This document shows, piece after piece, positions 1-64,000 of a stretch of DNA of 64,000 bases (its first letter is position 1; each line of letters opens with the position of its first letter). Position numbers and translations under genes: made by a program. Source of the stretch: Psilocybe cubensis (taxonomy: Eukaryota); assembly GCA_017499595.2 (NCBI GenBank), contig CM039005.1, forward strand, positions 558,001 through 622,000. The letters run 5' to 3'. The notes beneath the pieces were generated by a model. The model had not been told where the DNA came from. It worked only from the letters and a program-made list of their open reading frames with translations, and searched no databases.

Positions 1-2253
1 GGCTAGTCTAGACTAGTCGGTAACGACAGCCGGAAGCTCGCAAAACTGAGCAACCAATATGAATGTGCTGCAGAACACACATACGTGGCAGCCGTTCCCG
101 CGCCGTTTATCACTTTTTCGAGGTTTCAGGGCTTTCTGGGTACTGTATAATGTAGTATATCCCACGCCAAGCGTGTTTGTAGGTCCTTTGGCAGCGTGAA
201 GTTGAGATAATCAAAAATACATCCGGGGCATCTCAGGAGAGATTCAAACACAAAAACAAGCGTTTGCGAGGCTTTGAAATCACCGTGAAGATCGATAATG
301 ACTACCTAGATAATCTATAATGTGTATACGTCATGACGAATGCAGTAAACTAAGAGTACGGGTAACATTTCAAGCCACAGATGTTAAGCGCCCAAGCAAA
401 CAGCTTCACGCAGACTGTAAATTAGCAAAACACATCGATTCCAATGCTCTATAGACACACCTCGCATACCATACATATCTCAGAGTACACTATAAGACAT
501 ACATACACTCACATATCTCGTCAACGAACCGTCAAGTCCACAACCTCACACTCACGTACCTCCTCCGGCCCCCAATCCGCATTCCAGCCCATTTCCACTG
601 CTTCCTTTCATTTCGGGGCATCATCCCCACTAGCATAAGACTACTCGGCTGCGGCACGGAGCGTTCCGAGACCTAGAAGCAGGACAGAAATGAGTTGCAG
701 TGTAATGCGTCTCGAGGGAGGATATGTACGTGGCATGCGATTCTGCGTCGTTTGCGCGTTTTAAGCGGGTTGGGGTGCTTTTACTGGGTGATATGGGTTA
801 GGTGTGTATGGGGTAAAGCTTGAAAGTACATCAGGGAACCTACAATTGAGTTTATGCGTGTATGTGATGTCGTTGTTCAAATTCGCTTTAGGAAACGTAC
901 ATTTGCGAATTGGGCCGTTTTGAGGTATTCAGATGCTACAGTACTGTTTAAAATAGGGGTATATATTCATATTTATGCTTACCTGAGTAAGTACAAAGTG
1001 GAAATTTCAAAGATTTGCAGCGATGAACCCTTAAGCGCCGAAAGCGTTGAATCGCAAATACAACAAATAAACGCACCAAACACACGATGGTGGACCACTA
1101 ACACGCATGATACACTCACCCCTATACCATACAGCCCATTCTTCGACTCCAAAACTCCAACATCGCAAACCCAACTCACCGGACACAACACTCCTCCTCC
1201 TCGTCCGAATCTCCATTCAACCTCATTCCAACCACCTTCTTTCTCTTCACCCCTGCACGCCCACTAGCTCCAGACCCCTCGGCTATCCTAACGTAACGTA
1301 CTAACGGCGATTACTGAATTTTTTCTGCCAGTAGAAGAAGAAGCATTCTGTAGAGTCCGAGAGACGTTATACGTTGTTTTAATGCAAATTCGATGGAATA
1401 CGTACATTGGGGGGGTTGTAATGGTGCATAGGAGCCCCTGAGTAATCGAACTGAAAGTGAGTGAACGTTGGAACCAAGTCTGAACGTCGACGAAAGTTTG
1501 TGCAAGTCGGATTTCACATCAAGACAAGAAAACACAGAAACGCACAAAAGTACTATTACCATCTTCAACAAACGGACACCAGCATTGCTCTGCACCACTA
1601 ACATTGTCTTAAAGTACATTCTTCACGAAACAAAATCCTAGATATTCCACACACAAAGACAGAGCGTTGACCCGATACACACCCAAGAACCCCCTCCTCC
1701 TCCCCAAAATCGCAAAATCACCTCATCCCAATACGTTTTCCTGGCTCTTCGGCTCCGGAACGGTATTCAAATCCAAATTGCGTAAACCAACTAAAAAGCG
1801 GCGTCTCATTTGAGAAGAATTAGAATGCCTGTGTTGCAACGCGAAATCAGAACAAACCATTGGAGAGATAACGGGTATGCGTACGTACGTTTGCTGTTCC
1901 CGAGTCAATTACTAGTTTATGCAATTCGATTAATGCATGGGTGAATGTGTGTTGACGATCTACGATACGAGTTGGAATTCACTTGATGCAAGGTAGATGA
2001 TACTCGAGTCTAAAGTTCTGTGAGCCGCAAACCAAAAACGATTTGAATTTGAATCTCACATCTCGGACACCAATGTAAATTCAAAGCAACACAACAATAC
2101 CTCCAACACGAAACAGATAACAAACCCATTCGATCAATAGCACATTGCGTAAACGCACTAGCAACTATACCGATGAACCGCGAACCGAGAGAAAGACACA
2201 AAAAAAAAACATTGCAAAGACGTAACGTTATGGACGTACAGGGGCAGCAGGTG

Positions 2254-2345
2254 TATAAAAAGGACACGGACTAACGGGCTTTTTTCCTCATCCCCTCTCC
2301 TCTCCTCTTCTCACATTCTCTTCTCCCGCTCTCCGCTCAATGCCC
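2254..2345 (+). promoter_or_regulatory. TATA box followed by a CT-rich tract (fungal core-promoter-like); present in every unit
   Basis: TATAAAAAG at 2254-2262, then a ~60-nt pyrimidine tract (2280-2340). Nearly invariant even in divergent unit 7 (53091). Confidence 0.5.
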
Positions 2346-2693
2346 TTGTCAGCCCGCCCCTCTCCAACATCCTACACTCGCACTGCACTGCCAATGGACG
2401 GGAACGCACCGGTACGAGTCAACGTGCCCACGACGCCGTGAGTATTCCCCATCCCTCCCCTGAGCTGCGCCACGTCTGACCCTCCCTTCGCAGGAACACG
2501 TTTGACGACGAGTAGAGGATCTGGGAGGTAGAGGTCGGAGTCGGCGACGCGCCATAAATGCCACGCTGGCATGTCGACCGGGGCATCGAGGGCAGCGCAC
2601 GGTGAGCCTCTAACATTTGTTTTCGCATCACACTCCGCCAAACCGCCTTTCTCTGCAGGTTGCCACGCCATCGAGACGACGCGGGACTCGAAT

Positions 2694-3062
2694 GCGCGTG
2701 CTCAGCGAGCTTGAGGACGGGGTAAGTAAATGCATTATTCGACGGGTATCATTGTTGACTGACCTGGACACGCAGAACCTTGCATGTGTGTTCCCAAGAG
2801 TCGGACACGTCGTCGAAACTGTAAGTCAGTCCACACTCGTCAGCAACCGCCTGTGATTGACAACCGCTGCATCAAGACCTGCGCCTGCTCAGCGAGCTTG
2901 AGGACGGAGTAAGTAAACAAGCTATTCAACATGGAACACTGCTGACTGACCTGGACACGCAGAACGACCTTGAATCCGTGTTCCCGAGCGGCGGAAACGC
3001 TGTCGAAAGTGAGTGCATGCTTTGTTCGTCAGACCGCCCGTGATTGACCACCCAATACCAAG
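2694..3062 (+). repeat. Internal ~187-bp direct duplication (two exon-intron pairs)
   Basis: GCTCAGCGAGCTTGAGGACGGNGTAAGTAAA...GACTGACCTGGACACGCAGAAC occurs at ~2700 and ~2887. A third partial CTGACCTAGACACACAG is at ~3149. Confidence 0.9.
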
Positions 3063-3795
3063 GCCGTATCGATTGGGGGGCAGGGAACAATGAGACCTAT
3101 GCAAAAGTAAGTTGTCGTGTCGTTCACCGTGAACCAGCCTGAACTAACCTGACCTAGACACACAGAGCACCCCCAATCTATTCAAAGGCCTACATCCGTT
3201 CAACCGGTGCAGCTCGACACATGCGCTCCGCTCGTTGTGAATCGCCCCTTGACAGCCCGCCTTGCTGCGGATTCCAGTACGCGATTGGGGAATGGACTGG
3301 ACGCGGTGGTGATGTGGTGGATGTGTGAGTACGCTGAGATGTTAGTAGGGAATGACTTGGAATGACCACACACAAGTACAGGTTGTGGTGTTGCCGTGGT
3401 TTCGCATCGGCCGCATATACCGTGGAGATGTGGAGGGAGGTGCCTAGTCGGTGTCCTAAGGATGCCATTGCAGGTTAGTTGACCCGTTGTTCAACGCGAG
3501 TCATGTCAAACTTACCTGAGATGTACATTGCAGGTCTGCGCTACCCTAAAATCTGGCTCTCCAATATCCCAGGCGGCACTCCTGTTGAATGCGAGTCGGG
3601 AACGCCGCAGCAAGGTACGTGACTCGTGTTCTGAACAGTTGTGACTGGGGTATAACGCGTTGTTGATAGGGTGGTGCTGATGGAAAGGATAACAGCAGGC
3701 AAGGGCATTCGTATCGACGCGTATGTCCCATATACGGGCAATGTCGATTCATAGCGGGAGCCGCTGCCTGATTGCCTGCTCCCGTGCATTCGCCT

Positions 3796-4400
3796 TCAAA
3801 CACGCTGAGACGCAGCTCCGCCCGCGTGCTGTCCCTCCATCGGCTCCCCTCCCTCCCCCGCCTGCTCTCCCTCATTCTCCCCCAACCCCCCCTCCTCCGG
3901 ATCCAACCAACTCTCCTCAACCGTCACCTTGACCCTCCTCACATACTCCTTCATATTTTCCCTATACAACTGCGCCGCCTCCGCATTCGCCGGGCTATTC
4001 GGGTTCGGATCATGCAGCAAGCTCTGTATACTCGTCAATATCGCCGCGACGTCGTATGTGGGCGACCACCGGTTTTGCAGGATGTCGAGGCAGAGCTCGC
4101 TGTTCGCGTAGACGTTGGGGTGGAACATCCGCGAGAGGAATTTGACGGTGGGCGGTTTGTTGGGGTAGGACTCGTCGAATGTGAGGAGGAGCTTGAATGT
4201 GCCGTCTTCGAAGGGGGTGTCGCCTGTTGATAGGTGAGTGGCTGGGGGTGAGTGGGGAGAGGAAACGCACCTGGCCCGAAGATGACAGCGTTCCAGAGCA
4301 TAATATTGTCGGGGAGCGGACTGCCCGAGATCCCGCCTGGCGGGTCGGACGAGAGGCGCTTGAAGTCCCGGATGAGCCGTTTCTTGCAGTTCGTCGACAT
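3796..4400 (-). CDS. RAD6: Ubiquitin-conjugating enzyme E2 Rad6/Ubc2, copy 1 (185 aa; exons 4400-4271 and 4223-3796; S85 variant)
   Basis: Splicing out 4270-4224 (GTGCGT...CTCAC...CAG, 47 nt) joins [16 protein letters not shown]...WNAVIFGP to [10 protein letters not shown]...YPNKPP...[26 protein letters not shown]...DPNPNSPAN plus an acidic tail. The catalytic Cys falls at residue 88, as in yeast Rad6. Confidence 0.97.
4224..4270 (-). other. Spliceosomal intron of RAD6 (47 nt, phase 1); present in all 8 copies
   Basis: GTGCGT donor, CTCAC branch point and CAACAG acceptor. Its removal restores the Rad6 reading frame. Confidence 0.95.
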
Positions 4401-5703
4401 TGTTTGCTGAGTAAGATTGGGTCAAGTAATTCGGGTGGCTTTGGTTAAAGCGAGAGAGGGAGGTGTGGTCGTGTCTGAATCGCGTGCTGTTAATGAGGGC
4501 ACTGCGACTGTCGTCGTACACGTCGTCTCGTATGTGGTATGCGGTATTCTAATGATGGTATGCGATATGGATTGTAAAACCTGCAAACCCAACTTTAATT
4601 GTATCTTCCCCTACCAAACCACCCTCAAAACATACCTTTGTACGTGCGTATATGCAAGCGTAAAGTCGTCTCAGGCGGCTGGTATGAAGAAACAAGCAAG
4701 TCAGTCTAACTCAGAAGCAGTGGCAGTGGCAGGCCTCCTCATGTCACGCCCACTGACCGTGACCTGACTCCGCCGCATCTAATCTGGAAACAAACAATAG
4801 CAACAACAATCACTCTGCCGAAATGCCGCAAGTTGACTTTGTCGTTGTAAGTATTTCATTCATCCACAACGGTTGCCCTGAACGATGAGGACGCTCTTTC
4901 ACTCGCAACGGCGCTTGTTCGATTCCCCGCACCCATTGCGCTGTGTCCTGATTGCCCCCGCCGCCTGCTACAATCTTCAAAGTAGTCAACGTATCACTGT
5001 GATTTGACTTTGCCCTCGCCTACGGTCTGGTAAGCATACCACACACTGCAAAGTGCAAAGTGCGGACCACCGGACCCGACGCGCTCGTGCCTGTTTGGCC
5101 TCTACCGTGTCCGCGTCCATCAGCCCACACATGCACACACGCGCTATGCAAACATCACACCGGCACCCCTGACTCAACCCAACTCCCGCGTTCCAATGCG
5201 TTGAGATTTGCACTGTGTAGCGTATCTCGAGAACCACAGGGTATAGCACAACGACTCTCGATGTCTCAGGGATGCTTACTCTGAGCGCAACAATTCTCAA
5301 TGACAGAGACAAAGCAGGACATTTTTTGTATTTTAAGAACACACTTTTGTAAAATTCTAACCAAAAAAGGCAAAATCTATTTATAACTGAAAAAAAGAGC
5401 CTTGTCCACAATGTCCAACCCTCTTCTGGTAACAAACTTCAAGGGTTTCCCCTCCCCCGAAGGGCAGAGAAACAAAGTGACGGGGTGAGGTCCCCCGACA
5501 CATGGTGGGTTAGTAGCAGAAACAGCGGGAAGGGGCATAAAAAGTCAGTGGGGCAAGTCCATAGCCCTACCGTAAAGCTCCGAAAACATACCTAAGCAGG
5601 TTTCTAGATAAATACAAGTCTGCGAGAGATTCAGAATACAACTTACTTGGTAAAGTTTTTGTCATTCAATGGATGCAACGGCAGCAGGCGGCATCGGTGT
5701 CAA

Positions 5704-7028
5704 CTACAATCAAAGTCAGTCACAGTCTATTCAAAGTACAATTCTACAGACTTACCATTCCGAATCTCGCTCGACGGACGGAAATACATAGCGTCGAGGG
5801 TTTTTGCTTGTAAGAAATTTCTAGAGTCAAAGTTAGCAGTAGTTTAGGGAAAGTAAAATCAAGCCCACGTACCAACTATCGTGTCAAAGCACTCGTGCAG
5901 ATGCCCCATCCTGCTCGTCGGACGTCGATATATGGTCTCAAGGTAAATCTAGAGCCAAGGTCAGTAAAAATCCAATAAATGAATGCCATACATACATACC
6001 TCAACGGGCACACAGCTAACAACGCCTGCTCGGCGGACGGCGATACGTCGTGTCAAGGCAAAATCTAGGGTCACGGGTCAGTGATAATTAATGCAAACCA
6101 AGTTGAAGTACACTTACCACTTGGTGTAGATCCTCACACTCGGTCGGCGGACGTCGATACATCATGTCAAAGCAAAATCTAGGGTCACGGTCAGCTTTAA
6201 TTAATGCAAAGCATGTCGAAGTACACATACCACGGGTTTTAGATCCCCACACTCGGTCGGCGGACGTCGATACATTGTGTCAAAGCGAATCTAGGGTCAA
6301 GGTCAGTCTTTGTACATTAAATAAAACTAAAACACACATACCTATGCACCAGAGGTCCAATCCCGGTCAGCGGACGGCGATACGTCGTGTCAAAGTCTAG
6401 AGTCAGAGTCAGTCTCTGTACATTAAATAAAAGTAAACCACACATACCTGTACACCAGAGGTCCAACCCCGCTTGGCGGACGTCGATACGTCATGTCAGA
6501 GCAAATCGGGGTCACCCAGACATCCAATCCCACTCGGCGGACGTCGATACGTTGTGTCAGAGCAAATCTGAGGTCAAGGTCAGTGTGAGTACATATCATA
6601 AAAGTAATACACACATACCTGAAGACCAGAGGTCCAATCCCGCTCGCCGGACGTCGATACGTCGTGTCAGAGCAATATCTAAGGCCAGGGTTAGTCACAA
6701 CTTGTTCAACGAATGCTACAGCACACTTACCACAATAGTGAGGAGGCAGGTAACAGGCGCGCTCGGCGGACGGCGATACGTCGTGTCAGGACTAAATCTT
6801 GGGATAAAATCAGTCTCCGTTTGGTAAATAAATGATACACAACTTACCAGCTCGCCGGAACGCGATACATAGCGTCGGGCTATGTTAACAGGGCATAAAT
6901 CCTTGGATCAAAGTCAGTCTCACTTCTTCAACAAACATCACAGCACATACCAGGTCGGCGGAACACGATATATAGTGTCGAAGCAATTCCATGTCGAGAG
7001 GGGTAGCACACCACCATACTGACAGCAT
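5704..7028 (-). ncRNA. Putative spliced non-coding transcript: tandem exon-intron module array (11 introns), unit 1
   Basis: Minus-strand introns at 6950-6902, 6847-6798, 6730-6679, 6618-6568, 6447-6397, 6341-6291, 6230-6179, 6117-6065, 5999-5949, 5872-5821 and 5755-5704 (49-53 nt). Each has a GTATGT/GTAAGT/GTACGT donor, CTGAC/CTAAC/CTGAT branch point and TAG/CAG/AAG acceptor. Exons share a GACACGACGTATCGACGTCCGCCGA-like core. The first three exons close all three spliced frames. Confidence 0.6.
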
Positions 7029-7524
7029 GGGTACAAAGTAGATGGATAAAAAAAACCCAATATCAGAGTTCTCTTTATACCTTTTTCACCCCAAACTTTT
7101 TCAAAGCCCGCTCTCAGTCACGTAGCAACACTTCTTTCTAGCTTCATCATTTTTACTAGCTTCGCTTCCGAATATTTCCTCATGCCATAACTTTGCATAA
7201 TAGGAGACCTTTACATCCCTTTCTCCACTCCCTCAAACGTGGAATATCAAGCCACAGTGCACCACAAGGCACAAAACTCACTCGCCAAGTCGCAATTGGC
7301 TCAAATTCATGTCCCGTGCAGTAAAAAACCTCACTCCTATCAAGTGAAAATTGTTACGCCATTTTGTAATACCACGTACTAATCTTTGGTAAAGGTCCTC
7401 GTTTCAATTTCTACAGCACATCTAGCTCTGATTTCAATGCAGTAATAGCGTTATCTTCTCCCCAAAGTATTTTTTGGGATTACTTGCTGCAGACCGGTCA
7501 ATTCGAAAGCTATGTCATCACATT

Positions 7525-7680
7525 CAGACACTCTGCACAGGATGCGCTGACGCTGATGCTGCAGACTCTGCGCAAACGATGTGCTTACGCTAACGCTACA
7601 GAGTCTGCGCACACAATGCGCTGACGCTGACTCTGTGCACAGGATGCGCTGCCGCTGACTCTGTACACACGATGCGCTGG
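7525..7680. repeat. Degenerate minisatellite, ~5 copies of a 28-37-bp unit (GACTCTGYGCACAVGATGCGCTGACGCT)
   Basis: Repeats are visible directly. Also at about 16001-16156, 24477-24632, 32956-33111, 41432-41587, 49875-50030 and 58181-58336. Confidence 0.8.
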
Positions 7681-10600
7681 CACTTGGTATTACAACATCG
7701 GCTCGCCGGCGTTCACAAGCCCAGGAACGAGATCACAACTTCCGACGCTCTAGCCTCGTTTAACTAATCGTTAAATCTACGACAAATCGCCCACAGGATC
7801 ACGATCTACGCGTGTTCATTAGGACCCTGCCCTAATTCCCCACAGGTGCGTCATCATTCCACTCTAGGTTTAGTTTGCATCTCAGGAACACAAATTCGAC
7901 TGTAAAGTCTATTTTTCACCTCCGTTCCGAGTCGACGTCATTCACGACAACAACAGTTGGTTCGACTTTGCGAGAGATGTTGGTATTTCGGATATGTTTA
8001 CAACAGTACGTCCTTTGAGTCCTGGTTACTAATCTCACGGGTGACGGAATCATTCGAAAATTAGACACTTCCTTCAAACGCAGGTGCGTGCCAAAGCCGA
8101 CATCCCACTCTATCGATACATCTCGTCTTACTCGTAACCCACTATTTTGAAGTGTTCCGTTCCATTTGACTTTGAGACTAGCGCGTCAGATAATCGGGAG
8201 TTGCTATATTCGAGTGCGCCCGAAAACACATCTATGCAACAACGTCAAGGCCAGTACTCTGACGTACCGCATTTGTTATCTCACCTTTTGCTTGTGTAGA
8301 CGTGCTATGACCTCAACGTAGACATTCAGGAGGTGATTTACGGTGACAACTCACCTTCATTCCAACATTTCCCCAGTTCAAATTCGCATGTCAACCACGG
8401 CGCGGATACCTCCTCGTCTCCCGATTCGTCATTCTAGCGCGTTGCAACCGTCTCATATACCTCGCTTCCAAGAATAGGCTAGTCTAGACTAGTCGGTAAC
8501 GACAGCCGGAAGCTCGCAAAACTGAGCAACCAATATGAATGTGCTGCAGAACACACATACGTGGCAGCCGTTCCCGCGCCGTTTATCACTTTTTCGAGGT
8601 TTCAGGGCTTTCTGGGTACTGTATAATGTAGTATATCCCACGCCAAGCGTGTTTGTAGGTCCTTTGGCAGCGTGAAGTTGAGATAATCAAAAATACATCC
8701 GGGGCATCTCAGGAGAGATTCAAACACAAAAACAAGCGTTTGCGAGGCTTTGAAATCACCGTGAAGATCGATAATGACTACCTAGATAATCTATAATGTG
8801 TATACGTCATGACGAATGCAGTAAACTAAGAGTACGGGTAACATTTCAAGCCACAGATGTTAAGCGCCCAAGCAAACAGCTTCACGCAGACTGTAAATTA
8901 GCAAAACACATCGATTCCAATGCTCTATAGACACACCTCGCATACCATACATATCTCAGAGTACACTATAAGACATACATACACTCACATATCTCGTCAA
9001 CGAACCGTCAAGTCCACAACCTCACACTCACGTACCTCCTCCGGCCCCCAATCCGCATTCCAGCCCATTTCCACTGCTTCCTTTCATTTCGGGGCATCAT
9101 CCCCACTAGCATAAGACTACTCGGCTGCGGCACGGAGCGTTCCGAGACCTAGAAGCAGGACAGAAATGAGTTGCAGTGTAATGCGTCTCGAGGGAGGATA
9201 TGTACGTGGCATGCGATTCTGCGTCGTTTGCGCGTTTTAAGCGGGTTGGGGTGCTTTTACTGGGTGATATGGGTTAGGTGTGTATGGGGTAAAGCTTGAA
9301 AGTACATCAGGGAACCTACAATTGAGTTTATGCGTGTATGTGATGTCGTTGTTCAAATTCGCTTTAGGAAACGTACATTTGCGAATTGGGCCGTTTTGAG
9401 GTATTCAGATGCTACAGTACTGTTTAAAATAGGGGTATATATTCATATTTATGCTTACCTGAGTAAGTACAAAGTGGAAATTTCAAAGATTTGCAGCGAT
9501 GAACCCTTAAGCGCCGAAAGCGTTGAATCGCAAATACAACAAATAAACGCACCAAACACACGATGGTGGACCACTAACACGCATGATACACTCACCCCTA
9601 TACCATACAGCCCATTCTTCGACTCCAAAACTCCAACATCGCAAACCCAACTCACCGGACACAACACTCCTCCTCCTCGTCCGAATCTCCATTCAACCTC
9701 ATTCCAACCACCTTCTTTCTCTTCACCCCTGCACGCCCACTAGCTCCAGACCCCTCGGCTATCCTAACGTAACGTACTAACGGCGATTACTGAATTTTTT
9801 CTGCCAGTAGAAGAAGAAGCATTCTGTAGAGTCCGAGAGACGTTATACGTTGTTTTAATGCAAATTCGATGGAATACGTACATTGGGGGGGTTGTAATGG
9901 TGCATAGGAGCCCCTGAGTAATCGAACTGAAAGTGAGTGAACGTTGGAACCAAGTCTGAACGTCGACGAAAGTTTGTGCAAGTCGGATTTCACATCAAGA
10001 CAAGAAAACACAGAAACGCACAAAAGTACTATTACCATCTTCAACAAACGGACACCAGCATTGCTCTGCACCACTAACATTGTCTTAAAGTACATTCTTC
10101 ACGAAACAAAATCCTAGATATTCCACACACAAAGACAGAGCGTTGACCCGATACACACCCAAGAACCCCCTCCTCCTCCCCAAAATCGCAAAATCACCTC
10201 ATCCCAATACGTTTTCCTGGCTCTTCGGCTCCGGAACGGTATTCAAATCCAAATTGCGTAAACCAACTAAAAAGCGGCGTCTCATTTGAGAAGAATTAGA
10301 ATGCCTGTGTTGCAACGCGAAATCAGAACAAACCATTGGAGAGATAACGGGTATGCGTACGTACGTTTGCTGTTCCCGAGTCAATTACTAGTTTATGCAA
10401 TTCGATTAATGCATGGGTGAATGTGTGTTGACGATCTACGATACGAGTTGGAATTCACTTGATGCAAGGTAGATGATACTCGAGTCTAAAGTTCTGTGAG
10501 CCGCAAACCAAAAACGATTTGAATTTGAATCTCACATCTCGGACACCAATGTAAATTCAAAGCAACACAACAATACCTCCAACACGAAACAGATAACAAA

Positions 10601-12271
10601 CCCATTCGATCAATAGCACATTGCGTAAACGCACTAGCAACTATACCGATGAACCGCGAACCGAGAGAAAGACACAAAAAAAAAACATTGCAAAGACGTA
10701 ACGTTATGGACGTACAGGGGCAGCAGGTGTATAAAAAGGACACGGACTAACGGGCTTTTTTCCTCATCCCCTCTCCTCTCCTCTTCTCACATTCTCTTCT
10801 CCCGCTCTCCGCTCAATGCCCTTGTCAGCCCGCCCCTCTCCAACATCCTACACTCGCACTGCACTGCCAATGGACGGGAACGCACCGGTACGAGTCAACG
10901 TGCCCACGACGCCGTGAGTATTCCCCATCCCTCCCCTGAGCTGCGCCACGTCTGACCCTCCCTTCGCAGGAACACGTTTGACGACGAGTAGAGGATCTGG
11001 GAGGTAGAGGTCGGAGTCGGCGACGCGCCATAAATGCCACGCTGGCATGTCGACCGGGGCATCGAGGGCAGCGCACGGTGAGCCTCTAACATTTGTTTTC
11101 GCATCACACTCCGCCAAACCGCCTTTCTCTGCAGGTTGCCACGCCATCGAGACGACGCGGGACTCGAATGCGCGTGCTCAGCGAGCTTGAGGACGGGGTA
11201 AGTAAATGCATTATTCGACGGGTATCATTGTTGACTGACCTGGACACGCAGAACCTTGCATGTGTGTTCCCAAGAGTCGGACACGTCGTCGAAACTGTAA
11301 GTCAGTCCACACTCGTCAGCAACCGCCTGTGATTGACAACCGCTGCATCAAGACCTGCGCCTGCTCAGCGAGCTTGAGGACGGAGTAAGTAAACAAGCTA
11401 TTCAACATGGAACACTGCTGACTGACCTGGACACGCAGAACGACCTTGAATCCGTGTTCCCGAGCGGCGGAAACGCTGTCGAAAGTGAGTGCATGCTTTG
11501 TTCGTCAGACCGCCCGTGATTGACCACCCAATACCAAGGCCGTATCGATTGGGGGGCAGGGAACAATGAGACCTATGCAAAAGTAAGTTGTCGTGTCGTT
11601 CACCGTGAACCAGCCTGAACTAACCTGACCTAGACACACAGAGCACCCCCAATCTATTCAAAGGCCTACATCCGTTCAACCGGTGCAGCTCGACACATGC
11701 GCTCCGCTCGTTGTGAATCGCCCCTTGACAGCCCGCCTTGCTGCGGATTCCAGTACGCGATTGGGGAATGGACTGGACGCGGTGGTGATGTGGTGGATGT
11801 GTGAGTACGCTGAGATGTTAGTAGGGAATGACTTGGAATGACCACACACAAGTACAGGTTGTGGTGTTGCCGTGGTTTCGCATCGGCCGCATATACCGTG
11901 GAGATGTGGAGGGAGGTGCCTAGTCGGTGTCCTAAGGATGCCATTGCAGGTTAGTTGACCCGTTGTTCAACGCGAGTCATGTCAAACTTACCTGAGATGT
12001 ACATTGCAGGTCTGCGCTACCCTAAAATCTGGCTCTCCAATATCCCAGGCGGCACTCCTGTTGAATGCGAGTCGGGAACGCCGCAGCAAGGTACGTGACT
12101 CGTGTTCTGAACAGTTGTGACTGGGGTATAACGCGTTGTTGATAGGGTGGTGCTGATGGAAAGGATAACAGCAGGCAAGGGCATTCGTATCGACGCGTAT
12201 GTCCCATATACGGGCAATGTCGATTCATAGCGGGAGCCGCTGCCTGATTGCCTGCTCCCGTGCATTCGCCT

Positions 12272-12876
12272 TCAAACACGCTGAGACGCAGCTCCGCCCG
12301 CGTGCTGTCCCTCCATCGGCTCCCCTCCCTCCCCCGCCTGCTCTCCCTCATTCTCCCCCAACCCCCCCTCCTCCGGATCCAACCAACTCTCCTCAACCGT
12401 CACCTTGACCCTCCTCACATACTCCTTCATATTTTCCCTATACAACTGCGCCGCCTCCGCATTCGCCGGGCTATTCGGGTTCGGATCATGCAGCAAGCTC
12501 TGTATACTCGTCAATATCGCCGCGACGTCGTATGTGGGCGACCACCGGTTTTGCAGGATGTCGAGGCAGAGCTCGCTGTTCGCGTAGACGTTGGGGTGGA
12601 ACATCCGCGAGAGGAATTTGACGGTGGGCGGTTTGTTGGGGTAGGACTCGTCGAATGTGAGGAGGAGCTTGAATGTGCCGTCTTCGAAGGGGGTGTCGCC
12701 TGTTGATAGGTGAGTGGCTGGGGGTGAGTGGGGAGAGGAAACGCACCTGGCCCGAAGATGACAGCGTTCCAGAGCATAATATTGTCGGGGAGCGGACTGC
12801 CCGAGATCCCGCCTGGCGGGTCGGACGAGAGGCGCTTGAAGTCCCGGATGAGCCGTTTCTTGCAGTTCGTCGACAT
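12272..12876 (-). CDS. RAD6: Rad6/Ubc2 copy 2 (185 aa, S85; intron 12746-12700)
   Basis: Same translation as copy 1 at offset +8476. Confidence 0.97.
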
Positions 12877-14179
12877 TGTTTGCTGAGTAAGATTGGGTCA
12901 AGTAATTCGGGTGGCTTTGGTTAAAGCGAGAGAGGGAGGTGTGGTCGTGTCTGAATCGCGTGCTGTTAATGAGGGCACTGCGACTGTCGTCGTACACGTC
13001 GTCTCGTATGTGGTATGCGGTATTCTAATGATGGTATGCGATATGGATTGTAAAACCTGCAAACCCAACTTTAATTGTATCTTCCCCTACCAAACCACCC
13101 TCAAAACATACCTTTGTACGTGCGTATATGCAAGCGTAAAGTCGTCTCAGGCGGCTGGTATGAAGAAACAAGCAAGTCAGTCTAACTCAGAAGCAGTGGC
13201 AGTGGCAGGCCTCCTCATGTCACGCCCACTGACCGTGACCTGACTCCGCCGCATCTAATCTGGAAACAAACAATAGCAACAACAATCACTCTGCCGAAAT
13301 GCCGCAAGTTGACTTTGTCGTTGTAAGTATTTCATTCATCCACAACGGTTGCCCTGAACGATGAGGACGCTCTTTCACTCGCAACGGCGCTTGTTCGATT
13401 CCCCGCACCCATTGCGCTGTGTCCTGATTGCCCCCGCCGCCTGCTACAATCTTCAAAGTAGTCAACGTATCACTGTGATTTGACTTTGCCCTCGCCTACG
13501 GTCTGGTAAGCATACCACACACTGCAAAGTGCAAAGTGCGGACCACCGGACCCGACGCGCTCGTGCCTGTTTGGCCTCTACCGTGTCCGCGTCCATCAGC
13601 CCACACATGCACACACGCGCTATGCAAACATCACACCGGCACCCCTGACTCAACCCAACTCCCGCGTTCCAATGCGTTGAGATTTGCACTGTGTAGCGTA
13701 TCTCGAGAACCACAGGGTATAGCACAACGACTCTCGATGTCTCAGGGATGCTTACTCTGAGCGCAACAATTCTCAATGACAGAGACAAAGCAGGACATTT
13801 TTTGTATTTTAAGAACACACTTTTGTAAAATTCTAACCAAAAAAGGCAAAATCTATTTATAACTGAAAAAAAGAGCCTTGTCCACAATGTCCAACCCTCT
13901 TCTGGTAACAAACTTCAAGGGTTTCCCCTCCCCCGAAGGGCAGAGAAACAAAGTGACGGGGTGAGGTCCCCCGACACATGGTGGGTTAGTAGCAGAAACA
14001 GCGGGAAGGGGCATAAAAAGTCAGTGGGGCAAGTCCATAGCCCTACCGTAAAGCTCCGAAAACATACCTAAGCAGGTTTCTAGATAAATACAAGTCTGCG
14101 AGAGATTCAGAATACAACTTACTTGGTAAAGTTTTTGTCATTCAATGGATGCAACGGCAGCAGGCGGCATCGGTGTCAA

Positions 14180-15504
14180 CTACAATCAAAGTCAGTCACA
14201 GTCTATTCAAAGTACAATTCTACAGACTTACCATTCCGAATCTCGCTCGACGGACGGAAATACATAGCGTCGAGGGTTTTTGCTTGTAAGAAATTTCTAG
14301 AGTCAAAGTTAGCAGTAGTTTAGGGAAAGTAAAATCAAGCCCACGTACCAACTATCGTGTCAAAGCACTCGTGCAGATGCCCCATCCTGCTCGTCGGACG
14401 TCGATATATGGTCTCAAGGTAAATCTAGAGCCAAGGTCAGTAAAAATCCAATAAATGAATGCCATACATACATACCTCAACGGGCACACAGCTAACAACG
14501 CCTGCTCGGCGGACGGCGATACGTCGTGTCAAGGCAAAATCTAGGGTCACGGGTCAGTGATAATTAATGCAAACCAAGTTGAAGTACACTTACCACTTGG
14601 TGTAGATCCTCACACTCGGTCGGCGGACGTCGATACATCATGTCAAAGCAAAATCTAGGGTCACGGTCAGCTTTAATTAATGCAAAGCATGTCGAAGTAC
14701 ACATACCACGGGTTTTAGATCCCCACACTCGGTCGGCGGACGTCGATACATTGTGTCAAAGCGAATCTAGGGTCAAGGTCAGTCTTTGTACATTAAATAA
14801 AACTAAAACACACATACCTATGCACCAGAGGTCCAATCCCGGTCAGCGGACGGCGATACGTCGTGTCAAAGTCTAGAGTCAGAGTCAGTCTCTGTACATT
14901 AAATAAAAGTAAACCACACATACCTGTACACCAGAGGTCCAACCCCGCTTGGCGGACGTCGATACGTCATGTCAGAGCAAATCGGGGTCACCCAGACATC
15001 CAATCCCACTCGGCGGACGTCGATACGTTGTGTCAGAGCAAATCTGAGGTCAAGGTCAGTGTGAGTACATATCATAAAAGTAATACACACATACCTGAAG
15101 ACCAGAGGTCCAATCCCGCTCGCCGGACGTCGATACGTCGTGTCAGAGCAATATCTAAGGCCAGGGTTAGTCACAACTTGTTCAACGAATGCTACAGCAC
15201 ACTTACCACAATAGTGAGGAGGCAGGTAACAGGCGCGCTCGGCGGACGGCGATACGTCGTGTCAGGACTAAATCTTGGGATAAAATCAGTCTCCGTTTGG
15301 TAAATAAATGATACACAACTTACCAGCTCGCCGGAACGCGATACATAGCGTCGGGCTATGTTAACAGGGCATAAATCCTTGGATCAAAGTCAGTCTCACT
15401 TCTTCAACAAACATCACAGCACATACCAGGTCGGCGGAACACGATATATAGTGTCGAAGCAATTCCATGTCGAGAGGGGTAGCACACCACCATACTGACA
15501 GCAT
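14180..15504 (-). ncRNA. Exon-intron module array, unit 2
   Basis: Copy of 5704-7028 (+8476). Confidence 0.6.
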
Positions 15505-18500
15505 GGGTACAAAGTAGATGGATAAAAAAAACCCAATATCAGAGTTCTCTTTATACCTTTTTCACCCCAAACTTTTTCAAAGCCCGCTCTCAGTCACGTA
15601 GCAACACTTCTTTCTAGCTTCATCATTTTTACTAGCTTCGCTTCCGAATATTTCCTCATGCCATAACTTTGCATAATAGGAGACCTTTACATCCCTTTCT
15701 CCACTCCCTCAAACGTGGAATATCAAGCCACAGTGCACCACAAGGCACAAAACTCACTCGCCAAGTCGCAATTGGCTCAAATTCATGTCCCGTGCAGTAA
15801 AAAACCTCACTCCTATCAAGTGAAAATTGTTACGCCATTTTGTAATACCACGTACTAATCTTTGGTAAAGGTCCTCGTTTCAATTTCTACAGCACATCTA
15901 GCTCTGATTTCAATGCAGTAATAGCGTTATCTTCTCCCCAAAGTATTTTTTGGGATTACTTGCTGCAGACCGGTCAATTCGAAAGCTATGTCATCACATT
16001 CAGACACTCTGCACAGGATGCGCTGACGCTGATGCTGCAGACTCTGCGCAAACGATGTGCTTACGCTAACGCTACAGAGTCTGCGCACACAATGCGCTGA
16101 CGCTGACTCTGTGCACAGGATGCGCTGCCGCTGACTCTGTACACACGATGCGCTGGCACTTGGTATTACAACATCGGCTCGCCGGCGTTCACAAGCCCAG
16201 GAACGAGATCACAACTTCCGACGCTCTAGCCTCGTTTAACTAATCGTTAAATCTACGACAAATCGCCCACAGGATCACGATCTACGCGTGTTCATTAGGA
16301 CCCTGCCCTAATTCCCCACAGGTGCGTCATCATTCCACTCTAGGTTTAGTTTGCATCTCAGGAACACAAATTCGACTGTAAAGTCTATTTTTCACCTCCG
16401 TTCCGAGTCGACGTCATTCACGACAACAACAGTTGGTTCGACTTTGCGAGAGATGTTGGTATTTCGGATATGTTTACAACAGTACGTCCTTTGAGTCCTG
16501 GTTACTAATCTCACGGGTGACGGAATCATTCGAAAATTAGACACTTCCTTCAAACGCAGGTGCGTGCCAAAGCCGACATCCCACTCTATCGATACATCTC
16601 GTCTTACTCGTAACCCACTATTTTGAAGTGTTCCGTTCCATTTGACTTTGAGACTAGCGCGTCAGATAATCGGGAGTTGCTATATTCGAGTGCGCCCGAA
16701 AACACATCTATGCAACAACGTCAAGGCCAGTACTCTGACGTACCGCATTTGTTATCTCACCTTTTGCTTGTGTAGACGTGCTATGACCTCAACGTAGACA
16801 TTCAGGAGGTGATTTACGGTGACAACTCACCTTCATTCCAACATTTCCCCAGTTCAAATTCGCATGTCAACCACGGCGCGGATACCTCCTCGTCTCCCGA
16901 TTCGTCATTCTAGCGCGTTGCAACCGTCTCATATACCTCGCTTCCAAGAATAGGCTAGTCTAGACTAGTCGGTAACGACAGCCGGAAGCTCGCAAAACTG
17001 AGCAACCAATATGAATGTGCTGCAGAACACACATACGTGGCAGCCGTTCCCGCGCCGTTTATCACTTTTTCGAGGTTTCAGGGCTTTCTGGGTACTGTAT
17101 AATGTAGTATATCCCACGCCAAGCGTGTTTGTAGGTCCTTTGGCAGCGTGAAGTTGAGATAATCAAAAATACATCCGGGGCATCTCAGGAGAGATTCAAA
17201 CACAAAAACAAGCGTTTGCGAGGCTTTGAAATCACCGTGAAGATCGATAATGACTACCTAGATAATCTATAATGTGTATACGTCATGACGAATGCAGTAA
17301 ACTAAGAGTACGGGTAACATTTCAAGCCACAGATGTTAAGCGCCCAAGCAAACAGCTTCACGCAGACTGTAAATTAGCAAAACACATCGATTCCAATGCT
17401 CTATAGACACACCTCGCATACCATACATATCTCAGAGTACACTATAAGACATACATACACTCACATATCTCGTCAACGAACCGTCAAGTCCACAACCTCA
17501 CACTCACGTACCTCCTCCGGCCCCCAATCCGCATTCCAGCCCATTTCCACTGCTTCCTTTCATTTCGGGGCATCATCCCCACTAGCATAAGACTACTCGG
17601 CTGCGGCACGGAGCGTTCCGAGACCTAGAAGCAGGACAGAAATGAGTTGCAGTGTAATGCGTCTCGAGGGAGGATATGTACGTGGCATGCGATTCTGCGT
17701 CGTTTGCGCGTTTTAAGCGGGTTGGGGTGCTTTTACTGGGTGATATGGGTTAGGTGTGTATGGGGTAAAGCTTGAAAGTACATCAGGGAACCTACAATTG
17801 AGTTTATGCGTGTATGTGATGTCGTTGTTCAAATTCGCTTTAGGAAACGTACATTTGCGAATTGGGCCGTTTTGAGGTATTCAGATGCTACAGTACTGTT
17901 TAAAATAGGGGTATATATTCATATTTATGCTTACCTGAGTAAGTACAAAGTGGAAATTTCAAAGATTTGCAGCGATGAACCCTTAAGCGCCGAAAGCGTT
18001 GAATCGCAAATACAACAAATAAACGCACCAAACACACGATGGTGGACCACTAACACGCATGATACACTCACCCCTATACCATACAGCCCATTCTTCGACT
18101 CCAAAACTCCAACATCGCAAACCCAACTCACCGGACACAACACTCCTCCTCCTCGTCCGAATCTCCATTCAACCTCATTCCAACCACCTTCTTTCTCTTC
18201 ACCCCTGCACGCCCACTAGCTCCAGACCCCTCGGCTATCCTAACGTAACGTACTAACGGCGATTACTGAATTTTTTCTGCCAGTAGAAGAAGAAGCATTC
18301 TGTAGAGTCCGAGAGACGTTATACGTTGTTTTAATGCAAATTCGATGGAATACGTACATTGGGGGGGTTGTAATGGTGCATAGGAGCCCCTGAGTAATCG
18401 AACTGAAAGTGAGTGAACGTTGGAACCAAGTCTGAACGTCGACGAAAGTTTGTGCAAGTCGGATTTCACATCAAGACAAGAAAACACAGAAACGCACAAA

Positions 18501-20747
18501 AGTACTATTACCATCTTCAACAAACGGACACCAGCATTGCTCTGCACCACTAACATTGTCTTAAAGTACATTCTTCACGAAACAAAATCCTAGATATTCC
18601 ACACACAAAGACAGAGCGTTGACCCGATACACACCCAAGAACCCCCTCCTCCTCCCCAAAATCGCAAAATCACCTCATCCCAATACGTTTTCCTGGCTCT
18701 TCGGCTCCGGAACGGTATTCAAATCCAAATTGCGTAAACCAACTAAAAAGCGGCGTCTCATTTGAGAAGAATTAGAATGCCTGTGTTGCAACGCGAAATC
18801 AGAACAAACCATTGGAGAGATAACGGGTATGCGTACGTACGTTTGCTGTTCCCGAGTCAATTACTAGTTTATGCAATTCGATTAATGCATGGGTGAATGT
18901 GTGTTGACGATCTACGATACGAGTTGGAATTCACTTGATGCAAGGTAGATGATACTCGAGTCTAAAGTTCTGTGAGCCGCAAACCAAAAACGATTTGAAT
19001 TTGAATCTCACATCTCGGACACCAATGTAAATTCAAAGCAACACAACAATACCTCCAACACGAAACAGATAACAAACCCATTCGATCAATAGCACATTGC
19101 GTAAACGCACTAGCAACTATACCGATGAACCGCGAACCGAGAGAAAGACACAAAAAAAAAACATTGCAAAGACGTAACGTTATGGACGTACAGGGGCAGC
19201 AGGTGTATAAAAAGGACACGGACTAACGGGCTTTTTTCCTCATCCCCTCTCCTCTCCTCTTCTCACATTCTCTTCTCCCGCTCTCCGCTCAATGCCCTTG
19301 TCAGCCCGCCCCTCTCCAACATCCTACACTCGCACTGCACTGCCAATGGACGGGAACGCACCGGTACGAGTCAACGTGCCCACGACGCCGTGAGTATTCC
19401 CCATCCCTCCCCTGAGCTGCGCCACGTCTGACCCTCCCTTCGCAGGAACACGTTTGACGACGAGTAGAGGATCTGGGAGGTAGAGGTCGGAGTCGGCGAC
19501 GCGCCATAAATGCCACGCTGGCATGTCGACCGGGGCATCGAGGGCAGCGCACGGTGAGCCTCTAACATTTGTTTTCGCATCACACTCCGCCAAACCGCCT
19601 TTCTCTGCAGGTTGCCACGCCATCGAGACGACGCGGGACTCGAATGCGCGTGCTCAGCGAGCTTGAGGACGGGGTAAGTAAATGCATTATTCGACGGGTA
19701 TCATTGTTGACTGACCTGGACACGCAGAACCTTGCATGTGTGTTCCCAAGAGTCGGACACGTCGTCGAAACTGTAAGTCAGTCCACACTCGTCAGCAACC
19801 GCCTGTGATTGACAACCGCTGCATCAAGACCTGCGCCTGCTCAGCGAGCTTGAGGACGGAGTAAGTAAACAAGCTATTCAACATGGAACACTGCTGACTG
19901 ACCTGGACACGCAGAACGACCTTGAATCCGTGTTCCCGAGCGGCGGAAACGCTGTCGAAAGTGAGTGCATGCTTTGTTCGTCAGACCGCCCGTGATTGAC
20001 CACCCAATACCAAGGCCGTATCGATTGGGGGGCAGGGAACAATGAGACCTATGCAAAAGTAAGTTGTCGTGTCGTTCACCGTGAACCAGCCTGAACTAAC
20101 CTGACCTAGACACACAGAGCACCCCCAATCTATTCAAAGGCCTACATCCGTTCAACCGGTGCAGCTCGACACATGCGCTCCGCTCGTTGTGAATCGCCCC
20201 TTGACAGCCCGCCTTGCTGCGGATTCCAGTACGCGATTGGGGAATGGACTGGACGCGGTGGTGATGTGGTGGATGTGTGAGTACGCTGAGATGTTAGTAG
20301 GGAATGACTTGGAATGACCACACACAAGTACAGGTTGTGGTGTTGCCGTGGTTTCGCATCGGCCGCATATACCGTGGAGATGTGGAGGGAGGTGCCTAGT
20401 CGGTGTCCTAAGGATGCCATTGCAGGTTAGTTGACCCGTTGTTCAACGCGAGTCATGTCAAACTTACCTGAGATGTACATTGCAGGTCTGCGCTACCCTA
20501 AAATCTGGCTCTCCAATATCCCAGGCGGCACTCCTGTTGAATGCGAGTCGGGAACGCCGCAGCAAGGTACGTGACTCGTGTTCTGAACAGTTGTGACTGG
20601 GGTATAACGCGTTGTTGATAGGGTGGTGCTGATGGAAAGGATAACAGCAGGCAAGGGCATTCGTATCGACGCGTATGTCCCATATACGGGCAATGTCGAT
20701 TCATAGCGGGAGCCGCTGCCTGATTGCCTGCTCCCGTGCATTCGCCT

Positions 20748-21352
20748 TCAAACACGCTGAGACGCAGCTCCGCCCGCGTGCTGTCCCTCCATCGGCTCCC
20801 CTCCCTCCCCCGCCTGCTCTCCCTCATTCTCCCCCAACCCCCCCTCCTCCGGATCCAACCAACTCTCCTCAACCGTCACCTTGACCCTCCTCACATACTC
20901 CTTCATATTTTCCCTATACAACTGCGCCGCCTCCGCATTCGCCGGGCTATTCGGGTTCGGATCATGCAGCAAGCTCTGTATACTCGTCAATATCGCCGCG
21001 ACGTCGTATGTGGGCGACCACCGGTTTTGCAGGATGTCGAGGCAGAGCTCGCTGTTCGCGTAGACGTTGGGGTAGAACATCCGCGAGAGGAATTTGACGG
21101 TGGGCGGTTTGTTGGGGTAGGACTCGTCGAATGTGAGGAGGAGCTTGAATGTGCCGTCTTCGAAGGGGGTGTCGCCTGTTGATAGGTGAGTGGCTGGGGG
21201 TGAGTGGGGAGAGGAAACGCACCTGGCCCGAAGATGACAGCGTTCCAGAGCATAATATTGTCGGGGAGCGGACTGCCCGAGATCCCGCCTGGCGGGTCGG
21301 ACGAGAGGCGCTTGAAGTCCCGGATGAGCCGTTTCTTGCAGTTCGTCGACAT
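20748..21352 (-). CDS. RAD6: Rad6/Ubc2 copy 3 (S85 plus H78Y in the HPN motif; possibly impaired)
   Basis: Plus-strand G>A at 21074 changes MFHPNVY to MFYPNVY. The change is visible in the ORF track. Confidence 0.93.
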
Positions 21353-22655
21353 TGTTTGCTGAGTAAGATTGGGTCAAGTAATTCGGGTGGCTTTGGTTAA
21401 AGCGAGAGAGGGAGGTGTGGTCGTGTCTGAATCGCGTGCTGTTAATGAGGGCACTGCGACTGTCGTCGTACACGTCGTCTCGTATGTGGTATGCGGTATT
21501 CTAATGATGGTATGCGATATGGATTGTAAAACCTGCAAACCCAACTTTAATTGTATCTTCCCCTACCAAACCACCCTCAAAACATACCTTTGTACGTGCG
21601 TATATGCAAGCGTAAAGTCGTCTCAGGCGGCTGGTATGAAGAAACAAGCAAGTCAGTCTAACTCAGAAGCAGTGGCAGTGGCAGGCCTCCTCATGTCACG
21701 CCCACTGACCGTGACCTGACTCCGCCGCATCTAATCTGGAAACAAACAATAGCAACAACAATCACTCTGCCGAAATGCCGCAAGTTGACTTTGTCGTTGT
21801 AAGTATTTCATTCATCCACAACGGTTGCCCTGAACGATGAGGACGCTCTTTCACTCGCAACGGCGCTTGTTCGATTCCCCGCACCCATTGCGCTGTGTCC
21901 TGATTGCCCCCGCCGCCTGCTACAATCTTCAAAGTAGTCAACGTATCACTGTGATTTGACTTTGCCCTCGCCTACGGTCTGGTAAGCATACCACACACTG
22001 CAAAGTGCAAAGTGCGGACCACCGGACCCGACGCGCTCGTGCCTGTTTGGCCTCTACCGTGTCCGCGTCCATCAGCCCACACATGCACACACGCGCTATG
22101 CAAACATCACACCGGCACCCCTGACTCAACCCAACTCCCGCGTTCCAATGCGTTGAGATTTGCACTGTGTAGCGTATCTCGAGAACCACAGGGTATAGCA
22201 CAACGACTCTCGATGTCTCAGGGATGCTTACTCTGAGCGCAACAATTCTCAATGACAGAGACAAAGCAGGACATTTTTTGTATTTTAAGAACACACTTTT
22301 GTAAAATTCTAACCAAAAAAGGCAAAATCTATTTATAACTGAAAAAAAGAGCCTTGTCCACAATGTCCAACCCTCTTCTGGTAACAAACTTCAAGGGTTT
22401 CCCCTCCCCCGAAGGGCAGAGAAACAAAGTGACGGGGTGAGGTCCCCCGACACATGGTGGGTTAGTAGCAGAAACAGCGGGAAGGGGCATAAAAAGTCAG
22501 TGGGGCAAGTCCATAGCCCTACCGTAAAGCTCCGAAAACATACCTAAGCAGGTTTCTAGATAAATACAAGTCTGCGAGAGATTCAGAATACAACTTACTT
22601 GGTAAAGTTTTTGTCATTCAATGGATGCAACGGCAGCAGGCGGCATCGGTGTCAA

Positions 22656-23980
22656 CTACAATCAAAGTCAGTCACAGTCTATTCAAAGTACAATTCTACA
22701 GACTTACCATTCCGAATCTCGCTCGACGGACGGAAATACATAGCGTCGAGGGTTTTTGCTTGTAAGAAATTTCTAGAGTCAAAGTTAGCAGTAGTTTAGG
22801 GAAAGTAAAATCAAGCCCACGTACCAACTATCGTGTCAAAGCACTCGTGCAGATGCCCCATCCTGCTCGTCGGACGTCGATATATGGTCTCAAGGTAAAT
22901 CTAGAGCCAAGGTCAGTAAAAATCCAATAAATGAATGCCATACATACATACCTCAACGGGCACACAGCTAACAACGCCTGCTCGGCGGACGGCGATACGT
23001 CGTGTCAAGGCAAAATCTAGGGTCACGGGTCAGTGATAATTAATGCAAACCAAGTTGAAGTACACTTACCACTTGGTGTAGATCCTCACACTCGGTCGGC
23101 GGACGTCGATACATCATGTCAAAGCAAAATCTAGGGTCACGGTCAGCTTTAATTAATGCAAAGCATGTCGAAGTACACATACCACGGGTTTTAGATCCCC
23201 ACACTCGGTCGGCGGACGTCGATACATTGTGTCAAAGCGAATCTAGGGTCAAGGTCAGTCTTTGTACATTAAATAAAACTAAAACACACATACCTATGCA
23301 CCAGAGGTCCAATCCCGGTCAGCGGACGGCGATACGTCGTGTCAAAGTCTAGAGTCAGAGTCAGTCTCTGTACATTAAATAAAAGTAAACCACACATACC
23401 TGTACACCAGAGGTCCAACCCCGCTTGGCGGACGTCGATACGTCATGTCAGAGCAAATCGGGGTCACCCAGACATCCAATCCCACTCGGCGGACGTCGAT
23501 ACGTTGTGTCAGAGCAAATCTGAGGTCAAGGTCAGTGTGAGTACATATCATAAAAGTAATACACACATACCTGAAGACCAGAGGTCCAATCCCGCTCGCC
23601 GGACGTCGATACGTCGTGTCAGAGCAATATCTAAGGCCAGGGTTAGTCACAACTTGTTCAACGAATGCTACAGCACACTTACCACAATAGTGAGGAGGCA
23701 GGTAACAGGCGCGCTCGGCGGACGGCGATACGTCGTGTCAGGACTAAATCTTGGGATAAAATCAGTCTCCGTTTGGTAAATAAATGATACACAACTTACC
23801 AGCTCGCCGGAACGCGATACATAGCGTCGGGCTATGTTAACAGGGCATAAATCCTTGGATCAAAGTCAGTCTCACTTCTTCAACAAACATCACAGCACAT
23901 ACCAGGTCGGCGGAACACGATATATAGTGTCGAAGCAATTCCATGTCGAGAGGGGTAGCACACCACCATACTGACAGCAT
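22656..23980 (-). ncRNA. Exon-intron module array, unit 3
   Basis: Copy of 5704-7028 (+16952). Confidence 0.6.
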
Positions 23981-25347
23981 GGGTACAAAGTAGATGGATA
24001 AAAAAAACCCAATATCAGAGTTCTCTTTATACCTTTTTCACCCCAAACTTTTTCAAAGCCCGCTCTCAGTCACGTAGCAACACTTCTTTCTAGCTTCATC
24101 ATTTTTACTAGCTTCGCTTCCGAATATTTCCTCATGCCATAACTTTGCATAATAGGAGACCTTTACATCCCTTTCTCCACTCCCTCAAACGTGGAATATC
24201 AAGCCACAGTGCACCACAAGGCACAAAACTCACTCGCCAAGTCGCAATTGGCTCAAATTCATGTCCCGTGCAGTAAAAAACCTCACTCCTATCAAGTGAA
24301 AATTGTTACGCCATTTTGTAATACCACGTACTAATCTTTGGTAAAGGTCCTCGTTTCAATTTCTACAGCACATCTAGCTCTGATTTCAATGCAGTAATAG
24401 CGTTATCTTCTCCCCAAAGTATTTTTTGGGATTACTTGCTGCAGACCGGTCAATTCGAAAGCTATGTCATCACATTCAGACACTCTGCACAGGATGCGCT
24501 GACGCTGATGCTGCAGACTCTGCGCAAACGATGTGCTTACGCTAACGCTACAGAGTCTGCGCACACAATGCGCTGACGCTGACTCTGTGCACAGGATGCG
24601 CTGCCGCTGACTCTGTACACACGATGCGCTGGCACTTGGTATTACAACATCGGCTCGCCGGCGTTCACAAGCCCAGGAACGAGATCACAACTTCCGACGC
24701 TCTAGCCTCGTTTAACTAATCGTTAAATCTACGACAAATCGCCCACAGGATCACGATCTACGCGTGTTCATTAGGACCCTGCCCTAATTCCCCACAGGTG
24801 CGTCATCATTCCACTCTAGGTTTAGTTTGCATCTCAGGAACACAAATTCGACTGTAAAGTCTATTTTTCACCTCCGTTCCGAGTCGACGTCATTCACGAC
24901 AACAACAGTTGGTTCGACTTTGCGAGAGATGTTGGTATTTCGGATATGTTTACAACAGTACGTCCTTTGAGTCCTGGTTACTAATCTCACGGGTGACGGA
25001 ATCATTCGAAAATTAGACACTTCCTTCAAACGCAGGTGCGTGCCAAAGCCGACATCCCACTCTATCGATACATCTCGTCTTACTCGTAACCCACTATTTT
25101 GAAGTGTTCCGTTCCATTTGACTTTGAGACTAGCGCGTCAGATAATCGGGAGTTGCTATATTCGAGTGCGCCCGAAAACACATCTATGCAACAACGTCAA
25201 GGCCAGTACTCTGACGTACCGCATTTGTTATCTCACCTTTTGCTTGTGTAGACGTGCTATGACCTCAACGTAGACATTCAGGAGGTGATTTACGGTGACA
25301 ACTCACCTTCATTCCAACATTTCCCCAGTTCAAATTCGCATGTCAAC

Positions 25348-26757
25348 TACGGCGCGGATACCTCCTCGTCTCCCGATTCGTCATTCCAGCGCGTTGGAAC
25401 CGTCTCATTTACCTCGCTTCCAAGAATAGGCTAGTCCAAATTGCCTAGACTAGTCGGTAACGACAGCCGGAAGCTCGCACAACTGAGCAACCATCTGCAG
25501 AACACACATACGTGGCAGCCGTTCCCGCGCCGTTTATCACTTTTTCGAGGTTTCAGGACTTTCTGGGTACTGTCTAATGTAGTATATCCCACGCCAAGCG
25601 TGTTTGTAGGTTCTTTGGCACCGGGAAATTCAGATAATCAAAAATACATTCGGGGCATCTCAGGAGAGATTCAAACACAAAAACAAGCGTTTTCAAGGCT
25701 TTGAAATCACCGTGAATATCGATAATGACTACCTAGATAATATATAATGTGTATACGTCATGACGAATGCAGTAAACTAAGAGTACGGGTAACATTTCAA
25801 GCCACAGATGTTAAGCGCCCAAGCAAACAGCTTCACGCATACTGTAAATTGACACAACACATCGATTCCAATGCTCTATAGACACACCTCGCATACCATA
25901 CATAGCTCGCAGTAGACTGGAAGGTATACATACACTCACATATCTCGTCAACGAACCGTCAAGTCCACAACCTCACACTCACGTACCTCCTCCGGCCCCA
26001 AATCCGCATTCCAGCCCATTTCCACCGCTTTCTTTCATTTCGGGGCATCATCCCCACTAGCATAAGACTACTAGGCTGCGGCACGGAGCGTTCCGAGACC
26101 TAGAAGCAGGACAGAAATGAGTTGCAGTGTAATGCGTCTCGAGGGAGGATACGTACGTGGCATGCGATTCTGCGTCGTTTGCGCGTTTTAAGCGGGTTGG
26201 GGTGCTTTTACTGGGTGATATGGGTTAGATGTGTATGGGGTAAAGCTTGAGAGTACGTCAGGGAGCCTACAATTCAGTGTATGCGTGTATGTGATGTCGT
26301 TGTTCAAATTCGCTTTAGGAAACGTACATTTGCGAATTGGGCCGTTTTGAGGTATTCAGATGCTACAGTACTGTTTAAAATAGGGGTATATATTCATATT
26401 TATGCTTACCAGAGTAAGTACGAAGTGGAAATTTCAAAGATTCGTAGTGATACCTCTTAAGCGCCGAAAGCGTTGAATCACAAATACCACGAATAAACGC
26501 ACCAAGCACACAACGGTGGATCAATAACAGGCTTAACACACTCACCCCTATACCATACAGCCCATTCTTCGACTCCAAAACTCCAACATTGCAAACCCAA
26601 CTCACCGGACACAACACTGCTCCTCCTCATCCGAATCTCCATTCAACCTCATTCCAAACGTCTTCTTTCTCTATCCCTGCACGACCACTAGCTCCAGACC
26701 CCTCGGCTATCCTAACGTAACGTACTAACGGCGATTACTGAATTTTTCTTTTTTTTT
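25348..26757. other. Divergent haplotype tract spanning the unit 3/4 boundary
   Basis: Cluster of substitutions and indels, e.g. CTAGTCCAAATTGCCTAGACTAG, loss of ATATGAATGTG and an extended T-run at 26743-26757. Many are shared with unit 7. Confidence 0.9.
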
Positions 26758-29226
26758 GCCAGTAGAAGAAGAAGCATTCTGTAGAGTCCGAGAGACGTTA
26801 TACGTTGTTTTAATGCAAATTCGATGGAATACGTACATTGGGGGGGTTGTAATGGTGCATAGGAGCCCCTGAGTAATCGAACTGAAAGTGAGTGAACGTT
26901 GGAACCAAGTCTGAACGTCGACGAAAGTTTGTGCAAGTCGGATTTCACATCAAGACAAGAAAACACAGAAACGCACAAAAGTACTATTACCATCTTCAAC
27001 AAACGGACACCAGCATTGCTCTGCACCACTAACATTGTCTTAAAGTACATTCTTCACGAAACAAAATCCTAGATATTCCACACACAAAGACAGAGCGTTG
27101 ACCCGATACACACCCAAGAACCCCCTCCTCCTCCCCAAAATCGCAAAATCACCTCATCCCAATACGTTTTCCTGGCTCTTCGGCTCCGGAACGGTATTCA
27201 AATCCAAATTGCTTAAACCAACTAAAAAGCGGCGTCTCATTTGAGAAGAATTAGAATGCCTGTGTTGCAACGCGAAATCAGAACAAACCATTGGAGAGAT
27301 AACGGGTATGCGTACGTACGTTTGCTGTTCCCGAGTCAATTACTAGTTTATGCAATTCGATTAATGCATGGGTGAATGTGTGTTGACGATCTACGATACG
27401 AGTTGGAATTCACTTGATGCAAGGTAGATGATACTCGAGTCTAAAGTTCTGTGAGCCGCAAACCAAAAACGATTTGAATTTGAATCTCACATCTCGGACA
27501 CCAATGTAAATTCAAAGCAACACAACAATACCTCCAACACGAAACAGATAACAAACCCATTCGATCAATAGCACATTGCGTAAACGCACTAGCAACTATA
27601 CCGATGAACCGCGAACCGAGAGAAAGACACAAAAAAAAAACATTGCAAAGACGTAACGTTATGGACGTACAGGGGCAGCAGGTGTATAAAAAGGACACGG
27701 ACTAACGGGCTTTTTTCCTCATCCCCTCTCCTCTCCTCTTCTCACATTCTCTTCTCCCGCTCTCCGCTCAATGCCCTTGTCAGCCCGCCCCTCTCCAACA
27801 TCCTACACTCGCACTGCACTGCCAATGGACGGGAACGCACCGGTACGAGTCAACGTGCCCACGACGCCGTGAGTATTCCCCATCCCTCCCCTGAGCTGCG
27901 CCACGTCTGACCCTCCCTTCGCAGGAACACGTTTGACGACGAGTAGAGGATCTGGGAGGTAGAGGTCGGAGTCGGCGACGCGCCATAAATGCCACGCTGG
28001 CATGTCGACCGGGGCATCGAGGGCAGCGCACGGTGAGCCTCTAACATTTGTTTTCGCATCACACTCCGCCAAACCGCCTTTCTCTGCAGGTTGCCACGCC
28101 ATCGAGACGACGCGGGACTCGAATGCGCGTGCTCAGCGAGCTTGAGGACGGGGTAAGTAAATGCATTATTCGACGGGTATCATTGTTGACTGACCTGGAC
28201 ACGCAGAACCTTGCATGTGTGTTCCCAAGAGTCGGACACGTCGTCGAAACTGTAAGTCAGTCCACACTCGTCAGCAACCGCCTGTGATTGACAACCGCTG
28301 CATCAAGACCTGCGCCTGCTCAGCGAGCTTGAGGACGGAGTAAGTAAACAAGCTATTCAACATGGAACACTGCTGACTGACCTGGACACGCAGAACGACC
28401 TTGAATCCGTGTTCCCGAGCGGCGGAAACGCTGTCGAAAGTGAGTGCATGCTTTGTTCGTCAGACCGCCCGTGATTGACCACCCAATACCAAGGCCGTAT
28501 CGATTGGGGGGCAGGGAACAATGAGACCTATGCAAAAGTAAGTTGTCGTGTCGTTCACCGTGAACCAGCCTGAACTAACCTGACCTAGACACACAGAGCA
28601 CCCCCAATCTATTCAAAGGCCTACATCCGTTCAACCGGTGCAGCTCGACACATGCGCTCCGCTCGTTGTGAATCGCCCCTTGACAGCCCGCCTTGCTGCG
28701 GATTCCAGTACGCGATTGGGGAATGGACTGGACGCGGTGATGATGTGGTGGATGTGTGAGTACGCTGAGATGTTAGTAGGGAATGACTTGGAATGACCAC
28801 ACACAAGTACAGGTTGTGGTGTTGCCGTGGTTTCGCATCGGCCGCATATACCGTGGAGATGTGGAGGGAGGTGCCTAGTCGGTGTCCTAAGGATGCCATT
28901 GCAGGTTAGTTGACCCGTTGTTCAACGCGAGTCATGTCAAACTTACCTGAGATGTACATTGCAGGTCTGCGCTACCCTAAAATCTGGCTCTCCAATATCC
29001 CAGGCGGCACTCCTGTTGAATGCGAGTCGGGAACGCCGCAGCAAGGTACGTGACTCGTGTTCTGAACAGTTGTGACTGGGGTATAACGCGTTGTTGATAG
29101 GGTGGTGCTGATGGAAAGGATAACAGCAGGCAAGGGCATTCGTATCGACGCGTATGTCCCATATACGGGCAATGTCGATTCATAGCGGGAGCCGCTGCCT
29201 GATTGCCTGCTCCCGTGCATTCGCCT

Positions 29227-29831
29227 TCAAACACGCTGAGACGCAGCTCCGCCCGCGTGCTGTCCCTCCATCGGCTCCCCTCCCTCCCCCGCCTGCTCTC
29301 CCTCATTCTCCCCCAACCCCCCCTCCTCCGGATCCAACCAACTCTCCTCAACCGTCACCTTGACCCTCCTCACATACTCCTTCATATTTTCCCTATACAA
29401 CTGCGCCGCCTCCGCATTCGCCGGGCTATTCGGGTTCGGATCATGCAGCAAGCTCTGTATACTCGTCAATATCGCCGCGACGTCGTATGTGGGCGACCAC
29501 CGGTTTTGCAGGATGTCGAGGCAGAGCTCGCTGTTCGCGTAGACGTTGGGGTGGAACATCCGCGAGAGGAATTTGACGGTGGGCGGTTTGTTGGGGTAGG
29601 ACTCGTCGAATGTGAGGAGGAGCTTGAATGTGCCGTCTTCGAAGGGGGTGTCGCCTGTTGATAGGTGAGTGGCTGGGGGTGAGTGGGGAGAGGAAACGCA
29701 CCTGGCCCGAAGATGACAGCGTTCCAGAGCATAATATTGTCGGGGAGCGGACTGCCCGAGATCCCGCCTGGCGGGTCGGACGAGAGGCGCTTGAAGTCCC
29801 GGATGAGCCGTTTCTTGCAGTTCGTCGACAT
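29227..29831 (-). CDS. RAD6: Rad6/Ubc2 copy 4 (185 aa, S85)
   Basis: Same translation as copy 1 at offset +25431. Confidence 0.97.
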
Positions 29832-31134
29832 TGTTTGCTGAGTAAGATTGGGTCAAGTAATTCGGGTGGCTTTGGTTAAAGCGAGAGAGGGAGGTGTGGT
29901 CGTGTCTGAATCGCGTGCTGTTAATGAGGGCACTGCGACTGTCGTCGTACACGTCGTCTCGTATGTGGTATGCGGTATTCTAATGATGGTATGCGATATG
30001 GATTGTAAAACCTGCAAACCCAACTTTAATTGTATCTTCCCCTACCAAACCACCCTCAAAACATACCTTTGTACGTGCGTATATGCAAGCGTAAAGTCGT
30101 CTCAGGCGGCTGGTATGAAGAAACAAGCAAGTCAGTCTAACTCAGAAGCAGTGGCAGTGGCAGGCCTCCTCATGTCACGCCCACTGACCGTGACCTGACT
30201 CCGCCGCATCTAATCTGGAAACAAACAATAGCAACAACAATCACTCTGCCGAAATGCCGCAAGTTGACTTTGTCGTTGTAAGTATTTCATTCATCCACAA
30301 CGGTTGCCCTGAACGATGAGGACGCTCTTTCACTCGCAACGGCGCTTGTTCGATTCCCCGCACCCATTGCGCTGTGTCCTGATTGCCCCCGCCGCCTGCT
30401 ACAATCTTCAAAGTAGTCAACGTATCACTGTGATTTGACTTTGCCCTCGCCTACGGTCTGGTAAGCATACCACACACTGCAAAGTGCAAAGTGCGGACCA
30501 CCGGACCCGACGCGCTCGTGCCTGTTTGGCCTCTACCGTGTCCGCGTCCATCAGCCCACACATGCACACACGCGCTATGCAAACATCACACCGGCACCCC
30601 TGACTCAACCCAACTCCCGCGTTCCAATGCGTTGAGATTTGCACTGTGTAGCGTATCTCGAGAACCACAGGGTATAGCACAACGACTCTCGATGTCTCAG
30701 GGATGCTTACTCTGAGCGCAACAATTCTCAATGACAGAGACAAAGCAGGACATTTTTTGTATTTTAAGAACACACTTTTGTAAAATTCTAACCAAAAAAG
30801 GCAAAATCTATTTATAACTGAAAAAAAGAGCCTTGTCCACAATGTCCAACCCTCTTCTGGTAACAAACTTCAAGGGTTTCCCCTCCCCCGAAGGGCAGAG
30901 AAACAAAGTGACGGGGTGAGGTCCCCCGACACATGGTGGGTTAGTAGCAGAAACAGCGGGAAGGGGCATAAAAAGTCAGTGGGGCAAGTCCATAGCCCTA
31001 CCGTAAAGCTCCGAAAACATACCTAAGCAGGTTTCTAGATAAATACAAGTCTGCGAGAGATTCAGAATACAACTTACTTGGTAAAGTTTTTGTCATTCAA
31101 TGGATGCAACGGCAGCAGGCGGCATCGGTGTCAA

Positions 31135-32459
31135 CTACAATCAAAGTCAGTCACAGTCTATTCAAAGTACAATTCTACAGACTTACCATTCCGAATCTCG
31201 CTCGACGGACGGAAATACATAGCGTCGAGGGTTTTTGCTTGTAAGAAATTTCTAGAGTCAAAGTTAGCAGTAGTTTAGGGAAAGTAAAATCAAGCCCACG
31301 TACCAACTATCGTGTCAAAGCACTCGTGCAGATGCCCCATCCTGCTCGTCGGACGTCGATATATGGTCTCAAGGTAAATCTAGAGCCAAGGTCAGTAAAA
31401 ATCCAATAAATGAATGCCATACATACATACCTCAACGGGCACACAGCTAACAACGCCTGCTCGGCGGACGGCGATACGTCGTGTCAAGGCAAAATCTAGG
31501 GTCACGGGTCAGTGATAATTAATGCAAACCAAGTTGAAGTACACTTACCACTTGGTGTAGATCCTCACACTCGGTCGGCGGACGTCGATACATCATGTCA
31601 AAGCAAAATCTAGGGTCACGGTCAGCTTTAATTAATGCAAAGCATGTCGAAGTACACATACCACGGGTTTTAGATCCCCACACTCGGTCGGCGGACGTCG
31701 ATACATTGTGTCAAAGCGAATCTAGGGTCAAGGTCAGTCTTTGTACATTAAATAAAACTAAAACACACATACCTATGCACCAGAGGTCCAATCCCGGTCA
31801 GCGGACGGCGATACGTCGTGTCAAAGTCTAGAGTCAGAGTCAGTCTCTGTACATTAAATAAAAGTAAACCACACATACCTGTACACCAGAGGTCCAACCC
31901 CGCTTGGCGGACGTCGATACGTCATGTCAGAGCAAATCGGGGTCACCCAGACATCCAATCCCACTCGGCGGACGTCGATACGTTGTGTCAGAGCAAATCT
32001 GAGGTCAAGGTCAGTGTGAGTACATATCATAAAAGTAATACACACATACCTGAAGACCAGAGGTCCAATCCCGCTCGCCGGACGTCGATACGTCGTGTCA
32101 GAGCAATATCTAAGGCCAGGGTTAGTCACAACTTGTTCAACGAATGCTACAGCACACTTACCACAATAGTGAGGAGGCAGGTAACAGGCGCGCTCGGCGG
32201 ACGGCGATACGTCGTGTCAGGACTAAATCTTGGGATAAAATCAGTCTCCGTTTGGTAAATAAATGATACACAACTTACCAGCTCGCCGGAACGCGATACA
32301 TAGCGTCGGGCTATGTTAACAGGGCATAAATCCTTGGATCAAAGTCAGTCTCACTTCTTCAACAAACATCACAGCACATACCAGGTCGGCGGAACACGAT
32401 ATATAGTGTCGAAGCAATTCCATGTCGAGAGGGGTAGCACACCACCATACTGACAGCAT
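31135..32459 (-). ncRNA. Exon-intron module array, unit 4
   Basis: Copy of 5704-7028 (+25431). Confidence 0.6.
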
Positions 32460-35400
32460 GGGTACAAAGTAGATGGATAAAAAAAACCCAATATCAGAGT
32501 TCTCTTTATACCTTTTTCACCCCAAACTTTTTCAAAGCCCGCTCTCAGTCACGTAGCAACACTTCTTTCTAGCTTCATCATTTTTACTAGCTTCGCTTCC
32601 GAATATTTCCTCATGCCATAACTTTGCATAATAGGAGACCTTTACATCCCTTTCTCCACTCCCTCAAACGTGGAATATCAAGCCACAGTGCACCACAAGG
32701 CACAAAACTCACTCGCCAAGTCGCAATTGGCTCAAATTCATGTCCCGTGCAGTAAAAAACCTCACTCCTATCAAGTGAAAATTGTTACGCCATTTTGTAA
32801 TACCACGTACTAATCTTTGGTAAAGGTCCTCGTTTCAATTTCTACAGCACATCTAGCTCTGATTTCAATGCAGTAATAGCGTTATCTTCTCCCCAAAGTA
32901 TTTTTTGGGATTACTTGCTGCAGACCGGTCAATTCGAAAGCTATGTCATCACATTCAGACACTCTGCACAGGATGCGCTGACGCTGATGCTGCAGACTCT
33001 GCGCAAACGATGTGCTTACGCTAACGCTACAGAGTCTGCGCACACAATGCGCTGACGCTGACTCTGTGCACAGGATGCGCTGCCGCTGACTCTGTACACA
33101 CGATGCGCTGGCACTTGGTATTACAACATCGGCTCGCCGGCGTTCACAAGCCCAGGAACGAGATCACAACTTCCGACGCTCTAGCCTCGTTTAACTAATC
33201 GTTAAATCTACGACAAATCGCCCACAGGATCACGATCTACGCGTGTTCATTAGGACCCTGCCCTAATTCCCCACAGGTGCGTCATCATTCCACTCTAGGT
33301 TTAGTTTGCATCTCAGGAACACAAATTCGACTGTAAAGTCTATTTTTCACCTCCGTTCCGAGTCGACGTCATTCACGACAACAACAGTTGGTTCGACTTT
33401 GCGAGAGATGTTGGTATTTCGGATATGTTTACAACAGTACGTCCTTTGAGTCCTGGTTACTAATCTCACGGGTGACGGAATCATTCGAAAATTAGACACT
33501 TCCTTCAAACGCAGGTGCGTGCCAAAGCCGACATCCCACTCTATCGATACATCTCGTCTTACTCGTAACCCACTATTTTGAAGTGTTCCGTTCCATTTGA
33601 CTTTGAGACTAGCGCGTCAGATAATCGGGAGTTGCTATATTCGAGTGCGCCCGAAAACACATCTATGCAACAACGTCAAGGCCAGTACTCTGACGTACCG
33701 CATTTGTTATCTCACCTTTTGCTTGTGTAGACGTGCTATGACCTCAACGTAGACATTCAGGAGGTGATTTACGGTGACAACTCACCTTCATTCCAACATT
33801 TCCCCAGTTCAAATTCGCATGTCAACCACGGCGCGGATACCTCCTCGTCTCCCGATTCGTCATTCTAGCGCGTTGCAACCGTCTCATATACCTCGCTTCC
33901 AAGAATAGGCTAGTCTAGACTAGTCGGTAACGACAGCCGGAAGCTCGCAAAACTGAGCAACCAATATGAATGTGCTGCAGAACACACATACGTGGCAGCC
34001 GTTCCCGCGCCGTTTATCACTTTTTCGAGGTTTCAGGGCTTTCTGGGTACTGTATAATGTAGTATATCCCACGCCAAGCGTGTTTGTAGGTCCTTTGGCA
34101 GCGTGAAGTTGAGATAATCAAAAATACATCCGGGGCATCTCAGGAGAGATTCAAACACAAAAACAAGCGTTTGCGAGGCTTTGAAATCACCGTGAAGATC
34201 GATAATGACTACCTAGATAATCTATAATGTGTATACGTCATGACGAATGCAGTAAACTAAGAGTACGGGTAACATTTCAAGCCACAGATGTTAAGCGCCC
34301 AAGCAAACAGCTTCACGCAGACTGTAAATTAGCAAAACACATCGATTCCAATGCTCTATAGACACACCTCGCATACCATACATATCTCAGAGTACACTAT
34401 AAGACATACATACACTCACATATCTCGTCAACGAACCGTCAAGTCCACAACCTCACACTCACGTACCTCCTCCGGCCCCCAATCCGCATTCCAGCCCATT
34501 TCCACTGCTTCCTTTCATTTCGGGGCATCATCCCCACTAGCATAAGACTACTCGGCTGCGGCACGGAGCGTTCCAAGACCTAGAAGCAGGACAGAAATGA
34601 GTTGCAGTGTAATGCGTCTCGAGGGAGGATATGTACGTGGCATGCGATTCTGCGTCGTTTGCGCGTTTTAAGCGGGTTGGGGTGCTTTTACTGGGTGATA
34701 TGGGTTAGGTGTGTATGGGGTAAAGCTTGAAAGTACATCAGGGAACCTACAATTGAGTTTATGCGTGTATGTGATGTCGTTGTTCAAATTCGCTTTAGGA
34801 AACGTACATTTGCGAATTGGGCCGTTTTGAGGTATTCAGATGCTACAGTACTGTTTAAAATAGGGGTATATATTCATATTTATGCTTACCTGAGTAAGTA
34901 CAAAGTGGAAATTTCAAAGATTTGCAGCGATGAACCCTTAAGCGCCGAAAGCGTTGAATCGCAAATACAACAAATAAACGCACCAAACACACGATGGTGG
35001 ACCACTAACACGCATGATACACTCACCCCTATACCATACAGCCCATTCTTCGACTCCAAAACTCCAACATCGCAAACCCAACTCACCGGACACAACACTC
35101 CTCCTCCTCGTCCGAATCTCCATTCAACCTCATTCCAACCACCTTCTTTCTCTTCACCCCTGCACGCCCACTAGCTCCAGACCCCTCGGCTATCCTAACG
35201 TAACGTACTAACGGCGATTACTGAATTTTTTCTGCCAGTAGAAGAAGAAGCATTCTGTAGAGTCCGAGAGACGTTATACGTTGTTTTAATGCAAATTCGA
35301 TGGAATACGTACATTGGGGGGGTTGTAATGGTGCATAGGAGCCCCTGAGTAATCGAACTGAAAGTGAGTGAACGTTGGAACCAAGTCTGAACGTCGACGA

Positions 35401-37702
35401 AAGTTTGTGCAAGTCGGATTTCACATCAAGACAAGAAAACACAGAAACGCACAAAAGTACTATTACCATCTTCAACAAACGGACACCAGCATTGCTCTGC
35501 ACCACTAACATTGTCTTAAAGTACATTCTTCACGAAACAAAATCCTAGATATTCCACACACAAAGACAGAGCGTTGACCCGATACACACCCAAGAACCCC
35601 CTCCTCCTCCCCAAAATCGCAAAATCACCTCATCCCAATACGTTTTCCTGGCTCTTCGGCTCCGGAACGGTATTCAAATCCAAATTGCGTAAACCAACTA
35701 AAAAGCGGCGTCTCATTTGAGAAGAATTAGAATGCCTGTGTTGCAACGCGAAATCAGAACAAACCATTGGAGAGATAACGGGTATGCGTACGTACGTTTG
35801 CTGTTCCCGAGTCAATTACTAGTTTATGCAATTCGATTAATGCATGGGTGAATGTGTGTTGACGATCTACGATACGAGTTGGAATTCACTTGATGCAAGG
35901 TAGATGATACTCGAGTCTAAAGTTCTGTGAGCCGCAAACCAAAAACGATTTGAATTTGAATCTCACATCTCGGACACCAATGTAAATTCAAAGCAACACA
36001 ACAATACCTCCAACACGAAACAGATAACAAACCCATTCGATCAATAGCACATTGCGTAAACGCACTAGCAACTATACCGATGAACCGCGAACCGAGAGAA
36101 AGACACAAAAAAAAAACATTGCAAAGACGTAACGTTATGGACGTACAGGGGCAGCAGGTGTATAAAAAGGACACGGACTAACGGGCTTTTTTCCTCATCC
36201 CCTCTCCTCTCCTCTTCTCACATTCTCTTCTCCCGCTCTCCGCTCAATGCCCTTGTCAGCCCGCCCCTCTCCAACATCCTACACTCGCACTGCACTGCCA
36301 ATGGACGGGAACGCACCGGTACGAGTCAACGTGCCCACGACGCCGTGAGTATTCCCCATCCCTCCCCTGAGCTGCGCCACGTCTGACCCTCCCTTCGCAG
36401 GAACACGTTTGACGACGAGTAGAGGATCTGGGAGGTAGAGGTCGGAGTCGGCGACGCGCCATAAATGCCACGCTGGCATGTCGACCGGGGCATCGAGGGC
36501 AGCGCACGGTGAGCCTCTAACATTTGTTTTCGCATCACACTCCGCCAAACCGCCTTTCTCTGCAGGTTGCCACGCCATCGAGACGACGCGGGACTCGAAT
36601 GCGCGTGCTCAGCGAGCTTGAGGACGGGGTAAGTAAATGCATTATTCGACGGGTATCATTGTTGACTGACCTGGACACGCAGAACCTTGCATGTGTGTTC
36701 CCAAGAGTCGGACACGTCGTCGAAACTGTAAGTCAGTCCACACTCGTCAGCAACCGCCTGTGATTGACAACCGCTGCATCAAGACCTGCGCCTGCTCAGC
36801 GAGCTTGAGGACGGAGTAAGTAAACAAGCTATTCAACATGGAACACTGCTGACTGACCTGGACACGCAGAACGACCTTGAATCCGTGTTCCCGAGCGGCG
36901 GAAACGCTGTCGAAAGTGAGTGCATGCTTTGTTCGTCAGACCGCCCGTGATTGACCACCCAATACCAAGGCCGTATCGATTGGGGGGCAGGGAACAATGA
37001 GACCTATGCAAAAGTAAGTTGTCGTGTCGTTCACCGTGAACCAGCCTGAACTAACCTGACCTAGACACACAGAGCACCCCCAATCTATTCAAAGGCCTAC
37101 ATCCGTTCAACCGGTGCAGCTCGACACATGCGCTCCGCTCGTTGTGAATCGCCCCTTGACAGCCCGCCTTGCTGCGGATTCCAGTACGCGATTGGGGAAT
37201 GGACTGGACGCGGTGGTGATGTGGTGGATGTGTGAGTACGCTGAGATGTTAGTAGGGAATGACTTGGAATGACCACACACAAGTACAGGTTGTGGTGTTG
37301 CCGTGGTTTCGCATCGGCCGCATATACCGTGGAGATGTGGAGGGAGGTGCCTAGTCGGTGTCCTAAGGATGCCATTGCAGGTTAGTTGACCCGTTGTTCA
37401 ACGCGAGTCATGTCAAACTTACCTGAGATGTACATTGCAGGTCTGCGCTACCCTAAAATCTGGCTCTCCAATATCCCAGGCGGCACTCCTGTTGAATGCG
37501 AGTCGGGAACGCCGCAGCAAGGTACGTGACTCGTGTTCTGAACAGTTGTGACTGGGGTATAACGCGTTGTTGATAGGGTGGTGCTGATGGAAAGGATAAC
37601 AGCAGGCAAGGGCATTCGTATCGACGCGTATGTCCCATATACGGGCAATGTCGATTCATAGCGGGAGCCGCTGCCTGATTGCCTGCTCCCGTGCATTCGC
37701 CT

Positions 37703-38307
37703 TCAAACACGCTGAGACGCAGCTCCGCCCGCGTGCTGTCCCTCCATCGGCTCCCCTCCCTCCCCCGCCTGCTCTCCCTCATTCTCCCCCAACCCCCCCT
37801 CCTCCGGATCCAACCAACTCTCCTCAACCGTCACCTTGACCCTCCTCACATACTCCTTCATATTTTCCCTATACAACTGCGCCGCCTCCGCATTCGCCGG
37901 GCTATTCGGGTTCGGATCATGCAGCAAGCTCTGTATACTCGTCAATATCGCCGCGACGTCGTATGTGGGCGACCACCGGTTTTGCAGGATGTCGAGGCAG
38001 AGCTCGCTGTTCGCGTAGACGTTGGGGTGGAACATCCGCGAGAGGAATTTGACGGTGGGCGGTTTGTTGGGGTAGGACTCGTCGAATGTGAGGAGGAGCT
38101 TGAATGTGCCGTCTTCGAAGGGGGTGTCGCCTGTTGATAGGTGAGTGGCTGGGGGTGAGTGGGGAGAGGAAACGCACCTGGCCCGAAGATGACAGCGTTC
38201 CAGAGCATAATATTGTCGGGGAGCGGACTGCCCGAGATCCCGCCTGGCGGGTCGGACGAGAGGCGCTTGAAGTCCCGGATGAGCCGTTTCTTGCAGTTCG
38301 TCGACAT
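37703..38307 (-). CDS. RAD6: Rad6/Ubc2 copy 5 (185 aa, S85)
   Basis: Same translation as copy 1 at offset +33907. Confidence 0.97.
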
Positions 38308-39610
38308 TGTTTGCTGAGTAAGATTGGGTCAAGTAATTCGGGTGGCTTTGGTTAAAGCGAGAGAGGGAGGTGTGGTCGTGTCTGAATCGCGTGCTGTTAA
38401 TGAGGGCACTGCGACTGTCGTCGTACACGTCGTCTCGTATGTGGTATGCGGTATTCTAATGATGGTATGCGATATGGATTGTAAAACCTGCAAACCCAAC
38501 TTTAATTGTATCTTCCCCTACCAAACCACCCTCAAAACATACCTTTGTACGTGCGTATATGCAAGCGTAAAGTCGTCTCAGGCGGCTGGTATGAAGAAAC
38601 AAGCAAGTCAGTCTAACTCAGAAGCAGTGGCAGTGGCAGGCCTCCTCATGTCACGCCCACTGACCGTGACCTGACTCCGCCGCATCTAATCTGGAAACAA
38701 ACAATAGCAACAACAATCACTCTGCCGAAATGCCGCAAGTTGACTTTGTCGTTGTAAGTATTTCATTCATCCACAACGGTTGCCCTGAACGATGAGGACG
38801 CTCTTTCACTCGCAACGGCGCTTGTTCGATTCCCCGCACCCATTGCGCTGTGTCCTGATTGCCCCCGCCGCCTGCTACAATCTTCAAAGTAGTCAACGTA
38901 TCACTGTGATTTGACTTTGCCCTCGCCTACGGTCTGGTAAGCATACCACACACTGCAAAGTGCAAAGTGCGGACCACCGGACCCGACGCGCTCGTGCCTG
39001 TTTGGCCTCTACCGTGTCCGCGTCCATCAGCCCACACATGCACACACGCGCTATGCAAACATCACACCGGCACCCCTGACTCAACCCAACTCCCGCGTTC
39101 CAATGCGTTGAGATTTGCACTGTGTAGCGTATCTCGAGAACCACAGGGTATAGCACAACGACTCTCGATGTCTCAGGGATGCTTACTCTGAGCGCAACAA
39201 TTCTCAATGACAGAGACAAAGCAGGACATTTTTTGTATTTTAAGAACACACTTTTGTAAAATTCTAACCAAAAAAGGCAAAATCTATTTATAACTGAAAA
39301 AAAGAGCCTTGTCCACAATGTCCAACCCTCTTCTGGTAACAAACTTCAAGGGTTTCCCCTCCCCCGAAGGGCAGAGAAACAAAGTGACGGGGTGAGGTCC
39401 CCCGACACATGGTGGGTTAGTAGCAGAAACAGCGGGAAGGGGCATAAAAAGTCAGTGGGGCAAGTCCATAGCCCTACCGTAAAGCTCCGAAAACATACCT
39501 AAGCAGGTTTCTAGATAAATACAAGTCTGCGAGAGATTCAGAATACAACTTACTTGGTAAAGTTTTTGTCATTCAATGGATGCAACGGCAGCAGGCGGCA
39601 TCGGTGTCAA

Positions 39611-40935
39611 CTACAATCAAAGTCAGTCACAGTCTATTCAAAGTACAATTCTACAGACTTACCATTCCGAATCTCGCTCGACGGACGGAAATACATAGCG
39701 TCGAGGGTTTTTGCTTGTAAGAAATTTCTAGAGTCAAAGTTAGCAGTAGTTTAGGGAAAGTAAAATCAAGCCCACGTACCAACTATCGTGTCAAAGCACT
39801 CGTGCAGATGCCCCATCCTGCTCGTCGGACGTCGATATATGGTCTCAAGGTAAATCTAGAGCCAAGGTCAGTAAAAATCCAATAAATGAATGCCATACAT
39901 ACATACCTCAACGGGCACACAGCTAACAACGCCTGCTCGGCGGACGGCGATACGTCGTGTCAAGGCAAAATCTAGGGTCACGGGTCAGTGATAATTAATG
40001 CAAACCAAGTTGAAGTACACTTACCACTTGGTGTAGATCCTCACACTCGGTCGGCGGACGTCGATACATCATGTCAAAGCAAAATCTAGGGTCACGGTCA
40101 GCTTTAATTAATGCAAAGCATGTCGAAGTACACATACCACGGGTTTTAGATCCCCACACTCGGTCGGCGGACGTCGATACATTGTGTCAAAGCGAATCTA
40201 GGGTCAAGGTCAGTCTTTGTACATTAAATAAAACTAAAACACACATACCTATGCACCAGAGGTCCAATCCCGGTCAGCGGACGGCGATACGTCGTGTCAA
40301 AGTCTAGAGTCAGAGTCAGTCTCTGTACATTAAATAAAAGTAAACCACACATACCTGTACACCAGAGGTCCAACCCCGCTTGGCGGACGTCGATACGTCA
40401 TGTCAGAGCAAATCGGGGTCACCCAGACATCCAATCCCACTCGGCGGACGTCGATACGTTGTGTCAGAGCAAATCTGAGGTCAAGGTCAGTGTGAGTACA
40501 TATCATAAAAGTAATACACACATACCTGAAGACCAGAGGTCCAATCCCGCTCGCCGGACGTCGATACGTCGTGTCAGAGCAATATCTAAGGCCAGGGTTA
40601 GTCACAACTTGTTCAACGAATGCTACAGCACACTTACCACAATAGTGAGGAGGCAGGTAACAGGCGCGCTCGGCGGACGGCGATACGTCGTGTCAGGACT
40701 AAATCTTGGGATAAAATCAGTCTCCGTTTGGTAAATAAATGATACACAACTTACCAGCTCGCCGGAACGCGATACATAGCGTCGGGCTATGTTAACAGGG
40801 CATAAATCCTTGGATCAAAGTCAGTCTCACTTCTTCAACAAACATCACAGCACATACCAGGTCGGCGGAACACGATATATAGTGTCGAAGCAATTCCATG
40901 TCGAGAGGGGTAGCACACCACCATACTGACAGCAT
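39611..40935 (-). ncRNA. Exon-intron module array, unit 5
   Basis: Copy of 5704-7028 (+33907). Confidence 0.6.
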
Positions 40936-43900
40936 GGGTACAAAGTAGATGGATAAAAAAAACCCAATATCAGAGTTCTCTTTATACCTTTTTCACCCCA
41001 AACTTTTTCAAAGCCCGCTCTCAGTCACGTAGCAACACTTCTTTCTAGCTTCATCATTTTTACTAGCTTCGCTTCCGAATATTTCCTCATGCCATAACTT
41101 TGCATAATAGGAGACCTTTACATCCCTTTCTCCACTCCCTCAAACGTGGAATATCAAGCCACAGTGCACCACAAGGCACAAAACTCACTCGCCAAGTCGC
41201 AATTGGCTCAAATTCATGTCCCGTGCAGTAAAAAACCTCACTCCTATCAAGTGAAAATTGTTACGCCATTTTGTAATACCACGTACTAATCTTTGGTAAA
41301 GGTCCTCGTTTCAATTTCTACAGCACATCTAGCTCTGATTTCAATGCAGTAATAGCGTTATCTTCTCCCCAAAGTATTTTTTGGGATTACTTGCTGCAGA
41401 CCGGTCAATTCGAAAGCTATGTCATCACATTCAGACACTCTGCACAGGATGCGCTGACGCTGATGCTGCAGACTCTGCGCAAACGATGTGCTTACGCTAA
41501 CGCTACAGAGTCTGCGCACACAATGCGCTGACGCTGACTCTGTGCACAGGATGCGCTGCCGCTGACTCTGTACACACGATGCGCTGGCACTTGGTATTAC
41601 AACATCGGCTCGCCGGCGTTCACAAGCCCAGGAACGAGATCACAACTTCCGACGCTCTAGCCTCGTTTAACTAATCGTTAAATCTACGACAAATCGCCCA
41701 CAGGATCACGATCTACGCGTGTTCATTAGGACCCTGCCCTAATTCCCCACAGGTGCGTCATCATTCCACTCTAGGTTTAGTTTGCATCTCAGGAACACAA
41801 ATTCGACTGTAAAGTCTATTTTTCACCTCCGTTCCGAGTCGACGTCATTCACGACAACAACAGTTGGTTCGACTTTGCGAGAGATGTTGGTATTTCGGAT
41901 ATGTTTACAACAGTACGTCCTTTGAGTCCTGGTTACTAATCTCACGGGTGACGGAATCATTCGAAAATTAGACACTTCCTTCAAACGCAGGTGCGTGCCA
42001 AAGCCGACATCCCACTCTATCGATACATCTCGTCTTACTCGTAACCCACTATTTTGAAGTGTTCCGTTCCATTTGACTTTGAGACTAGCGCGTCAGATAA
42101 TCGGGAGTTGCTATATTCGAGTGCGCCCGAAAACACATCTATGCAACAACGTCAAGGCCAGTACTCTGACGTACCGCATTTGTTATCTCACCTTTTGCTT
42201 GTGTAGACGTGCTATGACCTCAACGTAGACATTCAGGAGGTGATTTACGGTGACAACTCACCTTCATTCCAACATTTCCCCAGTTCAAATTCGCATGTCA
42301 ACCACGGCGCGGATACCTCCTCGTCTCCCGATTCGTCATTCTAGCGCGTTGCAACCGTCTCATATACCTCGCTTCCAAGAATAGGCTAGTCTAGACTAGT
42401 CGGTAACGACAGCCGGAAGCTCGCAAAACTGAGCAACCAATATGAATGTGCTGCAGAACACACATACGTGGCAGCCGTTCCCGCGCCGTTTATCACTTTT
42501 TCGAGGTTTCAGGGCTTTCTGGGTACTGTATAATGTAGTATATCCCACGCCAAGCGTGTTTGTAGGTCCTTTGGCAGCGTGAAGTTGAGATAATCAAAAA
42601 TACATCCGGGGCATCTCAGGAGAGATTCAAACACAAAAACAAGCGTTTGCGAGGCTTTGAAATCACCGTGAAGATCGATAATGACTACCTAGATAATCTA
42701 TAATGTGTATACGTCATGACGAATGCAGTAAACTAAGAGTACGGGTAACATTTCAAGCCACAGATGTTAAGCGCCCAAGCAAACAGCTTCACGCAGACTG
42801 TAAATTAGCAAAACACATCGATTCCAATGCTCTATAGACACACCTCGCATACCATACATATCTCAGAGTACACTATAAGACATACATACACTCACATATC
42901 TCGTCAACGAACCGTCAAGTCCACAACCTCACACTCACGTACCTCCTCCGGCCCCCAATCCGCATTCCAGCCCATTTCCACTGCTTCCTTTCATTTCGGG
43001 GCATCATCCCCACTAGCATAAGACTACTCGGCTGCGGCACGGAGCGTTCCAAGACCTAGAAGCAGGACAGAAATGAGTTGCAGTGTAATGCGTCTCGAGG
43101 GAGGATATGTACGTGGCATGCGATTCTGCGTCGTTTGCGCGTTTTAAGCGGGTTGGGGTGCTTTTACTGGGTGATATGGGTTAGGTGTGTATGGGGTAAA
43201 GCTTGAAAGTACATCAGGGAACCTACAATTGAGTTTATGCGTGTATGTGATGTCGTTGTTCAAATTCGCTTTAGGAAACGTACATTTGCGAATTGGGCCG
43301 TTTTGAGGTATTCAGATGCTACAGTACTGTTTAAAATAGGGGTATATATTCATATTTATGCTTACCTGAGTAAGTACAAAGTGGAAATTTCAAAGATTTG
43401 CAGCGATGAACCCTTAAGCGCCGAAAGCGTTGAATCGCAAATACAACAAATAAACGCACCAAACACACGATGGTGGACCACTAACACGCATGATACACTC
43501 ACCCCTATACCATACAGCCCATTCTTCGACTCCAAAACTCCAACATCGCAAACCCAACTCACCGGACACAACACTCCTCCTCCTCGTCCGAATCTCCATT
43601 CAACCTCATTCCAACCACCTTCTTTCTCTTCACCCCTGCACGCCCACTAGCTCCAGACCCCTCGGCTATCCTAACGTAACGTACTAACGGCGATTACTGA
43701 ATTTTTTCTGCCAGTAGAAGAAGAAGCATTCTGTAGAGTCCGAGAGACGTTATACGTTGTTTTAATGCAAATTCGATGGAATACGTACATTGGGGGGGTT
43801 GTAATGGTGCATAGGAGCCCCTGAGTAATCGAACTGAAAGTGAGTGAACGTTGGAACCAAGTCTGAACGTCGACGAAAGTTTGTGCAAGTCGGATTTCAC

Positions 43901-46178
43901 ATCAAGACAAGAAAACACAGAAACGCACAAAAGTACTATTACCATCTTCAACAAACGGACACCAGCATTGCTCTGCACCACTAACATTGTCTTAAAGTAC
44001 ATTCTTCACGAAACAAAATCCTAGATATTCCACACACAAAGACAGAGCGTTGACCCGATACACACCCAAGAACCCCCTCCTCCTCCCCAAAATCGCAAAA
44101 TCACCTCATCCCAATACGTTTTCCTGGCTCTTCGGCTCCGGAACGGTATTCAAATCCAAATTGCGTAAACCAACTAAAAAGCGGCGTCTCATTTGAGAAG
44201 AATTAGAATGCCTGTGTTGCAACGCGAAATCAGAACAAACCATTGGAGAGATAACGGGTATGCGTACGTACGTTTGCTGTTCCCGAGTCAATTACTAGTT
44301 TATGCAATTCGATTAATGCATGGGTGAATGTGTGTTGACGATCTACGATACGAGTTGGAATTCACTTGATGCAAGGTAGATGATACTCGAGTCTAAAGTT
44401 CTGTGAGCCGCAAACCAAAAACGATTTGAATTTGAATCTCACATCTCGGACACCAATGTAAATTCAAAGCAACACAACAATACCTCCAACACGAAACAGA
44501 TAACAAACCCATTCGATCAATAGCACATTGCGTAAACGCACTAGCAACTATACCGATGAACCGCGAACCGAGAGAAAGACACAAAAAAAAAACATTGCAA
44601 AGACGTAACGTTATGGACGTACAGGGGCAGCAGGTGTATAAAAAGGACACGGACTAACGGGCTTTTTTCCTCATCCCCTCTCCTCTCCTCTTCTCACATT
44701 CTCTTCTCCCGCTCTCCGCTCAATGCCCTTGTCAGCCCGCCCCTCTCCAACATCCTACACTCGCACTGCACTGCCAATGGACGGGAACGCACCGGTACGA
44801 GTCAACGTGCCCACGACGCCGTGAGTATTCCCCATCCCTCCCCTGAGCTGCGCCACGTCTGACCCTCCCTTCGCAGGAACACGTTTGACGACGAGTAGAG
44901 GATCTGGGAGGTAGAGGTCGGAGTCGGCGACGCGCCATAAATGCCACGCTGGCATGTCGACCGGGGCATCGAGGGCAGCGCACGGTGAGCCTCTAACATT
45001 TGTTTTCGCATCACACTCCGCCAAACCGCCTTTCTCTGCAGGTTGCCACGCCATCGAGACGACGCGGGACTCGAATGCGCGTGCTCAGCGAGCTTGAGGA
45101 CGGGGTAAGTAAATGCATTATTCGACGGGTATCATTGTTGACTGACCTGGACACGCAGAACCTTGCATGTGTGTTCCCAAGAGTCGGACACGTCGTCGAA
45201 ACTGTAAGTCAGTCCACACTCGTCAGCAACCGCCTGTGATTGACAACCGCTGCATCAAGACCTGCGCCTGCTCAGCGAGCTTGAGGACGGAGTAAGTAAA
45301 CAAGCTATTCAACATGGAACACTGCTGACTGACCTGGACACGCAGAACGACCTTGAATCCGTGTTCCCGAGCGGCGGAAACGCTGTCGAAAGTGAGTGCA
45401 TGCTTTGTTCGTCAGACCGCCCGTGATTGACCACCCAATACCAAGGCCGTATCGATTGGGGGGCAGGGAACAATGAGACCTATGCAAAAGTAAGTTGTCG
45501 TGTCGTTCACCGTGAACCAGCCTGAACTAACCTGACCTAGACACACAGAGCACCCCCAATCTATTCAAAGGCCTACATCCGTTCAACCGGTGCAGCTCGA
45601 CACATGCGCTCCGCTCGTTGTGAATCGCCCCTTGACAGCCCGCCTTGCTGCGGATTCCAGTACGCGATTGGGGAATGGACTGGACGCGGTGGTGATGTGG
45701 TGGATGTGTGAGTACGCTGAGATGTTAGTAGGGAATGACTTGGAATGACCACACACAAGTACAGGTTGTGGTGTTGCCGTGGTTTCGCATCGGCCGCATA
45801 TACCGTGGAGATGTGGAGGGAGGTGCCTAGTCGGTGTCCTAAGGATGCCATTGCAGGTTAGTTGACCCGTTGTTCAACGCGAGTCATGTCAAACTTACCT
45901 GAGATGTACATTGCAGGTCTGCGCTACCCTAAAATCTGGCTCTCCAATATCCCAGGCGGCACTCCTGTTGAATGCGAGTCGGGAACGCCGCAGCAAGGTA
46001 CGTGACTCGTGTTCTGAACAGTTGTGACTGGGGTATAACGCGTTGTTGATAGGGTGGTGCTGATGGAAAGGATAACAGCAGGCAAGGGCATTCGTATCGA
46101 CGCGTATGTCCCATATACGGGCAATGTCGATTCATAGCGGGAGCCGCTGCCTGATTGCCTGCTCCCGTGCATTCGCCT

Positions 46179-46750
46179 TCAAACACGCTGAGACGCAGCT
46201 CCGCCCGCGTGCTGTCCCTCCATCGGCTCCCCTCCCTCCCCCGCCTGCTCTCCCTCATTCTCCCCCAACCCCCCCTCCTCCGGATCCAACCAACTCTCCT
46301 CAACCGTCACCTTGACCCTCCTCACATACTCCTTCATATTTTCCCTATACAACTGCGCCGCCTCCGCATTCGCCGGGCTATTCGGGTTCGGATCATGCAG
46401 CAAGCTCTGTATACTCGTCAATATCGCCGCGACGTCGTATGTGGGCGACCACCGGTTTTGCAGGATGTCGAGGCAGAGCTCGCTGTTCGCGTAGACGTTG
46501 GGGTGGAACATCGGGTAGGACTCGTCGAATGTGAGGAGGAGCTTGAATGTGCCGTCTTCGAAGGGGGTGTCGCCTGTTGATAGGTGAGTGGCTGGGGGTG
46601 AGTGGGGAGAGGAAACGCACCTGGCCCGAAGATGACAGCGTTCCAGAGCATAATATTGTCGGGGAGCGGACTGCCCGAGATCCCGCCTGGCGGGTCGGAC
46701 GAGAGGCGCTTGAAGTCCCGGATGAGCCGTTTCTTGCAGTTCGTCGACAT
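46179..46750 (-). pseudogene. RAD6: Rad6/Ubc2 copy 6 with a 33-bp in-frame deletion (residues 65-75, [11 protein letters not shown]); probably non-functional
   Basis: The junction GGAACATC|GGGTAGG at 46512/46513 gives ESYP|MFHPN. This removes the conserved YPxxPP-V-F segment of the UBC fold while the ORF stays open. Confidence 0.8.
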
Positions 46751-48053
46751 TGTTTGCTGAGTAAGATTGGGTCAAGTAATTCGGGTGGCTTTGGTTAAAG
46801 CGAGAGAGGGAGGTGTGGTCGTGTCTGAATCGCGTGCTGTTAATGAGGGCACTGCGACTGTCGTCGTACACGTCGTCTCGTATGTGGTATGCGGTATTCT
46901 AATGATGGTATGCGATATGGATTGTAAAACCTGCAAACCCAACTTTAATTGTATCTTCCCCTACCAAACCACCCTCAAAACATACCTTTGTACGTGCGTA
47001 TATGCAAGCGTAAAGTCGTCTCAGGCGGCTGGTATGAAGAAACAAGCAAGTCAGTCTAACTCAGAAGCAGTGGCAGTGGCAGGCCTCCTCATGTCACGCC
47101 CACTGACCGTGACCTGACTCCGCCGCATCTAATCTGGAAACAAACAATAGCAACAACAATCACTCTGCCGAAATGCCGCAAGTTGACTTTGTCGTTGTAA
47201 GTATTTCATTCATCCACAACGGTTGCCCTGAACGATGAGGACGCTCTTTCACTCGCAACGGCGCTTGTTCGATTCCCCGCACCCATTGCGCTGTGTCCTG
47301 ATTGCCCCCGCCGCCTGCTACAATCTTCAAAGTAGTCAACGTATCACTGTGATTTGACTTTGCCCTCGCCTACGGTCTGGTAAGCATACCACACACTGCA
47401 AAGTGCAAAGTGCGGACCACCGGACCCGACGCGCTCGTGCCTGTTTGGCCTCTACCGTGTCCGCGTCCATCAGCCCACACATGCACACACGCGCTATGCA
47501 AACATCACACCGGCACCCCTGACTCAACCCAACTCCCGCGTTCCAATGCGTTGAGATTTGCACTGTGTAGCGTATCTCGAGAACCACAGGGTATAGCACA
47601 ACGACTCTCGATGTCTCAGGGATGCTTACTCTGAGCGCAACAATTCTCAATGACAGAGACAAAGCAGGACATTTTTTGTATTTTAAGAACACACTTTTGT
47701 AAAATTCTAACCAAAAAAGGCAAAATCTATTTATAACTGAAAAAAAGAGCCTTGTCCACAATGTCCAACCCTCTTCTGGTAACAAACTTCAAGGGTTTCC
47801 CCTCCCCCGAAGGGCAGAGAAACAAAGTGACGGGGTGAGGTCCCCCGACACATGGTGGGTTAGTAGCAGAAACAGCGGGAAGGGGCATAAAAAGTCAGTG
47901 GGGCAAGTCCATAGCCCTACCGTAAAGCTCCGAAAACATACCTAAGCAGGTTTCTAGATAAATACAAGTCTGCGAGAGATTCAGAATACAACTTACTTGG
48001 TAAAGTTTTTGTCATTCAATGGATGCAACGGCAGCAGGCGGCATCGGTGTCAA

Positions 48054-49378
48054 CTACAATCAAAGTCAGTCACAGTCTATTCAAAGTACAATTCTACAGA
48101 CTTACCATTCCGAATCTCGCTCGACAGACGGAAATACATAGCGTCGAGGGTTTTTGCTTGTAAGAAATTTCTAGAGTCAAAGTTAGCAGTAGTTTAGGGA
48201 AAGTAAAATCAAGCCCACGTACCAACTATCGTGTCAAAGCACTCGTGCAGATGCCCCATCCTGCTCGTCGGACGTCGATATATGGTCTCAAGGTAAATCT
48301 AGAGCCAAGGTCAGTAAAAATCCAATAAATGAATGCCATACATACATACCTCAACGGGCACACAGCTAACAACGCCTGCTCGGCGGACGGCGATACGTCG
48401 TGTCAAGGCAAAATCTAGGGTCACGGGTCAGTGATAATTAATGCAAACCAAGTTGAAGTACACTTACCACTTGGTGTAGATCCTCACACTCGGTCGGCGG
48501 ACGTCGATACATCATGTCAAAGCAAAATCTAGGGTCACGGTCAGCTTTAATTAATGCAAAGCATGTCGAAGTACACATACCACGGGTTTTAGATCCCCAC
48601 ACTCGGTCGGCGGACGTCGATACATTGTGTCAAAGCGAATCTAGGGTCAAGGTCAGTCTTTGTACATTAAATAAAACTAAAACACACATACCTATGCACC
48701 AGAGGTCCAATCCCGGTCAGCGGACGGCGATACGTCGTGTCAAAGTCTAGAGTCAGAGTCAGTCTCTGTACATTAAATAAAAGTAAACCACACATACCTG
48801 TACACCAGAGGTCCAACCCCGCTTGGCGGACGTCGATACGTCATGTCAGAGCAAATCGGGGTCACCCAGACATCCAATCCCACTCGGCGGACGTCGATAC
48901 GTTGTGTCAGAGCAAATCTGAGGTCAAGGTCAGTGTGAGTACATATCATAAAAGTAATACACACATACCTGAAGACCAGAGGTCCAATCCCGCTCGCCGG
49001 ACGTCGATACGTCGTGTCAGAGCAATATCTAAGGCCAGGGTTAGTCACAACTTGTTCAACGAATGCTACAGCACACTTACCACAATAGTGAGGAGGCAGG
49101 TAACAGGCGCGCTCGGCGGACGGCGATACGTCGTGTCAGGACTAAATCTTGGGATAAAATCAGTCTCCGTTTGGTAAATAAATGATACACAACTTACCAG
49201 CTCGCCGGAACGCGATACATAGCGTCGGGCTATGTTAACAGGGCATAAATCCTTGGATCAAAGTCAGTCTCACTTCTTCAACAAACATCACAGCACATAC
49301 CAGGTCGGCGGAACACGATATATAGTGTCGAAGCAATTCCATGTCGAGAGGGGTAGCACACCACCATACTGACAGCAT
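48054..49378 (-). ncRNA. Exon-intron module array, unit 6
   Basis: Copy of 5704-7028 (+42350), with a G>A at 48126. Confidence 0.6.
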
Positions 49379-52300
49379 GGGTACAAAGTAGATGGATAAA
49401 AAAAACCCAATATCAGAGTTCTCTTTATACCTTTTTCACCCCAAACTTTTTCAAAGCCCGCTCTCAGTCACGTAGCAACACTTCTTTCTAGCTTCATCAT
49501 TTTTACTAGCTTCGCTTCCGAATATTTCCTCATGCCATAACTTTGCATAATAGGAGACCTTTACATCCCTTTCTCCACTCCCTCAAACGTGGAATATCAA
49601 GCCACAGTGCACCACAAGGCACAAAACTCACTCGCCAAGTCGCAATTGGCTCAAATTCATGTCCCGTGCAGTAAAAAACCTCACTCCTATCAAGTGAAAA
49701 TTGTTACGCCATTTTGTAATACCACGTACTAATCTTTGGTAAAGGTCCTCGTTTCAATTTCTACAGCACATCTAGCTCTGATTTCAATGCAGTAATAGCG
49801 TTATCTTCTCCCCAAAGTATTTTTTGGGATTACTTGCTGCAGACCGGTCAATTCGAAAGCTATGTCATCACATTCAGACACTCTGCACAGGATGCGCTGA
49901 CGCTGATGCTGCAGACTCTGCGCAAACGATGTGCTTACGCTAACGCTACAGAGTCTGCGCACACAATGCGCTGACGCTGACTCTGTGCACAGGATGCGCT
50001 GCCGCTGACTCTGTACACACGATGCGCTGGCACTTGGTATTACAACATCGGCTCGCCGGCGTTCACAAGCCCAGGAACGAGATCACAACTTCCGACGCTC
50101 TAGCCTCGTTTAACTAATCGTTAAATCTACGACAAATCGCCCACAGGATCGCGATCTACGCGTGTTCATTAGGACCCTGCCCTAATTCCCCACAGGTGCG
50201 TCATCATTCCACTCTAGGTTTAGTTTGCATCTCAGGAACACAAAGTCGACTGTAAAGTCTAATTTTCACCTCCGTTCCGAGTCGACGTCATTCACGACAA
50301 CAACAATTGGTTCGACTTTGCGAGAGATGTTGGAATTTCGGATATATTTATCACAGTACGTCCTGCGAGTTCTTGTTGCCGCTATTCTCACGGGTTACGA
50401 AATCACTCGAAAATTAGACACTTCCTTCAAACGCAGGTGCGTGTCGAAGCCGACAACCCACTGGACCGACACATCTCGTCTTGCCCGTAAGCCGCTCCTT
50501 TGTAGTCTTCCGTTCCCGTTGACTTTGAATGAAACGGACTAGCGCAGAGTTGCTAGATTCGAGTGCGCCCGAAAACACATCTATGCGACAACGTCAAGGC
50601 AAGTAATCTGACGCACCGCATTCGTTATCTCACCTTTTGCTTGTGTAGACGTGCTATGACCTCAACGTAGACATTCAGGAGGTGATTTACGGTGAGAACT
50701 CACCTTCATTCCAACATATCCCCAGTTCAAATTCGCATAAACCACGGCGCGGATACCTCCTCGTCTCCCGATTCGTCATTCCAGCGCGTTGGAACCGTCT
50801 CATTTACCTCGCTTCCAAGAATAGGCTAGTCCAAATTGCCTAGACTAGTCGGTAACGACAGCCGGAAGCTCGCACAACTGAGCAACCATCTGCAGAACAC
50901 ACATACGTGGCAGCCGTTCCCGCGCCGTTTATCACTTTTTTGAGGTTTCAGGGCTTTCTGGGTACTGTCTAATGTAGTGTATCCCACGCCAAGCGTGTTT
51001 GTAGGTCGTTTGGCAGCGTGAAGTTGAGATAATCAAAAATACATCCGGGGCATCTCAGGAGAGATTCAAACACAAAAACAAGCGTTTGCGAGGCTTTGAA
51101 ATCACCGTGAATATAGATAATGGCTACCTAGATAATATACACTGTGTAATTATGATGACAAATGAAGTAAACTAAGAGGATGGGTAACCACAGATGTTAA
51201 GCGCCCAAGCAAACAGCTTCACGCATACTGTAAATGAGCAAAATACATCGATTCCAATGCTCTACAGACACACCTCGCATACCATACATATCTCAGAGTA
51301 CACTATAAGACATACATAAACTCACATATCTCGTCAACGAACCACCAACTCCACAACCTCACACTCACGTACCTCCTCCGGCCCCAAATCCGCATTCCAG
51401 CCCATTTCCACTGCTTCCTTTCATTTCGGGGCATCATCCCCACTAGCATAAGACTACTCGGCTGCGGCACGGAGCGTTCCGAGGCCTAGAAGCAGGACAG
51501 AAATGAGTTGCAGTGTAATGCGTCTCGAGGGAGGATACGTACGTGGCATGCGATTCTGCGTCGTTTGCGCGTTTTAAGCGGGTTGGGGTGCTTTTACTGG
51601 GTGATATGGGTTAGATGTGTATGGGGTAAAGCTTGAGAGTACGTCAGGGAGCCTACAATTCAGTGTATGCGTGTATGTGATGTCGTTGTTCAAATTCGCT
51701 TTAGGAAACGTACATTTGCGAATTGGGCCGTTTTGAGGTATTCAGATGCTACAGTACTGTTTAAAATAGGGGTATATATTCATATTTATGCTTACCAGAG
51801 TAAGTACGAAGTGGAAATTTCAAAGATTCGTAGTGATACCTCTTAAGCGCCGAAAGCGTTGAATCACAAATACCACGAATAAACGCACCAAGCACACAAC
51901 GGTGGATCAATAACAGGCTTAACACACTCACCCCTATACCATACAGCCCATTCTTCGACTCCAAAACTCCAACATTGCAAACCCAACTCACCGGACACAA
52001 CACTGCTCCTCCTCATCCGAATCTCCATTCAACCTCATTCCAAACGTCTTCTTTCTCTATCCCTGCACGACCACTAGCTCCAGACCCCTCGGCTATCCTA
52101 ACGTAACGTACTAACGGCGATTACTGAATTTTTCTTTTTTTTTGCCAGTAGAAGAAGAAGCATTCTGTAGAGTCCGAGAGACGTTATACGTTGTTTTAAT
52201 GCAAATTCGATGGAATACGTACATTGGGGGGGTTGGAATGGTGCATAGGAGCCCCTGAGTAATCGAACTGAAAGTGAGTGAACGTTTGAGCCAAGTCTGA

Positions 52301-53090
52301 ACGTCAAGGAAAGTTTGTGCAAGTCGGATTTCACATCAAGACAAGAAAACACAGAAACGCACGAAAGTACCATTACCATCTTCAACAAAAAGACACCGGC
52401 ATCGCTCTGCACCACTAACATTATCTTAAAGTACATCCTTCAGGAGACCAAACCCTCGATATTCCACACACAAAGACAGAGCGTTGACCCGATACACACC
52501 AAGAACCCCCTCCTCCTCCCCAAAATCGTAAAATCACCTCATCCCAATACGTTTTCCTGGCTCTTCGGCTCCGGAACGGGTCTCCACCGCCTATCCTATT
52601 CGAATCCAAATTGCGTAAACCAACTAAAAAGCGGGGTCTCATTTGAGAAGAATTAGAATGCCTGTGTTGCAATGCGAAATCAGAACAAACCATTGGAGAG
52701 ATAACGGGTATGCGTACGTACGTTTGCTGTTCCCGAGTCGATTACTAGTTTATGCAATTCAGTTAACACATGAGTGAATGTGTGTTGACGATCTACGATA
52801 CGGGTTGGAATGCACTTGATGCAAGAGTGGATGATACTCGAGTCTTAAGATCTGTGAGCCGCAAACCAAAAACGATTTGAATTTGGATCTCACATCTCGG
52901 ACACCAATGTAAATTCAAAGTACCACTGCATTACCAGTCAAAAACGAAACAAATAACAAACCCGTTCGATCAATAGCACATTGCGTAACTGCACTAGCAA
53001 CTATACCGATGAACCGCGAACCGAGAGAAAGACACGAAAAAAAAAACCTTGCAAAGACGTAACGTTATGGACGTACAGGGGCAGCAGGTG

Positions 53091-54556
53091 TATAAAAAGG
53101 ACACGGACTAACGGGCTTTTTTCCTCATCCCCTCTCCTCTCCTCTTCTCACATTCTCTTCTCCCGCTCTCCGCTCAACGCCCTTGTCAGCCCGCCCCTCC
53201 CCGATATCCTACACTTGCACTGCACTGCCAATGGACGGGAACGCACCGGTACGAGTCAACGTGCCCACGACGCCGTGAGTATTCCCCATCCCTCCCCTAG
53301 CTGCGCCACGTCTGACCCTTCCCTTCGCAGGAACACGTTTGACGACGAGTAGAGGATCTGGGAGGTAGAGGTCGAAGTCAGCGACGCACCATAAATGCCA
53401 CGTTGGCATGTCGCCCGGGGTATTGAGGGCAGCGCACGGTGAGCTTCCAACATTCATTTTCGCATCACACTCCACAACTCCGCCTTTTTCTACAGGTTGC
53501 CACGCCATCGAGACGACGCGGGACTCGAATGCGCCTGCTCAGCGAGCTTGAGGACGAGGTAAGTAAATGCATTATTCAACGTGTATCATTGTTGACTGAT
53601 CTGGACACGCAGAACCTTGAATCCGTGTTCCCGAGCGGCGGACACGCTGTCGAAAGTGAGTCCGCGCTTTATTCGTCATACCGCCCGTGATTGACCACCC
53701 CTACATCAAGACCTGGGCCTGCTCAGCGAGCTTGAGGACGGAGTAAGTAAACAAGCTATTCAACATGGAACACCGCTGACTGACCTGGACACGCAGAACG
53801 ACCTTGAATCCGTGTTCCCGAGCGGCGGACACGCTGTCGAAAGGGTGAGTCCATGTTTTGTTCGTCAGACCGCCCGTGATTGACCACCTCTACCACAGGG
53901 CTGAATTGATTCGCTGTCAGAGAACACCCGAACCTATGCAAAAGTAAGTTGACGTACCGCTCACCGTGAATCAGGCTGAACTGACCTGGACACGCAGAGT
54001 ATCTGTGCTAGACCAGCTGCCCTCAATCCAGTCCAAGCAATCCGTTGTTGACCGATGGAATCGAAACGCGCGCTCGGTTCGCTGTGAACCCCGCCTTGTC
54101 ATCCCGCCTTGCTGCTGATTCCAGTACGCGATCGGGGAATGGACTGGACGCGGTGGTGATGTGATGGATGCGTGAATACACTGGAATGTTAGTCGGGAAT
54201 GGCTTGGACTGACCATGCCGTCGTCGCCAGAGACTACAGCCGTGGTGTAGGCATCGTTTCGCATCGGAGGCAGGGGCCTAGTCAACGTCCTTGGGGATAT
54301 CAATGCTGGTAAGTCGACCCATTGCTCGATGCGAGTCATGTCAAACTTACCTGAGATGTACATTGCAGGTCTGCGCTACCCTAAAATCTGGCTCTCCAAT
54401 ATCCCAGGCGGCACTCCTGTTGAATACAAGTCGGGAACGCCGCAGCAAGGTACGTGACTCGTGTTCTGAACAGTTGTGACTGGGGGAATAACGCGTTGTT
54501 GATAGGGTGGTGCTGATGGAAAGGGGATCGACGGGCAAGGGCATTCGTATCGACGC
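53091..54556 (+). ncRNA. Divergent allele of the plus-strand intron-dense unit (unit 7)
   Basis: Many substitutions relative to the other units, yet donors and acceptors are kept (e.g. GTGAGC...CTACAG, GTAAGT...ACGCAG, GTGAGT...CCACAG, GTAAGT...TTGCAG). Confidence 0.55.
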
Positions 54557-54615
54557 GTATGTCCCATATACGGGCAATGTCGATTCATAGCGGGAGCCGC
54601 TGCCTGCATTCGCCT

Positions 54616-55244
54616 TCAAACACGCTGAGACGCAGCTCCGCCCGCGTGCTGTCCCTCCATCGGCTCTCCTCCCTCCCTATCAACCTCGTCCATCTCCACC
54701 TCCCCTCCCTCCCCCTCACCCTCGCCCAAACCCCCCTCCTCCGGATCCAACCAACTCTCCTCAACCGTCACCTTGACCCTCCTCACATACTCCTTCATAT
54801 TCTCCCTATACAACTGTGCCGCCTCCGCATTCGCCGGGCTATTCGGGTTCGGATCATGCAGCAAGCTCTGTATACTCGTCAGTATCGCCGCGACGTCGTA
54901 CGTCGGCGACCACCGGTTCTGCAGGATGTCGAGGCAGAGCTCGCCGTTCGCGTAGACGTTGGGGTGGAACATCCGCGAGAGGAATTTGACGGTGGGGGGT
55001 TTGTTTGGGTAGGACTCGTCGAATGTGAGGAGGAGCTTGAATGTGCCGTCTTCGAAGGGGGTGTCGCCTGTTGATAGGTGAGTGGCTGGGGGTGAGTGGG
55101 GAGAGGAAACGCACCTGGGCCGAAGATGACAGCGTTCCAGAGCATAATATTGTCGGGGAGCGGACTGCCCGAGATCCCGCCTGGCGGGTCGGACGAGAGG
55201 CGCTTAAAGTCCCGGATCAGCCGTTTCTTGCAGTTCGTCGACAT
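54616..55244 (-). CDS. RAD6: Rad6/Ubc2 copy 7, divergent and canonical-like (193 aa; G85; longer acidic tail; intron 55114-55068)
   Basis: Reads [15 protein letters not shown], with tail [29 protein letters not shown]. About a dozen synonymous differences from the other copies (counted by eye). Confidence 0.97.
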
Positions 55245-56359
55245 TGCTTGCTGAGTAAGATGGGTCAAGTAAGTCGGTGTGCTGGTGTAGTGGTGTGGTA
55301 TGCGGTATGCTAATGCCAATGGGTATGTTATGATGCGATATGGATTGTAGAACCTGCGTTAATTGTATCTTCCTGTACCAAACCACCTTTGTACGTGCGT
55401 ATATGCAAGCGTAAAGTCGTCTCAGGCGGCTGGTATGAAGAAACAAGCAAGTCAGTCCAACTCAGAAGCAGTGGCAGTGGCAGGCCTCCTCATGTCACGC
55501 CCACTGACCGTGACCTGACTCCGCTGCATCTAATCTGGAAACAAACAATAGCAACAACAATCACTCTGCCGAAATGCCGCAAGTTGACTTTGTCGTTGTA
55601 AGTATTTCATTCATCCACAACGGTTGCCCTGAACGATGAGGACGCTCTTTCACTCGCAACTGCGCTTGTTTGATTCCCCGCCCCTGCCCCGCCGAGTCCT
55701 TCCGCTCCCGGGTAATCGCGCTCGTCGCATACTGTAACCACGATCGACAAGTCATCAACATACAGTCGCCCGTCGCCGCTCAACTATGACAACACGCATC
55801 ACACGCTATACACTACCAGTTCTATGTAGACCACCCGACGCGGACGCAATCGCAATTGCGCCTCCAACTACATCCATTTACCACCGTACTCATGAGTTTA
55901 CCGCAGCTTTGCAATATATTTTTGTTGTGCCTATTGTGTACTTGAAATATTGTTTACCCCAGTGCCTTCAAGGTTTGTCATGATGCTGCGTGTTTACTAT
56001 TTACTGATCGACGGGACAATTCTCGTGATATCATGGTTTATTCAATGCACTCTATTCGTCATGATTGTAATGAATTTCGTAAAATTCTAACCAAAACAGG
56101 CAAAATCTATTTATAACTGAAAAAAACAGCCTTGTTCAAAACTTCCAACCCTCTTCTGGTAACAAACTTCAAGGGTTTCCCCTCCCCCGAAGGGCAGAGA
56201 AACAAAGTGACGGGGTGAGGTACCCCGACACAAGGTGGGTTAGTAGCATACAAGGTGAGAAATACAAGTCGGCGAGAGAATACTCGTGTAGTGAAAACAA
56301 CGGATGGTGTTTTCGGACCGCCGAGTCAAATGGATACAGATGGCGTTAAATCATGCCAA

Positions 56360-57684
56360 CTACAATCAAAGTCAGTCAGAGTCTATTCAAAGTACAATTC
56401 TACAGACTTACCATTCCGAATCTCGCTCGACGGACGGAAATACATAGCGTCGAGGGTTTTTGCTTGTAATAAATTTCTAGAGTAAAAGTTATCAGTAGTT
56501 TAGGGAAAGTAAAATCAAGCCCACGTACCAACTATCGTGTCAAAGCACTCGTGCAGATGCCCCATCCTGCTCGTCGGACGTCGATATATGGTCTCAAGGT
56601 AAATCTAGAGCCAAGGTCAGTAAAAATCCAATAAATGAATGCCATACATACATACCTCAACGGGCACACAGCTAACAACGCCTGCTCGGCGGACGGCGAT
56701 ACGTCGTGTCAAGGCAAAATCTAGGGTCACGGGTCAGTGATAATTAATGCAAACCAAGTTGAAGTACACTTACCACTTGGTGTAGATCCTCACACTCGGT
56801 CGGCGGACGTCGATACATCATGTCAAAGCAAAATCTAGGGTCACGGTCAGCTTTAATTAATGCAAAGCATGTCGAAGTACACATACCACGGGTTTTAGAT
56901 CCCCACACTCGGTCGGCGGACGTCGATACATTGTGTCAAAGCGAATCTAGGGTCAAGGTCAGTCTTTGTACATTAAATAAAACTAAAACACACATACCTA
57001 TGCACCAGAGGTCCAATCCCGGTCAGCGGACGGCGATACGTCGTGTCAAAGTCTAGAGTCAGAGTCAGTCTCTGTACATTAAATAAAAGTAAACCACACA
57101 TACCTGTACACCAGAGGTCCAACCCCGCTTGGCGGACGTCGATACGTCATGTCAGAGCAAATCGGGGTCACCCAGACATCCAATCCCACTCGGCGGACGT
57201 CGATACGTTGTGTCAGAGCAAATCTGAGGTCAAGGTCAGTGTGAGTACATATCATAAAAGTAATACACACATACCTGAAGACCAGAGGTCCAATCCCGCT
57301 CGCCGGACGTCGATACGTCGTGTCAGAGCAATATCTAAGGCCAGGGTTAGTCACAACTTGTTCAACGAATGCTACAGCACACTTACCACAATAGTAAGGA
57401 GGCAGGTAACAGGCGCGCTCGGCGGACGGCGATACGTCGTGTCAGGACTAAATCTTGGGATAAAATCAGTCTCCGTTTGGTAAATAAATGATACACAACT
57501 TACCAGCTCGCCGGAACGCGATACATAGCGTCGGGCTATGTTAACAGGGCATAAATCCTTGGATCAAAGTCAGTCTCACTTCTTCAACAAACATCACAGC
57601 ACATACCAGGTCGGCGGAACACGATATATAGTGTCGAAGCAATTCCATGTCGAGAGGGGTAGCACACCACCATACTGACAGCAT
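56360..57684 (-). ncRNA. Exon-intron module array, unit 7
   Basis: Copy of 5704-7028 (+50656), with a few substitutions near 56390-56490 and a G>A at 57396. Confidence 0.6.
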
Positions 57685-60600
57685 GGGTACAAAGTAGATG
57701 GATAAAAAAAACCCAATATCAGAGTTCTCTTTATACCTTTTTCACCCCAAACTTTTTCAAAGCCCGCTCTCAGTCACGTAGCAACACTTCTTTCTAGCTT
57801 CATCATTTTTACTAGCTTCGCTTCCGAATATTTCCTCATGCCATAACTTTGCATAATAGGAGACCTTTACATCCCTTTCTCCACTCCCTCAAACGTGGAA
57901 TATCAAGCCACAGTGCACCACAAGGCACAAAACTCACTCGCCAAGTCGCAATTGGCTCAAATTCATGTCCCGTGCAGTAAAAAACCTCACTCCTATCAAG
58001 TGAAAATTGTTACGCCATTTTGTAATACCACGTACTAATCTTTGGTAAAGGTCCTCGTTTCAATTTCTACAGCACATCTAGCTCTGATTTCAATGCAGTA
58101 ATAGCGTTATCTTCTCCCCAAAGTATTTTTTGGGATTACTTGCTGCAGACCGGTCAATTCGAAAGCTATGTCATCACATTCAGACACTCTGCACAGGATG
58201 CGCTGACGCTGATGCTGCAGACTCTGCGCAAACGATGTGCTTACGCTAACGCTACAGAGTCTGCGCACACAATGCGCTGACGCTGACTCTGTGCACAGGA
58301 TGCGCTGCCGCTGACTCTGTACACACGATGCGCTGGCACTTGGTATTACAACATCGGCTCGCCGGCGTTCACAAGCCCAGGAACGAGATCACAACTTCCG
58401 ACGCTCTAGCCTCGTTTAACTAATCGTTAAATCTACGACAAATCGCCCACAGGATCACGATCTACGCGTGTTCATTAGGACCCTGCCCTAATTCCCCACA
58501 GGTGCGTCATCATTCCACTCTAGGTTTAGTTTGCATCTCAGGAACACAAATTCGACTGTAAAGTCTATTTTTCACCTCCGTTCCGAGTCGACGTCATTCA
58601 CGACAACAACAGTTGGTTCGACTTTGCGAGAGATGTTGGTATTTCGGATATGTTTACAACAGTACGTCCTTTGAGTCCTGGTTACTAATCTCACGGGTGA
58701 CGGAATCATTCGAAAATTAGACACTTCCTTCAAACGCAGGTGCGTGCCAAAGCCGACATCCCACTCTATCGATACATCTCGTCTTACTCGTAACCCACTA
58801 TTTTGAAGTGTTCCGTTCCATTTGACTTTGAGACTAGCGCGTCAGATAATCGGGAGTTGCTATATTCGAGTGCGCCCGAAAACACATCTATGCAACAACG
58901 TCAAGGCCAGTACTCTGACGTACCGCATTTGTTATCTCACCTTTTGCTTGTGTAGACGTGCTATGACCTCAACGTAGACATTCAGGAGGTGATTTACGGT
59001 GACAACTCACCTTCATTCCAACATTTCCCCAGTTCAAATTCGCATGTCAACCACGGCGCGGATACCTCCTCGTCTCCCGATTCGTCATTCTAGCGCGTTG
59101 CAACCGTCTCATATACCTCGCTTCCAAGAATAGGCTAGTCTAGACTAGTCGGTAACGACAGCCGGAAGCTCGCAAAACTGAGCAACCAATATGAATGTGC
59201 TGCAGAACACACATACGTGGCAGCCGTTCCCGCGCCGTTTATCACTTTTTCGAGGTTTCAGGGCTTTCTGGGTACTGTATAATGTAGTATATCCCACGCC
59301 AAGCGTGTTTGTAGGTCCTTTGGCAGCGTGAAGTTGAGATAATCAAAAATACATCCGGGGCATCTCAGGAGAGATTCAAACACAAAAACAAGCGTTTGCG
59401 AGGCTTTGAAATCACCGTGAAGATCGATAATGACTACCTAGATAATCTATAATGTGTATACGTCATGACGAATGCAGTAAACTAAGAGTACGGGTAACAT
59501 TTCAAGCCACAGATGTTAAGCGCCCAAGCAAACAGCTTCACGCAGACTGTAAATTAGCAAAACACATCGATTCCAATGCTCTATAGACACACCTCGCATA
59601 CCATACATATCTCAGAGTACACTATAAGACATACATACACTCACATATCTCGTCAACGAACCGTCAAGTCCACAACCTCACACTCACGTACCTCCTCCGG
59701 CCCCCAATCCGCATTCCAGCCCATTTCCACTGCTTCCTTTCATTTCGGGGCATCATCCCCACTAGCATAAGACTACTCGGCTGCGGCACGGAGCGTTCCG
59801 AGACCTAGAAGCAGGACAGAAATGAGTTGCAGTGTAATGCGTCTCGAGGGAGGATATGTACGTGGCATGCGATTCTGCGTCGTTTGCGCGTTTTAAGCGG
59901 GTTGGGGTGCTTTTACTGGGTGATATGGGTTAGGTGTGTATGGGGTAAAGCTTGAAAGTACATCAGGGAACCTACAATTGAGTTTATGCGTGTATGTGAT
60001 GTCGTTGTTCAAATTCGCTTTAGGAAACGTACATTTGCGAATTGGGCCGTTTTGAGGTATTCAGATGCTACAGTACTGTTTAAAATAGGGGTATATATTC
60101 ATATTTATGCTTACCTGAGTAAGTACAAAGTGGAAATTTCAAAGATTTGCAGCGATGAACCCTTAAGCGCCGAAAGCGTTGAATCGCAAATACAACAAAT
60201 AAACGCACCAAACACACGATGGTGGACCACTAACACGCATGATACACTCACCCCTATACCATACAGCCCATTCTTCGACTCCAAAACTCCAACATCGCAA
60301 ACCCAACTCACCGGACACAACACTCCTCCTCCTCGTCCGAATCTCCATTCAACCTCATTCCAACCACCTTCTTTCTCTTCACCCCTGCACGCCCACTAGC
60401 TCCAGACCCCTCGGCTATCCTAACGTAACGTACTAACGGCGATTACTGAATTTTTTCTGCCAGTAGAAGAAGAAGCATTCTGTAGAGTCCGAGAGACGTT
60501 ATACGTTGTTTTAATGCAAATTCGATGGAATACGTACATTGGGGGGGTTGTAATGGTGCATAGGAGCCCCTGAGTAATCGAACTGAAAGTGAGTGAACGT

Positions 60601-62927
60601 TGGAACCAAGTCTGAACGTCGACGAAAGTTTGTGCAAGTCGGATTTCACATCAAGACAAGAAAACACAGAAACGCACAAAAGTACTATTACCATCTTCAA
60701 CAAACGGACACCAGCATTGCTCTGCACCACTAACATTGTCTTAAAGTACATTCTTCACGAAACAAAATCCTAGATATTCCACACACAAAGACAGAGCGTT
60801 GACCCGATACACACCCAAGAACCCCCTCCTCCTCCCCAAAATCGCAAAATCACCTCATCCCAATACGTTTTCCTGGCTCTTCGGCTCCGGAACGGTATTC
60901 AAATCCAAATTGCGTAAACCAACTAAAAAGCGGCGTCTCATTTGAGAAGAATTAGAATGCCTGTGTTGCAACGCGAAATCAGAACAAACCATTGGAGAGA
61001 TAACGGGTATGCGTACGTACGTTTGCTGTTCCCGAGTCAATTACTAGTTTATGCAATTCGATTAATGCATGGGTGAATGTGTGTTGACGATCTACGATAC
61101 GAGTTGGAATTCACTTGATGCAAGGTAGATGATACTCGAGTCTAAAGTTCTGTGAGCCGCAAACCAAAAACGATTTGAATTTGAATCTCACATCTCGGAC
61201 ACCAATGTAAATTCAAAGCAACACAACAATACCTCCAACACGAAACAGATAACAAACCCATTCGATCAATAGCACATTGCGTAAACGCACTAGCAACTAT
61301 ACCGATGAACCGCGAACCGAGAGAAAGACACAAAAAAAAAACATTGCAAAGACGTAACGTTATGGACGTACAGGGGCAGCAGGTGTATAAAAAGGACACG
61401 GACTAACGGGCTTTTTTCCTCATCCCCTCTCCTCTCCTCTTCTCACATTCTCTTCTCCCGCTCTCCGCTCAATGCCCTTGTCAGCCCGCCCCTCTCCAAC
61501 ATCCTACACTCGCACTGCACTGCCAATGGACGGGAACGCACCGGTACGAGTCAACGTGCCCACGACGCCGTGAGTATTCCCCATCCCTCCCCTGAGCTGC
61601 GCCACGTCTGACCCTCCCTTCGCAGGAACACGTTTGACGACGAGTAGAGGATCTGGGAGGTAGAGGTCGGAGTCGGCGACGCGCCATAAATGCCACGCTG
61701 GCATGTCGACCGGGGCATCGAGGGCAGCGCACGGTGAGCCTCTAACATTTGTTTTCGCATCACACTCCGCCAAACCGCCTTTCTCTGCAGGTTGCCACGC
61801 CATCGAGACGACGCGGGACTCGAATGCGCGTGCTCAGCGAGCTTGAGGACGGGGTAAGTAAATGCATTATTCGACGGGTATCATTGTTGACTGACCTGGA
61901 CACGCAGAACCTTGCATGTGTGTTCCCAAGAGTCGGACACGTCGTCGAAACTGTAAGTCAGTCCACACTCGTCAGCAACCGCCTGTGATTGACAACCGCT
62001 GCATCAAGACCTGCGCCTGCTCAGCGAGCTTGAGGACGGAGTAAGTAAACAAGCTATTCAACATGGAACACTGCTGACTGACCTGGACACGCAGAACGAC
62101 CTTGAATCCGTGTTCCCGAGCGGCGGAAACGCTGTCGAAAGTGAGTGCATGCTTTGTTCGTCAGACCGCCCGTGATTGACCACCCAATACCAAGGCCGTA
62201 TCGATTGGGGGGCAGGGAACAATGAGACCTATGCAAAAGTAAGTTGTCGTGTCGTTCACCGTGAACCAGCCTGAACTAACCTGACCTAGACACACAGAGC
62301 ACCCCCAATCTATTCAAAGGCCTACATCCGTTCAACCGGTGCAGCTCGACACATGCGCTCCGCTCGTTGTGAATCGCCCCTTGACAGCCCGCCTTGCTGC
62401 GGATTCCAGTACGCGATTGGGGAATGGACTGGACGCGGTGGTGATGTGGTGGATGTGTGAGTACGCTGAGATGTTAGTAGGGAATGACTTGGAATGACCA
62501 CACACAAGTACAGGTTGTGGTGTTGCCGTGGTTTCGCATCGGCCGCATATACCGTGGAGATGTGGAGGGAGGTGCCTAGTCGGTGTCCTAAGGATGCCAT
62601 TGCAGGTTAGTTGACCCGTTGTTCAACGCGAGTCATGTCAAACTTACCTGAGATGTACATTGCAGGTCTGCGCTACCCTAAAATCTGGCTCTCCAATATC
62701 CCAGGCGGCACTCCTGTTGAATGCGAGTCGGGAACGCCGCAGCAAGGTACGTGACTCGTGTTCTGAACAGTTGTGACTGGGGTATAACGCGTTGTTGATA
62801 GGGTGGTGCTGATGGAAAGGATAACAGCAGGCAAGGGCATTCGTATCGACGCGTATGTCCCATATACGGGCAATGTCGATTCATAGCGGGAGCCGCTGCC
62901 TGATTGCCTGCTCCCGTGCATTCGCCT

Positions 62928-63532
62928 TCAAACACGCTGAGACGCAGCTCCGCCCGCGTGCTGTCCCTCCATCGGCTCCCCTCCCTCCCCCGCCTGCTCT
63001 CCCTCATTCTCCCCCAACCCCCCCTCCTCCGGATCCAACCAACTCTCCTCAACCGTCACCTTGACCCTCCTCACATACTCCTTCATATTTTCCCTATACA
63101 ACTGCGCCGCCTCCGCATTCGCCGGGCTATTCGGGTTCGGATCATGCAGCAAGCTCTGTATACTCGTCAATATCGCCGCGACGTCGTATGTGGGCGACCA
63201 CCGGTTTTGCAGGATGTCGAGGCAGAGCTCGCTGTTCGCGTAGACGTTGGGGTGGAACATCCGCGAGAGGAATTTGACGGTGGGCGGTTTGTTGGGGTAG
63301 GACTCGTCGAATGTGAGGAGGAGCTTGAATGTGCCGTCTTCGAAGGGGGTGTCGCCTGTTGATAGGTGAGTGGCTGGGGGTGAGTGGGGAGAGGAAACGC
63401 ACCTGGCCCGAAGATGACAGCGTTCCAGAGCATAATATTGTCGGGGAGCGGACTGCCCGAGATCCCGCCTGGCGGGTCGGACGAGAGGCGCTTGAAGTCC
63501 CGGATGAGCCGTTTCTTGCAGTTCGTCGACAT
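62928..63532 (-). CDS. RAD6: Rad6/Ubc2 copy 8 (185 aa, S85)
   Basis: Same translation as copy 1 at offset +59132. Confidence 0.97.
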
Positions 63533-64000
63533 TGTTTGCTGAGTAAGATTGGGTCAAGTAATTCGGGTGGCTTTGGTTAAAGCGAGAGAGGGAGGTGTGG
63601 TCGTGTCTGAATCGCGTGCTGTTAATGAGGGCACTGCGACTGTCGTCGTACACGTCGTCTCGTATGTGGTATGCGGTATTCTAATGATGGTATGCGATAT
63701 GGATTGTAAAACCTGCAAACCCAACTTTAATTGTATCTTCCCCTACCAAACCACCCTCAAAACATACCTTTGTACGTGCGTATATGCAAGCGTAAAGTCG
63801 TCTCAGGCGGCTGGTATGAAGAAACAAGCAAGTCAGTCTAACTCAGAAGCAGTGGCAGTGGCAGGCCTCCTCATGTCACGCCCACTGACCGTGACCTGAC
63901 TCCGCCGCATCTAATCTGGAAACAAACAATAGCAACAACAATCACTCTGCCGAAATGCCGCAAGTTGACTTTGTCGTTGTAAGTATTTCATTCATCCACA

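Follow-up and report, generated by a model that had tools for sequence, protein, structure and literature searches.

A head-to-tail array of an 8.5-kb RAD6-bearing unit in Psilocybe cubensis

As a copy-number expansion the RAD6 array described here is unusual, though ordinary in mechanism. The 64,000-bp window (the whole stretch of DNA that was analysed) probably lies inside a gene-bearing macrosatellite whose copy number varies, in an agaric of the Psilocybe cubensis type. The window is wholly composed of seven full units and one partial unit in head-to-tail order. By self-BLAST against the window, the unit 1-8476 is found again on the plus strand at 8477 (100% identity), 16953 (99.94%), 25429/25445 (98.99%), 33908 (99.99%), 42384 (99.98/98.5%), 50824/50840 (90.6-99.8%, a mosaic) and 59133 (100%). 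The full units U1 to U7 measure 8476, 8476, 8476, 8479, 8476, 8440 and 8309 bp and the partial U8 measures 4868 bp; internal short repeats recur with the period of the unit (TRF), and no N letters occur anywhere in the window. Neither end of the array was found inside the 64 kb.

1-64000, plus strand: array of the ~8.5-kb unit (self-BLAST, TRF)
1-8476: U1
8477-16952: U2
16953-25428: U3
25429-33907: U4
33908-42383: U5
42384-50823: U6
50824-59132: U7
59133-64000: U8 (partial)

U1, U2 and U8 are 100% identical and U5 is one base off. Since U1, U2 and U8 are the same in sequence, the number of these units rests on the assembler.

A single RAD6/UBC2 gene with two exons lies on the minus strand of every unit, which makes eight in total. 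Exon 2 matches the UQ_con domain (PF00179) with an E-value of 3.4e-39 (134 bits, the cut-off being 27), and in comparison with PDB sequences the top 16 chains are all of the Rad6/UBC2/UBE2A/B type (E 6.6e-55 to 6.5e-50), with UBC4/5/UBE2D chains beginning only at ~7e-27. Exon 2 is also 99% identical to a P. cyanescens E2 over 77% of its length. Two claims of an earlier sequence-only reading, that the gene is RAD6/UBC2 and that it recurs in at least eight tandem head-to-tail copies of a ~8.5-kb unit, are thus borne out by the domain match with Rad6/UBE2A/UBE2B as closest solved relatives, and by one coding sequence per unit. The motif HPNVYAN[S/G]ELC is present in seven of the eight copies, with U3 reading YPN. 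The coding intron is spliced out in an RNA-like contig of run X8, and the full upstream and UTR structure is present in every unit. Six of the eight copies (five A-type, one B-type) have an intact frame and no core lesion. Rad6 is normally encoded by a single gene and is a dosage-sensitive hub for DNA-damage tolerance, histone H2B ubiquitination and the N-degron pathway.

3796-4400, minus strand: U1 RAD6 CDS, A-type, 185 aa (exon 1 4400-4271, intron 4270-4224, exon 2 4223-3796 including the stop)
4401-4700, minus strand: RAD6 5' UTR, with GT-AG intron 4581-4635
12272-12876, minus strand: U2 RAD6, identical to the U1 copy
20748-21352, minus strand: U3 RAD6, A-type with H78Y
29227-29831, minus strand: U4 RAD6, identical to the U1 copy
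37703-38307, minus strand: U5 RAD6, identical to the U1 copy
46179-46750, minus strand: U6 RAD6, A-type with a 33-bp deletion, 174 aa
54616-55244, minus strand: U7 RAD6, B-type, 193 aa
62928-63532, minus strand: U8 RAD6, identical to the U1 copy

The units fall into the variants A, B and B'. The number of differing columns is 5 in U3, 1 in U5, 96 in U4, 107 in U6 and 1045 in U7, and the adjoining U5 and U6 have the private variant 668 G>A in common. Outside RAD6 the B-type tract departs from A by 5-30% and contains numerous indels; together with the shared block 5701-7800 it makes up one whole B-type unit within the A-type array. The B' tract has 71 variant columns in common with U7 and 25 of its own.

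50151-56355, plus strand: B-type tract, from U6 position ~7801 to U7 position ~5700 (ends approximate)
25348-26760, plus strand: further variant tract, B', beginning at the end of U3 and reaching U4 position ~1325 (ends approximate)

Divergence between U7 and A is distributed unevenly, with five substitutions in 5701-7120, none in 7121-8476 and 25-30% divergence in 4701-5700, so that A and B are near-identical over a 2.1-kb block (5701-7800). For RAD6, A and B differ with a dS of 0.140 and a dN of 0.014 (dN/dS 0.10), and the UBC core carries 11 synonymous changes and 1 non-synonymous change. These comparisons show, at the level of sequence, that A and B are two old unit lineages, interspersed in the array, and that long-term purifying selection acts on RAD6 in both. 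A near-identical 2.1-kb block shared by old lineages points to concerted evolution rather than to assembly duplication.

Alternatively, one or a few real copies, or the two haplotypes of a dikaryon, might have been over-expanded or stitched together by a long-read assembler. The complete identity of U1, U2 and U8, with U5 one base different, is what such an artefact would give; the B tract begins and ends at the borders of the block shared by A and B, where a haplotype switch would fall, and the contig that carries the window's own ORF is no longer than 74,668 bp. It might be a repeat contig that was left unplaced, or else an alternative version of the array found on a 3.3-Mb contig. We nevertheless regard an artefact as improbable, given at least three unit variants in fixed order, a private variant common to neighbouring units, two different lesions in different RAD6 copies and the recurrence of unit variants in independent runs. 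The public annotation argues in the same direction: the 174-aa U6 product, which lacks 11 residues, and the U7 B-type protein each have an exact match among annotated P. cubensis proteins, KAH9478268.1/XP_047745893.1 for U6 and, for U7, a protein (four accessions shown, UniRef n=5) whose accessions sit on two contigs, the longest of 3,335,923 bp. Both matches, with several neighbouring accessions, lie on that 3.3-Mb contig. The numbers KAH9478268 and KAH9478270, two apart, fit tandem genes. The earlier argument that unit variants speak against a trivial assembly duplication therefore stands, the private mutations being real and the per-unit differences counted. Public records contain at least seven annotated entries, the multi-copy RAD6 genes are already part of a public annotated assembly, and, of practical note for annotation, one protein is listed there under several accessions. 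In the paper collection searched, no article brought together Psilocybe and RAD6, or P. cubensis and either 'ubiquitin-conjugating' or 'copy number variation'.

The array was compared with runs X7, X8, X12 and X13, which derive from samples other than the source strain; X12 and X13 are raw reads under the same species label, and X8 is presumed to be RNA on the basis of its splice joints and uncovered stretches. All seven listed RAD6-region variants in X7 match U7, as do 9 of the 15 listed in X12, and 194 G>C, which among the units is peculiar to U4, recurs in an X8 contig. Comparison with X12 and X13 was limited to reads at least 90% alike; reads below 90% being left out, only RAD6 is assessable in these two runs. 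Depth over RAD6 exon 2 is 26.4 in X12 and 18.8 in X13, where a 45-Mb genome, a size assumed from the contig totals of other runs, would give ~36-38x for a single copy and ~290x for eight. These depths are about 0.5-0.7 of the single-copy expectation, and the two isolates would, on the assumed genome size, have about one RAD6 copy or no array.

Three alterations affect the RAD6 proteins. All A-type copies carry G85S, three residues ahead of the catalytic Cys, a position occupied by G in 118 of the 120 best homologues. In U3, H78Y in the HPN motif results from G>A, private to this copy, at position 4122 of the unit (about 21074 in the window). U6 has lost 11 core residues through a deletion of 33 bp (4130-4162 of the unit, with its junction at 46512/46513 in the window) that leaves the frame intact. 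The B-type protein of U7 keeps G85 and has eight extra residues in the acidic tail. Seven private mutation events were counted in A-type units, and the two that fall in the 558-bp CDS are both core-damaging, where by length ~0.5 would be expected.

These lesions bear on the proposal that the array is an adaptive dosage amplification, in which extra RAD6 was selected, as with CUP1, for PCNA/H2B ubiquitination capacity under genotoxic or UV stress or in cultivation. Such a role would fit the six intact copies with their complete upstream and UTR structure, the apparent difference in copy number between isolates (X12 and X13 depth, with genome size assumed) and the presence of both the A form and a second form in RNA-like contigs, at depths of ~282 and 188 at position 4374 in X8, although contig depth is a poor measure. 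We consider it unlikely, however, because an excess of core-damaging events (two of seven against ~0.5) and a G85S change in every A copy at an otherwise near-invariant glycine are set against it, and the A-form RNA in X8 is not many-fold over the other form. A variant of this idea, for which we see quite a low probability, holds that selection expanded an E2 of altered function, together with a spliced RNA rich in motifs, in certain P. cubensis lineages only, as an adaptation (for example under cultivation or genotoxic stress), with damaged copies selected to trim dosage; here the position of G85S near the catalytic Cys and the shortened acidic tail would suggest a changed activity or partner choice of A-type Rad6.

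Beyond RAD6, the unit contains three spliced transcription units.

2239-3795, minus strand: spliced transcript just downstream of RAD6 and on its strand (introns 3456-3515, 3097-3148, 2897-2950 and 2710-2763)
5400-7100, minus strand: micro-exon transcript with ~12 exons, 54-76 nt long except for one of 120 nt, and introns of 49-53 nt
5368-5486, minus strand: 118-bp element closing the micro-exon transcript on its 3' side, conserved (A vs B 4.2%, no indels)
7124-8476, plus strand: spliced transcript with intron 7344-7394, extending ~230 bp into the next unit

X8 contigs lack the coding intron of RAD6, the intron of its 5' UTR and eight further listed GT-AG introns of the unit, three of them in the micro-exon transcript, each exon of which begins with a ~28-nt motif. 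The 2239-3795 transcript has stops in all frames and differs by 13.5% between A and B, with frameshifting indels, and represents either a non-coding RNA or an extended, spliced 3' UTR of RAD6; the micro-exon transcript likewise has stops in all frames, and no long ORF was found in the plus-strand transcript. Among 116 stop-to-stop ORFs, Pfam matched UQ_con alone, and codon-periodic substitutions are confined to RAD6 exon 2, which makes RAD6 the only coding gene found in the unit. The suggestions that RAD6 is the sole recognisable coding gene, accompanied by two intron-packed, non-coding-looking units, are upheld by these results and by the spliced RNA-like contigs that cover those units, and the intron-packed parts are spliced transcripts, apparently non-coding.

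Amplification might instead have been driven by this non-coding content (either the plus-strand RNA or the micro-exon RNA, whose motif occurs ~12 times per unit), with RAD6 as a passenger. The homogenised A/B block 5701-7800 holds the micro-exon gene, and outside RAD6 only the micro-exon motif and the 118-bp element are kept in other isolates at 90% likeness or better, the latter being multi-copy there (~6-fold depth with varied flanks). Homogenisation can, however, be neutral, the window contains no Rfam family at gathering score (best weak match SNORD45, 23.7 bits against 42), no consensus fold was found across the 12 micro-exons, and the single metagenome match was rejected as due to chance, so that a non-coding driver seems improbable. 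A snoRNA host gene was also rejected for the intron-packed units, in view of the absence of an Rfam snoRNA and the intron lengths of 47-60 nt, which fall below snoRNA size. Capture of the gene by a transposon or Helitron-type element likewise finds no support within the unit, there being no inverted repeats in the unit and no transposase or Rep-helicase Pfam domain in the 116 ORFs.

Multi-copy arrays of meiosis-relevant genes are a known theme in drive systems, and this, with the existence of damaged RAD6 copies, would count towards a locus directed against RAD6, whether selfish, drive-like or RNA-silencing. The listed splice joints at 2700-4635 in X8 are nevertheless all on the minus strand, the sense orientation of RAD6 itself, and the plus-strand transcript ends before a 1.7-kb stretch without RNA-contig cover that leaves it unlinked to the next RAD6; hence no antisense RAD6 RNA was seen in X8, the one sample. 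Together with purifying selection on both lineages and the lack of inverted repeats, these observations make such a locus very improbable, and the earlier suggestion of RNA silencing against RAD6 is not supported.

In the macrosatellite explanation that we favour, an 8.5-kb chromosomal segment is repeated head to tail, its cargo comprising a complete RAD6/UBC2 with promoter region, 5'-UTR intron and one coding intron, and the three spliced, apparently non-coding transcription units. The array would grow, shrink and be homogenised by unequal exchange and gene conversion between units, a mechanism of origin that we infer, since the window spans neither flank nor junction. Each intact unit would add a transcribable RAD6, so that dosage could rise, and redundancy would leave single copies free to decay. 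RAD6 may be the cargo and not the cause of amplification. A natural strain series with one or many RAD6 copies and the lesions G85S, H78Y and the 11-residue deletion would allow a test of what E2 dosage does to mutation rate, to meiosis and to the tolerance of stress in a mushroom, and another of how a multi-kb array retains two old lineages yet homogenises part of its unit.

Several known arrays share features with this one. The CUP1 array of Saccharomyces cerevisiae, with a ~2-kb unit, copper as selective agent and a strain-variable copy number altered by unequal exchange, is likewise a head-to-tail unit of a few kb carrying a complete host gene, whereas the Psilocybe unit is 8.5 kb, carries an E2 enzyme and combines two old lineages. 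Human D4Z4/DUX4 and RS447/USP17 are polymorphic, partly heterochromatic gene-bearing macrosatellites, the latter encoding a ubiquitin-system enzyme; they too have multi-kb units each with an ORF, some copies being degenerate, but are animal loci with no sequence relation to the Psilocybe array. rDNA arrays resemble it in their ~8-9-kb units, head-to-tail order and homogenisation between units, and differ in that here no rRNA or other Rfam family is present, far fewer copies are seen and the cargo is protein-coding. A fungal parallel is X3X3R8 of Parastagonospora (Stagonospora) nodorum, a repeat family with nine reported copies whose source is an endogenous gene cluster containing a Rad6-like ubiquitin-conjugating enzyme (PMC3017866). 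Its copies are described there as dispersed, accompanied by Rad5-like helicases and RIP-degraded, in an ascomycete (PMC3017866), whereas the Psilocybe array is strictly tandem, belongs to a basidiomycete, has mostly intact genes and lacks a RIP-like bias. A RIP-affected repeat was rejected on the counts between U7 and U1 (C>T 83, G>A 78, T>C 77 and A>G 71, or 309 transitions, with 219 transversions), in which C>T and G>A are not in excess and transitions run in both directions.

We find that the first 8476 nucleotides of the window recur seven more times back to back, all on the same strand, in a self-BLAST of the window, so that the head-to-tail array of at least eight RAD6 copies described in the sequence-only reading holds. 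The first seven units (U1–U7) measure 8476, 8476, 8476, 8479, 8476, 8440 and 8309 bp, and a further 4868 bp belong to an eighth (U8); eight RAD6 coding sequences lie in the window, short repeats internal to the unit return with the unit period (TRF), and neither end of the array falls within the 64 kb. Array content of rDNA or another known RNA was ruled out, since no Rfam family reached gathering score in 18 kb; a tRNA search found none, and a permissive Rfam search of one unit gave only weak matches to SNORD45 (23.7 bits) and mir-9440 (20.8 bits). Two minus-strand features recur in every unit (positions numbered as in U1).

4400–4271 and 4223–3796, minus strand: exons 1 and 2 of RAD6, separated by a 47-nt GT-AG intron
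5756–7010, minus strand: run of about 12 micro-exons, at the same place in every unit

The identification of the coding gene as RAD6/UBC2 is borne out by a UQ_con match of exon 2 (Pfam, E 3.4e-39) and by its closest solved relatives, which are Rad6/UBC2/UBE2A/B chains (about 1e-55 to 1e-50), with E2s of the UBC4/5 type coming next (about 1e-27). The named proteins among the 120 best database homologues listed are nearly all from agarics, and a P. cyanescens protein is 99% identical across 77% of exon 2. By this score, these relatives and these homologues, the gene is an agaric's ordinary RAD6 orthologue rather than a diverged paralogue. Two forms are distinguished, A-type and B-type, corresponding to two lineages of units. 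One identical 185-residue A-type protein is encoded by five copies (U1, U2, U4, U5 and U8); the U3 copy carries H78Y within the HPN motif, and the U6 copy has lost 11 residues through an in-frame 33-bp deletion. The U7 copy is B-type, with 193 residues, an acidic tail longer by 8 residues and a core identical to that of P. cyanescens. Every A-type copy has serine three residues ahead of the catalytic cysteine (G85S), a site that is glycine in 118 of the 120 best homologues, the exceptions being the ORF of the window itself and one other protein.

Annotated P. cubensis proteins match two of these copies letter for letter. The U6 protein is identical to 'Ubiquitin-conjugating enzyme E2 2 [Psilocybe cubensis]' (KAH9478268.1 / XP_047745893.1), on a 3,335,923-bp contig, and the U7 protein to another entry (UniRef n=5), on two contigs, for which the accessions KAH9474175.1, KAH9474177.1, KAH9478270.1 and KAH9478276.1 are shown. 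Accessions two apart fit, in our reading, a tandem arrangement in which a single other predicted gene separates neighbouring copies. The window's own RAD6 ORF is recorded on a 74,668-bp contig, which may represent this array a second time.

Comparison of the A and B forms of RAD6 gave 15 synonymous and 4 non-synonymous codon differences (dS 0.140, dN 0.014, dN/dS 0.10), with 11 synonymous changes versus 1 non-synonymous in the UBC core. By these values A and B are two old lineages, with RAD6 under purifying selection. Outside RAD6, U7 diverges from U1 by 5–30% with many frameshifting indels, and the two are near-identical from 5701 to the unit end (5 substitutions in 5701–7120, none in 7121–8476). 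B-like sequence also runs from about 7801 to the end of U6; the U6–U7 stretch thus adds up to a complete B-type unit amid A-type units, and a 2.1-kb block (5701–7800) is common to both types. Between U7 and U1, divergence changes from about 30% over 4701–5367 to near-identity over 5701–7800 within a few hundred bases, a sharp switch that marks a putative conversion or exchange boundary between the unit types.

A second, shorter variant tract extends from the end of U3 to position 1325 of U4, with 71 variant columns in common with U7 and 25 of its own, and the private variant 668 G>A is common to the adjoining U5 and U6. These interspersed tracts and the shared private variant uphold the earlier argument that private mutations speak against a simple assembly duplication; the pattern is what an array evolving by unequal exchange and conversion would show, rather than a copy-paste artefact. 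The U7 spectrum is not RIP-like, its 309 transitions running both ways beside 219 transversions; together with the agaric homologues it rules out an ascomycete with RIP.

At least half of the unit's sampled words are present in six sequencing runs, four of them possibly source runs; X5 and X6, from another study, hold 0.98 and 0.97 of these words. Four runs (X7, X8, X12 and X13) were mapped to a single unit. Two of them, X12 and X13, hold raw Illumina reads and share their species label with a possible source run; of these reads 1150 and 962 mapped, only 12 and 20 of them at least 99% alike. Across RAD6 exon 2 (bin 3963–4245) the depth was 26.4 in X12 and 18.8 in X13, compared with about 36–38x expected for one copy and about 290x for eight from 1632 and 1731 million letters read, on the assumption of a genome of about 45 Mb taken from contig totals of 40–47 million letters in other runs. 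Nine of the 30 bins were at zero depth, a count in which more diverged unit sequence is invisible because only reads at least 90% alike were counted. Variants at half frequency, such as 4038 A>G (in 11 reads out of 21), are consistent with a single locus carried as two haplotypes. Contigs of X7 cover 29 of 30 bins at 90–99% likeness and agree with U7 at all seven listed RAD6 variants. Their word depth is 15–54 for unit contigs and 353 for a 118-bp element. This element stands at about 6-fold depth in X12 and X13, and on that rough internal calibration X7 would hold the unit in about one copy.

X8 is taken to be RNA from an automated guess and its splice joints, no run listed being recorded as such. 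Among the joints listed, its contigs skip ten GT-AG introns.

RAD6: the coding intron and a 5′-UTR intron (4581–4635)
Downstream of RAD6: four introns
Micro-exon unit: three introns
7344–7394, plus strand: one intron

X8 gives no cover over 284–1981 and 4812–5377. At position 4374 its depth is about 282 for the window's letter and 188 for a different one, and thus two RAD6 forms are present in its material. One X8 contig (window 3515–3832) extends from within the RAD6 CDS end across four downstream introns and has the B-typical 16-bp deletion, yet is A-identical further downstream, so that further mosaic haplotypes are indicated in other strains. The RNA downstream of RAD6 may be a spliced RAD6 3′ UTR.

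The best reading of the array is a copy-number-variable, gene-bearing macrosatellite, which unequal exchange and conversion would keep and reshape and in which RAD6 would be a complete, transcribable cargo. Adaptive amplification for RAD6 dosage is improbable: two of the seven private mutation events in A-type units fall within the 558-bp CDS, both damaging the core, where about 0.5 would be expected by length (Poisson chance about 0.08, on small numbers). With G85S, these events make redundancy and relaxed constraint, or selection limiting dosage, a better fit than a need for every copy. We also consider it unlikely that the amplification is driven by the non-coding content, or that the array is a selfish or RNA-silencing locus; the suggestion of a silencing locus targeting RAD6 is weakened, since every listed intron around RAD6 is sense-oriented and no inverted repeats were found. 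In kind, the array joins the tandem gene amplifications already known, and its interest lies in this cargo and in two old unit lineages side by side. Among the papers searched, none links Psilocybe to RAD6, to ubiquitin-conjugating enzymes or to copy-number variation. The nearest printed case is the X3X3R8 family of P. nodorum (PMC3017866), with a Rad6-like gene; its copies are dispersed and RIP-degraded, whereas the Psilocybe array is tandem and not RIP-like.

RAD6 was said to be the only recognisable coding gene, beside intron-packed units of non-coding appearance, and this is supported by domain content, stops and periodicity. UQ_con is the sole Pfam domain in 116 stop-to-stop ORFs of at least 45 residues, every reading frame of both minus-strand spliced models is interrupted by stops, and codon periodicity of the A-versus-B substitutions is confined to RAD6 exon 2; on these stops and the lack of periodicity, the other transcripts are apparently without coding potential. 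A splice-aware search found no ORF above 152 residues, and is non-exhaustive as its branch-site rule missed RAD6's own intron. The non-RAD6 transcripts can be described as putative spliced non-coding RNAs.

The micro-exon unit (about 5400–7100, minus strand) has about 12 exons of 54–76 nt and introns of 49–53 nt. A conserved 28-nt motif (plus-strand form GCTCGGCGGACGTCGATACGTCGTGTCA) starts each micro-exon, with 11 copies found per unit, and a 20-mer taken from it matches the window 56 times with 3 mismatches or fewer, versus 0.02 expected. Folding gave no consensus pairs across 12 exons. A single metagenome match to the motif, on a GC-rich contig without other likeness, was taken as chance. 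The only parts that map in other isolates are the motif pieces 6029–6065 and 6533–6675, and their flanks there are unrelated.

The 118-bp element (window 5368–5486) lies at the 3′ terminus of the micro-exon transcript, with a minus-strand T-run at its end, and is conserved between A and B units. Its depth in X12 and X13 is about 230–245, where a single copy should give about 36, and its flanks are of at least two kinds, which suggests a short dispersed repeat or shared gene end; it has no Rfam or tRNA match and folds no better than shuffles (z −0.14). Window 2693–3052 holds a duplicated 187-bp module with splice-like signals on both strands in its introns (GTAAGT...CAG plus, GTCAGT...AAG minus, offset by about 11 nt), of which the minus sites are used by RNA-like contigs. 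Within the plus-strand transcript, window 7527–7696 carries five copies of a 28–37-nt repeat (GACTCTG..CACA..ATGCGCTGACGCTGA).

Follow-up and report, generated by a model that had tools for sequence, protein, structure and literature searches.

A tandem array of exon-intron modules beside RAD6 and the spliced non-coding repeat RNA that it probably makes

When a degenerate repeat of ~110 bp resolves on one strand into short exons separated by short introns, and the exons carry no continuous reading frame, what does the locus make: a protein whose frame has decayed, an RNA built of repeats, or nothing beyond a by-product of repeated DNA? The question is raised by positions 7028 to 5704 (minus strand) of the 64,000-nt stretch of DNA analysed here, which we call the window. 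Running from the first ATG to the last acceptor, this array holds 12 core-bearing modules and 11 intron-like segments, and the unit that is repeated is the whole exon-plus-intron module of ~110 bp.

Introns were sought with a pattern that starts with GTAAGT, GTATGT or GTACGT, contains CTGAC, CTAAC or CTGAT, and ends with AAG, TAG or CAG. This search recovered the eleven minus-strand introns of 49-53 nt, and the exon lengths between them, that an earlier note on this DNA had described; every one of the eleven carries GTA[ATC]GT, CT[AG]A[CT] and AG. They are GT-AG introns of 49-53 nt, as against 47-62 nt for the five flanking introns that are skipped in the contigs of two public sequencing runs, X1 and X2, whose RNA-like behaviour is set out below. 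The introns of the array are as follows:

6902 to 6950, minus strand: intron 1, 49 nt, from the pattern
6798 to 6847, minus strand: intron 2, 50 nt, from the pattern
6679 to 6730, minus strand: intron 3, 52 nt, from the pattern
6568 to 6618, minus strand: intron 4, 51 nt, from the pattern
6397 to 6447, minus strand: intron 5, 51 nt, from the pattern and an RNA-like joint of matching module types
6291 to 6341, minus strand: intron 6, 51 nt, from the pattern, with the donor border 6342 used in an X1 contig
6179 to 6230, minus strand: intron 7, 52 nt, from the pattern
6065 to 6117, minus strand: intron 8, 53 nt, from the pattern and its exact removal in X1 contigs
5949 to 5999, minus strand: intron 9, 51 nt, from the pattern
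5821 to 5872, minus strand: intron 10, 52 nt, from the pattern
5704 to 5755, minus strand: intron 11, 52 nt, from the pattern; the match of an X2 contig stops at the exon 11 border, 5756

The internal exons measure, from 5' to 3', 54, 67, 60, 120, 55, 60, 61, 65, 76 and 65 nt. When the 12 modules are aligned, conservation is confined to four blocks (exon core, donor, branch site and acceptor); intron interiors and the second halves of exons differ in sequence from module to module, and the latter differ in length as well. The core that was said to be shared by every exon proved to be a CpG-rich element of ~30 nt, present in 12 copies per array and with six CpGs in its consensus. Tandem Repeats Finder detects the younger central modules only (periods of 106-113 and 171, with 80-86% matches), and the core emerges from the repeat finder as 28-44 nt in 11-13 copies. 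The following features complete the anatomy of the array:

6642 to 6671, minus strand: example of the core, from module 4, ~30 nt and CpG-rich
6448 to 6567, minus strand: exon 5, two fused modules, 120 nt
7074 to 7079, minus strand: TATAAA, a possible core promoter, ~50 nt upstream of the ATG at 7028
5462 to 5703, minus strand: terminal exon and 3' region, with an X1 contig over 5462-5588

Exon 5 originated by a genomic deletion offset from the intron borders, in which the tail of one exon was lost together with most of an intron; 9 nt from the 3' end of that intron remain. It is therefore not a precise intron loss.

The array is itself part of a larger amplification: the window (1-64000) consists of ~7.5 head-to-tail copies of a unit of ~8,476 bp. 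Matches to the core pattern number 56, eight in each of seven arrays, and successive arrays are spaced by 8476, 8476, 8479, 8476, 8443 and 8306 bp. Across the interval equivalent to 5704-7028 the seven arrays differ at 6 positions only. Copies 2 to 7 below were identified by the core pattern and by comparison of the arrays:

14180 to 15504, minus strand: array copy 2
22656 to 23980, minus strand: array copy 3
31135 to 32459, minus strand: array copy 4
39611 to 40935, minus strand: array copy 5
48054 to 49378, minus strand: array copy 6
56360 to 57684, minus strand: array copy 7, whose downstream flank deviates below the position equivalent to 5698

Five other copies of the unit are 98.8-100% identical to the first, and the sixth has a 33-nt deletion. 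The seventh is chimeric (50840-56353): the part equivalent to 8-5518, which is the RAD6 half, is only ~90% identical and has indels, and from the position equivalent to 5698 onward identity is 99.8%. Each unit also contains a direct repeat of ~173 nt, with adjacent copies at 2693-2865 and 2880-3052 (77% identity).

The placement of RAD6 ~1.3 kb from the array and in the same orientation, also given in the earlier note, holds:

3796 to 4400, minus strand: RAD6/UBC2-type E2 gene, two coding exons with a 47-nt intron at 4224-4270; Pfam UQ_con, E 3.4e-39

The gene starts at 4400, downstream of the array and 1.3 kb from its last intron, and it is the sole source of Pfam families in the unit. Eight RAD6 copies lie in the 64 kb, all with an open frame; copies 6 (46179-46750) and 7 (54616-55244) have in-frame indels in the acidic C-terminal tail, where 33 nt were lost and 24 nt gained, respectively.

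Evidence of transcription comes from contigs of four public runs, which were compared with positions 3000-9000 of the window; X1 and X2 are RNA-like, X3 and X4 DNA-like. None of the runs is recorded as RNA, and the RNA nature of X1 and X2 is presumed from their behaviour: five GT..AG introns, that of RAD6 and four more in the flanks, are skipped by their contigs, their depth is zero over 4809-5411, and X3 and X4 contain none of these intron-skipping joints, so X1 and X2 behave as RNA. Just 0.31-0.36 of the sampled words occur in X1 and X2, and the strain from which they derive is somewhat different from that of the window, with differences and indels in the flanks. The interval devoid of RNA-like cover, 4809-5411, lies between the 3' region of the array and RAD6; the RAD6 gene is context and not part of the array RNA.

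At the array joints, contig letters were compared with the window by eye. The earlier note had looked to junction reads across the eleven predicted introns, and this expectation was borne out in part: among the joints listed, one junction, that of intron 8, matches the window exactly, and two further joints fall at module borders with strain differences. Intron 8 is exactly removed in X1 contigs, whose loose ends at 6065 and 6118 equal window 6119-6131 and 6049-6064 letter for letter. The other joints, at the borders of introns 5, 6 and 7, include differing letters. In one, the last base of exon 6 (6342) is joined to an exon-8-type start via five differing letters (X1, 6172>6342); in the other, a module start follows directly on an exon-5b-type end, with a few letters differing (X1, 6392>6454; X2, 6569>6454). 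In our reading, these non-exact joints come from a slightly diverged strain that has the same array but either lacks module 7 or skips it. An X2 contig also has an intron-less junction of the exon 5 kind, and the joint 6576>6626 is such a junction and not a splice; another X2 contig matches the window as far as the exact border of exon 11 (5756), beyond which its sequence is foreign to the window. Some joints appear to go back, as they would in back-splicing, but the DNA-like runs have these joints too, and that interpretation was therefore rejected. With exons joined at predicted borders in RNA-like contigs, the array introns look real.

The same contigs report on other parts of the unit. A divergent spliced transcript occupies 7113-8444 on the plus strand and begins ~85 nt from the array ATG (RNA-like contigs start at 7113 and 7124); its introns, 7344-7394 and 7846-7907, are skipped in X1 and X2, it has no ORF above 91 codons, and it contains 28- and 37-nt tandem repeats at 7541-7679. 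On the minus strand, RNA-like contigs run past the RAD6 stop through 3094-3832, where two introns (3097-3148 and 3456-3515) are spliced and the ORFs match no Pfam family; the segment represents either a further non-coding transcript or an extended, spliced 3' UTR. Most of the unit is apparently non-coding but spliced. The variant junctions of the seventh copy recur in DNA-like contigs of X3 and X4, which argues against a pure assembly artefact, though the assembly itself may have been built from these runs. As a rough hint, the depth of an X3 contig with a variant letter, 50.8 beside 385 for the main form, corresponds to about eight copies.

Could introns of this form arise by chance in a repeated sequence? 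The array contains 14 donor positions of the intron pattern, far above chance: 500 shuffled sequences averaged 0.28 and never exceeded 4. The remainder of the unit's minus strand, ~7.1 kb, has six. The claim that splice signals are kept while intron interiors drift was upheld by the comparison of modules, with roughly 80-90% identity against ~45%: over the 55 pairs of introns, mean pairwise identity is 0.90 at the donor, 0.80 at the branch site and 0.84 at the acceptor, and 0.45-0.47 in the interiors. In all but one of the 11 introns, 12 nt separate the branch-point A from the 3' splice site. Within exons, identity is 0.71 in the core (a value lowered by one mis-registered module) versus 0.42 in the tails. 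Because core and splice signals are held while the rest drifts, we take the RNA and its splicing to be under constraint, with the qualification that the likeness of neighbouring modules may come from recent duplication or gene conversion and not from selection.

If the array encoded a protein, its exons should join into a frame, and they do not. As had been noted, translation from ATG 7028 would end after 45 codons, at a stop in exon 3, and exon 2 closes both remaining frames; once introns are spliced at the consensus sites, no frame is free of stops and no continuous ORF results. In a search of all alternative splice paths, the longest path from an ATG with consensus-type donors has 156 codons and needs two consensus introns to be retained. 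Allowing any GT as donor, one can contrive an ATG path of 297 codons, a point against the non-coding reading; it was set aside, since one of the sites that it requires conflicts with the observed intron 8 joint and it retains consensus introns. No Pfam family was found for five ORFs of the array, and a word-indexed protein search gave no match among four candidates, the query of the protein search being a read-through ORF that holds two modules. Four weak matches among 1.84 billion protein representatives (E 3e-6 to 8e-4) were rejected as homologues: on reading their sequences, all are unrelated, internally repetitive proteins, as expected of repeat-on-repeat artefacts. The array therefore shows no sign of coding for protein.

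A past coding function is a different matter. An exon of 60 nt, encoding 20 residues, might have been duplicated together with its intron in the gene of a repeat protein that was decaying or evolving very fast, its frame later broken by indels, so that what remains is a transcribed pseudogene. One frame is indeed stop-free in all modules but one, several exons (54, 60, 60 and 120 nt) are multiples of three, and some differences among cores fall at third positions of the open frame; the open frame and these exon lengths would fit a former 20-residue repeat protein and count against the non-coding reading. That frame, however, lacks a start codon in exon 1 and is interrupted by internal exons whose lengths, as the earlier note had remarked, are not consistently multiples of three (six of the 10 are not). 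Much of the variation in the core is explained by CpG decay, since 29 of the 66 departures from consensus are at CpG positions (12 of the 30 columns), 15 of these 29 being C>T or G>A. Moreover, the same frame breaks recur in all seven copies, neither a Pfam match nor a credible homologue exists among the sequences searched, and near-consensus splice signals in 11 of 11 introns are unexpected in a long-dead gene. We consider this origin unlikely.

The 45-codon frame could still matter if it were translated, for at least nine introns would then follow its stop and the transcript would be a constitutive target of nonsense-mediated decay, tuning the shared promoter region or soaking up decay factors. 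The position of the ATG is reasonable for this, ~50 nt after TATAAA, and the stop in exon 3 is followed by nine more introns; against it, the peptide has no relatives or family in the searches of overlapping ORFs. Such a surveillance-controlled, short-peptide transcript strikes us as highly improbable.

Membership in a described class of structured RNA finds no more encouragement. Across the whole 64,000-nt window Rfam returned no match at gathering score, rRNA included, and a permissive search of 5300-8600 gave two sub-threshold matches, SNORD45 (23.7 bits) and ceN56 (17.9 bits), the second of which was taken as chance. The first is the sole sub-threshold match inside the array:

5932 to 6000, minus strand: SNORD45 sub-threshold match, 23.7 bits against a cut-off of 42, E 0.21, covering intron 9 and the start of exon 10

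It, too, is probably due to chance. A snoRNA host gene was dismissed on the grounds that introns of 49-53 nt are too short and that Rfam gives no match at gathering score. A consensus fold of the 12 exons predicts no pairs, and hence no conserved RNA fold.

Small RNAs had been among the products suggested for the locus: spliceosomes stalling on its many introns would feed an RNAi pathway, or the repeats would supply an RNA-dependent RNA polymerase. The transcript is repeated, multi-intronic and non-coding, as such a precursor might be, and spliceosome-coupled production of siRNAs, the precedent invoked for this idea, reportedly occurs in Cryptococcus. The data lend that analogy no support. The introns are strong, not weak, all eleven being near-consensus and 10 of them having the 12-nt branch-point spacing; all core matches are on one strand, so that the array consists of direct repeats only; and it shares with the complement of the rest of the unit four 12-mers, none of them meaningful. 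Strong introns, the absence of inverted repeats and the lack of complementarity to the unit all weaken the idea, which we regard as very unlikely.

Is the array, or its core, found elsewhere? Within the window, to which the comparison with introner-like elements is limited, introns similar to those of the array occur solely inside the arrays. The core has no match in a metagenome collection, and 80 metagenome loci containing RAD6 (67-98% identity) share no blastn similarity with the unit outside the RAD6 coding region (0 of 85 matches). Neither a core-like site, at up to five mismatches, nor an analogous upstream array was found in these 80 loci; two tandem arrays with a period of at least 40 are present, neither of them upstream of RAD6 nor alike. 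Seven weak tblastx matches outside RAD6 in the same loci were judged spurious. Given the absence of the core from both the collection and the 80 loci, the array looks lineage-specific. No relative carries it, so cross-species conservation, the usual sign of function, is absent, which counts against the reading that we prefer.

Closer to home, the core is probably also present at other loci of the genome. DNA-like contigs of X3 and X4 match 29-34 nt of the core (for example 6642-6675, 6842-6876 and 6955-6985) and then run into sequence absent from the window, and in two of these contigs the spacer between cores is 31 or 38 letters long and does not resemble an intron. Two neighbouring pieces of the core are matched by an RNA-like contig of high abundance (depth ~790 in X1, ~670 in X2). 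Joints with sides of 20 nt were discarded, being expected by chance in a genome of this size on a rough estimate, and sides of 29-34 nt were kept as hints.

Cores at other loci, with spacers unlike introns, would favour an explanation chiefly at the level of DNA. The array might consist of CpG-rich binding sites with an ACGT core, or be a minisatellite or the remnant of a dispersed repeat; an intron would have been present in the founding unit by chance, and transcription and splicing would be by-products of a divergent promoter near 7100. The CpG density of the core and the failure to find cross-species conservation agree with such an element. Nevertheless, donor, branch site, acceptor and their 12-nt spacing are kept in introns whose interiors have drifted to ~45% identity, which points to a constraint on splicing and not only on the DNA core. 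An element that acts chiefly at the DNA level is, in our judgement, improbable.

The observed exon joints, together with the lack of a long spliced ORF and of any match to a protein or RNA family, make an RNA of tandem motif copies, assembled by splicing as the earlier note had envisaged, the best reading of this locus, and on balance we hold that its product is a spliced non-coding repeat RNA. The gene would be a lineage-specific one of RNA polymerase II type, enlarged by tandem duplication of a single ~110 bp exon-plus-intron module. Transcription of the minus strand would extend from ~7045 to near 5460 (both ends being approximate), eleven near-consensus short introns would be removed, and the mature RNA would be a head-to-tail chain of at least 12 CpG-rich cores of ~30 nt connected by variable linkers of ~10-45 nt; tandem amplification of the ~8.5-kb unit would multiply the array seven-fold or more. 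Such an RNA may act as a multivalent platform or decoy for a factor that recognizes the core, and its splice signals may be maintained because splicing and its attendants (export, surveillance, stability marks) matter for the RNA. If the product is such a spliced RNA, a selected multivalent function has an appreciable minority chance, the alternative being a tolerated by-product.

More tentatively still, the whole array could be a selected device for making multivalent RNA by splicing, a proposal that we consider unlikely. Each module would contribute one 30-nt core, and the conserved introns would load splicing-dependent marks between the copies; amplification of the unit would bring the total to about a hundred cores per genome; other transcripts that carry the core, some of them highly expressed, would be the natural targets of a factor titrated or organised by the RNA; and the array would be a fungal counterpart of the repeat lncRNAs of animals.

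Repeat-built lncRNAs are known mainly from animals, in which the repeats are the working parts; the RRD repeat of one of them, Firre, is 156 nt long. In Firre, this local repeat makes up 7 of 13 exons in human and 11 of 23 in mouse, forms a functional RNA module that binds hnRNPU and mediates nuclear retention, and is described as largely confined to its locus and fast-evolving between lineages (PMC4820808). The likeness is one of architecture only: the array, like Firre, appears to be spliced and non-coding and has one local repeat in many exons. Firre differs in having long introns that hold other repeats, whereas here the introns are ~51 nt and the repeated unit is the entire exon-intron module of ~110 bp. 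The array is also about ten times smaller, has a fungal-looking host and no sequence relationship to Firre, and its function is one that we infer.

Multivalent decoy or scaffold lncRNAs include NORAD, with its Pumilio sites, and the meiRNA of fission yeast, with its Mmi1 sites. These resemble the array in that one RNA bears a short motif many times over, and act by binding many copies of one protein; their motifs, unlike those of the array, all sit within one exon, with no introns between them, and the factor that would bind the core is hypothetical. Genes for repeat proteins can grow by unequal crossing-over that duplicates an exon along with its intron, a mode of growth that the array shares, with module sizes near multiples of three, but without their continuous frame, a start codon in the open frame, or homologues. 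The 8.5-kb unit, as distinct from the array, recalls tandem gene amplification at CUP1 of yeast, where a unit of several kilobases with an intact gene is likewise repeated head to tail in near-identical copies; here, in contrast, the amplified gene is a RAD6-type E2 enzyme for which no selective agent is known, and most of the unit is apparently non-coding but spliced. Judged from titles and the openings of abstracts, the literature describes no fungal counterpart built module by module of exon and intron.

What sets the array apart is that it probably makes a repeat RNA of fungal type whose unit is a complete exon-intron module, with splice signals held while the rest drifts. The eight-fold tandem amplification of a unit containing RAD6 is an unusual structural feature in its own right. 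Should the array prove a merely tolerated by-product, it would still be a clear case of tandem duplication copying working introns; a binding factor or a phenotype, if found, would raise its importance. If our reading is true, the locus would offer a compact system, with exons of ~60 nt and introns of ~51 nt, in which to ask why non-coding RNAs keep their introns, and a model for the origin of multivalent RNAs by unequal crossing-over.
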